This document shows, piece after piece, positions 1 to 64,000 of a stretch of DNA of 64,000 bases. The notes under the pieces were generated by a model, which was given only the letters and a program-made list of their open reading frames with translations, did no database searches and was not told where the DNA came from. The stretch comes from an uncultured Chloroflexia bacterium. Its GTDB lineage: Bacteria; Chloroflexota; Anaerolineae; CG2-30-64-16. A program made the translations under genes and the position numbers. Position 1 is the stretch's first letter. Each line of letters begins with the position of its first letter. Location: assembly GCA_963774265.1 (NCBI GenBank), contig CAVZDU010000003.1:96001-160000 (forward strand). The letters run 5' to 3'.

Positions 1-68
1 GTGTTGCAAGCGGCCAGGGCCAGGCCCAGCACGATCACGCAGAGGGACAGCAGGATTCTAGGTTTCAT
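1..68 (-). CDS. 5' end of a lipoprotein gene running off the window, directly downstream of actE
   Basis: ATG at 68 preceded by AGAGGAG; reads MKPRILLSLCVIVLGLALAACN, a signal peptide with LAAC lipobox. Confidence 0.7.
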   Translation of the reverse strand, partial: MKPRILLSLCVIVLGLALAACN

Positions 69-94
69 AGTGGCTCCTCTTCGATCAGCCAGGA

Positions 95-616
95 TCACTG
101 GCTCAATGTCCGTACGTAATTCACAACGTCCCAACGTTCCCGCACATTCAGGTTTTCCCGCAGGGGAGGCATCGTGCCGAAACCTTGCGAGATCGTGATG
201 TAGAGCGAGCTGTCGGACATGGTTGTCATGCGCGCCTCGGTCAGGTTCGCGGGCCGGCCCATCTCGGCTTTCCAGAACTCCGTGATCTTCCCGTCGCCCA
301 AGCCACCCACGCCATGACACAACGTGCAGTTGCGCTCGAACAGGATACGGCCTCGCTCCAGGGATACTGGATCCGCAGGCACCGGATTCTGCAGTAGTCC
401 GCCCTTAGGCTCGCTCGGTCCATCGAAACGCACCGAGTCGACCGGCGCGGCCTTGCGCGGCCCCTGCTGATACTCGATCGCGATCTGGTCTTCCATGTTG
501 CTGGCCCAGTTGATTTTGATGATGTCATAGGCGAACAGCAGGCCCAGCATCAGCGGCGCCGCCACGATCACGAACGTCATGATGACCCGGCGCAGATAAC
601 CAGAAGGTGGGATCAT
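95..616 (-). CDS. actE: Monoheme cytochrome c, alternative complex III subunit ActE-like
   Basis: CTLCH heme motif, NPVPAD...RG..LF..NC and GFGTMP motifs, N-terminal TM helix, position after actD. Confidence 0.85.
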   Translation of the reverse strand: MIPPSGYLRRVIMTFVIVAAPLMLGLLFAYDIIKINWASNMEDQIAIEYQQGPRKAAPVDSVRFDGPSEPKGGLLQNPVPADPVSLERGRILFERNCTLCHGVGGLGDGKITEFWKAEMGRPANLTEARMTTMSDSSLYITISQGFGTMPPLRENLNVRERWDVVNYVRTLSQ

Positions 617-1140
617 AGCGGCCTCCGCTCCGGTTCGTAGATGCGCTCAGCGCCCTTGTCGGCCATCACCCGGCGCACGTCTTCCTCGTACCGCATGTCT
701 ATGTTCGCCATGATCGCGATACGGCCTTCGTTGATGATCGGGTCGTAGAGCTGCGGCTTGGTGGACGGGAACCCGCACTTCCACACGAAGTTCAGGAACG
801 TGCCCAGGATCAGCCCCAGCATTGTCATCTCGTACAACGGGATGACCGACGTTGGGATCGATGTGAGCGGCCGGCCGCCGACCCGGATTGCGTAGAAAAA
901 CCACTGTGTGCCGTATGTCAGAAAGAAGCCGACGCCGAAGCCGATCAGCGCGCCGAGGATGCTGGCCCACGGGATCCGCTCATGGATGTGAGGCCGGCCC
1001 AACATCTTGGCCGAGTGCGGCACCCCTTGCGAGACCTGGATATCTTCTTCGCGGAGGCCCAGCAGTCGCAGCCCGTCGATCGCGTCGGCCGCTTTGAGCA
1101 CGTCGGTGTAGAGGCCCGTAAGCACTATTCTGCGTGGCAT
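613..1140 (-). CDS. actD: Alternative complex III subunit ActD (DUF3341)
   Basis: Two TM segments, VGGRP...IP..YEMTML motif, position between actC and actE. Confidence 0.85.
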   Translation of the reverse strand: MPRRIVLTGLYTDVLKAADAIDGLRLLGLREEDIQVSQGVPHSAKMLGRPHIHERIPWASILGALIGFGVGFFLTYGTQWFFYAIRVGGRPLTSIPTSVIPLYEMTMLGLILGTFLNFVWKCGFPSTKPQLYDPIINEGRIAIMANIDMRYEEDVRRVMADKGAERIYEPERRPL

Positions 1141-1149
1141 GCTCCCCTC

Positions 1150-2579
1150 CTACTCCAGTTCCGCGACCGAGGTCACGACGGTCTTGCCGATGCGGCGCCG
1201 GGTGTGGCTGAGTTGTCCTTCCAGCACCTCCCACACCGGGATCAGCGGGATCACCCGGCTGGCCAGGACGTACAGCAGACAGAACAAGGCCAGCGTGCCG
1301 ATCACGATGCTGATCTCCGGCAGCCGGGGGTTGTACTCGCCCCAGTCAAACGGCAGTCGCTGTCGTTGCAGGAAGCCAGGGACGATGATGAAGCGTTCCA
1401 GATACATGCCGACTTGAACGCCCATCGCGATCAGGAACAGCGCTGTGGGCGACTGCCGGATCTTCTTGCTCCACAGCGTCACCCAGGGGATCACGATGTT
1501 GAAGAACAGCATCGTGTACCAAAGCGGTGCGATCGGGCCGCGCGCCTGGAAAGTCAGCAATTGGTGCCCCACCCATTCGCCGCCGTACCACTCTATCAGG
1601 TAGTCGTTGAAGAAGAAGTAGGTCCAGGCGAACGAGAAGATCAGCACCAGCTTCGCCAAGGCCTCGAAGTGCTCTTTGCGCAGGAAGTACTGCAGGTTCA
1701 TCGTCTTGCGCACCACCAGGAGCACGGTGATCACCGCGGAGACGCCTGAGAAGATGGCGCCGACCACGAAGTAGGGACCGAAGATGCTGGTGTGCCACCC
1801 CACTTGCTTCGCCATCGCGAAGTCCCACGACACGATCGTGTGCACCGAGAACATGATCGGGATGATCGCGAAGGCGAAGATGTTGATCGTCTTGTGCAGG
1901 TAGTGCCACTCGTACTCCAGCCCACGCCAGCCCAGCGATGCCAGCTTGTACAGCACGTGCCGCCATCCCTTGGTTCGGTCACGCGCCATCGCCAGGTCTG
2001 GGATCATCGGCAGGTACACGTAGATCGTGCTGCTGATCAGGTAGGTCGTGATGGCCAGCAGATCCCACGCCAGCGGCGACTGAAAGTTGGCCCACAGGTA
2101 GCGCTGGTTGGGGATTGGCACCATGAAGTACACGGTCCAGACCCGGCCCAGATGGATGAGCGGGTACAGGAAGCCGGCGACAAGAGAGAACGAAGTCATC
2201 AGCTCCGCGGCACGGGTGATCGGCCGGCGATACTCGGCGTTGAACACCCGCAGGATGGCCGACACGAACGTGCCGCAGTGGCTGATGCCGATCCAGAACA
2301 CGAAGGTGGCGATGAAGATGCCCCAGCCCACCGGTCGGCGGATGCCGGCGATGCCCATGCCCCAGCGCATCATGTAGATCCAGTAGCCGACCAGCCCGAC
2401 GAGCACGACAAGCGCCAGCAAGGCCACGATCAGCCAGTAGCCCGGCCCGGCCTTCATCATCGGCCGCAGCATGATCTGGTTCATCTCTTCCTGCGGGATC
2501 GGGTCCAGCAGGAGCCGCTCTTTGGGGTCATCCTGTGCGGCCAGACGAAATTGCGCAATCTGGAGAGGTCACCCAGCAT
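1150..2579 (-). CDS. actC: NrfD/PsrC-family quinol-binding membrane subunit ActC (probable 1-nt indel near 5' end)
   Basis: WGIFIATFVFWIGISHCGT, RAAE, HLGR, SPLAWD, SVHTIVSWDFA motifs. RBS and ATG at 2579 overlap the actB2 stop but are 1 nt out of frame with ORF 1150-2484. Confidence 0.9.
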
Positions 2580-3285
2580 GGGACTCGCCTCCCTTCAAGT
2601 AGACAACGGACGGGTCAGTGCCCAGGTCCTCCAACACTCGGAAGCCGCGCCGGCTGCGCGCCAGTTCAGCCACCTCGCTGGTCTCATCGCTGCGGTCGCC
2701 GAAGGTAAAGACCTTCGTAGGGCACGCCTGGACGCACGCAGGGACAACGTCGCCGTCGTGGAGCGGCCGGCCCTCGGCGTTGGCGGTGTCCTCGCCGCGC
2801 TTGATGCGCTGGATGCAGAACGTGCACTTCTCCATGACGCCGCGGTAGCGGACCGTCACGTCCGGATTGAGTTGCTGTTCCAGCGGCTCCGGGGTGTAGG
2901 GGTCGAACCAGTTGAACATCCGGACGCTGTAGGGGCAGTTGTTCGCGCAGTAGCGGGTGCCGATGCAGCGATTGTAGACCTGGATGTTCAGGTTCTCTAC
3001 GTCGCTGTGGTACGAGGCGAACACCGGGCAGACCGGCTCGCACGGCGCATGGCCGCACTGCTGGCACATGATGGGGATGAAGCGGGCTTTGATGTCCGGG
3101 TACTCGCCGTCCCAGTAGCGTTCGATGCGGATCCAGTGCCGCGACCGGCCCATGTTGACTTCTTCCGGGCCAACGGTCGGCACGTTGTTCTCGGCGTGAC
3201 AGGCGACCACGCAAGCCTGGCACCCCGTGCAATGGTCCAGGTCGACGACCATGGTCCACTTGTGGCCCGTCGTTGTTTCGCTCAT
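2569..3285 (-). CDS. actB2: Iron-sulfur subunit ActB2 (DmsB/NrfC-type 4Fe-4S dicluster protein)
   Basis: CTGCQACVVAC, CQQCGHAPCEPVCP, CIGTRYCANNCPY, EKCTFC...PACVQACP. Confidence 0.9.
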   Translation of the reverse strand: MSETTTGHKWTMVVDLDHCTGCQACVVACHAENNVPTVGPEEVNMGRSRHWIRIERYWDGEYPDIKARFIPIMCQQCGHAPCEPVCPVFASYHSDVENLNIQVYNRCIGTRYCANNCPYSVRMFNWFDPYTPEPLEQQLNPDVTVRYRGVMEKCTFCIQRIKRGEDTANAEGRPLHDGDVVPACVQACPTKVFTFGDRSDETSEVAELARSRRGFRVLEDLGTDPSVVYLKGGESHAG

Positions 3286-3297
3286 GGCTCGCTCCTC

Positions 3298-5562
3298 CTA
3301 CCCTGGAAATACGCCGGATTCGTTCGCCGCGTCCACGCCCACGTTGTTCTCGATCCGCGGCAGCTTGCGGCTGCGGCCGAGCTTCTCGATGCGTACACGG
3401 GTCGCGCCCCAGGCGAGCTCACCATCTGGCGTGGTGACCGGGGCCAAAATGGCCGCAACGTTTGCGCCGTGGTCCCTGGCGAACCGGCCATATTCGATAT
3501 GGCCCTGCCCCAAGGGGACTGCGACCACGTCGGGCCGGATGGCGGGATAGACATAGGCAATAACTGAGATTTCGCCGTAGGGCGAGATCACCTTCACCAC
3601 GTCATCCATGGCGATGCCCAGGCCCTTGGCTGTTTCCGGGTTGATTTCCACCCACGTTTCCCATGAGGCGGTTGTCATTGGGTCGGGCGCCTCTTGCAGC
3701 CATGAGGATGCCGCCCCACGGCCATCGCCCAACGTCACCGAAGGGTAGGGATATAGCAGCAACGGGTACTGCTCAGGGTTGCCGTCGTAAGTCGCCGGGG
3801 TGATCGTCAGCGTCGCGGGCAGCGCAGGGGCGGTATTCGGGAAGATTGGCGCCTCGGCATTTGGCCACCAGCCGCCAAGCTGCCGCCAGCCCGCCCAAAT
3901 TGTATCTCCGTTGGCCGTGTCGAACGCGGCGTCTTGTCCGCCTAGCTTCGCCACGGCAGCCTTGAGAAATTCGACGTTGTTGGGCCAGGGTAGGGCCGTC
4001 GCGGCCGCGCCCCCGACCGCCTGAGCAACGGCCAGGATTACGTCCGCGGTTGCGCGCGTGTCGTACAAGGGCGTCACGACGGGCTGCTGAGCCGAAAGCA
4101 TGGGCCGGTCGGTCGCCGGTGCGACGAACTGGTAGCCCCAACCCTCCAGGAAGTGATGATCCGGAAGGACCATATTGGCCAGGAGGGCCGTCTCATCGAC
4201 CTCCGAGCTGAAGGAGACCACGAACGGCACCTTGGCGGCTGCCTCGACGAAATTGCTGTTGAGAGGCAGATCGAAACGTGGATTGCCGTGCACCATAAGG
4301 ACGTCGACTTCGCCGCCCTGCATGCGGTCGATCAGCGCCTGGACATCCGAGTAGGCCGCCGCGCTCGTGCCGCCCAGCAGCGGATCCACGGCCGGCGGTG
4401 TCAGGGTGAACGCACTGCCCGCCTCTCCCAGGTGCCCGGCCAGCGCGTTGAGCGCCAGGATGGCGGTTACGGCCTGCGGGCCGTTGCTCTGCGCCGCGAC
4501 GCTGCCGCCGGGGATGGCGGTGGGGCGGACGACGCTGCCGAATGTCCGGGCCAGTTTGACGAGACGATCTTCCGAGACGCCGCTAAGCGAAGCCGCGGCC
4601 GCGACGTCCACGCCGGCAAAGACGCCGGCGACCGGGCTGGTCGCTGCAGCACCGAGCCCTTCATCGACCATAATGCGGCCGATGGCCAGCGCCACCTGGC
4701 CTTCCGTGCCGGGCAGGATGGGGATCCATTCGTCGGCCACTGCGCCCGATGCAGACATGCGCGGCTCGAACTGTACGAGGTAGCCGCGCTTGCCCAGCCG
4801 GCCTCCGCGCATCTCGCCGAAGGAGCGGCTGGCTGCAACCATCGACAGCCCACCGTCGACCAGGGGGCCACCGAAGGAGAAGACTACATCGCTCGTAGAG
4901 AGGTGGAAGAAGGGCAGCGCCGTCTCCGTCCCGAAGTACTGGCCTACCAATCGTGAGAGCGTGCCGCGGCCGGCATATGCGCCCTCGTTGTCGTAAAAGA
5001 CGGGAGGGGGTGCGCCGAGGGCCTGGAGGAACGGCGTCACGATCGCGGCCAGTCCGTCATTGATGTGACTGCCATAGAATGCGACTGCGCCGGGCCGGGC
5101 AGAGGTGATGCGAGTGGAAAGCTCGCGAATCGCATCCTCCCACTGGATGGCCGTCGCTTTCAGCCCGTAGCGCTGACCGAACGGATCGATTGAGCCGCCG
5201 CCCGAGCCGCGCGCCTCATTTCGCACCGCATTGCGCAGCCGGTCCGGGTTGTAGAGGTACTGCAGGCCAGCCTGTCCGCGGGCGCACGTCTTGCCGGCAT
5301 TGAGCGGATGCAGCGGGTTCCCCTCGATTTTCTTCGCGCGACCGTTGCTGACCCGCACGAGGATGCCACAACCGGCGGAGCACATCCGACATGTCGTCGC
5401 ATACCAGATGTTCTCACCGGGCAGCGCCTCCTCGGGCGGAATGACATAAGGCTCGATCGTCTCGCTGCGCTGCAGGTTGATCGTGCAGCCGCTCACCGCC
5501 ACCGCCGTACCGGTCAACGCGCCAAGCTGGATGAATTGTCTCCGGGTGATCTCTTTGATCAT
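3298..5562 (-). CDS. actB1: Molybdopterin-oxidoreductase-fold subunit ActB1, Tat-exported, possible lipoprotein
   Basis: MIKEITRRQFIQLG Tat motif followed by VSGC; CRMCSAGC...KIEGNPLHPLN.G.TCARGQ; C-terminal EINP..A..LGI binding domain. Confidence 0.85.
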   Translation of the reverse strand: MIKEITRRQFIQLGALTGTAVAVSGCTINLQRSETIEPYVIPPEEALPGENIWYATTCRMCSAGCGILVRVSNGRAKKIEGNPLHPLNAGKTCARGQAGLQYLYNPDRLRNAVRNEARGSGGGSIDPFGQRYGLKATAIQWEDAIRELSTRITSARPGAVAFYGSHINDGLAAIVTPFLQALGAPPPVFYDNEGAYAGRGTLSRLVGQYFGTETALPFFHLSTSDVVFSFGGPLVDGGLSMVAASRSFGEMRGGRLGKRGYLVQFEPRMSASGAVADEWIPILPGTEGQVALAIGRIMVDEGLGAAATSPVAGVFAGVDVAAAASLSGVSEDRLVKLARTFGSVVRPTAIPGGSVAAQSNGPQAVTAILALNALAGHLGEAGSAFTLTPPAVDPLLGGTSAAAYSDVQALIDRMQGGEVDVLMVHGNPRFDLPLNSNFVEAAAKVPFVVSFSSEVDETALLANMVLPDHHFLEGWGYQFVAPATDRPMLSAQQPVVTPLYDTRATADVILAVAQAVGGAAATALPWPNNVEFLKAAVAKLGGQDAAFDTANGDTIWAGWRQLGGWWPNAEAPIFPNTAPALPATLTITPATYDGNPEQYPLLLYPYPSVTLGDGRGAASSWLQEAPDPMTTASWETWVEINPETAKGLGIAMDDVVKVISPYGEISVIAYVYPAIRPDVVAVPLGQGHIEYGRFARDHGANVAAILAPVTTPDGELAWGATRVRIEKLGRSRKLPRIENNVGVDAANESGVFPG

Positions 5563-5573
5563 AGCGTTACCCT

Positions 5574-6125
5574 TTAGTAGTGGCACGTGGCACAGTCGAC
5601 CAGCCGGGTCGAGATTTCCGCTGGCTGTTGTCGGTGGCAGCCAAGGCACCAGCCCATGTTGTGGTTATAGCTCGTGGCGTAGTCCATTTGTGATACGTTG
5701 CCATGACACGTCTCGCACGCCACTGCAGCAGCCACATGAGGGCGGTGCCTGAACTGCACGAAGTCGGGTTGGTCGTTCACCTTAACCCATTCGATAGGGC
5801 GCTTCTCATCCCAGTACTTGATGAGCTGATCGATATCCTTTTGGTCGGCCGGATCCTTGGGATTGACGTTCAGGTGGCAGCCCATGCATTTGTTGAGCGA
5901 GGGCAGACCGGCGACCGCGCCTCGAGCAGCTCCCGCATGACAGTAGAGGCAGGTGGCCCCTGCTGCGATGTGCTGCCTGTGCCGATAGACGAGCGGTTGC
6001 TCTGGCGCCGCGTAGACCTTCGAGAGGAAGAACACGCCGCCGACCACAACCACTCCCAGGAGCACCAGGGCGGCGGCAAGGGCGATGGCCACGCGCGGAT
6101 GCTGCCGGATCAGTGATAAGATCAT
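5574..6125 (-). CDS. actA: Pentaheme cytochrome c ActA
   Basis: N-terminal TM helix and five CxxCH motifs (CLYCH, CMGCH, CETCH, CLGCH, CATCH), ends CATCHY; GGAG RBS before ATG 6125. Confidence 0.9.
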   Translation of the reverse strand: MILSLIRQHPRVAIALAAALVLLGVVVVGGVFFLSKVYAAPEQPLVYRHRQHIAAGATCLYCHAGAARGAVAGLPSLNKCMGCHLNVNPKDPADQKDIDQLIKYWDEKRPIEWVKVNDQPDFVQFRHRPHVAAAVACETCHGNVSQMDYATSYNHNMGWCLGCHRQQPAEISTRLVDCATCHY

Positions 6126-6300
6126 ATGCACGCTCCAGTCTGTGCCGACGAGACACAGTGCATGATTAAAACCTTACAAGTACAGAGCAAAGCTAAGGGA
6201 GCAGGGTATGGGATACTACTCTCTCCTTTCGCTATGAGGCGTGCTCGATCTAGCACCTCGAGCCGGGACAGCCTCGTGAACGTTGAGGAAACGCAAGCCG

Positions 6301-6328
6301 ATTATACATGACTCTTCAACTAAGCAAA
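6301..6328 (-). promoter_or_regulatory. Candidate sigma70 promoter for the act operon
   Basis: TATAAT at 6306-6301 with TTGCTT 15 nt upstream (short spacer), in an AT-rich intergenic region. Confidence 0.35.
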
Positions 6329-6372
6329 AACGCCCGCGGCGCGGCAGGCCCCCAACTAGTGATGTGGTCGTG

Positions 6373-6955
6373 CTATTTTTGTGCTGCTGCGCGCTCACCC
6401 GAGCGCACATACCACATCGCGCCGAACACGACCAGGATCGCCAGGAACGGGATGCCCACCAGGATCACGGTCGTGAAACTTCGCTTCGGTGTCACCCGTT
6501 GGACGAATGTTACCTCGCTCACCCCCGCCGCGCCGGTCACCCGCACGACACCGTCCCAGGTCCCTTCCTGCGCCAGGGGGATGTGCGCGGCATAGTCGAT
6601 CTCGTTGCCCGCATCCGCGTGCGTCGCGCTCTGCTTGACCGACTGGCCGGTCTGGGTGAGTGCCAGCTCCACCTCGACCTGCCGCGTCGCGCACCTTGGC
6701 GCCTGTCTGCACGTCGCTCACGCGCACCACGAAGGTGATCGGGCCGACCACCGCGGGATTGGGCGCGGATGTGACGAGCAAGCGGTAGTCGCCGATTACT
6801 TCGTCGCCGACGATGATGCGCGTGCCGCCGCCCGGGCCAAGATTCTCCGCCGCCGCGGCGCGGGCTCCCAGGATGATCAGGAGCAGCACCAGGAGCCCCG
6901 CTACGATCCAGCGCCAGGGAGCACCTGCAATTTCGCGCGGGCTTTTCGGCATCAT
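6373..6955 (-). CDS. Membrane-anchored YtkA/FixH-like Ig-fold protein (frameshift near 6690)
   Basis: ORF 6395-6955 gives the signal/TM and beta-rich N-half; ORF 6373-6672 continues with GTWDGVVRV and a C-terminal TM. Confidence 0.6.
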
Positions 6956-6959
6956 GCGG

Positions 6960-8522
6960 CTATCCTCCTGTGACCATCATCATCGTGCCGCGCATTTCCA
7001 TCGGCTGCACGAGGATCCAGAGCCCGAACCCCAGCAACAACAGCGTCAGTAGTAGCCACGGTCCCGCAGCCGCCAAAGCCGCGTTCGGCCCCCTGCGCGT
7101 CCCGGTTTGACGGCGGGTATCGGCCAGGTGGCTCTGCGCAATGCGAACGGCCACCACGATGGACCCCGTCGCGCCCAGGTAAAGCAGCGCGGCTTCGATG
7201 GGAAAAAGCCAGCCTTGCGGCACGAGCGGCCCCAGGTCCCAGCGCGCCTGGCCGCCGTACAGGCCGACATCGGCCAGGAACGACTGGATCACGGGCACGA
7301 TCGTCAGCGCGCCGGTGAGGAAGTGAAACGCATAATGCGCGAGCCACATGCCGAAGCCCATCGGGGCAAGCGCCCAGACGTACCGCCGCGCGATCTCAAG
7401 GAGGGAGGCCGACGGGGCGGACTGGATGCGGGTCAGCGCGGACGCTGCGCCAAGCAGGACGACGGGCAGAACCAGCAGGCCGATGGCGAAAATGAGCAGC
7501 AGCCCGGGGGTGGGTGATGCGGTGCGAAGCAGCCGCGCGAGACCCTCCTGGAGCGCGTAGACGGGCCGGATCATCGCGAACGCGTTGAGGTATGCGCCGA
7601 AGGTCAGGACGGTGACAAGCGCTGCGAGATCGGTCCGCTGCGAGAAGCGGCCGATGCCCGAGCGCCAGGGGTCGCTCCAAAGCTCCGCCGTGGGGATTCG
7701 TGCGATCAAGCCGATGTTGTCATAAGGGCAGGCATGGACGCAGTCGAGGCAGAAGGTGCAGTCCATGTTGCCGACCTTGCGCTCCTGGAAGAGGGCAAGC
7801 TCGCAGCCGCGGCCATCCCGCCCTCTCTTCGTTTGTAGAGACGTTGCATGCAACGTCTCTACACGTATAGGCGCATGCAATGCCTCCGCTCGTGCTGGGC
7901 CGGGTCTTACCGTGATGCAGTCCTTCGTGCGACAGCTCGCGCACGTGCTCGCATCCCGGACCTTGATCTCAAGCGGTGAAGCCAGTGAGCCGAAGAAGTT
8001 GAACTGGCCCAGCGGGCAAATGTGCTTGCAGAATGCCGCGCCTTGGAAAACCGTGTCGACGAGGAGGGCGCCCGCGAAGTACGCGAGCGCGACCCAGGCC
8101 GTCCACCAGGGCGTCGCCCACAGGTCGTATCGCTCGTACACGAAGAAGAACAGGACCACCAGCGTGACGGCGCTCCACTTGTTTCGCAGGGCACGCGGGA
8201 CCGGGCGGCCGCCGCGGAGCAGATGCTCGCGCACCCACCGTCCGGCTCGCCGCGGCAGCATGAACGGGCAGGCCATACAAAAGAGGTTGCCCGCCAGGAG
8301 CAGCGCCAGGACGACAAAGCCGCGGTAGTGCAGCCAGACGCCGACGGTTGCCAGGTTCTTGGGCGCGAGTTGCGGGCCCACCATGCCGTCAAAGATGATC
8401 CACGCTGAGAACAGCCCCAGTGGAATCTGCATGGCGAGCCGGCTGTGCCGCCACTTAAGAAACGGGCCAATAGCCGGCCAGGTGAGAATATCGATGGATC
8501 GGCGGACTGTCGTCGAAACCAT
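6960..8522 (-). CDS. FixG/NapH-like membrane polyferredoxin (4Fe-4S binding)
   Basis: FCMACP, FCKHICP, CASC..KDC, CTFCLDCVHACP and many TM helices; ATG 8522 with AGGTG RBS. Confidence 0.8.
   Translation of the reverse strand: MVSTTVRRSIDILTWPAIGPFLKWRHSRLAMQIPLGLFSAWIIFDGMVGPQLAPKNLATVGVWLHYRGFVVLALLLAGNLFCMACPFMLPRRAGRWVREHLLRGGRPVPRALRNKWSAVTLVVLFFFVYERYDLWATPWWTAWVALAYFAGALLVDTVFQGAAFCKHICPLGQFNFFGSLASPLEIKVRDASTCASCRTKDCITVRPGPARAEALHAPIRVETLHATSLQTKRGRDGRGCELALFQERKVGNMDCTFCLDCVHACPYDNIGLIARIPTAELWSDPWRSGIGRFSQRTDLAALVTVLTFGAYLNAFAMIRPVYALQEGLARLLRTASPTPGLLLIFAIGLLVLPVVLLGAASALTRIQSAPSASLLEIARRYVWALAPMGFGMWLAHYAFHFLTGALTIVPVIQSFLADVGLYGGQARWDLGPLVPQGWLFPIEAALLYLGATGSIVVAVRIAQSHLADTRRQTGTRRGPNAALAAAGPWLLLTLLLLGFGLWILVQPMEMRGTMMMVTGG
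7834..7863. repeat. Perfect 30-bp palindrome (GTAG-type REP-like) inside the FixG-like gene, with a degenerate second copy at 7865-7889
   Basis: TGTAGAGACGTTGCATGCAACGTCTCTACA equals its own reverse complement; encodes VETLHATSL. Confidence 0.9.
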
Positions 8523-8534
8523 GAAAGTGCACCT

Positions 8535-8598
8535 AACCACAAAAGCGCGAAAAGACGAAGCTATACGATGTTCGGTGAGGCCTGGTGTCTTGGTGGTT
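8535..8598. repeat. Inverted pair of CAC/AAG-type short repeats, intergenic
   Basis: AACCACAAAAGCGCGAAAAGACGAAG (8535-8560) faces AACCACCAAGACACCAGGCCTCACCGAA on the minus strand (8571-8598). Confidence 0.7.
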
Positions 8599-8603
8599 CC
8601 TGT

Positions 8604-9068
8604 CTACTTCACATCCACCGGGAAGCGGCGCGCGATGGTCTGGCCGCCAGCCGTGATGATCTTCACATCCACGTACCAGGCGCCGCCCATGGTCCATTTC
8701 AGCGGCAGGCGGTACATACCGGCCTGGCTGCCTGACGCCTCCGCGTTCACGGGGACCATCCCCGCGTGGTTCATATTCGCCTCGATGGAGAGACGCGCTC
8801 CGTCGACAGGTTGGCCCGCCTTATCCTTCACGGTGATGATGACGGTTCCGTCGCCGGTCAGGGGTTGGGCGGGCTCGGTGGCAAAGGTCACCTGGTAGTC
8901 ATCCTGCGTCTGAGGCGAAGCGGATTGGCTTCGCCCACATCCGCCGAGCAGAACCAGTCCCACGATAGCCATGCCGGCCAAGAAGAACGCCCTGCGCGAC
9001 CGGTCGCGCAGGGAGTTGTGAGAAAACCGGGTCACTGCGCCTGGGGCATCCTTGCGTTCCCAGAACAT
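8604..9068 (-). CDS. YtkA/FixH-like lipoprotein, possible copper chaperone for the oxidase
   Basis: SRRAFFL (Tat-like) and LGGC lipobox; NMNHAGM Met/His motif; MGGAWYVDV; GAGGTG RBS. Confidence 0.75.
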   Translation of the reverse strand: MFWERKDAPGAVTRFSHNSLRDRSRRAFFLAGMAIVGLVLLGGCGRSQSASPQTQDDYQVTFATEPAQPLTGDGTVIITVKDKAGQPVDGARLSIEANMNHAGMVPVNAEASGSQAGMYRLPLKWTMGGAWYVDVKIITAGGQTIARRFPVDVK

Positions 9069-9085
9069 GCCGCACCTCGCTGATT

Positions 9086-9412
9086 TTAGCCGATGCGCAA
9101 GACGAACAGCATCGGGATCACCAACACGAACGGAATGAAGAAGATAAAGGCGAACCACTTGCTGTCGTAGCGCAAGTGCATGAAGTACATGATCACCAAC
9201 AGCGCCTTGAAGACGGACAGCGACAGTAACACCGGCGCCTGCGGGATCTGGGGGACGTGGGTGATCCCCACCTCAACCGCGGTCAGCACCGCCAGCGAGA
9301 AGAACACCAGCAAATAGTTCGGATGGCTCTTGTGGAGCTTATCCGTCGGGACATTGACCGGATGAGTCGTGACGGGGTCGTTCTCAGTCATTGGTTGATG
9401 CTCGCTCATCAT
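9086..9412 (-). CDS. ctaF: Cytochrome c oxidase subunit IV (caa3-type)
   Basis: YLLVFFSLAVLTAVEV and KALLVIMYFMHLRYD motifs, 3 TM. Confidence 0.85.
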   Translation of the reverse strand: MMSEHQPMTENDPVTTHPVNVPTDKLHKSHPNYLLVFFSLAVLTAVEVGITHVPQIPQAPVLLSLSVFKALLVIMYFMHLRYDSKWFAFIFFIPFVLVIPMLFVLRIG

Positions 9413-9419
9413 GTTCGCC

Positions 9420-10009
9420 TCAAATCAGGTAGATGATCGTGAACAGGATGATCCACACGACGTCCACGAAGTGCCAATACAGACCGAAGATCTCGATCCG
9501 CATGTAGTTCGTCGACGAGAACCGCTCCTGCAGCGCCTCCCGCAGCAGCCCCGCGCACCACATCAGGCCGATGAAGACGTGCAGGCCGTGGAAGCCGGTC
9601 ACGGTGTAGAAGCCGCCGCCGAACAGGCTGCCCGAGGGCGTCAGGCCTTCGTGGATTAGCTGCGTGTACTCGAAAACCTGGACGCCCAGGAAGGTCGCGC
9701 CGAGGGCCAGCGTCGCCGCGAGATACAGCTTCAGCTTGCGTCCGGTCGCCGTTCCTGATGGCCTGCCAGGGCCAGCACGACGGTGGTGCTGCTGAAACGA
9801 TCAGGATGAACGTGTTGACGGCGGTGATGGGCACGTTCAGCACGTGGTTCGCGTCAGCCGGGCTGCGTCGCCTTCATCTGCAGGAATGCGCCGATCAGCG
9901 ACGAGAAGAGCATCACCTCGGTGGCCAGGAAGATCCACATGCCCAGCTTGCGGTTGTCGAGACCGGTGCTGGAGTTGGTGGGATCGGCGTGTTCGCTGAT
10001 CTGCTTCGC

Positions 10010-10013
<4 letters not shown>
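9420..10013 (-). CDS. ctaE: Cytochrome c oxidase subunit III (several indels)
   Basis: Fragments in different frames: LGMWIFLATEVMLFSSL, NTFILI, TGFHGLHV, GLYWHFVDVVW. Confidence 0.85.
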
Positions 10014-11654
<1,641 letters not shown>

Positions 11655-11666
11655 CGTCGCATCACC

Positions 11667-12743
11667 TCATTTCGTTGACAATAAGTACGAGACGAGCTTG
11701 TCTAGATCTTGCTTCGCAATCCTGAGGCCGTAGTCCTGCGGCATCAGGTTCGCCGGGAAGCCCTCGACGACGTGTGCGTTGGGCTTGACGATCGATTCGT
11801 GGGTGTACTCCTCGGCCGACTGACCCGGAACCCGGCTCCCCGCGACTGCGTTGAATCCATCCAGCTTGGGACCCAGGGCGCCAGCTGCGCCCGCGTCGGC
11901 CAGGGTGTGGCAGGCGTTGCAGCCGTTGTTGTTGAATAGCTGGCGTCCGGCGGCCAACGGGTCAGCGGCTGCGCTGGCGGCTTGGGTGGCTGTCGTTTGC
12001 TGGCTCGCGAGCCAGGCCCGGAAATCGGCATCCTGCTCCACGATGAGTTGCGCGCGCATCACCGCGTGCCCCGCGCCGCACAATTCGGTGCACACGATGG
12101 GGTATGCCCCCGGCTCGGTGCCGGTGATAAAGGTTTCGGTCACCCGGTCGGGCATGACGTCCTTCTTGATGCGCATATCGGGCACCCAGAAAGAATGGAT
12201 GACGTCATTGGAGCGCATCTTCAGGTGCACCTGGCGATCCACGGGGATGTGCAGCTCGGTCGAGGTCACGTCCTGCTCGGGGTAGTAGAACTGCCACGCG
12301 AACTGGATGCCTTTGACCTCCACGATCAGCGCATCAGCCTGTGGCTTCTCGATGTTGGCCAGCACCTGGTAGCTGGTGAAGCCGATGAAAAAAATGGTTA
12401 GTGCGGGGATAACGGTCCAGAAGAATTCCAGCTTCGTGTTGCCGCGCACGGGAGGGCCGTCGGTGTCGTCGTCCGGCTGCCGGCCAAATCGGATGACCGA
12501 GTAGAGCAGGAAGCCCTGGACGATGACGAAAACCACCGTGGCGATGCCAAGCGTCAGACCGAAAAGCCGGTCGATGGCTAACCCTTCGGCGGCCACAGAG
12601 CGATTGAGAAACGGATTGCTGATGCCCAACACAAGGCCGGCGACCACAGCTACGACGCCGATGACGATGGCCACGAGCCGGCTCGTCGTGTCGAACATGA
12701 CCGGCTGGCGGCCGGGCGCTTCAGGACCGGGGGCTTGTGACAT
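11667..12743 (-). CDS. ctaC: Cytochrome c oxidase subunit II with fused C-terminal cytochrome c (caa3)
   Basis: LEFFWTVIP, DVIHSFW, CTELCGAGHAVM CuA motif, C-terminal CNACH. Confidence 0.92.
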   Translation of the reverse strand: MSQAPGPEAPGRQPVMFDTTSRLVAIVIGVVAVVAGLVLGISNPFLNRSVAAEGLAIDRLFGLTLGIATVVFVIVQGFLLYSVIRFGRQPDDDTDGPPVRGNTKLEFFWTVIPALTIFFIGFTSYQVLANIEKPQADALIVEVKGIQFAWQFYYPEQDVTSTELHIPVDRQVHLKMRSNDVIHSFWVPDMRIKKDVMPDRVTETFITGTEPGAYPIVCTELCGAGHAVMRAQLIVEQDADFRAWLASQQTTATQAASAAADPLAAGRQLFNNNGCNACHTLADAGAAGALGPKLDGFNAVAGSRVPGQSAEEYTHESIVKPNAHVVEGFPANLMPQDYGLRIAKQDLDKLVSYLLSTK

Positions 12744-12902
12744 AGGGCGCATTCTCCACAAGAACAATCACCAGACGGTCTGCAATGGAACAAAATGGCC
12801 AACAGTGAACGGGTGCACAGTACCAGCACGAACAAGGATGTGCAGTAATTCACGTCACCGATTAACTTTAGCTTTCCTGATGTGCCCTGTCAAATTGCCG
12901 TA

Positions 12903-13679
12903 TCAGGTCTCGTGCCGGATGCGTCGCGTACGCTGGCTGCGCTGCTCGTACACGCCCACGTAGCCTGCCACCGCGATGAACGCGAACGCGAACCATTGGA
13001 TCGCGTATCCCATGTGCGACCCTTCATCCAGGCTGATCTCAGGCTGGGGCTTGGGAAACTGGCGCGGCTTCTCGCCAGGCCGCGTGTCCTCTTCCAGGAA
13101 GACGGTGAGCAAGGGATAGGGCAGTTGTTGGCGAATCTTCGGCAGGTCGACCCGGTGCCAAGCGTCGACGCGCGGACCCGTGAGAGAGGGTGATGGATCC
13201 TCGGGCGACATGCCGCGGCGGACCTGGCTCTTGCGCAGGATGCCGTACACTTCCACCTCACCTGACACATCGCGGAATTGTCCGCGATCGGCGGCCCCCG
13301 CGGATTCGTAGGGGATCCAGCCGCGGTCGATCAGGATTGCCGTGTCGCTGCCGGCGATGCGTAAGGGCGTGAGCACGTGAACGCCGGGAAAGTCGTTCCA
13401 CGTGCGGTTGCGCAGGACAACCTGCCGATCATAGTCATACGTCCCGCGTACGGTGGCGCGGCGCAGGTCGACCTCTTCGGGATCGAGCAACTCACCGGTG
13501 ATGACCAGGGCCGGCTCAGCCATCCGCGCCAGGATGAGCGCGTTGGCCGCGCGGCGCTCGCCCAGCCGTTCGATCTGCCAGGCGCCGAGCCGGACAAAGA
13601 GCCCCGCGAGCGCGAGGATCAGGAGGGTCGCCAGCAGCCACCAGCCGCGAAACGGTGAGGGTCGGGTCGTTAGTGTCAT
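12903..13679 (-). CDS. SURF1-family oxidase assembly protein
   Basis: LGAWQIER, VLTPL, IDRGW, HMGYAIQWF. Confidence 0.9.
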   Translation of the reverse strand: MTLTTRPSPFRGWWLLATLLILALAGLFVRLGAWQIERLGERRAANALILARMAEPALVITGELLDPEEVDLRRATVRGTYDYDRQVVLRNRTWNDFPGVHVLTPLRIAGSDTAILIDRGWIPYESAGAADRGQFRDVSGEVEVYGILRKSQVRRGMSPEDPSPSLTGPRVDAWHRVDLPKIRQQLPYPLLTVFLEEDTRPGEKPRQFPKPQPEISLDEGSHMGYAIQWFAFAFIAVAGYVGVYEQRSQRTRRIRHET

Positions 13680-13688
13680 CGTTCCTTG

Positions 13689-13758
13689 TTCACGTGAAGG
13701 CGCGAAGCCGCGAAGCTACGACTGATCATGCTCTGCGCGCTCTTCTCGGCTTTGCGTG
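13689..13758. repeat. Inverted pair of CAC/AAG-type short repeats, intergenic
   Basis: TTCACGTGAAGGCGCGAAGCCGCGAAG (13689-13715) faces CACGCAAAGCCGAGAAGAGCGCGCAGAG on the minus strand (13731-13758). Confidence 0.65.
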
Positions 13759-13768
13759 CCACCCTCAG

Positions 13769-14368
13769 CTACGCCTGCCCCGCGGCCAACCTGCCATCCA
13801 ACCCCAGATCGCCGGCGACCACCTTCATCCCCTCCAGCACAATGCGCACGTGCTCCCAGGTGTCCAGTCCCAGCTCCGCCGCACCCTCCTCGATATCCTT
13901 CCGGTTCACCGCCGCGGCAAATACCTTGTCTTTCCACTTCTTCTTGACCGAGCTGACCTCGACATCAGCCAGGCTCTTGCTCGGACGCACATAGGCGACG
14001 GCCATGATCAGGCCGGTCAGTTCATCGCTGGCCCACAGAGCCGAGGCGAGCCTGGACCGCCGCGGGATGCCCAGGAAGGGCGCATGGCCGGCCACCGCCT
14101 CGATCATCTCTTCGGGATAGCCCCACTCACGGAACATCCGCAACGCGGTGCGCGGGTGTCCATCGACCGTATCGTCCATGTCCGGGTGCCGCTCGAAGTC
14201 CAGGTCGTGGAGCAGGGCCGTGACGCCCCAGAATTCCTCATCTTCGCCGAAATACCGGGCATACGCGCGCACCGCGGCCTCGACCGCGAGAACGTGTTTG
14301 CGCAGGCTCTCGCTTTGAATCCATTCCTGAACCAGTTCCCAGGCGACCGCTCGATCAGGTAAGTTCAT
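13769..14368 (-). CDS. HD/HDIG-domain metal-dependent hydrolase
   Basis: LRKHVLAVE, LLHDLDFE, DELTGLI, KKKWKDK.FAA.VNR. Confidence 0.85.
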   Translation of the reverse strand: MNLPDRAVAWELVQEWIQSESLRKHVLAVEAAVRAYARYFGEDEEFWGVTALLHDLDFERHPDMDDTVDGHPRTALRMFREWGYPEEMIEAVAGHAPFLGIPRRSRLASALWASDELTGLIMAVAYVRPSKSLADVEVSSVKKKWKDKVFAAAVNRKDIEEGAAELGLDTWEHVRIVLEGMKVVAGDLGLDGRLAAGQA

Positions 14369-14481
14369 GGTTTTCCCCTTCTTCTTGATCACTATAGGTA
14401 CAGTATAATAACCTTATCTGTGCAGCCAACGCTTGTCAATTCTCCGTGCTGCTTGCGTTCGTGTGGTGGGAGAGTATTACG

Positions 14482-15111
14482 ATGATCAAAGTACTTATGG
14501 CGGATGATCACGCAATCGTTCGCAAGGGGTTGCGCCTGATTCTGACCGAAAGCGCGACCAGCTGCCAGGTCGAGGAAGCCGTCAACGGGCAGGAGGTCCT
14601 GAAGAAGGTCTACGAGGGTGCGTTCGACATCCTGGTCCTGGATATTTCTTTGCCCGATCGGAATGGACTTGATCTGGTGCGCGAGATTAAGAGCGTTAAG
14701 CCGAAACTGCCGATCCTGATGCTGAGCGCGCATCCTGAGGATCAGTATGCGGTGCGTGCGCTGAAGGCGGGCGTGTCCGGCTACGTCAACAAGGAAAGCG
14801 CACCCGACCAGCTCGTGCAGGCTATCGAGCGGATCGTGGCCGGAGGGCGATATATCAGCCCCAGCCTGGCGGAGATGCTGGCCGCGACGGTGGGCGGCGA
14901 CATCGACGGTCAGCCGCATGAGAGCCTGTCGGATCGTGAGTTCACGGTGCTCCTGCGGATCGGTGCGGGTCGGTCCGTGAGCGAAATTGCGGATGAGTTG
15001 GGCTTGAGCGTGAAGACCGTCAGCACTTATCGGGCTCGGATTCTGGAAAAGATGAATATGGAGAACAACGCGGGATTGATCCGATACGTCATCGATCACC
15101 GGTTGGTCTAG
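14482..15111 (+). CDS. NarL/UvrY-family response regulator (REC + LuxR HTH)
   Basis: ADDHAIVR, LDISLPDRNG, LSDRE...LSVKTVSTYRARI. Confidence 0.93.
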   Translation: MIKVLMADDHAIVRKGLRLILTESATSCQVEEAVNGQEVLKKVYEGAFDILVLDISLPDRNGLDLVREIKSVKPKLPILMLSAHPEDQYAVRALKAGVSGYVNKESAPDQLVQAIERIVAGGRYISPSLAEMLAATVGGDIDGQPHESLSDREFTVLLRIGAGRSVSEIADELGLSVKTVSTYRARILEKMNMENNAGLIRYVIDHRLV

Positions 15112-15141
15112 CGGTTCGCTGCAAGGAGCGGAGTCAAGATA

Positions 15142-16476
15142 ATGGGCAAGCTGACCTGGATTGAAGAATGGCAGAATCGCGGCAGCGGAAGTGAGCCCGC
15201 GCCGGGCGCGGCCCCGGAGCCCTTCGCCGATTGGACCACGCGGCGCGTGATCACGGCCACGCTGGTCGTTCTGGCCACTGCCGCGGGATTCTGGCTGCTG
15301 TTCCGGTTTTATATGACGGTCTTCCTGTTCCTGGTCGCCGTGATGCTGGGCATCGCAACGAAGCCGGCGGTCGCCTGGCTGCAGAAGCGCGGGGTGCGCC
15401 CGCAGATCGGCGTCATCCTGATCTATCTGGCCTTGTTCGGGGTGCTGGCGCTCTTCCTTATGCTCGTGGCGCCTCTCCTTGCGGAACAAGCCACAGCACT
15501 GGTGGATAAGCTGCCGGAGCTCTACCGGAATTTGCGCCAGGCCCTCATCCTGTCGGACAATCGCTTCATTCAACGGGTGGCCCTGGGGTTGCCGATAACC
15601 GTCACGATCTCGATGCCGTCGGCTGCCGGCCCGCCTGCCGGGGGCGATGTGGGCGCCGCGCCTGCAATGGGCCAGGTCCTGGGAATCGTCGGGGGCGCGG
15701 CACAGGGGGTATTTATTCTGATCGCGATCCTGGTGTTGGCGTTCTTCTGGGTGCAAGAGGGCGAAGTGCTGGTCCGCCGCCTGCTGCTGTTGCTGCCGGT
15801 GGAAAAGCGCGAGGCGGCGCGAAATCTGTACACCGAGTTGGAAGGCAAGGTTGGCGCATACTTTCGCGGTCAGCTGATCCTGTGCGGGGTGGTCGGTGCG
15901 TTGAGCCTGGTTGGCTACCTGATCATTGGGCTGCCCTACGCAGTTGGCCTGGCGCTCATCATGGCTGTCACCGAGGCCATCCCCATGATCGGCCCAACCC
16001 TCGGTGCAATCCCCGCCATTTTGGTGGCCCTGACCGTTGCGCCCGACAAGGCGCTGTGGACGGTTGCCGTCGTCTTCGTCGTGCAGATGGCGGAGAATAA
16101 CCTGCTCGTGCCCCGCATCATGGACCGTTCGGTGGGCGTGAACCCCATCGTCACGATCCTGGGAATCACAGCGTTCGGCATACTGTTCGGCTTTGTCGGT
16201 GCGCTGCTGGCTGTGCCGCTGGCCGCGATGGTGCAAATCATCGCGTACCGCGCCATGTTCCGCGCTCCTACGCCGATCGATGTCGGCCGCAGCCGGGCAA
16301 GCGCTCTGCGCCTGGCCACGCAGGAGTTGATCCAGGATGTGCGGAAGTTGTCGCGCGGCGACCCGGACGTGGCGACCAAGATCGACCCGGCAGCGGCGCA
16401 GGCCGAAGAACTGCTGGAAGAGATCGCGCTTGATCTGGATAAGATTCTGGCCGGTGCGGAGGTTCAGTCAGCATGA
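15142..16476 (+). CDS. AI-2E (PerM/UPF0118) family permease
   Basis: YFRGQLI, IPMIGP, QMAENNLLVPRIM..SVGVNP, GALLAVP. Confidence 0.9.
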   Translation: MGKLTWIEEWQNRGSGSEPAPGAAPEPFADWTTRRVITATLVVLATAAGFWLLFRFYMTVFLFLVAVMLGIATKPAVAWLQKRGVRPQIGVILIYLALFGVLALFLMLVAPLLAEQATALVDKLPELYRNLRQALILSDNRFIQRVALGLPITVTISMPSAAGPPAGGDVGAAPAMGQVLGIVGGAAQGVFILIAILVLAFFWVQEGEVLVRRLLLLLPVEKREAARNLYTELEGKVGAYFRGQLILCGVVGALSLVGYLIIGLPYAVGLALIMAVTEAIPMIGPTLGAIPAILVALTVAPDKALWTVAVVFVVQMAENNLLVPRIMDRSVGVNPIVTILGITAFGILFGFVGALLAVPLAAMVQIIAYRAMFRAPTPIDVGRSRASALRLATQELIQDVRKLSRGDPDVATKIDPAAAQAEELLEEIALDLDKILAGAEVQSA

Positions 16477-17655
16477 AACGCTTCGCCTTCTTTGTCTTTT
16501 TGATCTTCACGCTGCTACTGGCCGCAGTCGTCCTCTGGCGGTTGTCGAGCATCGTCTTTCTCGTGCTGGCTTCCTTGGCGATCGCATCTGCTGCGCGCGG
16601 GCCATTGGAGTGGCTCATGGATCGGCGTGTCCCGAGCGGCTTGGCTATGCTCGCGGTGTATGGCTCGATCTTGTTGGTGGTCGAGCGCGCTGGGCTATTT
16701 CCTGTACCAGGCCCTGGGTCGGGAGTTAGGGTCGATCACCGAGGACCTGAGCACGGTGTATCACACGATCGCCGTTCGATGGGGCGGCGCGGTGGTGCAG
16801 AACCTGCCTGCGCTGACCGCGCGGCTGCCCACCCCTGAGCAGATGGGTCAATTGCTGGCCAACGAGGAGCTGCCGGCGCTGCTCAAGGGGGTGGCAGGCA
16901 TGACCGGCGGGGTCGCCAATTTCCTGACTTACGCGAGCGTTGCGCTTATCCTGAGCATCTACTGGATTTCGGACCGTCAACGCTTTGAACGGCTGTTTCT
17001 TTCAACGCTACCCGCCTGGCGTAGAGCACGAGCCCGATCCCTCTGGTATGAGTTGGAAAACGGCGTGGGCGCCTACCTGCGCAGCGAACTCGTCCAGGGC
17101 ATCGTGGCTGCTCTGCTGCTCGCACCAGCTTTCTCCTTGATGGGGCTTAAATATCCGGTGTTCTGGGCATTGGCCGGCGCGCTGACGTGGTTCATCCCAT
17201 TGGTGGGTGCGCTGCTCTTTCTCATCCCGCTCTGGCTGATCGTGTTCGTGCAAAACGGCGTTTGGATCGCCACGTTGGCGGTTGTATACAGCTTGCTGAT
17301 TCTCTGGTTCCTGGAGTTCATCGTCGAGCGCCGGTTGTACACGCCGGAGGGGAGGAGTAACGTCCTGGTGCTGCTGGTCATGCTCATGATGACGGATGCG
17401 TTTGGGTTGATCGGCCTGCTGCTATCGCCTCCGCTGGCCATGGCGACCTATATCCTGGTCAGCCAGTTGATCGAACATGCGACGACGGTGGGACGCGCAG
17501 ACGGCGTGGTCCCGGGAGTTGAGGCGCTGGAGGGCCGCCTGGCGCAAGTACGCGGCACGATTGGCGAACTAGATGGGGGCGCCGCGCCTCGGCTGGCGAA
17601 CATGAGCGACCGGCTGGCTGATTTACTGGTTCGGTCCAGGGAGGTTGAGGGCTGA
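16473..17655 (+). CDS. Second AI-2E family permease (frameshift near 16685)
   Basis: N-terminus in ORF 16473-16838, remainder in ORF 16627-17655; GAYLRSE, FIPLVG, GLIGLLLSPP. Confidence 0.8.
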
Positions 17656-17815
17656 GGGTTTGCGTGTAGGACAAGTCGCACGTCCCAGGAGCAGGTTTTC
17701 CTACACGTGGCAGCGGCCTTCGCCGATAGTGCGCTTTGCCGAACTGCGATATCCTTGATCTGCAAAGAGCGAAGAATCTGTGAGTCGAAATTGGTAAATT
17801 GAGAAGGAACGAAAC

Positions 17816-18121
17816 ATGAACGAGGACGTATTGGCGGGTAAGTGGAAGCAGGTCAGGGGCGGCGTCAAGGCCGCATTCGCAAAGCTGACGGATGACGATA
17901 TCGCTGAGGTTGAGGGAAACAGCGAGCGCATGGTGGGCAAGCTGCAGGAGCGCTACGGCTACACTCGCAAAGACGCGGAGAGCGCATGGAACAAGTTCGT
18001 GAAGGGTGTTGATGCCGAGGTGGATCAGGCTGCAGCCGAGCGGCATGTAGATCGCGCAGCGGATCACGTGGAGAACGCCGTCGACGAGGCCAAGAGCGCC
18101 ATCCGTCGTGCGCTGAGCTAG
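17816..18121 (+). CDS. csbD: CsbD-family stress protein
   Basis: MNEDVLAGKWKQVRG...KLTDDD...GKLQERYGY. Confidence 0.9.
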   Translation: MNEDVLAGKWKQVRGGVKAAFAKLTDDDIAEVEGNSERMVGKLQERYGYTRKDAESAWNKFVKGVDAEVDQAAAERHVDRAADHVENAVDEAKSAIRRALS

Positions 18122-18146
18122 CGCAGAACAAAACCACATAACAGAG

Positions 18147-18181
18147 GGGGTGCAGGACGCCAATGTCCTGCACCCCTTTTT
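18147..18181 (+). terminator. Intrinsic terminator after csbD
   Basis: 12-bp stem GGGGTGCAGGAC/GTCCTGCACCCC followed by a T-tract. Confidence 0.85.
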
Positions 18182-18230
18182 GTTTGCGCCCTACAATATT
18201 GCCTTTTTCCCCGCCCAGGGGTGAACCGCA

Positions 18231-18952
18231 CTAATCCCGATCGTCCAGCACCGCCGTCTGTGCCCGCAGCAACTCTCCGACGCCCCCCGTTGCCAAATCC
18301 AGCAGCCGGCTAAGCATCGCGCGGTCGAACGGCCGGCCCTCTGCCGTACCCTGCACCTCGACAAACTGGCCGTCTCGATTCATGACGATGTTCATGTCCA
18401 TTTCGGCGCGGAAGTCCTCTGCATAGCACAGGTCCAGCAGCGGTTCACCATCGACGACACCTACGCTCACCGCAGCCACCGCAGGCAGCAAGACGCTCGC
18501 GTTGACCTGTCCGGCCTCGACTAGTTTCCGCGCTGCCAGCGCCAGCGCCACGTAGCCGCCTGTCACCGATGCAGTGCGGGTGCCGCCATCGGCCTGCAAC
18601 ACATCGCAGTCGACGATAATCTGGCGTCTGCCCAACTGGCGCAAGTCGACCGCCGCGCGCGCAGGCTTCGACCGATCAGCCGCCGGATCTCCTGGGTGCG
18701 CGCCTGGGGTGTCGTCTCACGCGAGGATCGCGTGTGCGTGCTGCGCGGGAGCATCGCGTATTCAGCCGTCACCCACCCCTTGTTGGCCGAGTCGCGCTCC
18801 ATCCACGGCGGCATGCGCTCATCCACCGTCGCGTTGCACAGCACCACCGTGTTCCCCTGGCTGATCAGCACCGAGCCTTCCGCATAGCGCGTGTAGCCGG
18901 GCTCCATCTTCACCGGGCGCAGTTGGTCGCGCCGCCGGCCATCTCCTCGCAT
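18231..18952 (-). CDS. rph: Ribonuclease PH (frameshift near 18660)
   Basis: [64 protein letters not shown]. Confidence 0.93.
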
Positions 18953-19096
18953 CTCTCCCTCCAGCCTGATCGTGACTTCTTATCCGCAATTCTACCACCC
19001 TTGATCCTTTCGGCGGTATAATGGAGCGCCCGCCGTGGCGGGCGGCCCGCTGCCTCCCGTGACGCGGCGCTGCGGCGGGGCCGTAAAGGAGAAGAC

Positions 19097-19888
19097 GTGA
19101 AACTGGATGTGCGTGCGTACAACCGTCAGGCATGGAATCGGCAGGTGGCTGAGGGCAACGAGTGGACCCGCCCCGTCACGCCGGAGGTCATCGCGCGTGC
19201 GCGTGCAGGCGACTGGTCGGTCGTCCTCACCGCGGTCAAACCCGTCCCTGCTTCGTGGTTCCCGCCCCTGGCGGGCAAGGACGTGTTGGGCCTGGCATGT
19301 GGCGGGGGCCAGCAGTGCCCCATATTCGCCGCTGCCGGCGCACGCGTCACGGTGTTCGACAACTCCCCCGCGCAACTCGGCCGGGATCGCGAAGTGGCTG
19401 AGCGCGAAGGGCTGGCTGTGCGCACCGTTGAGGGGGACATGGTTCACTTGTCCGTATTTGCCGATAAGTCCTTCGATCTGATCTTTCACCCGGTTTCCAA
19501 CCTCTTTTCGTCGGCGGTCCGGCCAGTCTACCGCGAGGCCTATCGCGTCCTGCGCCCGGGGGGCGTGCTGCTTACCGGCTTTATGAACCCCGACATCTTC
19601 ATCTTTGACCGCGACGTCGTCGACCGCACGGGGGCACTGGTGGTCCGCTACACCTTGCCCTACAGCGACCTGGCGCATCTCCCTGCCGATCAGCTTCAGG
19701 CCGCGATGGATCAGGGCTTGCCCCTGGAGCACAGCCATACCCTGCAGGATCAGATAGGGGGGCAATGTGACGCCGGCCTCGTGATCACGGCCCTCTACGA
19801 AGATCGTTACGCACCCGAAGTCGGCGACATTCCGTCGCGCTATATGCCTTGCTTCTACGCCACACGCGCGATCAAACCTGGTTGCTGA
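19097..19888 (+). CDS. Class I SAM-dependent methyltransferase
   Basis: VLGLACGGGQQ, FDLIFHPVSN, RVLRPGG. Confidence 0.88.
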   Translation: MKLDVRAYNRQAWNRQVAEGNEWTRPVTPEVIARARAGDWSVVLTAVKPVPASWFPPLAGKDVLGLACGGGQQCPIFAAAGARVTVFDNSPAQLGRDREVAEREGLAVRTVEGDMVHLSVFADKSFDLIFHPVSNLFSSAVRPVYREAYRVLRPGGVLLTGFMNPDIFIFDRDVVDRTGALVVRYTLPYSDLAHLPADQLQAAMDQGLPLEHSHTLQDQIGGQCDAGLVITALYEDRYAPEVGDIPSRYMPCFYATRAIKPGC

Positions 19889-19899
19889 GAGGATCACTC

Positions 19900-21589
19900 A
19901 TGGAGTTCAAGTTCGACACATATCTCAATTATGCCCAGCTCACTGAGCGCCTGGCCGTGCTCGCTGCAGATCACCCGGCCATCATGGCCCTCTCCGTCCT
20001 GGGAAAATCCCACGAGGGCCGCGAGATCCCGCTCGTTGTCCTGACCAACCGGGAGACCGGCCCGGACACGGAGAAGCCCGCTTTCTGGATCGACGCCAAC
20101 ATCCACGCCACCGAGCTTACCGCGTCGATGACGGCGCTGCACCTCATCACACGGCTGGTCGACGGTTATGGCACGGTCCCCACGATCACGCGCATCCTGG
20201 ATGAGCAGGTCGTCTACGTGGTGCCGCGGCTCAATCCCGACGGCGTGGAGCTCGCGCTCGCCAGCCCGCCCAAATACGTCCGCTCGAGCACCCGGCCATA
20301 CCCGTTCGAGGACAAGAAGGACGGCCTGCACGCTGAGGACATCGACGGCGACGGCCGCATCCTGCAGATGCGGATCGCAGATCCCGCAGGCGACTGGAAG
20401 GTCTCGGACCGTGACCCGCGACTGATGGTCAAGCGTGCGCCGGACGAGTCCGGCGGAACTTACTACCGCATCTTCCCCGAGGGCCTGATCGAGAACTACG
20501 ACGGCCACCTGATCACCATCGCGCCGCCCCTTCAGGGCCTCGACTTCAACCGCAACTTCCCCGGCGCGTGGCGGCCCGAGGGCGAGCAGCACGGCGCGGG
20601 TGATTTTCCCGGCTCTGAGCCGGAGATTCGCGCGGTCATCGAGTTCATGGCGAGCCATCCGAACATCTACGGCGCAATCACCTATCACACCTACAGCCGC
20701 GCGATCCTGCGTCCTTACGGCACGAAATCCGACGACGAGATGGATACCGAATGACAAGTGGGTTTACGAGGCGATCACCGAGCGCGGCACGGAGCTCACC
20801 GGCTATCCGTCCGTCTCCGTGTACCATCATTTCCGCTATCACCCAAAGGAAGTCATCACGGGCGTTTTCGATGACTGGCTCTACGATCACAAAGGCATTT
20901 TTGCGCTCACCGTGGAGCTGTGGGACCTGGCCACCGCGGCGGGTGTGGAGGAGAAGAGCAAAGAGAAGAAGTTCATAGACTGGTTCCGCAAACACCCGGT
21001 CGCGGACGACTACAAGATCCTGGACTACGTGAACGAACACGCGCCCGACGCGCTGGTCCCCTGGCGCGAGTTCGACCACCCGCAGCTCGGTAAGGTGGAG
21101 CTCGGTGGCTGGCATACCCTCTACTCGTGGCGCAACCCGCCGCACGCGCTGCTCGAGGCTGAGGTCAAGCCGCAGGCCGACTTTGCGATCAGCTTTATCA
21201 GCCTCGCGCCCCGCCTAGCCTGGCGCGACGTCGTCGTGACGCCCTTGGGCGAAGGCACGTATCATCTCCTGGCCGTGGTCGAGAACCTGGGCTTCCTGCC
21301 CACCCACGTGGCCGAGCAGGCGCTCAAGATGAAAGCCGTGCAACCTGTCCGTCTGGAGCTGGTGCTGCCCGATGGCGCGACGCTGGTCGGCGGCAAGATC
21401 AAGCAGGAGATCGGCCAGTTGCAGGGCCGCTCGAACAAGATGGATATGGCCTACAACGGCGTATCGCCCACGGACAACCGCGGCAAGGCCGAGTGGGTGG
21501 TGGCCGCGCCCAAGGGTGCGACGCTCAAGCTGAGCGCCATCTCCGAGCGTGGCGGCGTCCTGCGCCGCGATGTGACCCTGGGAGCGTAG
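19900..21589 (+). CDS. M14-family zinc carboxypeptidase (frameshift near 20751)
   Basis: IHATE, NPDG, DFNRNF, SEPE, YHTY, TVELW across ORFs 19849-20754 and 20600-21589. Confidence 0.88.
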
Positions 21590-21592
21590 CCC

Positions 21593-22240
21593 GTGCTTAT
21601 CCCCTTCCAGCGGCTGACCGCGGAACAGTTGGCCCGCGTGATCGCGATCTATGAAGAAGCGCTTGCAGCCCCCTGGGAATGGCCCGTCGAGCGTTTTCAC
21701 GAGATTGCGAGGACGCCCGACTCGCCGTTTTGGGCCATGGCAGCATTGGAAGGGGACAACCCGGCGGGTTTCATCATCAACGAATACCTGCCCGTCGGTG
21801 GGCTGTGGTATATCCATTATTTTGCCGTTCGGGCCGACCTGCGGGGGCAGGGTTGGGGCTCCCGCATCCTCACCGCCAGCCTTCCCATCGGTGAGGATGC
21901 TGCCTTGCGGCACGGCCATGCCGGCTGCACCGGCACGCTGCTCGAGGCTGTCGCCTTTGCCGGCCTGACGCCGGGTGGCAAACGCCGGATGGGCGTTCGC
22001 CGTCAGGAGTTCTACCGCCGTCATGGCGCGATCGTCACCGGCGCACAGTACCCTCGCCCGCCCGACGCATCGCCCGACATGCCTGACTTCGACCTGCTTT
22101 TCGTCCCCGGGCGAGCCTGGGATGGCCGACTGGACAACGCATTCCGCCGCAGACTCATCCGCTCGTTGGTGGTTGAGGGCTACGGCGTGCCGGAGGACGC
22201 TGCGTGGCTGCAGGCTAAACTGGCGTGCTACGAGGATTGA
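21593..22240 (+). CDS. GNAT-family acetyltransferase
   Basis: YFAVRADLRGQGWG motif A; RQEFYRRHG. Confidence 0.8.
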   Translation: MLIPFQRLTAEQLARVIAIYEEALAAPWEWPVERFHEIARTPDSPFWAMAALEGDNPAGFIINEYLPVGGLWYIHYFAVRADLRGQGWGSRILTASLPIGEDAALRHGHAGCTGTLLEAVAFAGLTPGGKRRMGVRRQEFYRRHGAIVTGAQYPRPPDASPDMPDFDLLFVPGRAWDGRLDNAFRRRLIRSLVVEGYGVPEDAAWLQAKLACYED

Positions 22241-22254
22241 GCTGGAATCAACCG

Positions 22255-22284
22255 TTGCCTTGCATTTCCGCGCTGTGGTATAAT
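22255..22284 (+). promoter_or_regulatory. Sigma70 promoter with extended -10, upstream of the DUF151-dnaB cluster
   Basis: TTGCCT-18 nt-TATAAT, with TG-G immediately before the -10. Confidence 0.6.
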
Positions 22285-22339
22285 CACCTTGCCACGGTCC
22301 GCTGCGCCCTGGCGCGGGGGAGACTATCGGAGGGTGGAC

Positions 22340-22852
22340 ATGGTTGAAGTGACAATCGATAGCGTGCGGGTCAGCCTCATGTCGCAGCACCGCATCGTCG
22401 TGCTGCGTGAGTCCGAATCGACGCGCTTTTTGCCTATCTGGATCGGCCCCTTTGAGGCCGATGCCATCACCATCGAGTTGCAGAGCGTCGAGGTGGCCCG
22501 GCCGCTCACGCACGACCTGCTCAAGGCGACCATCGAACAACTCGGCGCGAAGATCGTCCAGGTGGCTATCACCGACTTGCGCAACGACACCTTCTACGCA
22601 GAGATTTCCCTGATGGTGAACGGCCGACGGATTGAAGTGGATTCCCGGCCCAGTGACGCCATCGCGCTCGCAGTTCGCGCGCGCGTGCCCGTGTACGTGG
22701 CAGACGACGTGATGGAGCAAGCTGCCATCAGGCCCGAGGACGACCTGGAAGGGAGCTCACTCCCGGCAGCCGAGGGAGAGCCAGCTGAGCCGACGTCGCC
22801 CGAAGCCTTCCGTGAGTTTCTCGAAGGGTTGGACTTGAGCGGCCTCGACTGA
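22340..22852 (+). CDS. Bifunctional nuclease family protein (DUF151)
   Basis: [28 protein letters not shown]. Confidence 0.92.
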
Positions 22853-22954
22853 GGCGATCTGCCGGCGCCACGGCGCCTTCGTTACTTATGCCCAATCATC
22901 GTCTCGGAGCCGGCTATCCAGCCGGCTTCTTAATCGTGAAACGAGTTTTCGTCC

Positions 22955-24295
22955 GTGGATAAGCTCGACAAAACCGTTCCTGCCAACCCTGAAGCCGAGG
23001 AGGCCGTCCTGGGCTCCCTCCTCATCGATCCGGATGCCGTGCTCAAGGTCGCATCCTTCCTCGAAGCAGAGGATTTCTACCGCGAGCACAACGGTTGGAT
23101 CTACCGCGCGATCCTGGAGCTGCACGAGCGCCGCGAGCCGGCGGATTTCGTCACGCTGTGCGATGAGCTGGAGCGGAACAACCTCCTGCAGGAGATCGGC
23201 GGCGCGGCCTATATCACCCCGCTCATCAACAACGTCCCCTCCGCGGTCTACGTCGAGCATTACGGCCACATCGTCGAGCGCACTGCCACCCTTCGGCGAC
23301 TGATCGACGCAGCCGGACAGATCGCGGCGCTGGCCTACGAGGAGGCGCAGGAGGTCGACGAGGTCGTCGACCGCGCGGAGCAAATCATCTTCAACGTCTC
23401 CGAGCGCCGTGTTCGACGTGATCTGGTCGCCGTGCGCCAGATCATGCACGACGTTGTCGACCGTGTCGACTACCTTCACCGCCACCAGGGCCAGATTCTT
23501 GGCGTCCCCAGCGGATTCACCCAGCTGGACCGTCTCCTGGGCGGATTTCAGAAGTCCGATCTGATCATCCTGGCTGCGCGTCCGGCCGTGGGCAAAACGA
23601 GCCTGGCGCTCAACTTTGCGCTCAATGCCGCGCGCAAATTCCGAAAGGTCGTCGCCTTCTTCAGCCTCGAAATGAGCTCCGAGCAACTCGTGCAGCGCCT
23701 GCTTTCCACCGAGACCGGCATCGACCAGCAGCGCCTCCGTAAGGGCGAGATCGAGGATCACGACTGGGATATGCTCATGGCTGCGGCCGGGGAACTCTCC
23801 AGCACCATGCTCTACATCGACGACACGCCCGCCATGTCGGCTCTCGAGCTGCGCACCAAGGCCCGGCGCCTTCAGGCCGAACACGGGCTTGACCTGATCG
23901 TCGTTGACTACCTTCAGCTCATGCGCGGCGACAACAAGAGTGAGAATCGGGTTCAGGAGATCAGCTACATCACCCGCTCGCTCAAGGGCCTGGCCCGCGA
24001 GCTGGAAGCGCCGCTCATCGCGCTCTCCCAGCTTTCGCGCGCCGTCGAATCACGCACGGACCACAAGCCGATGTTGTCCGACCTGCGCGAGTCCGGCGCG
24101 ATCGAGCAGGACGCGGACATCGTGATGTTCATCTATCGTGAGGACATGCACAAGGAGAACAGCGACAAGAAGAACATCGCGGATATCATCGTCGCCAAGC
24201 ACCGCAACGGCCCGACCGACACCATTCCGCTCTACTTCCGCAAGGAGCTGACCAAGTTCGAGAATCTGGAAATGGTTCGCGAGGCGCTGGAGTGA
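22955..24295 (+). CDS. dnaB: Replicative DNA helicase
   Basis: [61 protein letters not shown]. Confidence 0.97.
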
Positions 24296-24299
24296 CGTC

Positions 24300-25010
24300 A
24301 TGAGCGAGCACATGCAGGGCTTCCCCGGATTTCCGGCCGGCAAGCTGGCGACCACGCCGGTGCCCAATCTGTTCTTCAGCGAGCTGCTGCCGCTGATCGA
24401 TAACCTGGCCGAGCTGAAGGTCATCCTGCATCTCTTCTGGCTGATCGGCAAGAAGCGCGGCGCCTTGCGCTACGCCCGGCTGGATGAGCTGTTGGAGGAT
24501 CGCCGCCTGCTCGATGGCCTGGCCACAGCGAAGGTTGCCGGGGAGCCGATGCTCCGCGATGCGCTGGAGCGCGCGGTGGCGCGCGGCGCGCTCCTGCGCA
24601 CGACTGTCACCCGCGGCCGTGAGACCGAGGAATGGTACATGATCAACAGCGCCAACGGCCGCGAGGTGCTCGAGCACCTGGAGAGCGGCGAGCTGGACCT
24701 GCTCGGCGACGCCGGCGAGGACGTCCAGCTCCAGACGGAGCGTCCGCCGATCTTCGTGCTCTACGAGCAGAACATCGGCATGCTCACGCCCATGATCGCG
24801 GATGAGCTGCGCGACGCCGAGCGCCACTTCCCCGCCGACTGGATCGCGGACGCGTTCCGCGAGGCGGTCCTGCAGAACAAGCGCAGCTGGAAGTACGTCC
24901 TCGCCATCCTCGAACGCTGGCGCACCGAGGGACGCGGGGCGCGCGGCAGGAACGCGAGTTCGGGTGCGTACGACGTGCCCGAGGGCTACGAGGATTTGAT
25001 CAAGCACTGA
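24300..25010 (+). CDS. DnaD-domain replication protein
   Basis: N-terminal PNLFFSELLP.I..LAELKV wHTH-like region; C-terminal LYEQNIG.LTP...AF.EAV..NKRSWKYV.AILERW DnaD domain. Confidence 0.85.
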   Translation: MSEHMQGFPGFPAGKLATTPVPNLFFSELLPLIDNLAELKVILHLFWLIGKKRGALRYARLDELLEDRRLLDGLATAKVAGEPMLRDALERAVARGALLRTTVTRGRETEEWYMINSANGREVLEHLESGELDLLGDAGEDVQLQTERPPIFVLYEQNIGMLTPMIADELRDAERHFPADWIADAFREAVLQNKRSWKYVLAILERWRTEGRGARGRNASSGAYDVPEGYEDLIKH

Positions 25011-25020
25011 GGCGAGCGCT

Positions 25021-26490
25021 GTGAAACGAATAGGAGATTTATTGGGGGACGTTCAACCCCCAAAAGGCAGCCGCCCGGATGGCGGCAAGCCAGAGCGGCC
25101 CACACCTCCCGAGGACGACGTCTGCCCGATCTGCAAGGGCAAGGGCTTCCTGGTCTACGATGTGCCTCCTGGCCATCCCGATTTCGGCAAGCTCGTGGCG
25201 TGCCGCTGCACTGAGGCGCGCATCGTGCGCAACCGCAGCCGCGAGCTCCACGGGTTCAGCAACCTGGGCGCGCTGGGCCACATGACCTTCGACACATTTT
25301 TGCCCGACGGCGTCAGCCTGCCCGAGTCGATCCGCACCGTGCTGCATCGCGTGTACGAGATGTGCCTGGAGTACGCCAGGCATCCGCATGGCTGGCTGGT
25401 GCTCCTCGGCGGCTATGGCGCGGCAAGACCCACCTGGCCGCGGCCATCGCCAACTACAATATCGCGCTGGGCCGCTCTGCCATGTTCGTCGTGACCCCCG
25501 ACCTGCTCGACCACCTGCGCGCCGCCTTCGGGCCGACCAGCGAGAGCGGGGTCGACGAGCGTCTGGAGACGATCCGCGAGACGCCCCTGCTGATCCTGGA
25601 CGATCTCGGCGCACACCACACCACGCCCTGGGCGCAGGAAAAGCTGTTCCAGATCCTCAACCACCGCTACAACAGCCGCCTGCCCACCGTCATCACGACG
25701 AACCAGCGGCTGGAGGAGCTCGACCCGCGGATCGCCTCGCGGCTGGCCGACCTGGATCTCAGCCAGGTCTTCGAGATCCCTGCGCCTGATTATCGGAAGG
25801 CAGCAGTGGGGCAGGATTGCTGGACCGCGGTGCACGCAACTTGAGCTCCCTTGGGTTGCACACGGATCAGACCTTCGAGAACTTCTCCCCGCGCCGAACG
25901 AGGATATGGACGCTGCGCGGCGCGACAACCTGGCCCGCGCGATCAACGAGGCGCGCAGTTTCGCCGAGCAGCCGACCGGCTGGCTGGTGCTCAGCGGGGC
26001 CTATGGCTGCGGCAAGACCCACCTGGCGGCCGCGATCGCCAATTACCAGCTCACCGCCGGCCGGCCTACGCCGATGTTCGTGGTCGTGCCCGATCTGCTG
26101 GATCACCTGCGCGCCACCTTCAGCCCTACCAGCGGCACATCCCTGGACCGCGTCTTCGAGCAGGTCAAGTCCACCTCGCTGCTGATCCTCGACGATCTCG
26201 GCACGGAGAGCGCGACGCCCTGGGCGCGCGAGAAGCTGTTCCAGCTCCTCAACCATCGCTACGCGGCGAAGCTGCCGACCGTGATCACGACCACCGCACA
26301 GATCAACGAGATCGACGCACGGCTGCAGAGCCGGATGCTCGACGCTTCCCGCTGCACCTTCTTCGCCATTACCGCGCCCAGCTTCCGCGGCAGCGACTCG
26401 CAGCACCTTGGGACTGACGGCAAAGCGACCCCGCCCCGCCGCGGCCGCCCTGCGCGTCAGCCCATCATAAAGACCCACCCCCAAATTTGA
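25021..26490 (+). CDS. DnaC/IstB-like helicase-loader ATPase with Zn finger and two tandem AAA+ domains (indels near 25420 and 25800-25900)
   Basis: CPIC...CRC; two copies of [59 protein letters not shown]. Confidence 0.85.
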
Positions 26491-26515
26491 CGTCTTCGCA
26501 GACTTTGGGTAAAAT
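26487..26515 (+). promoter_or_regulatory. Sigma70 promoter of groESL
   Basis: TTGACG-17 nt-TAAAAT. Confidence 0.8.
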
Positions 26516-26524
26516 CAACCTTGC

Positions 26525-26551
26525 TTAGCACTCGCATACATAGAGTGCTAA
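26525..26551. promoter_or_regulatory. CIRCE operator (HrcA binding site)
   Basis: Exact TTAGCACTC-N9-GAGTGCTAA upstream of groES. Confidence 0.97.
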
Positions 26552-26628
26552 GCAAGGCTGATTCCTTTGTGTACACTGCCCAGGCATCCTGGGCCCATCA
26601 CACCATTCACTAGGGAGGCTGTTGGACT

Positions 26629-26918
26629 ATGAATCTCAAGCCGCTCGCTGATCGTTTGGTCGTCGAACCGCTCGAGCAGGAAGAGGTCACCGCCGGTGGC
26701 ATCATTCTGCCCGAGACCGCCAAGGAAAAGCCCCAGCAGGGCAAGGTCCTCGCCGCTGGGCCCGGGCCGCACCGATGAGGAGGGCAAGCGCATCGCCATG
26801 GAAGTCAAGGTCGGCGACACGCGTTCTCTACGCCAAGTACTCCGGCACCGAGATCAAGATGGACGGCAAGAAGCTGCTGATCCTGCGCGAGTCCGACATT
26901 CTGGCCATCGTCGAATAG
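26629..26918 (+). CDS. groES: Co-chaperonin GroES (indels; missing from the ORF track)
   Basis: [12 protein letters not shown]...[18 protein letters not shown], then KYSGTEIK...[13 protein letters not shown] in another frame; GGGAGG RBS. Confidence 0.93.
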
Positions 26919-26945
26919 AACAGATTGCAGCGAGATAGATCAACT

Positions 26946-28587
26946 ATGGCAGCCAAGCAGTTGCTTTTCTCCGAGGAAGCTCGCCGCCACCTGAAGGTCG
27001 GCGTGGACACCCTTGCCGAGGCCGTCAAGACCACCCTCGGCCCCAAGGGCCGCAACGTCGCCCTGGATAAGAAGTGGGGCGCCCCCACCATCACGCATGA
27101 CGGCGTGACCGTGGCCAAGGAAATCGAGCTGCAGGAGCCGTTCCAGAACATGGGCGCCCAGCTCCTGAAGGAAGCCGCGACCAAGACCAACGACATCGCC
27201 GGTGACGGCACCACCACCGCGACCGTCCTGGCCCAGGCCATCGTCAACGAAGGCCTGAAGAACGTGGCCGCCGGCGCCAACCCGATGCTGCTCAAGCGCG
27301 GCATCGAGAAGGGCGTGGCCGCCCTGTCGGCCAACATCCGGGCCCAGGCCATCACCATCACGACCAAGGAAGAAATCGCCGCCGTGGCCGCCATTTCGGC
27401 CCAGGACCAGGAAATCGGCAACCTGATCGCCGAGGTCATGGAGAAGGTCGGTAAAGACGGCGTCATCACGGTCGAAGAGGCCAAGGGCCTGCAGTTCGAG
27501 ACCGAGTACGTCGAGGGTATGCAGTTCGATCGTGGCTACCTCAGCCCGTACTTCATCACCAACCCCGAGACGATGGAAGCCAGCCTCGTCGACCCCGTAC
27601 ATCCTGATCACCGACAAGAAGATCTCGGCCGCCAGCCGACATCGTCCCGATTCTCGAGAAGCTGGTCCAGCTCGGCCACCGCGAAATCGTCATCATCGCC
27701 GAGGACGTGGACGGCGAGGCGTTGGCCACCCTGGTGCTGAACAAGCTGCGCGGCATGTTCAACTGCCTCGCCGATCAAGGCCCCTGGCTTCGGCGATCGC
27801 CGCAAGGCCATGCTGCAGGATATCGCCGTCCTGACCGGCGGCACCGTCATCACCGAGGAACTCGGCAAGCAAGCTCGAGACCGCGCTGATCAGCGACCTC
27901 GGCCAGGCCGACAAGGTCATCTCCGACAAGGACAACACCACCATCGTCGGCGGCAAGGGCGATCCTGAGGGCATCAAGGGCCGTATCGACCAGATCCGCG
28001 TCGAGATCGAAAACACCACCAGCGACTACGACAAGGAAAAGCTGCAGGAGCGCCTGGCCCGCCTGGCGGGCGGCGTGGCGATCATCCGCGTCGGCGCCGG
28101 CACCGAGATCGAGCTGAAGGAAAAGAAGCACCGCGTTGAGGACGCCTTGAGCGCGACCCGCGCGGCGGTTGAGGAAGGCATCGTGCCGGGCGGCGGCGTC
28201 GCGCTGCTGAACGCCATCGCGGCGCTGGACGAGGTCGAGAAGGGCGTTGAGGGCGACATCCTGACCGGTGTCAAGATTCTGCGCAAGGCGCTGCCCATGC
28301 CCATGGCCACCCTGGCCGAGAACGCCGGCTACGACGGCGCGGTCATCGTCGAGAACGTCGCCGCGACCAGAAGGAACAACAACAACCGCTTCGGCTTCGA
28401 CGTGATGGCCGAGGACTACGGCGACATGGTCGCCAAGCAGATCATCGACCCGGCCAAGGTTACCCGCGGCGGTCTGGAGAATGCGGCCTCCATCGCCGCC
28501 ATGATCCTGACCACCGAGGCCCTGATCACCGACATCCCGGAGAAGGAAAAGGCTGCGCCGCAGGGTCCCAGCCCCGACATGTACTAG
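26946..28587 (+). CDS. groEL: Chaperonin GroEL (several indels 27590-27880)
   Basis: [46 protein letters not shown]. Confidence 0.96.
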
Positions 28588-28595
28588 ACTGAAAA

Positions 28596-28678
28596 AGGTG
28601 CCCGGCACCTCGAAGGTGCCGGGCACCTAGGTACTCAAGTGCCGGGCACCTGGGGAACTTCACAAGTGCCGGGCACCT
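28596..28678. repeat. GTGCCnGGCAC repeat cluster: one 33-bp 15-3-15 hairpin plus two single 15-mers, between convergent genes
   Basis: AGGTGCCCGGCACCT-CGA-AGGTGCCGGGCACCT (28596-28628); AAGTGCCGGGCACCT at 28637 and 28664. Confidence 0.9.
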
Positions 28679-28687
28679 GGGGAGCCC

Positions 28688-29329
28688 CTACACCACCACC
28701 ACCCGCAGCCCTTGCCCCTCGCACAGCGAGCGAAACTTCTCCACATCTGCGATCCCGCCCACGATATCCCCATAGTGCATGGGAACGAACACCTCCGCAC
28801 GGATCACCTTCGCGGCCTCGAACGCCTCTTCAGCCGTCATCACGTACGTGCCCGACACCGGCAGCAGCGCCACAGTGACGGTCAGGTCTGCCATCTCGGG
28901 GATGAAGTCCGTGTCACCCGCATGGTATAGCGTCTCCCCGCCCAGCGTGATGAGATAGCCGTTTGCCTGCATGCTCTTCGGATGGAACGGCTGGCCCGGG
29001 CTGCGGAACTTGTTCACGTTATACGCCGGAACCGCGGTCACCGTCACGTCTGCCACGGTCATTGACTCACCCGGCCGGAGCATTTTCGCCCCCTTCAGTT
29101 TCTTCGCCGCGCCAGGGTCTGCAATGACCACGGTCCCTTTCCCGCTGACCTTCTCCACATCCTCCGCCGAGCAATGGTCGAAGTGGTCGTGGGTCACCAG
29201 GATCAAATCTGCAATGGGACAGCCCGGGGGCAGCTTCCACGGGTCGATGTAGATGATCGGCCGCCCGTCCAACAGGAACGAGTCGTGCCCCAGCCGTTTC
29301 AGGTTACGCAGGATCGCAGAATTCGCCAT
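28688..29329 (-). CDS. MBL-fold metallo-hydrolase (UlaG-like)
   Basis: THDHFDH, YHAGDT, PMHYG. Confidence 0.9.
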   Translation of the reverse strand: MANSAILRNLKRLGHDSFLLDGRPIIYIDPWKLPPGCPIADLILVTHDHFDHCSAEDVEKVSGKGTVVIADPGAAKKLKGAKMLRPGESMTVADVTVTAVPAYNVNKFRSPGQPFHPKSMQANGYLITLGGETLYHAGDTDFIPEMADLTVTVALLPVSGTYVMTAEEAFEAAKVIRAEVFVPMHYGDIVGGIADVEKFRSLCEGQGLRVVVV

Positions 29330-29346
29330 CGAATGCCTCCCTCTCT

Positions 29347-32286
29347 TCAAACCGGCTTCCGCCTGATCACGATCAGCGTGAAGTCGTCGTACTGCGACTC
29401 CCCCGCCGCCCACGTTCGCACTGCCGCGTCGATCGCGCCGGCGATGGCCTCGGCCGGTTGGTCCTTATGCTGGAGCAGCAGCTCTGCCAGCCGTTCCTCG
29501 CCGAATGCATCGCCCGCCGGGTTCAGCGTATCGATTGCGCCGTCCGTATAGAATAGAACCACATCTCCGGGGTCCAGGTCAACTGTTTTTTGTTCGAAAT
29601 TGACGTCGTCGATGATTCCCAGCGCCAGGCCATCCGTCTTCAGCTCGGTGAGGTGCGCTCCCGCGGCGGGCGCGTGCAGCGCCAGGTTATGGCCTGCGCT
29701 ACTGTATGTCAGCCGATGCTCCACGATATCGAGCACACCGTAGTTGGCCGTGACAAACATGTCGGACGTGCTGTCTGAGAGGATCAGCTCGTTAGCGCGC
29801 TGCAGGGCCGTGGCCGGATCGCGGCCGCTGAACGCGACCACGCGTATGATGGTGCGCGCGAACATCATGTACAGTGCGGCCGGAATTCCCTTATCCGACA
29901 CATCTGCGATCACCAGCCCCAGACGGACCTGGTCAAGCTGCATGAAGTCGAAGAAATCGCCGCCCACCTCGCGCGCTGACCGCCAGCGATACGCCACCTC
30001 GTAACCCTCCAGCGTTGGGGCTTCCTGGGGCAGCAGCGTCTTTTGGATGTCGTGCGCCAGCTCCAGCTCGCGCCCCAGCCGCGCCCGTTCCGCCTCCTGG
30101 ATCTGCAATCTTGCGTTCTCGATCGCGATCGCGGCCTGGTTCGCGATGCCCACCAGGATGCGCACGCGGCGCGGGCTGAACACGTGCGCGCTATCGACGT
30201 CGTCGGCCAGCAGCGCGCCGATGGGCTCGTCGGCCACCAACAGCGGCACCACGAGGATCGTCCGGCTGCCGAACCGCTCGCGCCAGGCCTCGGGCACGCG
30301 AGGATTGTCCTGCGCATCGTCCACCACCAACGGCTGCCCGGTCCTGCACGCGTCATCGAGCAAGGGCAGTTCGCCCGGTTTGATGAGCGCGCCCTGGTAG
30401 GCCTCCGCCAGACCGGGTCGCTGCCCGTGGACGGTGCGGGTCCGGAGATTGCCTTCGCTATCGCTGAGCAGCGCCACACAGCGGTTCACACCTGTCAGCG
30501 CGGGCACGATTCGCGTCACCTGCTCCAGCGTCATATCCACCGGCTGCAGCCTGCGGATCGCCTCGGCCACCTGCAGCAACACCGTCGACGTCCAGGCCTC
30601 CTCTTCACGCATGGCAGTCAGCCGGCTATTGTCGACCGCAGCCGCGATCTGGTGTGCGATGCCCTTCAGCATGGCCAACCGCCGTTCGTCCAGGGTGGCT
30701 ACGCGCTCCCGGCTGAATCCGGCGCCCAGCACACCGAAAACTTCGCCCTGGTTGAGCATGGGCAGCAGTGCGACGAGATCGCCCGAGCACACCTCCCTGA
30801 GTGCCGCGGGCAAGCTGTCCGGCTGGGCCGCCGGCTCCAGCACCACCGCGCCCCGCGTCGCGCGCAGCTCATCGAGCGCCGGCCACTCGCCGGGCAAAAA
30901 GCGCAGGAGGGAGCGCAGGTCCGTCTCCCCGTCCTCGCCCTCCTCGGATTTTTGTGTACTCTGTGCTTTTTGCGGCTTGGTGGTTGATTCCCCCAGCCCA
31001 AACGACGCGCCGTATTGGAACGCCCCGGCCTCCTCGTGCCACAGCCAGATGGTGGTCGACTCGACGCCCGCCAACATCGCGGTCACGCGCACCGCGATGT
31101 CGAGCACGTCCTCCATGCTCCCGGCCTGGCTGGTTGCCTCGGCCACCTGCAACAGGACCGTGGTGACCCATGCCTCAACGCGCTGCGCCTCGAATGCACG
31201 TGCCGAGTTCACCGCCACCGCCACCTGGTCGGCCAGGGTGGCCAGGATGAACAGGTCGTCCGCGCCGAACGCGCCGGCCTCCGTGCTCTGCACGTCCAAT
31301 ACGCCCAACACTTCGCCCTCGACAAGCAGCGGCGTGGCGAGCTCTGCGCGCGTATCGGGCAATAGCCGGGGGTCATCGGGGATGTAGCGCGGCTCTTTGG
31401 CTACGTCGTTCGCCAGGAGCGGCTCGCCGTGCTGCGCGGTCCAGCCGATGATGCCTTCCCGGCCGATGTGCATGGTGCATCCCTCCCGCCGCCATTTGTC
31501 GTTCAGTCCGTGGCCGCTGGACGCCTGGAACACCGCGCGATCGCTGCCGTGCTCGACCAGGAAAATCTGCACGTGATAGTAGCCGAAGCGGGTGTGGATC
31601 AGCTCCACCACCTGGCGCAGGAGCCGGTCCAGATCGAGGATGCTGGTCAGCCGCCGGCCCACCTCTGAGACGGCCGTCAGCGCGTTCAGCCGTCGTTCCG
31701 AGCGTTCGTAAAGGCGTGCGTTGTTCAGCGCTGAGGCGGCCTGGTTTGCGAGGATGGTGAGCAGGCGGACGTCGCCTTCGTCGAACGCGTCGGGCCGCGA
31801 GCTTTGGATGGAGACGGCTCCAAGCGCGGTGTCGCCGGCCAGCAGCGGCAGGTAGATGCCTGAGCGGGGTGGGTTGTCGCTGAGGTAGACCGGACGGGCG
31901 GGCAGGTCCTCCATCTCGGTCTCGAAATCACCCACCAGGAGCGGCTGGTGTGCGTCTCGGAGCCAGCCGATGATGCCCTGGCCCCTCGGCAAGAAGAACG
32001 TCGTGGGGGTCTGAATTTCCCCGTCTTTCACCCAGACCTTGATATGGTAGAGTTCGCCTTCGAATAGCCCCAGTTGAAAGTTACCGGTCGGCACGATCCG
32101 GCCCGCCAGCGCGTAGATCAAACGGCACAGCGCGTCCTGATCCAATTGTGCCTGCAGGATCGACCGGCCGATCTCGGCGAGCGTGTTCAGCTCGGTGAGG
32201 CGTCGCGCGAGACGCCGGCCGGATGGGCTTCTGCTGGTCGCGCGCCGCCCCGCGCTCGCGCGGCCGGCGACCCTGGCCTGGGTCAC
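29347..32286 (-). CDS. SpoIIE/RsbU-like PP2C phosphatase with about four GAF domains
   Basis: Repeated GAF ends (LANQAASALNNARL, LADQVAVAVNSAR, IAHQIAAAVDNSRL, IANQAAIAIENARL); VGGDFFD, IADVSDKG, YTDG, DDFT. Confidence 0.92.
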   Translation of the reverse strand: MTQARVAGRASAGRRATSRSPSGRRLARRLTELNTLAEIGRSILQAQLDQDALCRLIYALAGRIVPTGNFQLGLFEGELYHIKVWVKDGEIQTPTTFFLPRGQGIIGWLRDAHQPLLVGDFETEMEDLPARPVYLSDNPPRSGIYLPLLAGDTALGAVSIQSSRPDAFDEGDVRLLTILANQAASALNNARLYERSERRLNALTAVSEVGRRLTSILDLDRLLRQVVELIHTRFGYYHVQIFLVEHGSDRAVFQASSGHGLNDKWRREGCTMHIGREGIIGWTAQHGEPLLANDVAKEPRYIPDDPRLLPDTRAELATPLLVEGEVLGVLDVQSTEAGAFGADDLFILATLADQVAVAVNSARAFEAQRVEAWVTTVLLQVAEATSQAGSMEDVLDIAVRVTAMLAGVESTTIWLWHEEAGAFQYGASFGLGESTTKPQKAQSTQKSEEGEDGETDLRSLLRFLPGEWPALDELRATRGAVVLEPAAQPDSLPAALREVCSGDLVALLPMLNQGEVFGVLGAGFSRERVATLDERRLAMLKGIAHQIAAAVDNSRLTAMREEEAWTSTVLLQVAEAIRRLQPVDMTLEQVTRIVPALTGVNRCVALLSDSEGNLRTRTVHGQRPGLAEAYQGALIKPGELPLLDDACRTGQPLVVDDAQDNPRVPEAWRERFGSRTILVVPLLVADEPIGALLADDVDSAHVFSPRRVRILVGIANQAAIAIENARLQIQEAERARLGRELELAHDIQKTLLPQEAPTLEGYEVAYRWRSAREVGGDFFDFMQLDQVRLGLVIADVSDKGIPAALYMMFARTIIRVVAFSGRDPATALQRANELILSDSTSDMFVTANYGVLDIVEHRLTYSSAGHNLALHAPAAGAHLTELKTDGLALGIIDDVNFEQKTVDLDPGDVVLFYTDGAIDTLNPAGDAFGEERLAELLLQHKDQPAEAIAGAIDAAVRTWAAGESQYDDFTLIVIRRKPV
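30949..30985 (-). repeat. CAC/AAG-type short repeat, in frame inside the phosphatase gene
   Basis: AACCACCAAGCCGCAAAAAGCACAGAGTACACAAAAA encodes TTKPQKAQSTQK; A-rich patch in a GC-rich gene. Confidence 0.75.
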
Positions 32287-32705
32287 TTCACTCCCCGCTT
32301 AACCATCGTCAGGAGATTGCCGTCGGGCAGGGTTTCGTAGTGCACCTCGTCCATCAACCGGTGCATCAGAAGCAGCCCCAGCCCTCCGACAGGGCGCTCC
32401 TCAAGGGGCGTTTCCAGGTCGGGCGGATCGATCTTGCCGGGCTTGAACGGTTTGGCCCGATCGCGCACGCCGATTGTCACATCATCGCCCGAGACTTCAA
32501 TGCGCACGGCCAGAGGACCCCCGCGGCCCTTGTAGCCGTGTGCGATGACATTGCTTGTTGCCTCCTCGACCGCCAGGGTCAGGTCGAAGCACAAACCGGG
32601 GCTGATCCCCGCGTCCGCGCACGCGGCCTCAACGAACTCCAGCATGCCCGGCACATCGCTCATTGCCCCCCCGCAGCTCATCTCCCGCACAAACTCTTCC
32701 GTCAC
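32283..32705 (-). CDS. RsbW-like anti-sigma factor / serine kinase (HATPase_c_2)
   Basis: LAVEEATSNVIAHGY, RD.AKPF, GGLGLLLMHRLMDEV.Y...GN.L. Confidence 0.9.
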   Translation of the reverse strand: MTEEFVREMSCGGAMSDVPGMLEFVEAACADAGISPGLCFDLTLAVEEATSNVIAHGYKGRGGPLAVRIEVSGDDVTIGVRDRAKPFKPGKIDPPDLETPLEERPVGGLGLLLMHRLMDEVHYETLPDGNLLTMVKRGVK

Positions 32706-32740
32706 AGCCCCATCGCCCCCCAAGATCTGTGGCAAAACAG

Positions 32741-32782
32741 AAAAAAAGCTGGAAACCAGCTCACATCGCGCCGGTTTCCAGC
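32741..32782 (-). terminator. Intrinsic terminator between the STAS and RsbW-like genes
   Basis: Minus-strand stem GCTGGAAACC...GGTTTCCAGC followed by T7. Confidence 0.7.
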
Positions 32783-32804
32783 CTCAGCATTCGACTCAAT
32801 CGAC

Positions 32805-33140
32805 CTAGAAGCTGCCGACCGCTTCCGCTTCGGTCTCATACACGATGAACTGACTGCTCAGGCCGGTCAGGTCCAGAACCTTCTTGATGTTCGGATTGAC
32901 CTCGGCCAGCCGCATATCGCCCCGGTTCCAGCGCCGGCAGCTCTTCCATGTACTGATCAACTCGCGCAAGGCCGCACTGGACGTATAGGTCACGTCCTTC
33001 ATATTGACCACCAGCTTGAAATGGCCCGTGTCAGTCAGGCTGCGTAATTGGGTTCCGAGCTCAGGCGCCACACTGCCGTCGATGCGTCCGCCCAGGCGGA
33101 CCAGCGTACAGCGCTTCAGGTCGACGTTCGAGAACTCCAT
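32805..33140 (-). CDS. STAS-domain anti-anti-sigma factor (RsbV/SpoIIAA-like)
   Basis: GRID...APEL, VTYTSSAALR.L, VLDLTGL; GGAGG RBS. Confidence 0.9.
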   Translation of the reverse strand: MEFSNVDLKRCTLVRLGGRIDGSVAPELGTQLRSLTDTGHFKLVVNMKDVTYTSSAALRELISTWKSCRRWNRGDMRLAEVNPNIKKVLDLTGLSSQFIVYETEAEAVGSF

Positions 33141-33209
33141 GTGATTACCTCCGTGGGTTGCCAGCGTCGCAAGGAAAAGGCGAGACAAGTCACCTAGTTT
33201 AGGTCAAAC

Positions 33210-33238
33210 AATATACCACAAACAAGCAGGTGGCACAA
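33210..33238 (-). promoter_or_regulatory. Candidate sigma70 promoter for the STAS-RsbW-phosphatase genes
   Basis: TTGTGC-17 nt-TATATT with extended -10 TG. Confidence 0.55.
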
Positions 33239-33244
33239 CTCCAG

Positions 33245-34756
33245 TTAGCCCTTGACTGTCGAGGCGGCATCGCGACGGACGAGCCCGACCACGGCCATCC
33301 CTAACCCCAGGTAGCTCCACAGCAGCACGCTCATGTGCGGATACACCAGGTTGAACAGGTAATGGTCGAAGATGCCGCCGACCAGCGCGCCGACCACGGC
33401 CGCGGCCAGCCCCAGCAGCAGCGCCTCCTGGCGGGCACACACCGACTCCCCGTCTTCGTGCCCTCTGGGTCCTTTGCGTCTTTGTGGTGAACTAACCGTC
33501 CGCCGCCACGCACGCCACAGGCTGACCAGGTAACCGACGATTACGAGGAGGAACGCCAGCACCCCCAACACGCCCATGATCTCGGCCATGAGCAGATACA
33601 GGTTGGACACGCCGACGTAGAGGTCCGCATCGGGCGAGCCCGCAAAGCCCACGCCGAACCAGGGATACCGGCTGATGAGCGCGAGCGCGTCCTTGTACTC
33701 CCCCAGCCGCATCAGCGTGGCGCGGTCCTGCAGCTGGATGCCTTCGATGAAGCGCGCGACGTACGCCTGCGTCTGGGGCAACAAGAGGAGCAGCAGCCCA
33801 CCCCCCAGCGCCAGGAGCAGGAGCTTCCGGTAGCGCAGCACGCCGATGAGGAGCAGCCCCACGGCCAGCCCGACCAGCGAGCCGCGGCTGTAGGTGAGGT
33901 AGAGCGCCAGCAGCTCGACCAGCAGGAACAGCGCCACCAGGCTGCGGTGGAACAGGGGCGCAGGGCTGACCAGCTGCGGTGTGGTCAGGCCGATGATCAG
34001 GATCAGGAACCCGCCCAACACGTTCGGGTCGACCATTGTCCCGATCGCGCGCATGGGGTTCGCGGTGTCGTCCTCGATGTAGCGCAGTGCGCCCGCGCCG
34101 CCCGGATACCCGAACCGGCCCAGTGCGTTGAGGATGCGAATGGTCATGGTGTCGGGGATGACATAAAAAACGACCGCGATGGCCGCGGCCGCCGCGCCCG
34201 CGAGCATGATGAGCCGCGCCAGGAGCTCGGTGTCCCTGTTTGTCCGCAGGGCGTTGACGAGGACGAAGAAGAGCCCGATGGCCATCACCAGCTCCGCGAA
34301 ATTGCGGATGGTCGTCACCGTAGGCCGGCTGAACCGGAGGCCGTTGGCGAACGCGAAGAACGCGACGAGCATGAAAAGGAGCACGGCCGCGCCGATGGGA
34401 GTGCCGATCAACTCGCGGTCGCGCCGCGTGGCCACGCGCATGATCCAGACGAAGTACACGGCCAGCAGGCCCAGGTTGAGGAACGTTGGCGTGAAGCCGA
34501 TCTTGAAAGGCAGCGTGGCGAACGGCAGGAATCCGATCACCGCGAACAACGCCACCAGGCCCCAGCGAATATCCCGCAGCATCAGGACGCCGAAGACCAG
34601 CACGAGGAACGCCGCCGTGCCATAGAGCGGCCCGCCGATGGCCACCAACAACGCGGCCGCCAGGCTGCCCATCCCGATCAGCAGACCGCGGGCCAACCCG
34701 GCCGTCCGCGCATGGGGGCTGAACAAGGCCGATTCGAAGCGATCCAAAATCCGCAT
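33245..34756 (-). CDS. O-antigen ligase/polymerase (Wzy_C) family protein
   Basis: RAIGT..DPNVLGG, LTYSRG, R...YKDAL.LI..YPWFGVG, NLYL; about 12 TM. Confidence 0.85.
   Translation of the reverse strand: MRILDRFESALFSPHARTAGLARGLLIGMGSLAAALLVAIGGPLYGTAAFLVLVFGVLMLRDIRWGLVALFAVIGFLPFATLPFKIGFTPTFLNLGLLAVYFVWIMRVATRRDRELIGTPIGAAVLLFMLVAFFAFANGLRFSRPTVTTIRNFAELVMAIGLFFVLVNALRTNRDTELLARLIMLAGAAAAAIAVVFYVIPDTMTIRILNALGRFGYPGGAGALRYIEDDTANPMRAIGTMVDPNVLGGFLILIIGLTTPQLVSPAPLFHRSLVALFLLVELLALYLTYSRGSLVGLAVGLLLIGVLRYRKLLLLALGGGLLLLLLPQTQAYVARFIEGIQLQDRATLMRLGEYKDALALISRYPWFGVGFAGSPDADLYVGVSNLYLLMAEIMGVLGVLAFLLVIVGYLVSLWRAWRRTVSSPQRRKGPRGHEDGESVCARQEALLLGLAAAVVGALVGGIFDHYLFNLVYPHMSVLLWSYLGLGMAVVGLVRRDAASTVKG
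33454..33491 (-). repeat. CAC/AAG-type short repeat, in frame in a loop of the O-antigen ligase gene
   Basis: TTCACCACAAAGACGCAAAGGACCCAGAGGGCACGAAG (SPQRRKGPRGHE); 3' part closely matches the copy at 63749-63776. Confidence 0.8.
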
Positions 34757-34791
34757 AATCCTCAATCTTGAATCTTCAATCTTCAATCTCG
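34757..34791. repeat. Heptamer tandem repeat, 5 units
   Basis: AATCCTC AATCTTG AATCTTC AATCTTC AATCTCG. Confidence 0.85.
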
Positions 34792-37700
34792 TAGCTCGCC
34801 AGCACCACGTGATCGTTCCCGTCAAGGGTTTGCAGCCGCGGCGAGCCCTCCACGGTGGGGTCGTAGAGCGCAGCGATCAGGCGATAGGATCCGGCAGGCA
34901 GGGTGCGCGCCAGGGGCAGCGAATAGGTCGCCGGCGCCGCCTCCAAATCCGCCTGACCGAAGGGTTGGTCGATCTGCGCGATCACTTTGCTCCCTGCGTC
35001 GAGCAACTGCAGGGTAAGCTTTTCGTTCCCGCTGAGACTCTGCTGCCCATCCTGCCATTGCATAGTGATCGACACCACGTCTCCCGGAGAGAGTCGCTCG
35101 CTGAGGACCGCAGCGCCCGCCAGCTGCAACCCATTTGCGAAGGAGATCGCTGCTGCCGGCAGCTCTGAGGGCGGTCGCTCGTAGACCCGCACGCGCCAGT
35201 CGCCGACCGGCGTCTCGCCGATCAGCTTGTAGGCCTCCTCAAGCGTCCTCGCTGCGATTTCGCTGTCATCCCAATTTTCGCTCGGCTGGACCGCAACAAC
35301 CACTCGTTGGACGTCCTGCGCCGCCAATTGGTTCACCAGCGCACGCGCTCTGGACTCATCGTTGGCAGCCGGCGGCAGGACGAAATGATCCACCCCGCTC
35401 GTGACATAATACCATAGAGTGGGGTCGGGGTAAGTCTGGGCGAGGCGCACCTTTGCCTCCGGCCAGCTGCGGGAATATCGATCCAGCACCGCAGCAAGCT
35501 GGCGCCACCCGCGGGATTTGGAATAGGCCGGGTCATCGTAGTAATGTAGCAGGGATGCGAGCGTCGCCACAAGCAGGACAGCGAGCAGGGCCGCCCGAAC
35601 GTAGACGACCGGACGATCTGCCGCGCGGCCCCCCGGGCGGCCGGCCACCCCCGCGATCATCAGGAGCAATCCCGGCAACGCCGCGATGATATAGCGTTCG
35701 TTGAAGATGGGCCGGGCGAGGGCTCCGGCCCAGGTGATCAGGAGCGGTGCGAGCAGGTAGGGAACCAGCAGCCACAACGCCCGGCGGCCGGCGGCCGACC
35801 TGGCCAGCCTGAGCGCGCCGAGGAGCGCCAGGATCGCGGCAAGGACCCCGACCGCCGCTCGTTGGCCGGCCGGCATGGTTTCGCCCACCGCGAATACGCC
35901 CAGCGACCGCAGCCACAAGGAGACAAAGCCAGGCGAGTCGCCGTTGCCCACGTACCCGGTGAGGGTCGACCGGGCCGCGATCAGCCAGGGCAGGTAGAGT
36001 AAGCCCGTGGCGACCTGGCTGGCCAGCCACGGCGCCAGGAGCCGCCGCTCCTCGCGGTTCGCGATGGCCCGGCCCAGCACAAAGAGGTTCTGTGCGACGA
36101 TGATGTACGCCGCGTAGTAGTGCGTTTGCAGCGCCAGCCACGTGACGACCACATACGCCGCCCAAACTGCCGTCGCGCCCCGCGTGCGCCCGCACGTCGG
36201 GGCGACCGGGGTAGGGGCGACCGGCCGGTCGCCCCTACGGATGGCGCGCGCGCCAGCGCCTCCAGCATCAGCAGGGTGCTTGCCAGCGTCAGGGCGAGGC
36301 TGATGCTGTACATCCGCGCGTCCTGGCTGTGCCAGATCGCATACGGGCTGATCGCCAGCAGGCCCCCCGCCAGCGCCGCGGCACCCTTGCCCAGCCCTAG
36401 CCGCCGCGCCAGCCGGTAGATCAGGGCGACCGCCAGCACGCCGAACCACGCGGACACGAAACGCAGCGCAAATTCGGTGTGGCCGGCCAGCTTGAGCCAC
36501 TCCCCCTGGACCACGTAACTCGCCACCGGGTGCGGCTCAGCCAGCTCGATCGTCTGCCGGACGAGCTTCGGCAGCGACTCCAGGCTGAACAGCCGCCCCA
36601 GCGCCTCATCGCCGCGCAGCTCCTGGTACCCCAGGCGGAAGGCCCGCAGGCCGAACGCCACCAGGACGACCGCGGGGGCGACCAAACCTCCCAGGGCTCG
36701 AAGACCTGGCAGGTTTACACCCCGGCGCCTCACGACCATCGCGCCTGCAAGCAGGACGATCGTCAGCCCGCTGATCAGCAGCCCCCAGCGCACGCTTGCC
36801 GGTCGGTAGCTCAGCTCTAGGGTCTTTTCGCCCGCGGCCACGGGCAGGCCGAGGAACGTAAGGTTGGTCCGCAGGACCGGCGCCTCCACTGACGAAGCGT
36901 CCTGAGCGGGCGACGCTTGCATCGCGCGCAGCGGAGTCGAAGGATCGCCGTCCTGAATCGTCGCATGCCAGTCCGGCAGCCAGTTTTCGCTGACCACCAG
37001 GTAGCCCCCGTATTCACTCTTGAGATGGATGCGCAGGTGACCAGGGGCAATCTGCTCCACCTGCACCTCACTCGCGCCCGCGTTGGCCAGGATGCCGTCT
37101 TCCAGCCCGATTGGGCGGCCTGACCCGTTGACGGCCGGCGGCAGCAGCGCGGTCTGCGCCAGGTTCAACCCCCCGTCGCTGAGCCGCGGGAGCGCGGCTG
37201 CGTCATCCGCAGTAGCCAGCGAGTTGACGACCCAGGCCCGCGGATGGTTTTCCGCCAGGCGATGGACCAGCGAAGCAGTCTCGGAGGCGGGTGCGGCAGA
37301 CCCGCCGGGGGCGCCCGTCTGCTCGGCGCCGGGCAGCTCCGCAACCACCTGGCTGGCCGTGTAGAGGTCATCCCGGGACGTTAGCACGTATTGCGTGCCC
37401 GTCAGCTGCCAGAGCCGCATCTTGGGAAAGTCGCCCAGCAATGCCTCATAACGCGCAAGACGAAGGGGGCTGGTGCCCGCCACGTCCTCGACGCCGACCA
37501 GCATGCCATAGTCCGCGGGCAGGATGTTCTCGTTCTGTACGCGGGGGGCCGCACCCTCGCTGTTCGTGGCAAGGATCGTCCGCAGCGCAAGGGCCTCCCC
37601 CTGAGGGAGGACAGGCCGGTCGCCTAGATTCGTGCCCACGTTCGCCACGAACAGCTCGAGCAGGACCGCGGCTGTGACCAGGACTGCGGCCGTCTTTCGG

Positions 37701-39109
37701 GGCAGCGGCGGCAGCGTCACGACGAGCATCACCGCGATCACGGCCCCGCCGACAATACGGCCGCGCAGCAGTGCCGCCTGGCCCATTGCGTCCAGCGTCG
37801 GGCCCAGCACCAGGCCGATCGCGATCAGGGCTGCGGCGGCGATGGCCACCCAAACCAACCCGGCCAAGCGGCGCTTTCGATGTGATAAGGCGAAGAGCGC
37901 GGACGCCCCGTACGCGGCGGCGATGCTCAAGGCGAAGGCACAGAGGTAAGCCGCACGCTCCTGCCCCCGGAACATGCTCCAGCCGGGCGCCCACCGGTAG
38001 AGCAGCGGATACAGAAAGCTGTGGCTCCCATAGCTGGCGAGCAGCGCCGCCACTGCAACCGTCACGAAGAAAAGCAGGGGCGCGTTCGCGTGCGCGTCCA
38101 CAGGCAGGCTCGCACCAGCCTGGCCATCCGCAGGCACCGGCCTGCGCCGGAACAAAGACGCGATGCCTGAAACCGCAGCCAGCAGTGCCAGTCCCAACCC
38201 CACGATTCCAACGAAAAGCGGCGAGAATTGGCTCACCACGCCGGGTGCGAACATCTGCCACGTGTCTTTGAGCGGAAACCCACCGCTGACGAACGCGTAA
38301 TCCACATTGGCCCGCACGCTGAGGGACGTGAACTCCAGGCTGGGCCACAACTGCGCCGCGCTCAGCCCCAGGAACAGCGCATAGAACGCCGCCACCTTCG
38401 GCAGCTGCGCCCACCTGACTCCCGCCCCCGTCACAAACAGCAGCGCGATCCAGCCCGCCACACAGTAACTCAGGAATAGGAAGGTCTGCGGATGGCCCCC
38501 GAGGAAGGCGACCGTGTAGGCTCCCGCGGCCGCGACCCACCACCGCCAGCGCGTCCCCCCAACGAACGCGCGTCGCAAGCACCACAGGACCATGGGCAGC
38601 CAGATCGCAGTGCGGAGGACGGCCGTCTGCAGGGGTGGATAGCCGGTTAGATACCCCGACAAGGCAAACAGGCAGCCGGCAAGAAAGGCCGCGGCCCGGT
38701 TTTGCACGAGGTCTCGGGCGAGCAGGTAGGTGAAGAAGCCGGCCAGGGCAATCTGCAGGGCCGCTTCGACCTGCAGCCAATACAGCCGGGACATGGCCTC
38801 GCCCCAGGGCAATGTCAGCCCGAGCACCAGGTTGCTGATGGGGTAGAAGACGGCGGCCTGGATATCCGCCAGGAACGGGTGCCCTGAGAAGGTGTACGGG
38901 TTCCAGATCGGCAGCCGCCCCGCCAGGATTTCGGCGCGCTGGAACAGACTGAACGGCAGGAAGTGATCCGTGAAGTCGCCGGTCGGAAACCAGCGCAGGC
39001 CGAGCAGGATGGGAGCATAAAAGGCCGCGGTGAGGGCCAGATAACCAAGCAGAGCGATCAGATCGTGGCGCCGGCTTGAGGTAATCGCCCGTAGCCGCCT
39101 AGACATCAT
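34776..39109 (-). CDS. Very large YfhO-like plus GT39/PMT-like glycosyltransferase fusion (frame change near 36200)
   Basis: N-half has GDF, PIWNPY.FSGHPFLAD and LVVSENW.P.W (YfhO-like); second half has LRGDE, EPHP, LRFVS, QDARMYS; C-terminal Ig-like domain. Confidence 0.75.
36211..36238. repeat. Perfect 28-bp GTAG palindrome (REP-like), with a half copy at 36196-36209
   Basis: GTAGGGGCGACCGG|CCGGTCGCCCCTAC; encodes VGATGRSPL. Confidence 0.92.
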
Positions 39110-39164
39110 TCGAATATCATACCACGGAATTGCGCCGGGCGCTTGCTTTGACAGATGCCGTGAA

Positions 39165-41698
39165 ATGGGCTACAAGGTGAGCACTCTGACGCACGGGTCG
39201 TCTATGCCGCGAGCTAATCACAAAGCCACAGAGGGCAGAGAGAGCACAAAGAGACCGGGCTGGATCGCACAGACGCTGCTCCAACCCGATCAGTGGGGCA
39301 ATGCCGCGCTGGCTGCCATCGGCGGATATTCCGCCGCCCTGGCCATCTGGGAGATCAGCCATCTGGCGATCCTCTCGGACTTTATCTTCCACAACGATCT
39401 TCCCCTCCCTGCGCGGCGTGACCTCGCGGTGTTGCTGCTGGCAGGGATCGGACTCGGGCTGATCGCTTGGCTGGGACTGGGCCTGATTCTTGCGCGGCCA
39501 CGAGGCCTGTCCCTGGGACGGGCGTTTTCGCGTGCGGCCAGGCTGCTGTTCCTTGCCGCCCCGCTGTGCTTCTTGCCCGTGCTCGCGATCCCGACCCCGC
39601 AGGATACGGCCCCGTTCTTCGCGTTGGCCTGCCTGGCCGGCGCGATCGTGACCGCCGCACTGGCCCTGAAGCTGCTGCTGCAGCCGCTGCCGGCCAACCC
39701 GGCGGACGGCCTGGCGGCCGGTCCGGCGCCATCCGAGCCGGATCCGGAGCGTGGCGACGCCGGCAGCGAGGCAAGGCCGCGAACTCCCTCCACCCGACCG
39801 CCGGCCTCCCGCAGTGGATGGGCCTTGGCGCTGGGGCTCGCCCTCGCTTACGCGCTCTTCATGAGCGTGCTCACGGTTGCCCGCCACAACAGCTTTCTGA
39901 CCAACGCTTTCGATCTTGGCATCCATGACCAGGCAATCTATAACATCCTGCATAGCGGCTATATGCGCTCGACCCTCTATGGCACGTATGCAATCGACTA
40001 CATCGGCGACCATTTTTCACCGATCCTGTATCTGCTCGCTCCACTCTATGCCCTTTTTCAGGATGCGCGGACGCTGTTGATCCTCCAGAGCCTGTTCCTG
40101 GCCGCCGGCGCACTGCCGCTTTACCTGCTCGCGCATCTCAAGACCCGGAGCACCTGCCTCGCCCTGACACTGGTGATCGCCTACCTGTTCCATCCCGCCC
40201 TGCACGGGGTCAACCTGGACGACTTCCACCAGATTGCACTGGTGGTTGTCTTCCTGCTGGCAGCCCTGTACTTCCTGGAGACCGATCGTGACGCACCATT
40301 CCTCATCACGCTGGCGCTGGCGTTGATCGTTAAAGAGGAAGTCGCGCTCACGGTCGCGGCGATTGGCGCCTATGCATTTCTGGGCAAGCGCCGTTATCGG
40401 TTGGGCGCCGCGGTGGCGTTAGCCGGACTGGTCTATTTTGCCGTTGTGGTCGGCTGGGTGATGCCCCACCTGGGCGGCACGCCCCAGATCGATACGCGTT
40501 TCGGCGACTACATGGCGCCTGGGACCGACGGCGCGAGCGGCGTTGCGTGGACGTTGTTCACCAATCCCTGGTTCACGGCCGTGCATGTCTTCGGCAACCA
40601 GGCCAAGCTCCTCTATCTTCTGCAGGTCTTCTTGCCGGTCTTGTTTCTGCCCTTGCTTGCCCCGGGCGCCGCATGGCTGGTGGCGCTGCCTGCGCTGGCC
40701 GTGCTCCTGCTCACGAATGCACACACCCAGTACGACATCACCTACCACTACTCAGCGCATCTGCTGCCGTCGGTGTTTTTCCTCGCCGCCCTGGCCCTGG
40801 GCCGTGTCGCACGGAAAGGTCCGGCGCTGAAACGCGCCCTTGCGGCGGCCTTGCTCGTCTCTGGCCTCGGCATGAGCTATCTTTACGGCCAGATCCTGCC
40901 CAGGGCTGGACTGCAAATTCCCCAACCGAACTCCCACGATAGGGTTGCCGCGAGTTTCTTCAACGAGATCCTCGCGACGCGGTGGTGAGCACCATGAGCG
41001 CCTTTGCACCGCATCTGACGACGCGCAGGGACATCTACCTGTTCCCCGATGTGGCCGATTCCGAGTATCTGCTGCTGGACACCGACCTGCACGCCAACTA
41101 CTGGCCGCATGAGGGCCTCAAGGCGCGCGATCGATCCCTGCGGGACATGCTCCCTCATTTGACCAGCGGCCAGTTCGGAGTGGTGCGGGAAGAAGATGGG
41201 GTGATCCTCTTGAAGCGGGGTTATGACCTGGCGGGCAACGCAGACGCCCTGCGCGTGATGTTCTCACCCAGCCTGGAGGCCGAGGAGCTGCGTTCAGACT
41301 TCGACGGTTCCCTTGTCACCGATGTGGCTGCGAGCGGTGGGCAGGCTCGAGCTGTCACGCCTGCACAGCGCCGGGAGGATGGCAGGAACGGACTCGTCTA
41401 CGGTCCCTACCTGGACCTCCAACCCGGCGTCTATCGGGCGACGTTCATCATGAAGGTGGGAAGCCGGCCGCCGGAACGGGTCGTCATGATAGACGTCTTC
41501 ACGCATAAGGACGGCTACCCGCGCGTTGAGCGAGAAGTTCGAGGAACAGATTTCGCCCAGGCCGGCGCCTACCAGGCATTCACAGTCGACTTCAACACGA
41601 GCGGCCAGATCCTTGAGGACGTCGAGGTTCGCGCACTCTATGACTTCAACGCCGATCTCTCCGTGGATCGGGTGGACATCGAATACCTCGGGCCGTGA
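39165..41698 (+). CDS. DUF2079-family membrane protein (GT-C-like) with C-terminal carbohydrate-binding-like domain (frameshift near 40980)
   Basis: AFDLGIHDQ, GDHFSPI, DFH, KEE, YHYS motifs; continues in ORF 40982-41698 (YGPYLDL.PG.YRA.F). Confidence 0.78.
39216..39251 (+). repeat. CAC/AAG-type short repeat, in frame at the N-terminus of the DUF2079 gene
   Basis: AATCACAAAGCCACAGAGGGCAGAGAGAGCACAAAG (NHKATEGRESTK). Confidence 0.75.
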
Positions 41699-41711
41699 AG
41701 GATCGGAAGCA

Positions 41712-44239
41712 CTACGGGAGCGTCACTGTGCCCAGCGGAACCCTTTGGTCTGGGGACGCGGGGTCGACTGACAAGTTCCTGAAGCCCGGCGTTTCCCCGG
41801 GGCGCACTTCATACATGCCGGCGCGAAGCTCGAATTGCCCGGCCGATCCTGAGGGCAGAGTCAAGCGATGGGTGTCCGCGATCAGCTCGCCCTGCTTCCA
41901 GCGCGTCGTGGGCGTGTACCCGCCCACCGGATCCCCGTCGTGCTGGCCGATCACAGTCCCATTCGCGTCCAGCAAGTGCACGAAGACTTTGTAGTTCTGA
42001 TTGGTCTCCCGCAAGGCAAACCAGTATAGCGTGACGTCGAGCGCACGCTCGCCCTTCGCCGGGACGACATCGTAGGCGATCAGCTGCGCCACATCTTCCA
42101 CCGTGCTCTGAACGGGCGTTGGGGTCCACGTTTTGACGCCCAGCCCTGCGCCGTTGGCGATGATGATCGCAATTAGCCCGACCAACAGGGGCGCGACAAT
42201 CGTGACGCCGGCTCGATCGCGGCGGCGCATCTGCCAGCGATGAGTCCAACCTCTGAGCGCCCAGCCTAGCGCGCTCAGCGCCACGATGAAGCTCGCGGCC
42301 ATCGCAGCGCGCGTTGGGCCGAAGCGAAAAGCGAGCTGTGCGGTATCGGGAAGCACATCAACGGTCACCAGGCCCATCTCCCCGGAGGCGTAGGTGACCG
42401 TTCGCTTGCCGTCGACGAAGCTCTGCCACCCCGGCAGGTGGAACTGGTGGAGCCGCACCGTCGGGGGCGCGGCCGATTCGAACTTCAGATCGAGGCGGTC
42501 ATAGCCGGCCGACGCCAGGTGCAGCCGCGGCAGCGGCGAGAGCACCGGCCCGCTTTGCGCTCCCTCCAATGGGCGCCCCAGCGCCCATCTTTGCTCCTTC
42601 ACCGTTCGCGGCAGGAACTCACCCGTCCACGTCGCGCCCACCTGTCCCGCGTCCGCATCCTCTTGCCACATGGCCGCGGTCCCCCACGCCTCAGCCGCGG
42701 TCAATGCGAGCGGCTTAGCCGGCGTGCACGCTAACCCACTGAGCATGTAGACGGCGGCCAGTAGCGCAATCAGCGCGATTTGCACGTTGTGAGGGCTGGC
42801 GCCGAAGAGGCCGGCCTGTGACGCCGTAGGCGCCCCGTCCCCCTGCACGAACGGGTCGGCCACAGGACTGCCTGCGGTCGTGTGGCCTGCTTCAGCAGGC
42901 GTGGCATCGTAGCCTGGGGTTTCAACCCCAGGCGGGTCTCAGGGTGCGACCCCCCGCGCACCCCCATGAGCGGACCCACGCGCGCCCTCACGCACCGCTC
43001 CACGTGCGACCCCCGGCGCAGCCACAACCACGCCTACCGCGATCGTCAGCCCCAGAGCAACCAGCGCCATAAACCGCCAGGGGTACTGGAGCTGCGCCAG
43101 GACCGGCTGGAACAGCTGCCAGACCGGAAGCGACGGCGTACTCGTCATCAGGGCCGCGGCGCCGGCCAGTGCGAGCCCGTAAGCCGCGGATACAGCACCG
43201 GTCATCGGCTTTCGCGTCGCCCAGCGCCACACCAGCCACCCGGCGATTCCCACGAGCAGCAGACGCGGCCGGCCACCCCAGCGGATGTTCCGCCGCGCCG
43301 GTTCCGTGCGACAAGCGATACCGGTACAGCGGCAGCGTCTGGATCAACTGTCCCAGGGGCGCAAGGTGGCGCACATACCCGTCGGACGGCCCCAGCCCGA
43401 TGCCCACATAGCGGCTTTCAGCCAGGAACGGCAGCCACACCCACGCGCTCAGGCCTACCGCCAGGACTACGCCTGCGGCCGCGCCCCAAAACCGCCGCCA
43501 ATTACCGGTGGCGGCCGCCAGGGTGAGGACCAGGGCAACCCAGGCGGGCGCCATCAACAGCGCAGTGAGGTTGTGCGTGTAAACCAACCCGGCCCATGCC
43601 AGGCCGCCCCATAGATAGGCCGGCACGGGGTGTGCTTCCCGAAATGCCTCGACGGTGGACCAGACGATGAGCGGCAGGAAGATGAACGCCAGATGCTCCG
43701 GCAGCGCGCCGCGCAGGTAGGCGTCGGCCAGGTGATACGGAAAATAAGTGTAGACAATGGCTGCCAGGACCCCGCCCGTTTTTCCCCACAGGTACTTGCC
43801 CATGCCGTAGGCGGCCAGTGCGGCCAGCACAAAACCGAGGGCGATGGTCCACTCAGCGGCGGCCGCCGGCGACATGCCAAGGACAGCCAGCAGCGCGCCC
43901 GGCACGTAGCTCAACGGCGCGTAGAAGTTGAGGACCGCCTGGCCGTACCCAAAGCCGAACTGTGGAAATAGCCGGGGGTAGAGGACCCCATGCTCCCAGG
44001 CATCGGCGAGGGCCGCAATACGGTACACGTGGAAGAGCCCGTCGTCGGAGACGAAGAAACCGTGAGGGAGCAGGGGGACGAGCGCGGGCAGCACCAGCAG
44101 CAGCGGCAACAGCCACCCCGCGCGCGGATTGCGAGTGACCCGCAGGGCGGCTTCGCCAGCTGCGCGAAGAACGCCAGGCCACGTTCGCGTTGTTCGCGCC
44201 TTCGCGTGCGTCCTGCTGGGCAGGGTCTTTGTGGTTCAC
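41712..44239 (-). CDS. PTPS-related/YfhO-like membrane glycosyltransferase with C-terminal Ig-like domain (interrupted by indels and an in-frame TGA at 42939-42941)
   Basis: SDDGLFH, YPRLFP.FGFGYG...NFYAPL, RGALPE, QYPWRF, GEFLP, LYW...NYKVFVHLLD across ORFs. Confidence 0.72.
42885..42933 (+). repeat. 49-nt double-hairpin GTAG element, copy 1
   Basis: GCCTGC-TTCA-GCAGGC, 8 nt, GTA-GCCTGGGGTT-TC-AACCCCAGGC. Confidence 0.88.
44151..44236 (-). repeat. CAC/AAG-type repeats forming the 5' end of the 41712-44239 gene
   Basis: GTG start followed by AACCACAAAGAC (MNHKD), then CACGCGAAGGCGCGAACAACGCGAAC, similar to the 13689 copy. Confidence 0.65.
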
Positions 44240-44242
44240 TTC

Positions 44243-46740
44243 TTACGGCTCCACCACAACCGCGGCTAACTCGACATAATCCCCACCGGGGCCGGTCAGC
44301 CGCGGCGCGCCCTCTGCGTCGCCCCGGTACATCCCCGCGATCAACCGATACGCGCCCGGCGGCGCGTCGAGCGCCAGTGCAACATTGTCCGTTACGGTCT
44401 GCCCCGGTTCGAGCGCAGCGGTTGGGTGCAGCCCATCCCCCGGCCAGCGATCCGACTGTGCTTTGACCTGGCCGTCCGCGCCGAGCAGTTGCAGGAATAC
44501 GGTGTAATTTGCCTGCGGCTTCCGGTCCGCGCGCCAGTCGAGCGAGATTTGCAGCACATCACCGCTCCGCACCCGCACCTCCCCGTCGCGTGTCGGCTGT
44601 GAGGATCCTGGCTGCCTTCGACGCCGAGCCGTGCCTCCACCAGCGTAAGCTCGCCCAACGTCTGCGCAGCCTCCAGCCGCTCCGCAATCTGGCCCGCCGC
44701 CGAGAAACGGATCAACCGGGCCCACTCCTCGAATTTCTGCTCGCTCAGCTTATACGCATGGTCGGTGAGCCAAAGTTCCCAGGACCGGCGCTCCTCCTGG
44801 TCATCCGCCTGGGCGTTCCGGTCGCGGCCCAGGTAGATGGCATCGTAGCGCGACATGAGCCGGCCCGCCAGCGCCTCGTCAACCGGTTTGGCCTGCAGCG
44901 AGTACCAGGGCAGCGGCGCGGCCAGGTAGTTGAGGAAATAGTCGGTCAGCGCCGGATCGGGCACCAGAAACACGTCTTGACACTGGACTCGCAGACCCTG
45001 GCGTTCGCAGCGCGCGTTCTCCAACTCGGCCATCATCGGCTTCAAGAACCGGTCGACGTCGTATTTGTCGTAGCGCGCATCACCCTGCCGGTAGATCATC
45101 AACAACCCCGAAGCGCCCGCGAGCATCACGGCTGCCGTCCCCCAACCGATCACGCGCGCCGCGGCGGGCCGCCGCCAGATCGCCACGAGCGCACTCGCAC
45201 CCACAAGAGCGAGCGCCAGCGACAGGATCAGCCCCCCGGGGAGGACGGCCACCGCACCCTGCGGCCGCTGCTGCACCCAGGCGAAATCGAGCGGCTGCCC
45301 TCCCAACAGCAGACGCAGATGCCCCAGCACCGGCGAATGTTCGGGCCGCAGCATCAACCCCTCGATGGCTTGGCCCAGCCCACCCCAGATCGGGATGTTG
45401 TCGAGCAGCCACCGGATCTCCCATGTGACGAGGTCGATCGACACCCCCAAAACCTGGATCAGCACGCTCAAGACGATCAAGAACCAGGACGCCACCACCT
45501 TCCAGATCGCGACCGAACGGCGCTCGACTCTTTCCTCGTTTGCGGAGCGTCGTTGTGGGACACCCGTTTCAGAGTTCTCTGTGCTCTTTGTGGCTAGAAT
45601 TCGCCAAACCGGCGCGGCGAGCAGCACCAGGAAAGGCACGATCGGCAGGAGGTAGCGCATCCCCCACGCGACGCCGCCCGACCAGTAGTTGTAGCGGCTG
45701 TATCCCACCACGTGGGCCGCGACGATCAACAGGCTGGTCCACCCTTCCCAGCGGTGCTGTCGCGTGAAACGCCACGCGCCGATCAGGCCGAGCAGCAGCA
45801 CCGGGCAGTACCAGAACAACCCCTTGTACGGGCTGACCGTGATCCCCACGAACGCGCGCAGCATTCGCATGGGCACGGTCTGCGAGAGTTGCGGATTGGT
45901 CGTATACTCGACGATGTTGCGGCCGAACGTTTCAACCCCGCTGAGGGTCATCCAGTTGTAGGCCTGGTACAGGAGCAGCAAGATCGCGAGGGGGATGGCT
46001 GCAGCCACCAGCATGGCCAGGCGGCTGCGCCACAACGCCTTGCCGGGATCCGCCGGCCGCCGCCATTCGCACCCGAATGCCAGCAGCGCCAACCCGGGGA
46101 TCACGCCGACGCTGATCAGCTTGGTGACGATGGCCAGCCCGAGTCCAAATCCTGCCAGGCTGGGCCAGACCCAGCGCCGGAGGGAGGGTTGCCGGTCCAC
46201 AGGACTGCCTGCCGGCCTGTAGCGCAGCAGGGCATAGAACGCGAGCAGGTACGCGAATGTCGTCAGCGGCTCGCGGAAGAAGGTGCGGCTGTACGGCCAC
46301 GCCAGCGTCGCGAAGGCAAACACGAGCGTCCCCAGCAGGCCGGTCCGACGACCGTAACCCAGCTCGATAAAGATCAGGTAGAGAAGCGAAGCCGCCGCGG
46401 CCAGCACGATGGCATTGAAGAAGAGCGCGCCCTGCACCCCTGCATCGAGCGCCCGGCCCCACAGGTATAGGGGGATCGGCGCCACCATCTGACCGGGTTC
46501 GTAGTTCGGGACCATGTCGCCCGCAATGGTGAGCATGCCCACCGCCGTGTAGTCCCAGTAGATCTGGTTGGCCGTGAACTCCGCGCGCTTGACGAAGCTG
46601 TCCATGCCGGAGAAATAAGCGCGCTCATCGTTGCTCTTGAACGCGCCGACGTAGGTGAAGAGGTAGACCCCCAACACCAGGAAGAAGATGCCGACAGCAC
46701 GCGAGCGCTCTCGCAAGAGCGGTGGCGGAACGCTTCTCAT
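44243..46740 (-). CDS. GT-C-type membrane glycosyltransferase with C-terminal Ig-like domain (frameshift near 44595)
   Basis: SNDE, YSRTFFREP, SPYKGLFWYCP, WSGGVAWGMRYLLP; C-terminus NYTVFLQLL...GAYRLIAGMY. Confidence 0.75.
45569..45596 (-). repeat. CAC/AAG-type short repeat, in frame in a GT loop
   Basis: TAGCCACAAAGAGCACAGAGAACTCTGA (ATKSTENS). Confidence 0.7.
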
Positions 46741-46753
46741 GACAAGATGGTTC

Positions 46754-48901
46754 TCACTCCACTTGCAAGGATGGCAGCAAGATCGAGCGCCAGAGAATGC
46801 TCAGCGGCGGCTGAACCGTCTCGGGCCTTGGCTCGAGTTGTTCGCCCGTCTCGGGATTGAACCAGCCGACCTCCAGCAGATACTCGCCGGGTGGAATTCC
46901 TGCAGACATCTGCAACAGCACCTGGTCGACGTATACCTGGTCGCGCCAGAACTCGACATTCTCCCGGCCGCCCGGGTTGAAGTGTTCGTCCTGCGCCCAA
47001 TGGCCTCCCGGGTTGTCCGGATTGGCAGTCTGCCCGGGTCCGGGGCGGACATGCACGAAGGTTGCCAACTTGACGCCTTCAGAGGCATTGCCCTGCCAGT
47101 AGAGCGTCAACAGGATCTGCCCGCCGGGAGCGACCTTTTGCTGCGAAATCGTGTATCCCCGCAGGTGCGGGCCACCGGCGAAATCGACGTCCACGATTGC
47201 GGCTGCATTGCATAGCAGCTCGCTATCGGGCAGCGGTTCACCTCCCGGCATTCGGTATTGTGCCAGAAGATCGTCGTATTGTCCCGTATTCATGGCCCAG
47301 CTGGTGCGCAGTCGCTCCCCGGTGAACAGCGGCCCCTGGGTAATCACCCGCAGCCGATCGTAGTACTGGGCCAGCCCCTGGTTGCAGAGCTTATTCTCAC
47401 CCGAAGCCAGGGTCTCAAGATAGCCGGCCGGGATGAGACGCTCGAAATGGCCGATGCGCCAGGGTTTGTCTTTTGGCAAGGGCAGCCGCGCGAGCAGCGG
47501 ATCGGCCAGCGTGTTGAGATCGACAAGATGCTTTTGCGGGCCGGCATAGTAGCCGAAAATGCCGGCGACCCCGAATATGTGCACGGGAAACGGATTCTCG
47601 CGCGCCTCCAGTCCCAACGCGACGAGGCCCTGGTTGGGATACGGCGGCTGCTTCTGGTTGAGGAGTCCCGTGCCCTCATAGAAACAACTGCGTTCGTCCG
47701 ACACGCCCGACGGTCCGATCCCCGCCGCGTCGCACTTCATGAAGCGCGTCCCAGGAATCGGCGCGTACGGCCCGGCCAATCCGACGACGATGATGAGGAT
47801 GGTCGCGATAAGCGAAAGTGCCCCAGGTGCCCGGCACTTCGAAAGTGCCGGGCACTTAGCAGTAGCCACCCCAAGTGCCCGGCACCTGCCAGGTGCCGGG
47901 CGCTTACCCGCAATCAGCATCGCACCCAGCACGGGGGCAGCCAGGAAGCGCCCGCTCATGAAGTCGCCGCCGATCCAAACCACATAGCCAAGGTAAAGGA
48001 CGATGCCCGCCGCCCAGAACAGAAGGCCTGGCCGTCGTGACCAGACCGCGGTCGCCAGGCCGAAGACGATGAGCAGCGAGCTCAGCGGATCGATAGCCGT
48101 CGAACGGACAAGATACGTCAGCCCTTGCCGCACCAGCGCGACCTGGTCGATGCCGTGGCTCAATTTGGCGAAATAGGTGTTTGGCGCAAGGAACCCGTAA
48201 TACAGGAGTGAGAAGGCCTCCCATGCCAGGAGGGGCAGGAAACCCAGCAGGATCATCCCGATCGCTCTGGGCGCCTGCCGGCGAATTTCGGCCCGGCCCT
48301 GCCAGAGCACGTACGCGAAAGCAGGTGCGACGAAGAGGACGATGTCGGGCCGGTTCAAGGCGAGGAGCGCGGTGATCAGCGACAGAAGAAAGAGGCGGCG
48401 CAGCTCGCCGCCATTTTGCATCAGGACGATGAAGAAGAGCACCAGAAGCAGGTGTGTCAGCGGGTTCTCCAGGCCCGAGGTGGAATAATCCGTGAAGGCC
48501 TTGGACAGCGTGAGACCGGTCACTGCGAGAAGCGATGCCTGCCATGAGGCCCCAACACGGGTCACGACTAACCCAACCACCGCCAGCGAGATCGCCGCGG
48601 ATACCAGGAGCGTTGTGAAGTACGCGTCGCGCGTAACGAAGTAGAAGGCCGACAGGACCAACATCCACAGCGGGTGGGTGTAGGCCTGGACCCGCTCCGC
48701 GACGTTCCACGTGAGGCCGTAGCCGTGCACGAAATTGTCTATCGTGCGTAACGTGATATAGGCGTCGTCGCTCATCCATGCCGTGCGCAGCAGAACCCCC
48801 GCAAAGACCGCGACGAGGGCGGCCGCGGCCCAGTGGGTGGTTGGCCACTCCCGGACTGGGCCGATGACGCCTCGCGTTCCTCGATCCTTCATGCGTGTCA
48901 C
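46754..48901 (-). CDS. AftB-like (DDAYI) GT-C glycosyltransferase with C-terminal Ig-like domain
   Basis: SDDAYITLR, ERVQAYTHPLW, TSGLENPL, RPD, PNTYFAK, GGDFMSGRF, WRIGHFER. Confidence 0.8.
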   Translation of the reverse strand: MTRMKDRGTRGVIGPVREWPTTHWAAAALVAVFAGVLLRTAWMSDDAYITLRTIDNFVHGYGLTWNVAERVQAYTHPLWMLVLSAFYFVTRDAYFTTLLVSAAISLAVVGLVVTRVGASWQASLLAVTGLTLSKAFTDYSTSGLENPLTHLLLVLFFIVLMQNGGELRRLFLLSLITALLALNRPDIVLFVAPAFAYVLWQGRAEIRRQAPRAIGMILLGFLPLLAWEAFSLLYYGFLAPNTYFAKLSHGIDQVALVRQGLTYLVRSTAIDPLSSLLIVFGLATAVWSRRPGLLFWAAGIVLYLGYVVWIGGDFMSGRFLAAPVLGAMLIAGKRPAPGRCRALGVATAKCPALSKCRAPGALSLIATILIIVVGLAGPYAPIPGTRFMKCDAAGIGPSGVSDERSCFYEGTGLLNQKQPPYPNQGLVALGLEARENPFPVHIFGVAGIFGYYAGPQKHLVDLNTLADPLLARLPLPKDKPWRIGHFERLIPAGYLETLASGENKLCNQGLAQYYDRLRVITQGPLFTGERLRTSWAMNTGQYDDLLAQYRMPGGEPLPDSELLCNAAAIVDVDFAGGPHLRGYTISQQKVAPGGQILLTLYWQGNASEGVKLATFVHVRPGPGQTANPDNPGGHWAQDEHFNPGGRENVEFWRDQVYVDQVLLQMSAGIPPGEYLLEVGWFNPETGEQLEPRPETVQPPLSILWRSILLPSLQVE
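47825..47905. repeat. Two 33-bp GTGCCnGGCAC 15-3-15 hairpins, in frame inside the AftB-like gene
   Basis: AGGTGCCCGGCACTT-CGA-AAGTGCCGGGCACTT (47825-47857); AAGTGCCCGGCACCT-GCC-AGGTGCCGGGCGCTT (47873-47905). Confidence 0.9.
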
Positions 48902-51315
48902 CGCGTTGCCGTCGATCCGACGCGCAGGTTGGGCAGGAGCACCGACCGCCAGAGGATGCGCAGCGGCGCCTGGACTGACTCCGGAGGCACATCCGCCTGC
49001 TCCCCGGTTTCGGGATTAAACCAGCCCACCTCGAGGAAATACTCCCCGGCCGGCATGTCCTCGGGCAAGCGCAGCCGGTACACGTCGCGGTACAGCTTGC
49101 CAGGTAGATGATCCCGGGTCAGCAGCCCACCGGGCGAAACGTGCTCATCCTGCGCCCACATGCCGTTCGCAGCCCGGGGATTGCCGGGTTGCCCCTCGGC
49201 TGAGGGACGCACGTGCGCAAAACTCCACAGCGTCTCTGTCATACCGTCAACGGCCTGCCAATACAGTTCGAGTCTCACCTGGTCCCCAGGCTTCAAATCG
49301 TATGACTCGACAGAGTAGCCACGCAGGCGGGGCCCATCGACAAACGGCACATCCGTCGTCACCTGCGCACCGCAGACGCGCTCTGGGGTCGACGCACACC
49401 GGAACCATGTGGTGTGCGGATCAATAACAGCGATCTTGAGTATCAGCAGCGCCGTGAGGCCCACAAGTGACCAGACGGGGAGAGTGGCTGACACCCCTTG
49501 GACCACGGACTCCGGCGCCTCCATGCGTTCATCGGCGCCGGGAACGGAAGTATTTCTCATTTGCCGGCGCCATAGCGCCCATCCACTCGCAAGAACCAAC
49601 ACGAGCACACTGAGCCCGCTCACCCAGAAGCCCAGCCGTTCGACCGCGGTGGTGCGGTAGCGCAGCGCCACCGCGTGGTCGCCGGCCGGCACGGCCAGTT
49701 GCACGTAGCCCGTGCCTTCTTGTGGGGCCAGCGCCGCGGGCGCGCCGTCCACGGTGGCGTCCCAGCGGGGGTAATACAGAAGGTGCAGTGTCGCGGTGGT
49801 CGCCGCGGCCGCACTGACCTCAAGATTCCATGCCTGGTTTTTGACGTGCGCCGACCGCACTTGTAGATCACCAGACGCGAGCGGCTTCCGGGCGGCGTCG
49901 AAATCGTCACCCAACTCTGCCAGCAACTTGTCGTCAAAGGGCGCGGTGCGCGCGAGCGGCGTGAATTCTCCGAAGGCGGTCAGGGCGGAGCCGCCTGATG
50001 CGATTTCTGATGCCCTGACCTGCCTGAGGTCGACCGGCAGCTGGAACTCCGTGTACCGATGTTGGAGCTCCACATAGAGCGATGGCAGTGCGATGAGCAC
50101 GAAGACTCCCGCCAGCGCCATCCCCAGCGTGCGCTGCCAGCGGGGCGACAAGATTGCCACGACGAGTCCGACGACGGTCGCGGCCGCCAGCGCCTGAACC
50201 CCCATCAAGCGGGTCCGGTACAGCAGCCTTGCCAGCAGGGACCCTCCAAGACGCCAAAACCAATCTGCGAACGGGGTGAGGATCCAGAGCAAGAACAATC
50301 CGGCCACCGTTGCAGCAATGAGTGCGTAGGCGATTGGCCGGTTCCGGCGCCAGGCAACAAGGGTCGCTGGAATACCCAACAACAGTAAGACCGTATGGGC
50401 CAGCCCTACGCGGTCGCCAACATTGTTATTATCGCGCGCCACGTCGTACACCACCGGCGGGGCCAGCAACTGGTCCAGAGGGATTGGGTTATTTGCCGGA
50501 ATGGCCTCTACCTGTGTGAAGTCGCGCTGGACATGCACCCAGTTCTGTTCCTGGGCCATAGGCAGCCAAATAAATGCCGTCAGCAGTCCGCCAGCCACCA
50601 GCGCCAACAGGGGTGCAGCAGTGCGATGGCGCCACCAGAGGCATACCGCCAGAAGTCCGGCGAAGGGCGCCAGCATCAGCGGTCCAAGCACATGCGACCC
50701 GATACACGCCGCCCACACGAGCGCCGCCACCAGGAAACGCCCCATCCCCGGCTGCTTGGCAAGCCAAAGCAGGCTCCACAGCACCAGCGGATACAGGAAC
50801 ATGCTGTACGCCTCGTTCGATCCTCGTTCGAGCGCGTTGCGCAGGACATAGGGCGCGTACAGATACGCTACTGCCGCGACCAGCGCAGGCCAACGTCGTC
50901 CGGTGATCTCACGCACAAGCAAGTAGGCGCCGAGGAACGCCAGGCCAAACCCGGCTGCCACCAGGCAACGCCAGCCGAGCGGATGCGACAGCCCCAGGCG
51001 ATACAGCAGGTCCATGCCGTAGTACGGGAGTGGCGGCTGGAACGTAAAGAGCGGACTTCCCAATCCCCAATGGAGGGACTGTGTCCAGCGCGGATACAAT
51101 ACGCCGTCATCAATCACATCGGAGAAGCTCACGCCGCGTAGAACATGTTCTGTTGCTGCATCGTATGCGACCGCACCGATGTCCTGGGTCAATGATACAA
51201 GGAGGACAGGCGCGGCCAACAGAATCAGAAGCCAGATCCAGCGGAGTGAAGTGCCGTGTGATCGCTCGGTCATTCTTTTCTCACGAGGCGCGGTCAATGA
51301 TGAGTGCATGGTCAT
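48898..51315 (-). CDS. PTPS-related/YfhO-like membrane glycosyltransferase with C-terminal Ig-like domain
   Basis: YPRW...GLGSPLFTFQPPLPYY, ERGSNE, GEFTP, YYPRW.ATVDG; ATGA overlap with the upstream stop. Confidence 0.78.
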   Translation of the reverse strand: MTMHSSLTAPREKRMTERSHGTSLRWIWLLILLAAPVLLVSLTQDIGAVAYDAATEHVLRGVSFSDVIDDGVLYPRWTQSLHWGLGSPLFTFQPPLPYYGMDLLYRLGLSHPLGWRCLVAAGFGLAFLGAYLLVREITGRRWPALVAAVAYLYAPYVLRNALERGSNEAYSMFLYPLVLWSLLWLAKQPGMGRFLVAALVWAACIGSHVLGPLMLAPFAGLLAVCLWWRHRTAAPLLALVAGGLLTAFIWLPMAQEQNWVHVQRDFTQVEAIPANNPIPLDQLLAPPVVYDVARDNNNVGDRVGLAHTVLLLLGIPATLVAWRRNRPIAYALIAATVAGLFLLWILTPFADWFWRLGGSLLARLLYRTRLMGVQALAAATVVGLVVAILSPRWQRTLGMALAGVFVLIALPSLYVELQHRYTEFQLPVDLRQVRASEIASGGSALTAFGEFTPLARTAPFDDKLLAELGDDFDAARKPLASGDLQVRSAHVKNQAWNLEVSAAAATTATLHLLYYPRWDATVDGAPAALAPQEGTGYVQLAVPAGDHAVALRYRTTAVERLGFWVSGLSVLVLVLASGWALWRRQMRNTSVPGADERMEAPESVVQGVSATLPVWSLVGLTALLILKIAVIDPHTTWFRCASTPERVCGAQVTTDVPFVDGPRLRGYSVESYDLKPGDQVRLELYWQAVDGMTETLWSFAHVRPSAEGQPGNPRAANGMWAQDEHVSPGGLLTRDHLPGKLYRDVYRLRLPEDMPAGEYFLEVGWFNPETGEQADVPPESVQAPLRILWRSVLLPNLRVGSTATR

Positions 51316-53347
51316 TTGGGTATCGATAGGAGCTGATCCGCCGCGTGGCCGGACACGGGAACCCAAGGCCCTTCCGGGAAAGGCCGCAAGCCGACTTCCG
51401 CTCTCACTGCCTGGTTTGTCACCTCTTGCGGCGGCAGGTATGTGTCGGCCACGACGCGCCCCACCGGCCACTTATCTGTGCTGAATCGGCCCGCGCCCGG
51501 CGATCGCTTCCACTCCCACAGGAGGTTGCCGTTCGCGTCGAGCAGCCGCAATGCCGTGCGCAGGTCATCGGGCGTCTTTTGCGCGGCGCGCCAGAACAGC
51601 GTCAATTGGCCCGGCGCCGGATCATCCCACGCAGCCGCCACCAATTCCAGGGGACCGAAGGCCACATTCATCGCCTGTGCTGCGGCGATTCGCTCCGGAT
51701 TGGGCTCGGGCGGAGGCGCGAAGGGCAGCACCAGGCCTGTGATCAGGCTGGCGATGGCGACGGCGGCCATGCCGCCGGCAAACAGGCCGCTCGTCACGCG
51801 TGTGGCGCGTCTTGGAAGCCAGGCGCCAAGCCCTCCTGCGACAAGCAGCGCAATGGGCGCTAGGGCCGGAAACAACAGGCGCCCCTGGTCGGTGCCGAGC
51901 GCCACACTGCTGTAGGAGAAAATGCCTGCCGCGGTCACCAGCGGCGCACCGAGGAGGATGATCCAGAGGTGCCCGGCACTTGCCAAGTGCCGTGCACCTG
52001 ATCCTCGCCAGTGCCGTGCACCTTCTTCGTCAGCCACAAGACCCATCCTGCGAGGGCGGCTGCGCCGATCGCTGCCCAGATGACATAAAGCGCAGCCGGC
52101 AAGGGGATGTGGCCCGCGCCGCCGAACTTCCCCCAGAAACTGAGCCACCATCCGGTCAACAACTGCACCACGTCCGCCAGCCCCAGCGGTCCCTGGCGTC
52201 GATCGATGGTCGCGAGCACCAGCGGCCACCCGAACGGATCGCCGTACAAACGCCAGTTGCGCCAGAGCCACGGCGCCGCGATCAGGAAGGCCGCAGCACC
52301 CGCCAGCGCCACCCGGATCAGGCCCGGCATCAGCGTACGCCAATCCAGGCGGCGCAACCCTTTCGGCCATGTTGAGATGATGAAGACTGCCGCCACGATC
52401 AGGGCCAGCGACCCCGTGCTCGCCTTCGTGACAAACGCCAGCCCAAGACAGACACCGGCCAGCACCGCACCGGCGACCGCCTTGTGGTTACTCACGGCAT
52501 TCGCCCTGTCGTTGTGAACATTAACGAGCTCGCCACCGGCGACCGCCTGCCCGTCAACGGGCAGGCTACGAAGCGACGCCCGCTGAAGCGGGCTAAGCGA
52601 GGCCGTCAATGCTGCGTTAGCCCCATTAATGGGGCGTTGTTGGGTAGCCCGGCGATTGATCGCCGGGCGGTCTTGCTGGTTTGGTGCGATTGCCTGGGGC
52701 TGAAGCCTAAGGCCGCGCAGCGCCAACCACATCGCCAGTGTCGCCCACATCGCGGCCAGCATGTCGTTGCTCATTGCGCCACCGACGAACAACGACTCCG
52801 GCAGGAACGCAGCGAACACAGCGCCCGCAAGTGCGAGCCCAGGCCGCTCGGGCCAGATCGCGCGGCCCAGCAAATACGTCGCCAGGACGAGCACCAACCC
52901 GGCCAGGATTGACACGAAGCGCCCCGCACGCATGGTGAGCACGCCATCGCGCCATGGCCAATCTTCCGCCGTCGTGTGAATGAAGAAATTGGTCGCCTGG
53001 CTCTGGGGACCGAAGGCCATGTCGGGATTGGCGCGCAGGAAGCTGCAGTCGGGCGAACCGCCGGCAAGCTTGCCGGCGGCGGCCGCGAGGATGTGATACA
53101 GCGGGGGGTGCTTGCCCTGCGTCATCTCCGGCCCGACGGGCAGCTTGCCTTCCTCCAGGATGTAGGCCGCGTACGCGTAGTGATCCGCCTCATCCGGCGC
53201 TTCGCCCAGCGGGGTGGCCAGGCTGAAGACGATCGCGAGGATCAATCGCAGTGCCAGCAGAACGATCAGCGCGCCCCGTGTGCGCCCTGCCTCTGCTGAG
53301 ACCGGGGATGGCATCAGGGCCTCGTGATCGTGATGCTTTTCGGCCAT
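51312..53347 (-). CDS. GT39/DUF2142-like membrane glycosyltransferase (frame change near 51960)
   Basis: EAPDEADH, HPPLY, SNDML, RNWRLYGDP, SFWGKFG, QGRLLFP. Confidence 0.78.
51967..52023. repeat. 33-bp GTGCCnGGCAC hairpin plus one half copy, inside the GT gene
   Basis: AGGTGCCCGGCACTT-GCC-AAGTGCCGTGCACCT (51967-51999); CAGTGCCGTGCACCT (52009-52023). Confidence 0.88.
52545..52668. repeat. Two oppositely oriented 49-nt double-hairpin GTAG elements (copies 2 and 3), in frame in a GT loop
   Basis: Minus strand 52545-52593: GCCCGC-TTCA-GCGGGC, 8 nt, GTA-GCCTGCCCGT-TG-ACGGGCAGGC. Plus strand 52620-52668: GCCCCA-TTAA-TGGGGC, 8 nt, GTA-GCCCGGCGAT-TG-ATCGCCGGGC. Confidence 0.9.
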
Positions 53348-56079
53348 ATGAAGGTGTCCACACCCGGGCTCAGCGGGAGCCGTTCGTTCGTCTCTTCATT
53401 ATAGAAGCCGATCCTGAGCTGGTACGTGCCCTCAGGAAGGTCGCTGGGCAGGCTGATCTGATGGGTGTCAACAATCACCTCCCCGGCCTGCCAGGTCGGT
53501 GTCAGGGCTGCGCCGCCCTGCGGATACCCGTCGCCCTGCGCCTGCATCGTCCCCATCGCATCGGCGAGATGGATGAAGATTTTCCAATTGCCCGCGGTCG
53601 GCCGGTCAGCGCGCCAGATGAGCGTCACCGGAATGGTCTCCCCCGCCTTCGCTGTCTGGGGCGCTGCGACGCGCGCCAGCTGGATGCCCTCCTGCCATTC
53701 AACCTCCGCCGCCTCACCGATGTTTGGCATCGCGAACAGCCGCTCTCGATCCTTGACGACGAGCAGGCCCAGCGCCAGGCTCAGCATGCTTTCCGGCGCG
53801 CCGGCGCGCTTCAGCGTCAAGGACGCAGCGTATTCGCCCGGCGCCAGCGTGCCGGGCAACCTGAATTCCGGCTGTACCCGCACGATCCTGCCCGGCATCC
53901 ACTGATCGCTCGGGTGCCAGGCCGGTCCCAACGGCTGCGTCAACGACCATACTTGCCCATCGCGTGCGAGCTCGAGGCGTGCCTCCAGCAACGGCTGCGG
54001 CGTGTGCACCTGCCACTGCATCGGAAGAGAAACCGGACTTCCTACGGGCGCCGGCCCCTGGGGTGGGGTAAAGCTGATCAGCGTCAAGCCGCCATCCGTC
54101 GTCTGCATGCCTGACTGCTGGGCGAGAGGCGCCTCGGGCCCGGTCTCATCAGTAGGTGGCGTCACGCGGACACCCATTAGCCGATAGGTGCTCTGCTGCA
54201 CCTCATCCGTTCCCGTGCGTGCCAGCATCGACTGACCATGGGGCGTCAGCCAGGCCAACTGCAATTCGTACCGGCCGGGGGGGGTATCGAGCGGTATGTA
54301 GAAACCCTGCCGCTCCTGACCCGGCTTTGTGTACCAGTCCGCCGGACTACAAGCGCCGTTGCACGGAGCAGCGACTCGGGCGGCCCAGGTCTCGCCATCT
54401 TCACCCACCAACGTCAAGCTGATCAACGAGGAAGGTTTTTCCGCTGCGGCCTGCTCGGTTTGGTCCGGCGGAGTCAACTTCTGCCATTCGAACTGCAGCC
54501 TGAGCGCGTCGCCAGCAGCAACTTCCGCGCCGGAAGTCCACCAACGCACCAACCGGATATCGTCGCCCCACGTTACGCCGCTGCTGTGCTCGACCATGGG
54601 ACGAGCTGCGAAGTAGCGCCCCACTCCCCGGCTACCGGTGAACCATACCCTCTCGCCCGGGAATCCTGCCCGGTCGAACCCTGCTACCACGGTCTCAGGC
54701 TTCAGCTTGGACGGATACACAACAAGCCAGACGGACCTTGTGCTGCCGAGGATCCTTCGCGCGTGCTCCTCAGCAGCTGCTTCGGTGATCGGTTCATCGC
54801 CCGTGGGGATGAACTCCGTCGCTAGTTGTCTTGAATCGTAGTACAGGTCCAGGTACTTATCCCAGGGATCGGTATAGATAACCGGCTCACCCTCGCGCGC
54901 CCGTGCCATGATGTATCCCATCGGAGGGCTGAAAGGCCGATACCCGCCCTGGCCTTGTGCGATGGATGCCTGACCATCCATGAGTACCAGCAAGACCGCC
55001 AGCACTGCGCCAAGTACGCGGGAACGGCGCCAGCATGCGGCAAGGCCCAATACCACGGCCAAAACAAAAAAGCCCAGTAACGCCGAGAAGTACCGCTGCT
55101 TGACGATGATAAACACGAACGAGGCTGCCAGTGGGGGGATAAATACCAGCAACGCCAGGAGCCGCTGAAGCGTACGCCGCTGCCACAACCGAGGCTGACC
55201 CATCGCCAGGATTCCGACAATCACCAGCAGCCAGCGCAAGCCAGCTAATGTGACCAGCAGCGGCGTCGCGCCGTCATCCGCGGCGCCGGACAGTGGCCAA
55301 CCGAAATAAAGACCTACCAGGCGGCCGGGTGACCATGGCACACGCAGATCGGCAAGCAACTGCAGAACGCTGCCTCGCGGTCCGGGCGTTGTCACGATCC
55401 ATAACAGCGGCAATCCCAGCAACACCAGCAGCACCAGGGCGAAAGGCGCCACCCGGCGGCCCATGGCTCTCCGTTGCACCACAGCGAAGACCGCCAAGGC
55501 CAGCAGCACAAAGGCAGCGAGATAGTTGAAAGTGAGCGCGGTCAAGGCGGCAGCCCCAAAGAGCAACCAGCGAAGCGCGCGGCCATCCTGAAGCGCCCGA
55601 TCGAACAAGTACACCATTAGCAGAACCGCTGCGCCATACCAGGTGTACATACGGGCGTCGCGACTGAGTGTCACCGCGAGCGGCTGTATACAGAACAGCA
55701 GCCCAACCAGCGCGCTCATGCGGTGGCCAAACCACCGCCGCACCAACATGATGACCAGCGCCACGCAGAGCGTGCCACCGATCGCACTGAAGAGTCGCAG
55801 TGCCGTCTCGCCTGAACCTGCGAGCTGCATCCAGAAGTGGAGGAGCAAGTAATAGCCGGGGGGATGCTCCAGTATGTTCTGCGCACTGTATGCGATGACT
55901 TCTAGCGGAGGGCGGTTTGCGACAAAGAAGCTGATTGCCTCGTCCAGCCACAAATCATAGGTTCCCAGGCGCCAGACGCGCAGCCAGAATGCCACCAAGA
56001 GGGTAGCGACCATGGCGGCCATGAAGCCGAGGCGCGTGTCCAACAAGGTGAGTGGGCGTGTCAACGGGTTACCGGTCAT
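53314..56079 (-). CDS. GT39/PMT-like glycosyltransferase with about three C-terminal Ig-like repeats (start uncertain)
   Basis: LWLDE, EHPPGYY, LRLFS, DARMY; repeated PPG.Y.L and KIFIHL...GE.IVD...G.Y.L.IGFY. Confidence 0.8.
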   Translation of the reverse strand: MTGNPLTRPLTLLDTRLGFMAAMVATLLVAFWLRVWRLGTYDLWLDEAISFFVANRPPLEVIAYSAQNILEHPPGYYLLLHFWMQLAGSGETALRLFSAIGGTLCVALVIMLVRRWFGHRMSALVGLLFCIQPLAVTLSRDARMYTWYGAAVLLMVYLFDRALQDGRALRWLLFGAAALTALTFNYLAAFVLLALAVFAVVQRRAMGRRVAPFALVLLVLLGLPLLWIVTTPGPRGSVLQLLADLRVPWSPGRLVGLYFGWPLSGAADDGATPLLVTLAGLRWLLVIVGILAMGQPRLWQRRTLQRLLALLVFIPPLAASFVFIIVKQRYFSALLGFFVLAVVLGLAACWRRSRVLGAVLAVLLVLMDGQASIAQGQGGYRPFSPPMGYIMARAREGEPVIYTDPWDKYLDLYYDSRQLATEFIPTGDEPITEAAAEEHARRILGSTRSVWLVVYPSKLKPETVVAGFDRAGFPGERVWFTGSRGVGRYFAARPMVEHSSGVTWGDDIRLVRWWTSGAEVAAGDALRLQFEWQKLTPPDQTEQAAAEKPSSLISLTLVGEDGETWAARVAAPCNGACSPADWYTKPGQERQGFYIPLDTPPGRYELQLAWLTPHGQSMLARTGTDEVQQSTYRLMGVRVTPPTDETGPEAPLAQQSGMQTTDGGLTLISFTPPQGPAPVGSPVSLPMQWQVHTPQPLLEARLELARDGQVWSLTQPLGPAWHPSDQWMPGRIVRVQPEFRLPGTLAPGEYAASLTLKRAGAPESMLSLALGLLVVKDRERLFAMPNIGEAAEVEWQEGIQLARVAAPQTAKAGETIPVTLIWRADRPTAGNWKIFIHLADAMGTMQAQGDGYPQGGAALTPTWQAGEVIVDTHQISLPSDLPEGTYQLRIGFYNEETNERLPLSPGVDTFIWPKSITITRP

Positions 56080-56293
56080 GGACCGCACGTCTGGAAAGTT
56101 GGCGGATCCGTTGGTGACTTTCAGAGGACCGCCTTGCGGAATGATGGCCATCTCAGCGCCTGGGTGAGTCATTACATACGATATCATTTTAGCGCCGCGC
56201 GGCGAAATGCGCGAATTGTCGCGACCTCTCAGCGTCAGGGCAAGGGCGTTCAGGCGCAAGGCGGAGAATCTGGCGGCAACGTTCATGGCCGTT

Positions 56294-59218
56294 TCATTCT
56301 CCCACCGCGAGCTCGACGGGCAAGCGCAACAGGTCATCGGTCGCAGGTTCACCCCGTGCATCACGCGCGGGGATCCGCTGCAGGGTGAGCGGATCATACC
56401 AGCCCGTCGCGAGGGGATAGCGTCCCGCCGGCAGGTCTGCAGGCATCATAAGCTCGACCCGATCGATCAGCACCTCGCCTGAAATCCAAGAGGCCGCGGG
56501 GCAGGCTGCGTCGGGCTGGGGAGCCTCCTGTCCGGCGCAAGGCACGCCAGCGCGCTGGGTCACAGGCCTGCCATCAGGACCGAGCACATGCACAAAACGG
56601 GCCAAATCGGTCACCGGCGGATGAACCACAGTCCATGCGAGCGTCACCGTGACAACCTGTCCAGGCTTGACGACAACTGAAGGCGGAGCGTCGATGCCTT
56701 GCAGCTCGACAGCCTCACCAAAGGAAGCTCGCACGGACTGGGTCAACGAAGGCAGTTGGAATGTGTGGCGCCGGCCGCTCACCTGTACCGGACCAAGCTC
56801 GACCTGATCTCCTTGCTGCAAGTCTTTCAGCCACAACACGTGTTTACCCGTCGGGGTGTCCGGCGGAATGCGTACGTCGGCGTAGGTATGAACTACGCTG
56901 GCGGGCGCGAGATCTGCCGGAACCTGCGTTTCTGCACCGGCAGCCGTTTCACCCAGGGTGAGACGGAACGGACGCGCAGTCGCAGACGGCTCCTCCACCC
57001 TCCAATAAAGCCGAGTGGAGAATACCTGACCCGGCGCCAGGAGGGCAGGCGGCTCATCCGCACCGAGCAAGGTGACGCCTGAAGAGAATGTGAAGTTGAG
57101 CGGATATGGGATCTCCGGCACCGGTTGCGTCAGTGCGGAGCTAATGGTCGGCTGCGCAACGCGTGTCATGAAGGGGGTGCAGCCAACGCAGGTGGTATCC
57201 GGCGGATCCGCAGGCCGGCCCGCGAGCAGAATCGGTGCTTGGGTCTGCATGTCATACACGCGGGCAGCCAGCGTGACGGGACCGGGTGGCTGCGTGGCAG
57301 AAACGGGTAGTAAATAGTAGGTTTGCAGGGCGTCGCCAGGCTGCCAGGGTTTGCGGCGGTCAGCCAGGTCCATCAGCGGCGTTTCGGCGCTTGCCAGACG
57401 ATGACCCGCCGCGTCGAGCAGATCGACGGCGGTGCGCCACTCGGGCTGAGTTGCCTCGAGACGCCAGGTGAGGACTATCCACAGCGACGTGCCGGCTGCA
57501 ACGGACGGGCTGCTGCGGTCGGCGTTTGGATGGGCCGCGCCCCAATGAGCCGCCACCAGGGTCAGGCCGGGCTCGAAGGACGCGCTCAGCGCCTCGGTCT
57601 GTCCTGGCGCGTTGAATTGCGGCGTTTCGCCCAGGCGGTAGGATTGGAGATCGAAACCCCGGAACGAACGCGTATCCAGCAAGCTCCCCTCACGGGCGAG
57701 GTAGTACGGGACGAGCTGCTTCGGATCGGCGTCCTGGTTCGCCCCTTCCCCCCATACGACAGCGATCACCTGCTGGTGCGCAGCCTGGCCGAAACGGGCG
57801 TCAAGCCACGACGTGACGTTCGGCTCACCGGCAGGAAGCTGGAATATGGGCGCGCCGGCGAAAGCGTAGTCCAGTTGCTTGCCGTATTCCGGATTCAGCG
57901 GGACAACGCCCACGACATCGGGCGTCCTGCTGATTTCTTGTCCAATTGCCCACAGATCCTGCTGGTAGAAAGTGTACAGGTCGGTCTCGCGCGCCCAGCG
58001 GATGAAATATGCCTGGGCAGTGTGCGCCGTTTCGAAAACGAGCAGCCCCGCCAGGAGCACAGCCAGCAGCGGGGTCACCCACGTCCGGCGACGGCGGTGC
58101 AGAACCTGGACGAGAAATCCGATGGGGAGGGCGGCGATGAGCATAACCGCGGGCAACGCGCCGAACAAGCGCGGATAGTGAGGGGTGCTGCTGCGCGATA
58201 ACGCGGCTGGAATGCACAGCAGCACCCACCACGCGAGGGCGGTCATCGCGCCCTGGTCGCGCCGGCGGAAAATCGCCAGGAATCCTGTCACGAGTCCCAA
58301 CGCGAAAAGCGCGACCGCGACCGGTGTGAACGATGGTTGATCGGGCAGGTTGTGGCGGGCGATGGGGTCGCCGATGATCCCAAAGAAGGCTTTGAGGGTT
58401 CCCTCAACCGACCAGGTCCACGGATCCGGCTGTGCGGCGACGCCCTGGACCGCATCGAATGTGTTGATGCGGCTGAAGAAGTCGGCGGGATGCAGCGCGA
58501 AATGGGCGCCCAAGGGGAGGCCGACCGCGAGGAAGGCAACCAGGACGATCCACAGGGTTGGGCGGAGCGCGGCCCGCTTCATCCGGGGCAGCAGCAGGTA
58601 CAGCACCAACCAGAGCAGAGGCGTGATACGGGCTGCCAGGTACGTGTAAAGCGTCAATCCTGCAACGATGCCGAAGGTGAGCGCGCGGCCTCTGGCGGGC
58701 CGGCGCGTGTAGTTGAGCCAGGTGAGCACCGCGACGGTGAGCAGCAGGGGGAATGCGTTGACCTGGAAACCGATCCGGCTGATGCTCTGCGCCCAGAAGT
58801 TCGTGCCCCAGAGGATTGCCGCGGTGAGGCCTGCCCACGCACCGGCTTTGGCGTCGGGCGCAAACAGGGCGCGGCCAGTCGCGTAGAGCACCGGAATCAT
58901 CAGTGTGCTGAGTAATGCGCCTGTCAGCCGTACGGCGAAAGGTGAGCCGAACCACGCCGCAACGAAGGGTGCAGCCAAATAGATGTACAGGGGCTCCTTG
59001 CCGAGGGCGCTGGGATAGAAGATACGAAGCCGGCCGGCGAGCAGTTCAGCCGCATCAAGCCCTTGCGTCGCCTCATCCCACCAGAGGCCGGGGGGAATCG
59101 TGTTCAGGCGCCAAACACGAAAACCCAGCACCATGGCGGTCAGCAAGAGCACAAGGATGGGGAGAATGGTGCGCCGGACAAAAGGTGGCCGAGATTGGGA
59201 CGCATGAATCAGGTGCAT
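56294..59218 (-). CDS. GT39/ArnT-like glycosyltransferase with about three C-terminal Ig-like repeats
   Basis: PPGLWWDE, GKEPLYIY, YTYLAAR, RHNLP..P, PHYPR; FVHVL..DG...W..GE.LID...G.Y.L..GWY. Confidence 0.82.
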   Translation of the reverse strand: MHLIHASQSRPPFVRRTILPILVLLLTAMVLGFRVWRLNTIPPGLWWDEATQGLDAAELLAGRLRIFYPSALGKEPLYIYLAAPFVAAWFGSPFAVRLTGALLSTLMIPVLYATGRALFAPDAKAGAWAGLTAAILWGTNFWAQSISRIGFQVNAFPLLLTVAVLTWLNYTRRPARGRALTFGIVAGLTLYTYLAARITPLLWLVLYLLLPRMKRAALRPTLWIVLVAFLAVGLPLGAHFALHPADFFSRINTFDAVQGVAAQPDPWTWSVEGTLKAFFGIIGDPIARHNLPDQPSFTPVAVALFALGLVTGFLAIFRRRDQGAMTALAWWVLLCIPAALSRSSTPHYPRLFGALPAVMLIAALPIGFLVQVLHRRRRTWVTPLLAVLLAGLLVFETAHTAQAYFIRWARETDLYTFYQQDLWAIGQEISRTPDVVGVVPLNPEYGKQLDYAFAGAPIFQLPAGEPNVTSWLDARFGQAAHQQVIAVVWGEGANQDADPKQLVPYYLAREGSLLDTRSFRGFDLQSYRLGETPQFNAPGQTEALSASFEPGLTLVAAHWGAAHPNADRSSPSVAAGTSLWIVLTWRLEATQPEWRTAVDLLDAAGHRLASAETPLMDLADRRKPWQPGDALQTYYLLPVSATQPPGPVTLAARVYDMQTQAPILLAGRPADPPDTTCVGCTPFMTRVAQPTISSALTQPVPEIPYPLNFTFSSGVTLLGADEPPALLAPGQVFSTRLYWRVEEPSATARPFRLTLGETAAGAETQVPADLAPASVVHTYADVRIPPDTPTGKHVLWLKDLQQGDQVELGPVQVSGRRHTFQLPSLTQSVRASFGEAVELQGIDAPPSVVVKPGQVVTVTLAWTVVHPPVTDLARFVHVLGPDGRPVTQRAGVPCAGQEAPQPDAACPAASWISGEVLIDRVELMMPADLPAGRYPLATGWYDPLTLQRIPARDARGEPATDDLLRLPVELAVGE

Positions 59219-59279
59219 CCAATTTATTATAACCGAACTGGCCGAGGCAGCCAAGACATCGAAATCGTTCCGAATTGTG

Positions 59280-61424
59280 CTACGGTGGGGTGTTGAAGAC
59301 AGGCTGAACGTCGATATCACCGAGCTGAATGGTGTCTCCTTTCAAGCGTTTGTCCGCCAGTCGCAGCGCGAGTCGTTGCCCTGTGGTCGCATCATACATC
59401 CCGGTGAAAAGGTGATAGGTCCCGGGCGGGATGTCTTCCCCCAACTCCAGCGTAATCCAGTCAAGCACCACCTCACCAGGCTGCCACTCGGTCATAGGAT
59501 ATGCTCCGTACATTGGAGCGCTATCATATTGCTCCATCAAGTTTCCGCTGTCATCCAGGAGATGGACGAAGACTTTGTAGGTGCGGGCCTGTGGAAGCAG
59601 TGCCTTCCAGTAGAGTCGTATCTCGAGATCTGTGCCCGGCTGGAGGTCGCCCTGTTGTACTTCTCGGCCGATCAAGGCCAGGTCATCACCCAACCGGACA
59701 TCGAGCGGATGGGCGGTCGCGGGTAATGCAAAGACCCGCGGAGTGGGTTCCAGAGCGTAGGCCAGGCTGACGGGCCTGCCGTCCCGTTGGAAATAGGTTT
59801 GTCTTAGAACCGGCGTCAGGCGTTGACGATACGCCACCCGGCTGAACTTCTCCCAGTGACCCAGGAACGCTGTATACTCCGGTGCGTGGAACAGATAGAG
59901 TGCTGGCCCTTGTTCAATCACTTGGCCGATAGTCCTCTCGAACCCCTCGTCGGGTTGCGAGGTATAGGTGAACCACTCTGCCGGGTTGACGCGGCCATCT
60001 GTGAGCAGCTGGATATTTCGGGCGAAACCCCAGTCCAGCGCGACAACAGGTGGTGTGCCCTCCTGATCCAGATCGCGCGCCAGGTCGTAAATCGCATCGG
60101 AAAACGCGCCATTCCCCCCGCTCTGCCACAGTGTCCGATGATAGCTGGCGGTCGTCCATGCTTCCGCGCCAACCAGGATGATCGCAAGTAGCCCAACCAG
60201 GCCATAAGACAACCGGCGGCCAACTGGCAGCGCCCATGCTTCGCGAACCAGGTCGGACAGGCCAAACACCGTCACCGCCACGATCGCTTGCGGGATTGGC
60301 CAGGTGATCAGCAGGTGATCGGCTCCCTGTCCCATCGTCGTCAAAGCGCTTTCAACCACGATGCTGATCAGCAGAATCGCCAGTAAAGCCACCCGCTTGG
60401 TGCTGTAGGTGAATCGTCGGCGCGCCACGAGAATCAGGATCGTACCGGCCGCCAGGACGAAGGCAGGCACGGCAATTGGGTTTGCGTGAGGCGCACCCAG
60501 GCGGGACGCGAACCAGGTGCCTCTGAGAAGGTTGCCGAAATCGCGGATGATGACCGCGGGCAGGCGGACCAGAAAATCCAGTTGGCCGAATTGGGATGCC
60601 TCGCCCGGCAATACATCCCCCAGCACAAAACTGAACGTGCTCCACCCGCGCAGATTGTATAGTATTAGTGGCGCGGTTGAAACCAGCAGAGCGATCCCAC
60701 CAAGCAGCCAGGTGCGGGGTCTCTGGCCCCCGGGCGGCAACAGCCATCCCTGCCAACCAGGGGGCGGGCGCAACCGAGACCTGAGGATCAAAAAGCCCAG
60801 ACCTAGTCCGATCCAGAACCACAAGAACAGCAGCTTGGTCGTTAGACCAAGCCCCAGGCAGAGGATGGCCAGGATCAACGGCGCCGTGGACCCGCGCCGA
60901 TACCAGCGGTACAGCGCCCACAAGGCCGCGATTGCCAATGGCAGCATGGGGAGGGAGACGAACGCACCCATGCGCGTCCAGAAAATGAATGTTGGGTTGA
61001 CGGCCAGGAGCAACGCAGTTATCGCTGCAGCGCGCTCGTCAAGGTACTCGCGGAGGAAGCCCCAGCTTAGCAGCAGCGCGGCCAGCCCGAGGGTCCAGTT
61101 GACCAATCGCAGCACGCTGACGCTCACCCCGAAAACCGCGAACGCGGCCATCGAGAGATATGTTGTGGTGCTGCCAACGTAACGCATCAGCATCAATGGC
61201 CAGTCGCGACCGAGCAAACGCAGTGTGGCTTCTGTGTTGAGCGGCAGCCCGCGCAGAAATTGCATCGCGGGAACCGCGTCCAATGCTTCATCGTAATAGA
61301 GGCCTGGAAGATTGAGATTGGAGAGACCCGCGATCGCGTAGAGCCCAAGAGCCAGGCAAAACACTCCCAACCATGGCCCGGATTTGAGCCCTGGGGATTT
61401 CGGTGGATGCGAATCTAGCGTCAC
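59280..61424 (-). CDS. GT39/ArnT-like glycosyltransferase with C-terminal Ig-like domain
   Basis: PGLYYDEALD, LGLTTK, YKVFVHLLD...WQPGE...PPGTY.L..GMY; GTG 61424 with GAGG RBS downstream of the promoter at 61477. Confidence 0.8.
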   Translation of the reverse strand: MTLDSHPPKSPGLKSGPWLGVFCLALGLYAIAGLSNLNLPGLYYDEALDAVPAMQFLRGLPLNTEATLRLLGRDWPLMLMRYVGSTTTYLSMAAFAVFGVSVSVLRLVNWTLGLAALLLSWGFLREYLDERAAAITALLLAVNPTFIFWTRMGAFVSLPMLPLAIAALWALYRWYRRGSTAPLILAILCLGLGLTTKLLFLWFWIGLGLGFLILRSRLRPPPGWQGWLLPPGGQRPRTWLLGGIALLVSTAPLILYNLRGWSTFSFVLGDVLPGEASQFGQLDFLVRLPAVIIRDFGNLLRGTWFASRLGAPHANPIAVPAFVLAAGTILILVARRRFTYSTKRVALLAILLISIVVESALTTMGQGADHLLITWPIPQAIVAVTVFGLSDLVREAWALPVGRRLSYGLVGLLAIILVGAEAWTTASYHRTLWQSGGNGAFSDAIYDLARDLDQEGTPPVVALDWGFARNIQLLTDGRVNPAEWFTYTSQPDEGFERTIGQVIEQGPALYLFHAPEYTAFLGHWEKFSRVAYRQRLTPVLRQTYFQRDGRPVSLAYALEPTPRVFALPATAHPLDVRLGDDLALIGREVQQGDLQPGTDLEIRLYWKALLPQARTYKVFVHLLDDSGNLMEQYDSAPMYGAYPMTEWQPGEVVLDWITLELGEDIPPGTYHLFTGMYDATTGQRLALRLADKRLKGDTIQLGDIDVQPVFNTPP

Positions 61425-61476
61425 GGGATCAACCTCGCAAACATCTACTTCCGAAATCGCAAGGGGAGCCGCGCGG

Positions 61477-61505
61477 ATTATAGCATCCCAGAAATGCTCG
61501 GACAA
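61477..61505 (-). promoter_or_regulatory. Sigma70 promoter heading the minus-strand GT cluster
   Basis: TTGTCC-17 nt-TATAAT with extended -10 (TGcTATAAT). Confidence 0.7.
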
Positions 61506-61709
61506 ACGCTGGATTCGTTGCTCTCCGATTGACCGTTTTGACGCTCCCCTTGCATTATGAGGAACGGCCATGACGGTATACAATTTGCTTTCGGCGCATT
61601 CGAGCGCCAGCCCAGACGCGGACTTCACCATCACGGTTGAGCCGTTGGAACCACTCGTGGCAATTCGCTATGGAGTGATCTGGAGTACCGCTGAAGTAAG
61701 GGCCGAACC

Positions 61710-62453
61710 ATGACCCCACCACCTGATAGCCCGTTAACCGAGAAACTCGCTCTGACCGTCATTCTGCCTACTTATAATGAGCGAGAGAATGCACCCGTAC
61801 TGATTGGCGATATCTTGCGGTCCGTACGCAGTCCGGTCCAGATGCTGGTTGTTGACGACAACTCTCCTGACGGCACATGGCAGGTCGTGGAGCAGCTTGC
61901 TGCCGAGGATGGGCGGGTCCGTCTGCTGCGCCGCACGGACGAGCGCGGATTGACCTCGGCAATCTGGGCCGGCATTTGCGCGGCCGACACGGGGGCGGTA
62001 TCCTGGATGGATGTTGATCTGGCGATGCCCGCAGATGTCATCCCGCGGCTACTTGAGCGACTGGAGGCGGGGGCGGATATCGCGGTTGGGTCTCGCTACG
62101 TTCCAGGCGGCAGCGACCCGGGGCACAGCGCCATGGCGCGCGCGTTCTCACGGGTGATCAACGCGTTCGCTGCCGTGATGTTGAGGGCTGGAGTGCGCGA
62201 TTATACGAGCGGCTTCATCGCTGCCCGGCGAACAGTCTTCGATCGCATCAAGCTGCAAGGGGACTACGGGGAATACTGCATCGATTTGCTCGCCCGCGCG
62301 GCACGGGCGGGCATGCGTATCGAGGAAGTGCCCTATACCTGCGGGGCGCGTTTCAGCGGCGAGTCCAAAACAGGTGCAAGTTTCACCGATTATCTGCGCC
62401 GGGGCATGGGATATGTGATGACCGTACTCCGGCTGGCTGCAAGAAGGAGTTGA
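61710..62453 (+). CDS. GT2 polyprenol-phosphate glycosyltransferase (Dpm1-like)
   Basis: ILPTYNEREN, VDDNSPDGT, MDVD, GSRYVPGG, DYTSGF, GESK. Confidence 0.9.
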   Translation: MTPPPDSPLTEKLALTVILPTYNERENAPVLIGDILRSVRSPVQMLVVDDNSPDGTWQVVEQLAAEDGRVRLLRRTDERGLTSAIWAGICAADTGAVSWMDVDLAMPADVIPRLLERLEAGADIAVGSRYVPGGSDPGHSAMARAFSRVINAFAAVMLRAGVRDYTSGFIAARRTVFDRIKLQGDYGEYCIDLLARAARAGMRIEEVPYTCGARFSGESKTGASFTDYLRRGMGYVMTVLRLAARRS

Positions 62454-62459
62454 TTGAGA

Positions 62460-63695
62460 ATGCTCAAGCCACGTGAACTGACGCTGGAGGAACTCGGCGA
62501 TCTGGCCGAGATCATTCCGGGTCCCGAGCCTATCCTGGAGGTTGCGCTCTATCCCATCCCTCAATTCGAGCCTACCCCGCGACGCGAGATCATACGAGTG
62601 TGCGAGCCCACCTTGCGCGGCAACGAGCTGGCCTACATCACCGATGCCGTCCAGACGAACTGGATCTCTTCCGGGGGCAAATACATCCCTCGCTTTGAGG
62701 CGCTCTTTGCCGAAAAGATGGGCACGCGCTTCGGCATCGCCTGCATGAACGGCACGGTCGCGCTGCACTTGGCGTTGGCCACCCTGGGCCTGGAGCCGGG
62801 CGATGAAGTGATCATTCCGACCTTCACGATGATCGCAACCGCCAACGCTGTCACCTATCTGAACGCGGTGCCGGTGCTCGTGGACAGCGAGATGGCCACC
62901 TGGAACATGGACCCGGAGCAGATCGAGGCCAAGATCACCCCGCGCACGCGGGCGATCTCCGTGGTTCACACCTACGGCCACCCGGTGGACATGGATGCCG
63001 TGAATGAAATTGCGGCCCGGCACGGCCTTTTTGTCCTGGAAGATGCAGCCGAAGCGCACGGCGCAGTCTACAAGGACCGGCCTGTCGGCAGCCTGGGGGA
63101 TGCGGCCTGTTTCAGTTTCTATGGCAACAAGATCATCACCACCGGTGAGGGCGGCATGATCACCACCAACCGGGAAGATGTCGCGCGGCTCGCCTGGAAC
63201 TTGCGGGATCATGCATTCAGCACTGACCGCCACTTCTGGCATAAGTTCGTCGGTTTCAACTATCGTATGACGAACCTGCAGGCTGCCATCGGCCTGGCTC
63301 AGACCGAGCAGCTGGAGACGTTCGTTGCTGCCCGGCGCGCGCACGCTGCGCAGTATACGCGGCTGCTCAAGCAAATCCCGGGAATCGTCACACCGCCTGA
63401 GGCATCCTGGGCGCGCAACGTTTACTGGATGTATGGCATTTTGCTGGACAAAGAATTCGGCCTGTCACGCGATGAGCTCCGGGCCCGGCTGGCGCGGCGG
63501 GGCATCGAGACACGCACCTTCTTCATTCCCATGCATTGCCAGCCGGTTTACTTTGACCAGTATCGCGGCCAACGCTATCCCGTGGCAGAGGATCTTTGCC
63601 GCCGGGGTCTCTATCTCCCGTCGGCATCGAGCCTGACCTCGGATGACATCGAAGTGGTGGTTGAGTCGATTAACGAAAGCCTGACTCAGTCGTAA
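62460..63695 (+). CDS. DegT/DnrJ/EryC1/StrS aminotransferase (perosamine synthetase-like)
   Basis: NWISS.G, NGTVALHLAL, EDAAEAHGA, SFYGNKIITTGEGG, GFNYRMTNLQAA. Confidence 0.93.
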   Translation: MLKPRELTLEELGDLAEIIPGPEPILEVALYPIPQFEPTPRREIIRVCEPTLRGNELAYITDAVQTNWISSGGKYIPRFEALFAEKMGTRFGIACMNGTVALHLALATLGLEPGDEVIIPTFTMIATANAVTYLNAVPVLVDSEMATWNMDPEQIEAKITPRTRAISVVHTYGHPVDMDAVNEIAARHGLFVLEDAAEAHGAVYKDRPVGSLGDAACFSFYGNKIITTGEGGMITTNREDVARLAWNLRDHAFSTDRHFWHKFVGFNYRMTNLQAAIGLAQTEQLETFVAARRAHAAQYTRLLKQIPGIVTPPEASWARNVYWMYGILLDKEFGLSRDELRARLARRGIETRTFFIPMHCQPVYFDQYRGQRYPVAEDLCRRGLYLPSASSLTSDDIEVVVESINESLTQS

Positions 63696-63697
63696 GG

Positions 63698-63776
63698 GAC
63701 ACAGAGGGCACGGAGACGCACAAAGGAAAGGCCAGGAACCTTGTAAGCCTTCGTGCCCTGGATCCTTTGCGGTGGA
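63698..63776. repeat. Inverted pair of CAC/AAG-type short repeats between convergent genes
   Basis: GACACAGAGGGCACGGAGACGCACAAAG (63698-63725) faces TCCACCGCAAAGGATCCAGGGCACGAAG on the minus strand (63749-63776). Confidence 0.75.
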
Positions 63777-63787
63777 CAAACGCGTCT

Positions 63788-64000
63788 TTAGCCCGGGACG
63801 CGGCCGTTTGAGGCTCGGCGCTTGTCCGGCTCCCGGTAAGTCGCTATAATCTCCTCATGCGCACCCACACCCGGCTCGTGGTCGTCCTCTTCTGTACGGC
63901 GTGGCTTCTCCTGTTGTTCCGATTGGACAGCATCCCGCCTGGCTTTCAGCACGATCAAACGTTCGACTCTCTGAACGCGCTGCAAGTGGTTGGCGGTCAT
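63788..64000 (-). CDS. 3' end of an unidentified gene entering from beyond the window
   Basis: Frame open to the window edge, stop at 63788 converging on DegT; no recognisable motif. Confidence 0.4.
   Translation of the reverse strand: MTANHLQRVQRVERLIVLKARRDAVQSEQQEKPRRTEEDDHEPGVGAHEEIIATYREPDKRRASNGRVPG

What the first reader, a model, noticed from the sequence alone, without database searches (positions are those of the whole stretch)
7834..63776. Several families of tiny structured repeats colonise coding sequences, mostly in frame in membrane-protein loops
Seen: more than 20 short elements in at least four unrelated families (28-bp GTAG palindromes; 49-nt double hairpin; 33-bp GTGCCnGGCAC hairpin; ~9-nt-period CAC/AAG units). 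They lie in intergenic gaps and inside about nine genes, where they read as hydrophilic junk peptides (VETLHATSL, VGATGRSPL, KCPALSKCRAPG, TTKPQKAQSTQK, AINRRATQQRPING) between helices or domains. I saw none inside dnaB, groEL, rph or the oxidase subunits. Established: a GTAG tetranucleotide 5' of a hairpin marks REPs mobilised by HUH Y1 TnpA_REP/RAYT enzymes, and in-frame repeat insertion is known for Rickettsia RPEs and Nostoc SDRs. Inference: this lineage hosts several non-autonomous micro-elements, with mobilisers encoded elsewhere, that remodel envelope enzymes.
Basis: partly seen in the sequence, partly recalled or inferred. Interest (0 to 1): 0.85.

Follow-up and report, generated by a model that had tools for sequence, protein, structure and literature searches.

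The report
REP hairpin repeats inserted in genes
Small hairpin-forming DNA repeats of the well-known REP type, whose likely mobilising enzymes are encoded elsewhere in the genome, have landed in loops of several membrane-enzyme genes of an uncultured Anaerolineae bacterium; this is a new example of a known phenomenon.

Summary
The repeats are real, but the counts are overstated. The window has 8 repeat or insertion loci, and reaches about 20 elements only if single hairpin units are counted. Six loci lie inside 5 genes. Four are in frame. Two coincide with a frame change in an assembly that carries many indels. Orthologue alignments show shorter loops, or none of the element, at all six sites.

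Three families are far above chance genome-wide:
- a GTAG 28-mer, here GTAG1: 25 copies against 0 in a Markov control;
- a second GTAG 28-mer, GTAG2: 9 against 0;
- the GTGCCSGGCAC core: 110 against 5.

The "49-nt double hairpin" has about 4 copies. The "CAC/AAG" unit is an in-frame insertion but not a demonstrable repeat family.

Genome-wide the elements are depleted from coding sequence: 14-18% of sites against 51% of random sites.

GTAG1 flanks, and sits inside, a RayT-type gene on contig C1. GTAG2 flanks and sits inside another on C10. The double hairpin flanks an IS200-like TnpA. GTGCC arrays flank a RayT in a sister genome.

All of this is in print: intragenic REPs (Di Nocera 2013) and REPs inside subclass 2.4 tnpA_REP genes (Quentin 2018). 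Verdict: new member of a known kind, modest interest.

The parts
7835..7862 (.). GTAG1 REP. It is a perfect 28-bp palindrome (30 bp with the flanking T..A). It is read in frame as VETLHATSL in the linker of a 526-aa FixG-like 4Fe-4S membrane protein (ORF 6960-8540, minus strand).
   Evidence: The same element is at this site in G002 and, degenerate, in G005; it is absent in G003. The linker is 4-16 aa in 43 of 60 parsed orthologues and 23-103 aa in 17 of 60.
7863..7889 (.). Possible degenerate second GTAG1-like copy next to the intact one. It is read as EALHAPIR.
   Evidence: Direct reading; not tested further.
28596..28683 (.). Four GTGCCSGGCAC hairpin units: one 33-bp inverted dimer plus two single units. 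They are intergenic, between the convergent groEL and a metallo-beta-lactamase-fold gene.
30937..30990 (-). In-frame insertion of 18 aa (ESTTKPQKAQSTQKSEEG) between GAF domains of a GAF-SpoIIE phosphatase (ORF 29347-32286). It is unstructured and is not a demonstrable repeat family.
   Evidence: There is a clean gap in G001, G004, G006 and G007, and a diverged insert in G002. No fold. No genomic copies by BLAST.
34764..34789 (.). AATCTTC heptamer tandem at the junction of two genes on the same strand.
   Evidence: (90 matches v 3 in the control).
36183..36247 (-). A 65-nt insertion holding 1.5 GTAG2 REP units (28-mer at 36211-36238, half copy at 36195-36209). It lies in a loop of a GT-C (PMT_2) membrane glycosyltransferase. 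The reading frame changes here as assembled.
   Evidence: The two halves abut in the G001 and G009 orthologues, and 4-5 aa lie between them in G012 and G025.
47822..47905 (-). Two 33-bp GTGCC inverted dimers. They are read in frame (...GRCRALGVATAKCPALSKCRAPG...) in a loop between hydrophobic helices of a 715-aa protein that some sources name arabinofuranosyltransferase (ORF 46754-48901).
   Evidence: Homologues at 85-88% identity carry the units in variable number. Those at 48-58% identity lack them.
51965..52023 (-). Two to three GTGCC units (VHGTWQVPGTS) in the linker between the N-terminal GT-C domain and the C-terminal domain of one long gene (53347 to about 51312). The frame changes at about 51965 as assembled.
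   Evidence: G004 reads the site in one frame through a VPGTSEVPGTS stretch followed by six SPA[HP]LPGT(S) repeats. G005 has degenerate units. G001, G003, G006 and G007 have none. One related-strain contig has an extra A after 51964 (weak).
52475..52714 (-). An insertion of about 80 aa, in frame (residues 212-291 of ORF 51935-53347), between two hydrophobic helices of the same GT-C gene. It holds the REP cluster listed next.
   Evidence: The loop is about 4-10 aa in G001, G003 and G006. G004 and G005 carry a diverged insert of about 85 aa.
52578..52668 (.). REP cluster: hairpin GCCCGCTGAAGCGGGC (52578-52593) plus the 49-nt double hairpin (52620-52668), whose second hairpin is GTAG-tagged. The same two sequences bracket an IS200-like TnpA gene at C1:1281363-1281917.

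Best explanation
These are REP-type elements: short hairpin repeats, several tagged with GTAG. They belong to several REP/Y1-HUH-transposase (RAYT, 'REPtron') systems of an uncultured Anaerolineae lineage. Each family has, in this genome or in a sister genome, a single-copy RayT- or IS200-like gene bracketed by its own repeats. That enzyme is the likely mobiliser or maintainer, acting on single-stranded hairpin DNA; this step is inferred from the family, not shown here.

Most copies are extragenic. A minority survive inside genes. The units have no stop codon in most frames, their lengths (30 or 33 nt) are multiples of three, and they landed in loops or linkers that tolerate extra residues. 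Once in place, arrays grow, shrink and decay, so close relatives differ in unit number and more distant ones carry only diverged remnants.

Shown here: repeat status, hairpin folds, RayT association, and insertion relative to orthologues. Inferred: transposase-mediated movement, and that the host proteins tolerate the inserts.
For: - Copy numbers far exceed a Markov control, and the folds have z from -4.9 to -8.8.
- Distribution is patchy while the sequence stays identical across genera. GTAG1 occurs in 12 of 61 genomes and the GTGCC dimer in 15 of 61. The reversed-pattern controls give 0.
- RayT/TnpA genes are bracketed by the same repeats.
- The C1 gene has NHIH, WQ and YISDNP motifs. Sources name some of its homologues 'REP element-mobilizing transposase RayT'.
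- All 28 homologues that I chose from the 120 listed encode the GTAG1 palindrome in the post-HUH loop, read in two frames: VETLHATSL or RDVACNVST. Conservation is therefore at the DNA level. This matches the published subclass 2.4 (passages of PMC6006769).
- GTGCC is read in all three frames in different genes (KCPA, VPGT, ARH/AGH), and it also lies in intergenic DNA.
- Insertions relative to orthologues are seen at six sites.
- Coding-like ORFs span 14-18% of sites against 51% of random sites, as reported for REPs (passages of PMC3733652).
Against: - Copy numbers are in the tens, not the hundreds typical of classic REPs.
- GTGCC has no GTAG tag. Its RayT was found only in G004, and not in G000, which is 84% complete.
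- G002 (17 GTAG1 copies, 89% complete) gave no Y1_Tnp or RayT match.
- G046 (19 copies, 99% complete) and G033 (20 copies, 98% complete) have no homologue of the C1 RayT at E <= 1e-8.
- None of the RayT/IS200-like loci of relatives that I scanned (L114-L152, L158-L186) holds GTAG1.
- No target-site duplication or clean empty site at nucleotide resolution was seen.
- Two intragenic sites are out of frame as assembled.
- The coding classifier is crude. It calls only 51% of random sites coding, and it rests on one control set.
Confidence: 0.75

Rival explanations
1. The repeats are REP-like in form but are no longer mobilised by a transposase, or never were. They spread and persist through replication slippage at hairpins, local tandem amplification and gene conversion. 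The RayT genes are simply one more place where they accumulate.
For: - Arrays vary in unit number at a fixed site between close homologues.
- Tandem half-site arrays exist, for example C2:72574-72706 and C1:1020000-1020112.
- Some GTAG1-rich genomes have no cognate RayT at the thresholds used.
- No target-site duplications were seen.
Against: - Dispersed copies on all large contigs have identical 28-mers.
- Distribution across genera is patchy while the sequence stays identical. Slippage alone does not explain this.
- Four separate repeat families each stand next to a Y1 HUH gene.
Confidence: 0.15
2. The intragenic copies are selected protein features: flexible or hypervariable loops of envelope glycosyltransferases. 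They are not tolerated junk, and the repeats serve as a source of loop diversity.
For: - Four of the six sites lie between hydrophobic helices of GT-C-type enzymes in one variable glycosylation cluster.
- The window holds 8 of the 110 GTGCC cores in 1.16% of the genome.
- Unit number differs among homologues at 85-88% identity.
Against: - The same DNA is read in different frames in different genes and also lies between genes.
- Inserts decay quickly in relatives.
- Two sites break the frame as assembled.
Confidence: 0.07
3. The intragenic elements are artefacts of a long-read metagenome assembly, such as mis-joined or error-ridden repeats.
For: - The assembly has frameshifts in groEL, rph and cox1.
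- Frame changes fall exactly at two elements.
- Short-read contigs of a related population break at 47855.
Against: - The same inserts at the same sites occur in independent genomes (G002, G004, G005) and in proteins from several public sources.
- Only the frame state at the two sites remains doubtful; the presence of the elements does not.
Confidence: 0.03

Closest known systems
GTAG-tagged REPs and REPtrons (Di Nocera, De Gregorio and Rocco 2013, PMC3733652; I read passages and section 16)
   Same: - They are 20-40 bp palindromes with a GTAG end, often in inverted dimers or clusters.
- They are mostly extragenic, between convergent or same-direction genes.
- Family-specific RAYT genes are flanked by them.
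- REPs inside ORFs encode 20-30 aa (dimers) or 43-82 aa (clusters).
- REPtrons are missing in some species.
   Different: - Copy numbers here are in the tens.
- The host is an uncultured Anaerolineae lineage.
- The host genes are mainly GT-C membrane glycosyltransferases, not the replication and repair genes stressed in that paper.
- The GTGCC family carries no GTAG tag.
TnpA_REP subclass 2.4 (Quentin et al. 2018, PMC6006769; I read passages and a table row)
   Same: - The motifs NH[IFV]H, WQ and YIxNNP match NHIH, WQ and YISDNP of the C1 gene.
- The subclass is described as abundant in Cyanobacteria and scattered in other phyla.
[quoted passage not shown]
   Different: I could not see their Figure S10, so I cannot say whether the same palindrome or the same loop is shown. 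Membership here rests on motifs and on source names, not on their classifier.
Rickettsia palindromic elements (RPE), as cited in PMC3733652 (passages)
   Same: Palindromic repeats inserted in frame in genes that probably still give working proteins.
   Different: RPEs are longer and belong to an unrelated sequence family in an obligate intracellular alphaproteobacterium. No sequence comparison was made here.
REPINs (Bertels and Rainey; search-listing abstracts, and passages of PMC5581495)
   Same: The 33-bp GTGCC element is two inverted units with a short spacer, like a REP doublet. The RayT is single-copy.
   Different: The spacer is only 3 nt (33-35 nt in a longer variant with an inner hairpin). 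Population sizes are small.
   Same: Very small repeats that can sit in frame in genes (recalled, not read).
   Different: Not tested. The original paper was not among the papers I opened, and no SDR sequence was compared.

Membership tests
REP / REPtron (RAYT-associated repetitive extragenic palindromes) | Short (20-40 bp) palindromic unit repeated far above chance in the genome. | tested here: met
   Against a Markov control: GTAG1 25 v 0, GTAG2 9 v 0, GTGCC core 110 v 5. Folds have z from -4.9 to -8.8. The 49-nt composite has only about 4 copies.
REP / REPtron (RAYT-associated repetitive extragenic palindromes) | Conserved GTAG (GT[AG]G) tetranucleotide at one end of the hairpin. | tested here: met
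   Met for GTAG1, GTAG2 and the second hairpin of the 49-nt element. Not met for the GTGCC family, whose flank consensus is CCAGGTGCC. Genome-wide, GTAG next to perfect hairpins of 7 bp or more is enriched only 2.0-fold: 34 observed against 16.7 expected.
REP / REPtron (RAYT-associated repetitive extragenic palindromes) | A Y1 HUH transposase gene (RAYT) flanked by copies of the same repeat. | tested here: met
   GTAG1 is at C1:1019441-1019998. GTAG2 is at C10:187853-188500. The doublet is at the IS200-like TnpA at C1:1281363-1281917. For GTGCC this was found only in the sister genome G004:C8:99803-100201; no homologue was found in G000.
REP / REPtron (RAYT-associated repetitive extragenic palindromes) | The enzyme has the HUH motif and a catalytic tyrosine in a YIxxNP-type motif, and matches the curated RayT model. 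| tested here: inconclusive
   The motifs are present by direct reading. The NF047646 scores are 51.4 bits for the C1 gene and 73.6 bits for the G004 gene, both below the 80-bit cut-off. Pfam Y1_Tnp gives 19.9 bits for the C1 gene (below the 23-bit cut-off) and 38.1 bits for the G004 gene. Sources name some homologues RayT.
REP / REPtron (RAYT-associated repetitive extragenic palindromes) | Predominantly extragenic location. | tested here: met
   Coding-like spanning ORFs are found at 5 of 36 GTAG1 sites, 2 of 14 GTAG2 sites and 12 of 67 GTGCC sites. The figure for 2000 random sites is 51%. The classifier is crude.
REP / REPtron (RAYT-associated repetitive extragenic palindromes) | Cleavage or mobilisation of the REP by its RAYT. 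| not testable with these tools
   This needs biochemistry or population data.
TnpA_REP subclass 2.4 (Quentin 2018) | Motifs NH[IFV]H, WQ and YIxNNP, with REP insertion inside the gene. | tested here: met
   The C1 ORF has NHIH, WQ and YISDNP, and carries GTAG1 in frame after the HUH strand. All 28 chosen homologues carry a derivative there. Of 27 related loci parsed, 12 have a palindrome with a stem of 7 bp or more in that loop, and 5 of those are GTAG...CTAC. The background is about 0.065 such hairpins per 100 nt (3589 in 5.51 Mb). The paper's table row was seen.
In-frame intragenic palindromic elements (RPE-like, intragenic REPs) | The element interrupts a conserved gene without stop or frameshift, and orthologues lack it. 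| tested here: met
   Met at 7835-7862, 47822-47905 and 52475-52714, and for the unstructured insert at 30937-30990. Not met as assembled at 36183-36247 and at about 51965.
MITE | Length 70-300 bp, terminal inverted repeats and a target-site duplication. | tested here: not met
   Units are 28-49 nt. No direct repeats appear in the flanks of the 25 GTAG1 copies; there is only a T..A extension of the palindrome.

The most novel reading that the evidence does not exclude
Loops of GT-C envelope glycosyltransferases, and the FixG-like linker, are recurrent landing pads where REP arrays expand and contract between very close strains. This would give a REP-driven source of hypervariable surface-enzyme loops, that is, a function at the protein level rather than tolerated junk. 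A second strand of the same reading concerns the tag-less GTGCC repeat. Together with its RayT in the sister genome, it may be a REP class outside the published GTAG and CGTC super-families.
Probability: 0.12. Interest if true: 0.6.

Novelty: new member of a known kind. Interest (0 to 1): 0.3.

Why it matters
The finding adds an uncultured Anaerolineae lineage, with at least four co-resident REP/Y1-transposase systems, to the catalogue of REP biology. It also gives clear examples of REP arrays read through as protein in membrane glycosyltransferase loops.

In practice it matters for annotation. These repeats create odd 'junk' peptides, apparent gene fusions or splits, and sites where long-read assemblies shift frame.

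It does not open a new mechanism. Intragenic REPs, REPtrons and REPs inside tnpA_REP genes are all already in print.

Tried and rejected
- A first hairpin census script timed out; I rewrote it. Its reversed-sequence control is uninformative, because reversal keeps hairpins, so I dropped it.
- A flank-based coding classifier called only about 39% of random sites in frame. I replaced it with a spanning-ORF test, which is still crude.
- Pfam Y1_Tnp searches alone missed the GTAG1 and GTAG2 RayT genes. The NCBIfam model found them.
- My first regexes for the post-HUH loop parsed few loci: 7 of 30, and 6 matches among the 32 loci scanned. I replaced them with tblastn bracketing.
- The search of earlier findings gave an error for a query that was too short and nothing for a 46-nt window reference.
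- Sequencing runs gave one soil-metagenome run with 0.08 of the words, kept as contigs.
- Laid on 35900-53400, that run gave small pieces 90-99% alike. One contig (depth 2.1) has an extra A after 51964. One contig (depth 2.63, side 26) skips 52570-52643. Contig ends fall at 47855. All of this is too thin to decide the frame state or an empty site.
- I considered and rejected the hairpin at 26513-26563 as a mobile repeat. It reads TTAGCACTC-N9-GAGTGCTAA upstream of groEL, which I recall as the CIRCE operator consensus.
- I rejected the MITE reading, because there is no target-site duplication and the units are too small.
- I rejected the idea that REPs inside RayT genes are new, because it is in PMC6006769.
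- Full-text searches for the GTAG1 sequence and its peptides found no relevant paper.

Full report
**Setting.** The window is G000:C3:96001-160000 of a 5.5-Mb, 10-contig metagenome-assembled genome that is 84% complete. Its relatives are uncultured Anaerolineae/Anaerolineales, phylum Chloroflexota (record titles).
- Gene content by Pfam: alternative complex III, a cytochrome oxidase operon, SURF1, rph, dnaB with its loader genes, groEL, a GAF-SpoIIE phosphatase with partner-switching genes, and a long cluster of GT-C-type membrane glycosyltransferases.
- groEL, rph and cox1 are each split over two or more frames. The assembly therefore carries many indels, and this limits every statement about reading frame.

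**What is in the window.** A tile BLAST of the whole window against the genome, together with a 14-mer census, finds seven loci made of short repeats.
- 7835-7862: GTAG1, a perfect 28-bp palindrome.
- 28596-28683: four GTGCCSGGCAC units.
- 34764-34789: an AATCTTC heptamer tandem.
- 36195-36238: GTAG2, one and a half units.
- 47822-47905: four GTGCC units.
- 51965-52023: two to three GTGCC units.
- 52578-52668: a small hairpin plus the 49-nt double hairpin.

It does not fold (z -0.18). The other elements fold far better than shuffles (z -4.9 to -8.8), and the small hairpin has z -3.1. The hairpin at 26513-26563 reads as the CIRCE operator upstream of groEL (consensus recalled). It is not one of these repeats.

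**More than chance.** The comparison is with one third-order Markov genome.

| Element | Genome | Control |
|---|---|---|
| GTAG1, full copies | 25 | 0 |
| GTAG1, half sites | 78 | 1 |
| GTAG2, full copies | 9 | 0 |
| GTGCC core | 110 | 5 |
| GCCCGCTGAAGCGGGC | 12 | 1 |
| First hairpin of the 49-mer | 4 | 0 |
| Second hairpin of the 49-mer | 1 | 0 |
| CACAGAG motif | 7 | 0 |

- The canonical GTGCC element is a 33-bp inverted dimer. Core spacing of 18 nt occurs in 24 adjacent pairs. A longer variant carries an inner GCGATCC hairpin. The cores form 67 clusters.
- Copy numbers are in the tens, which is low for REPs.
- Distribution among relatives is patchy while the sequence stays identical. GTAG1 occurs in 12 of 61 genomes and the GTGCC dimer in 15 of 61. 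The reversed-pattern controls give 0 in every genome.

**Gene context in the window.** Two loci are extragenic.
- 28596-28683 lies between the convergent groEL and a metallo-beta-lactamase-fold gene.
- 34764-34789 lies at a gene junction.

Six insert sites lie in five genes.

1. *7835-7862.* The element is read VETLHATSL in the KDCI...GCEL linker of a 526-aa FixG-like protein.
   - G002 has the same element, G005 a degenerate one, and G003 none.
   - Of 80 orthologous loci, 60 could be parsed. The linker is 4-16 aa in 43 of them and 23-103 aa in 17.
   - The long linkers are mostly in Anaerolineae relatives and hold other low-complexity or repeat peptides.
2. *30937-30990.* This is an 18-aa insert between GAF domains. 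G001, G004, G006 and G007 show a clean gap, and G002 a diverged insert. It is an insertion but not a demonstrable repeat.
3. *36183-36247.* Here 65 extra nucleotides hold GTAG2. The two halves abut in the G001 and G009 orthologues, and 4-5 aa lie between them in G012 and G025. The frame changes here as assembled.
4. *47822-47905.* The units are in frame in a loop of a 715-aa protein.
   - Three orthologues at 43-46% identity have a loop 20-23 aa shorter.
   - In a wider protein search, eight homologues at 85-88% identity carry KCPA/CRAL units in varying number.
   - One homologue at 81% has another sequence at the site.
   - Four homologues at 48-58% have a 35-column gap.
5. *About 51965-52023.* These GTGCC units lie in the linker of a long GT-C gene.
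   - G004 reads the site in one 1073-codon frame, with VPGTSEVPGTS followed by six SPA[HP]LPGT(S) repeats.
   - G005 has degenerate units. G001, G003, G006 and G007 have none.
   - In the window the frame changes at about 51965.
6. *52475-52714.* This in-frame insert of about 80 aa holds the REP cluster. It is absent from G001, G003 and G006 and diverged in G004 and G005.

The flanks at sites 3 to 6 are hydrophobic helices by direct reading. The 'loop' part of the finding therefore holds.

**Genome-wide context.** I used a spanning-ORF test with a codon log-odds score. It% of 2000 random 28-nt sites coding.

| Family | Sites spanned by a coding-like ORF |
|---|---|
| GTAG1 | 5 of 36 |
| GTAG2 | 2 of 14 |
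| GTGCC | 12 of 67 |

- Several of the 12 GTGCC sites are single cores in ordinary motifs such as VPGTGKT.
- The elements are thus roughly three-fold depleted from coding sequence. The window, with 8 of the 110 GTGCC cores in 1.16% of the genome, is unusual.
- GTGCC is read as KCPA, VPGT or ARH/AGH in different genes. What is conserved is therefore DNA, not protein.

**The mobilisers.**
- Pfam Y1_Tnp finds three loci in G000.
- The locus at C1:1281363-1281917 is an IS200-like TnpA (NF033573, 64 bits). On one side it has GCCCGCTGAAGCGGGC-TAC. On the other it has a doublet that aligns with the window's 49-mer. The composite occurs at four places in the genome.
- The NCBIfam RayT model finds further genes.
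- At C1:1019441-1019998 a 185-aa ORF with NHIH, WQ and YISDNP has GTAG1 at -119, +225 (inside, in frame, VETLHATSL), +530 (half copy) and +584.
- At C10:187853-188500 another RayT-type ORF has GTAG2-type hairpins on both sides and in its post-HUH loop.
- In the sister genome G004, a 196-aa RayT (NF047646, 73.6 bits against a cut-off of 80) is bracketed by about ten GTGCC units. No homologue was found in G000.
- Against a strict pairing, G002 gave no Y1 or RayT hit. G033 and G046, which are rich in GTAG1, have no homologue of the C1 RayT at E <= 1e-8. No RayT locus of a relative that I scanned holds GTAG1.

**REP inside the RayT gene.**
- Of 32 related loci, 27 could be parsed. Twelve have a palindrome with a stem of 7 bp or more in the post-HUH loop, and five of those are GTAG...CTAC.
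- One of them, in G005, is identical to the window's GTAG2 28-mer.
- The background is about 0.065 such hairpins per 100 nt (3589 in 5.51 Mb).
- I chose 28 homologues from the 120 listed, taking the top hits and the named ones, so this is not a random sample. All 28 encode VETLHATSL, VETLHCNVST or RDVACNVST at that place. These are the same palindrome in two frames. The set includes cyanobacterial proteins.
- This looked new, but it is in print. Quentin et al. [quoted passage not shown] I could not see their Figure S10.

**Comparison with what is known.**
- Di Nocera et al. 2013 (PMC3733652; passages and section 16) describe GTAG REPs and family-specific REPtrons. They report a mostly extragenic location and REPs inside ORFs encoding 20-30 aa or 43-82 aa. 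They also cite RPEs in Rickettsia.
- The present case fits that description in a new lineage, with low copy numbers.
- GTGCC lacks the GTAG tag.
- Full-text searches for the GTAG1 sequence or its peptides found nothing relevant.

**Read data.** Only one public run held 8% of the words, as contigs of a related population. One contig has an extra A after 51964, and by my arithmetic this would put the two halves of the GT-C gene in one frame. At depth 2.1 this is only a hint.

**Verdict.** The REP/RAYT interpretation is largely right. The generalisation to coding sequences is not. The case is a new member of a known kind, with interest 0.3.

Noticed in passing
window 26919-28584 (groEL), 18234-18958 (rph), about 9850-11700 (cox1): Essential genes are split over two or three reading frames. 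The assembly therefore carries many indels, probably long-read homopolymer errors. Any frame-based claim in this genome needs raw reads.
   Followed up: partly
window 26513-26563: An inverted repeat TTAGCACTC-N9-GAGTGCTAA lies inside a longer 21-nt-arm hairpin upstream of the groES/groEL region. It reads as the CIRCE (HrcA) operator, whose consensus I recall. It is not a mobile repeat.
   Followed up: no
window 34764-34789; 65 sites genome-wide: An AATCTTC heptamer tandem family gives 90 matches against 3 in the control. In the window it sits at a gene junction just upstream of a likely start codon. Elsewhere it is sometimes read as SSIFNLQSS.
   Followed up: partly
G000:C1:1019441-1019998 (L153 441-998): A RayT-type gene carries its own GTAG1 REP in frame after the HUH motif. 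It also has an array of half sites downstream (1020000-1020112). This matches the published subclass 2.4.
   Followed up: yes
G000:C1 about 1,278,000-1,310,000: This region is dense in elements of all families (GTAG2, GTGCC, AATCTTC and the doublet) and holds the IS200-like TnpA. It is a repeat hot spot.
   Followed up: no
G000:C2:72574-72706: A GTAG1 unit is followed by eight tandem half-site repeats. They are read in frame as VETLHATSL(RATSL)x7 inside a coding-like ORF.
   Followed up: no
L040 (G014), L037 (G004), L073, L041: FixG-like linker: The same linker in other Chloroflexota holds unrelated repeat peptides, such as SAFIRVQ, GDASMGDASMGDAS, ESRNPD x3 and TTKTPRTPREEK. The site is a recurrent landing pad for different small repeats.
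   Followed up: partly
window 25362-25844 and 25906-26490: Two tandem paralogous IstB/DnaC-like AAA+ genes, about 72-83% identical over stretches, lie just after dnaB and a DnaD-like gene.
   Followed up: no
L114 (G004:C2:214530-217868): An IS200-like TnpA is bracketed by a composite unit of about 150 nt made of four different hairpins. The unit is repeated four times upstream and once downstream. G000 L013 has a related arrangement.
   Followed up: partly
alignment A1, columns 186-195 (homologues of the 715-aa protein): A second small indel site in the same protein shows tandem LRRNV repeats in some homologues.
   Followed up: no
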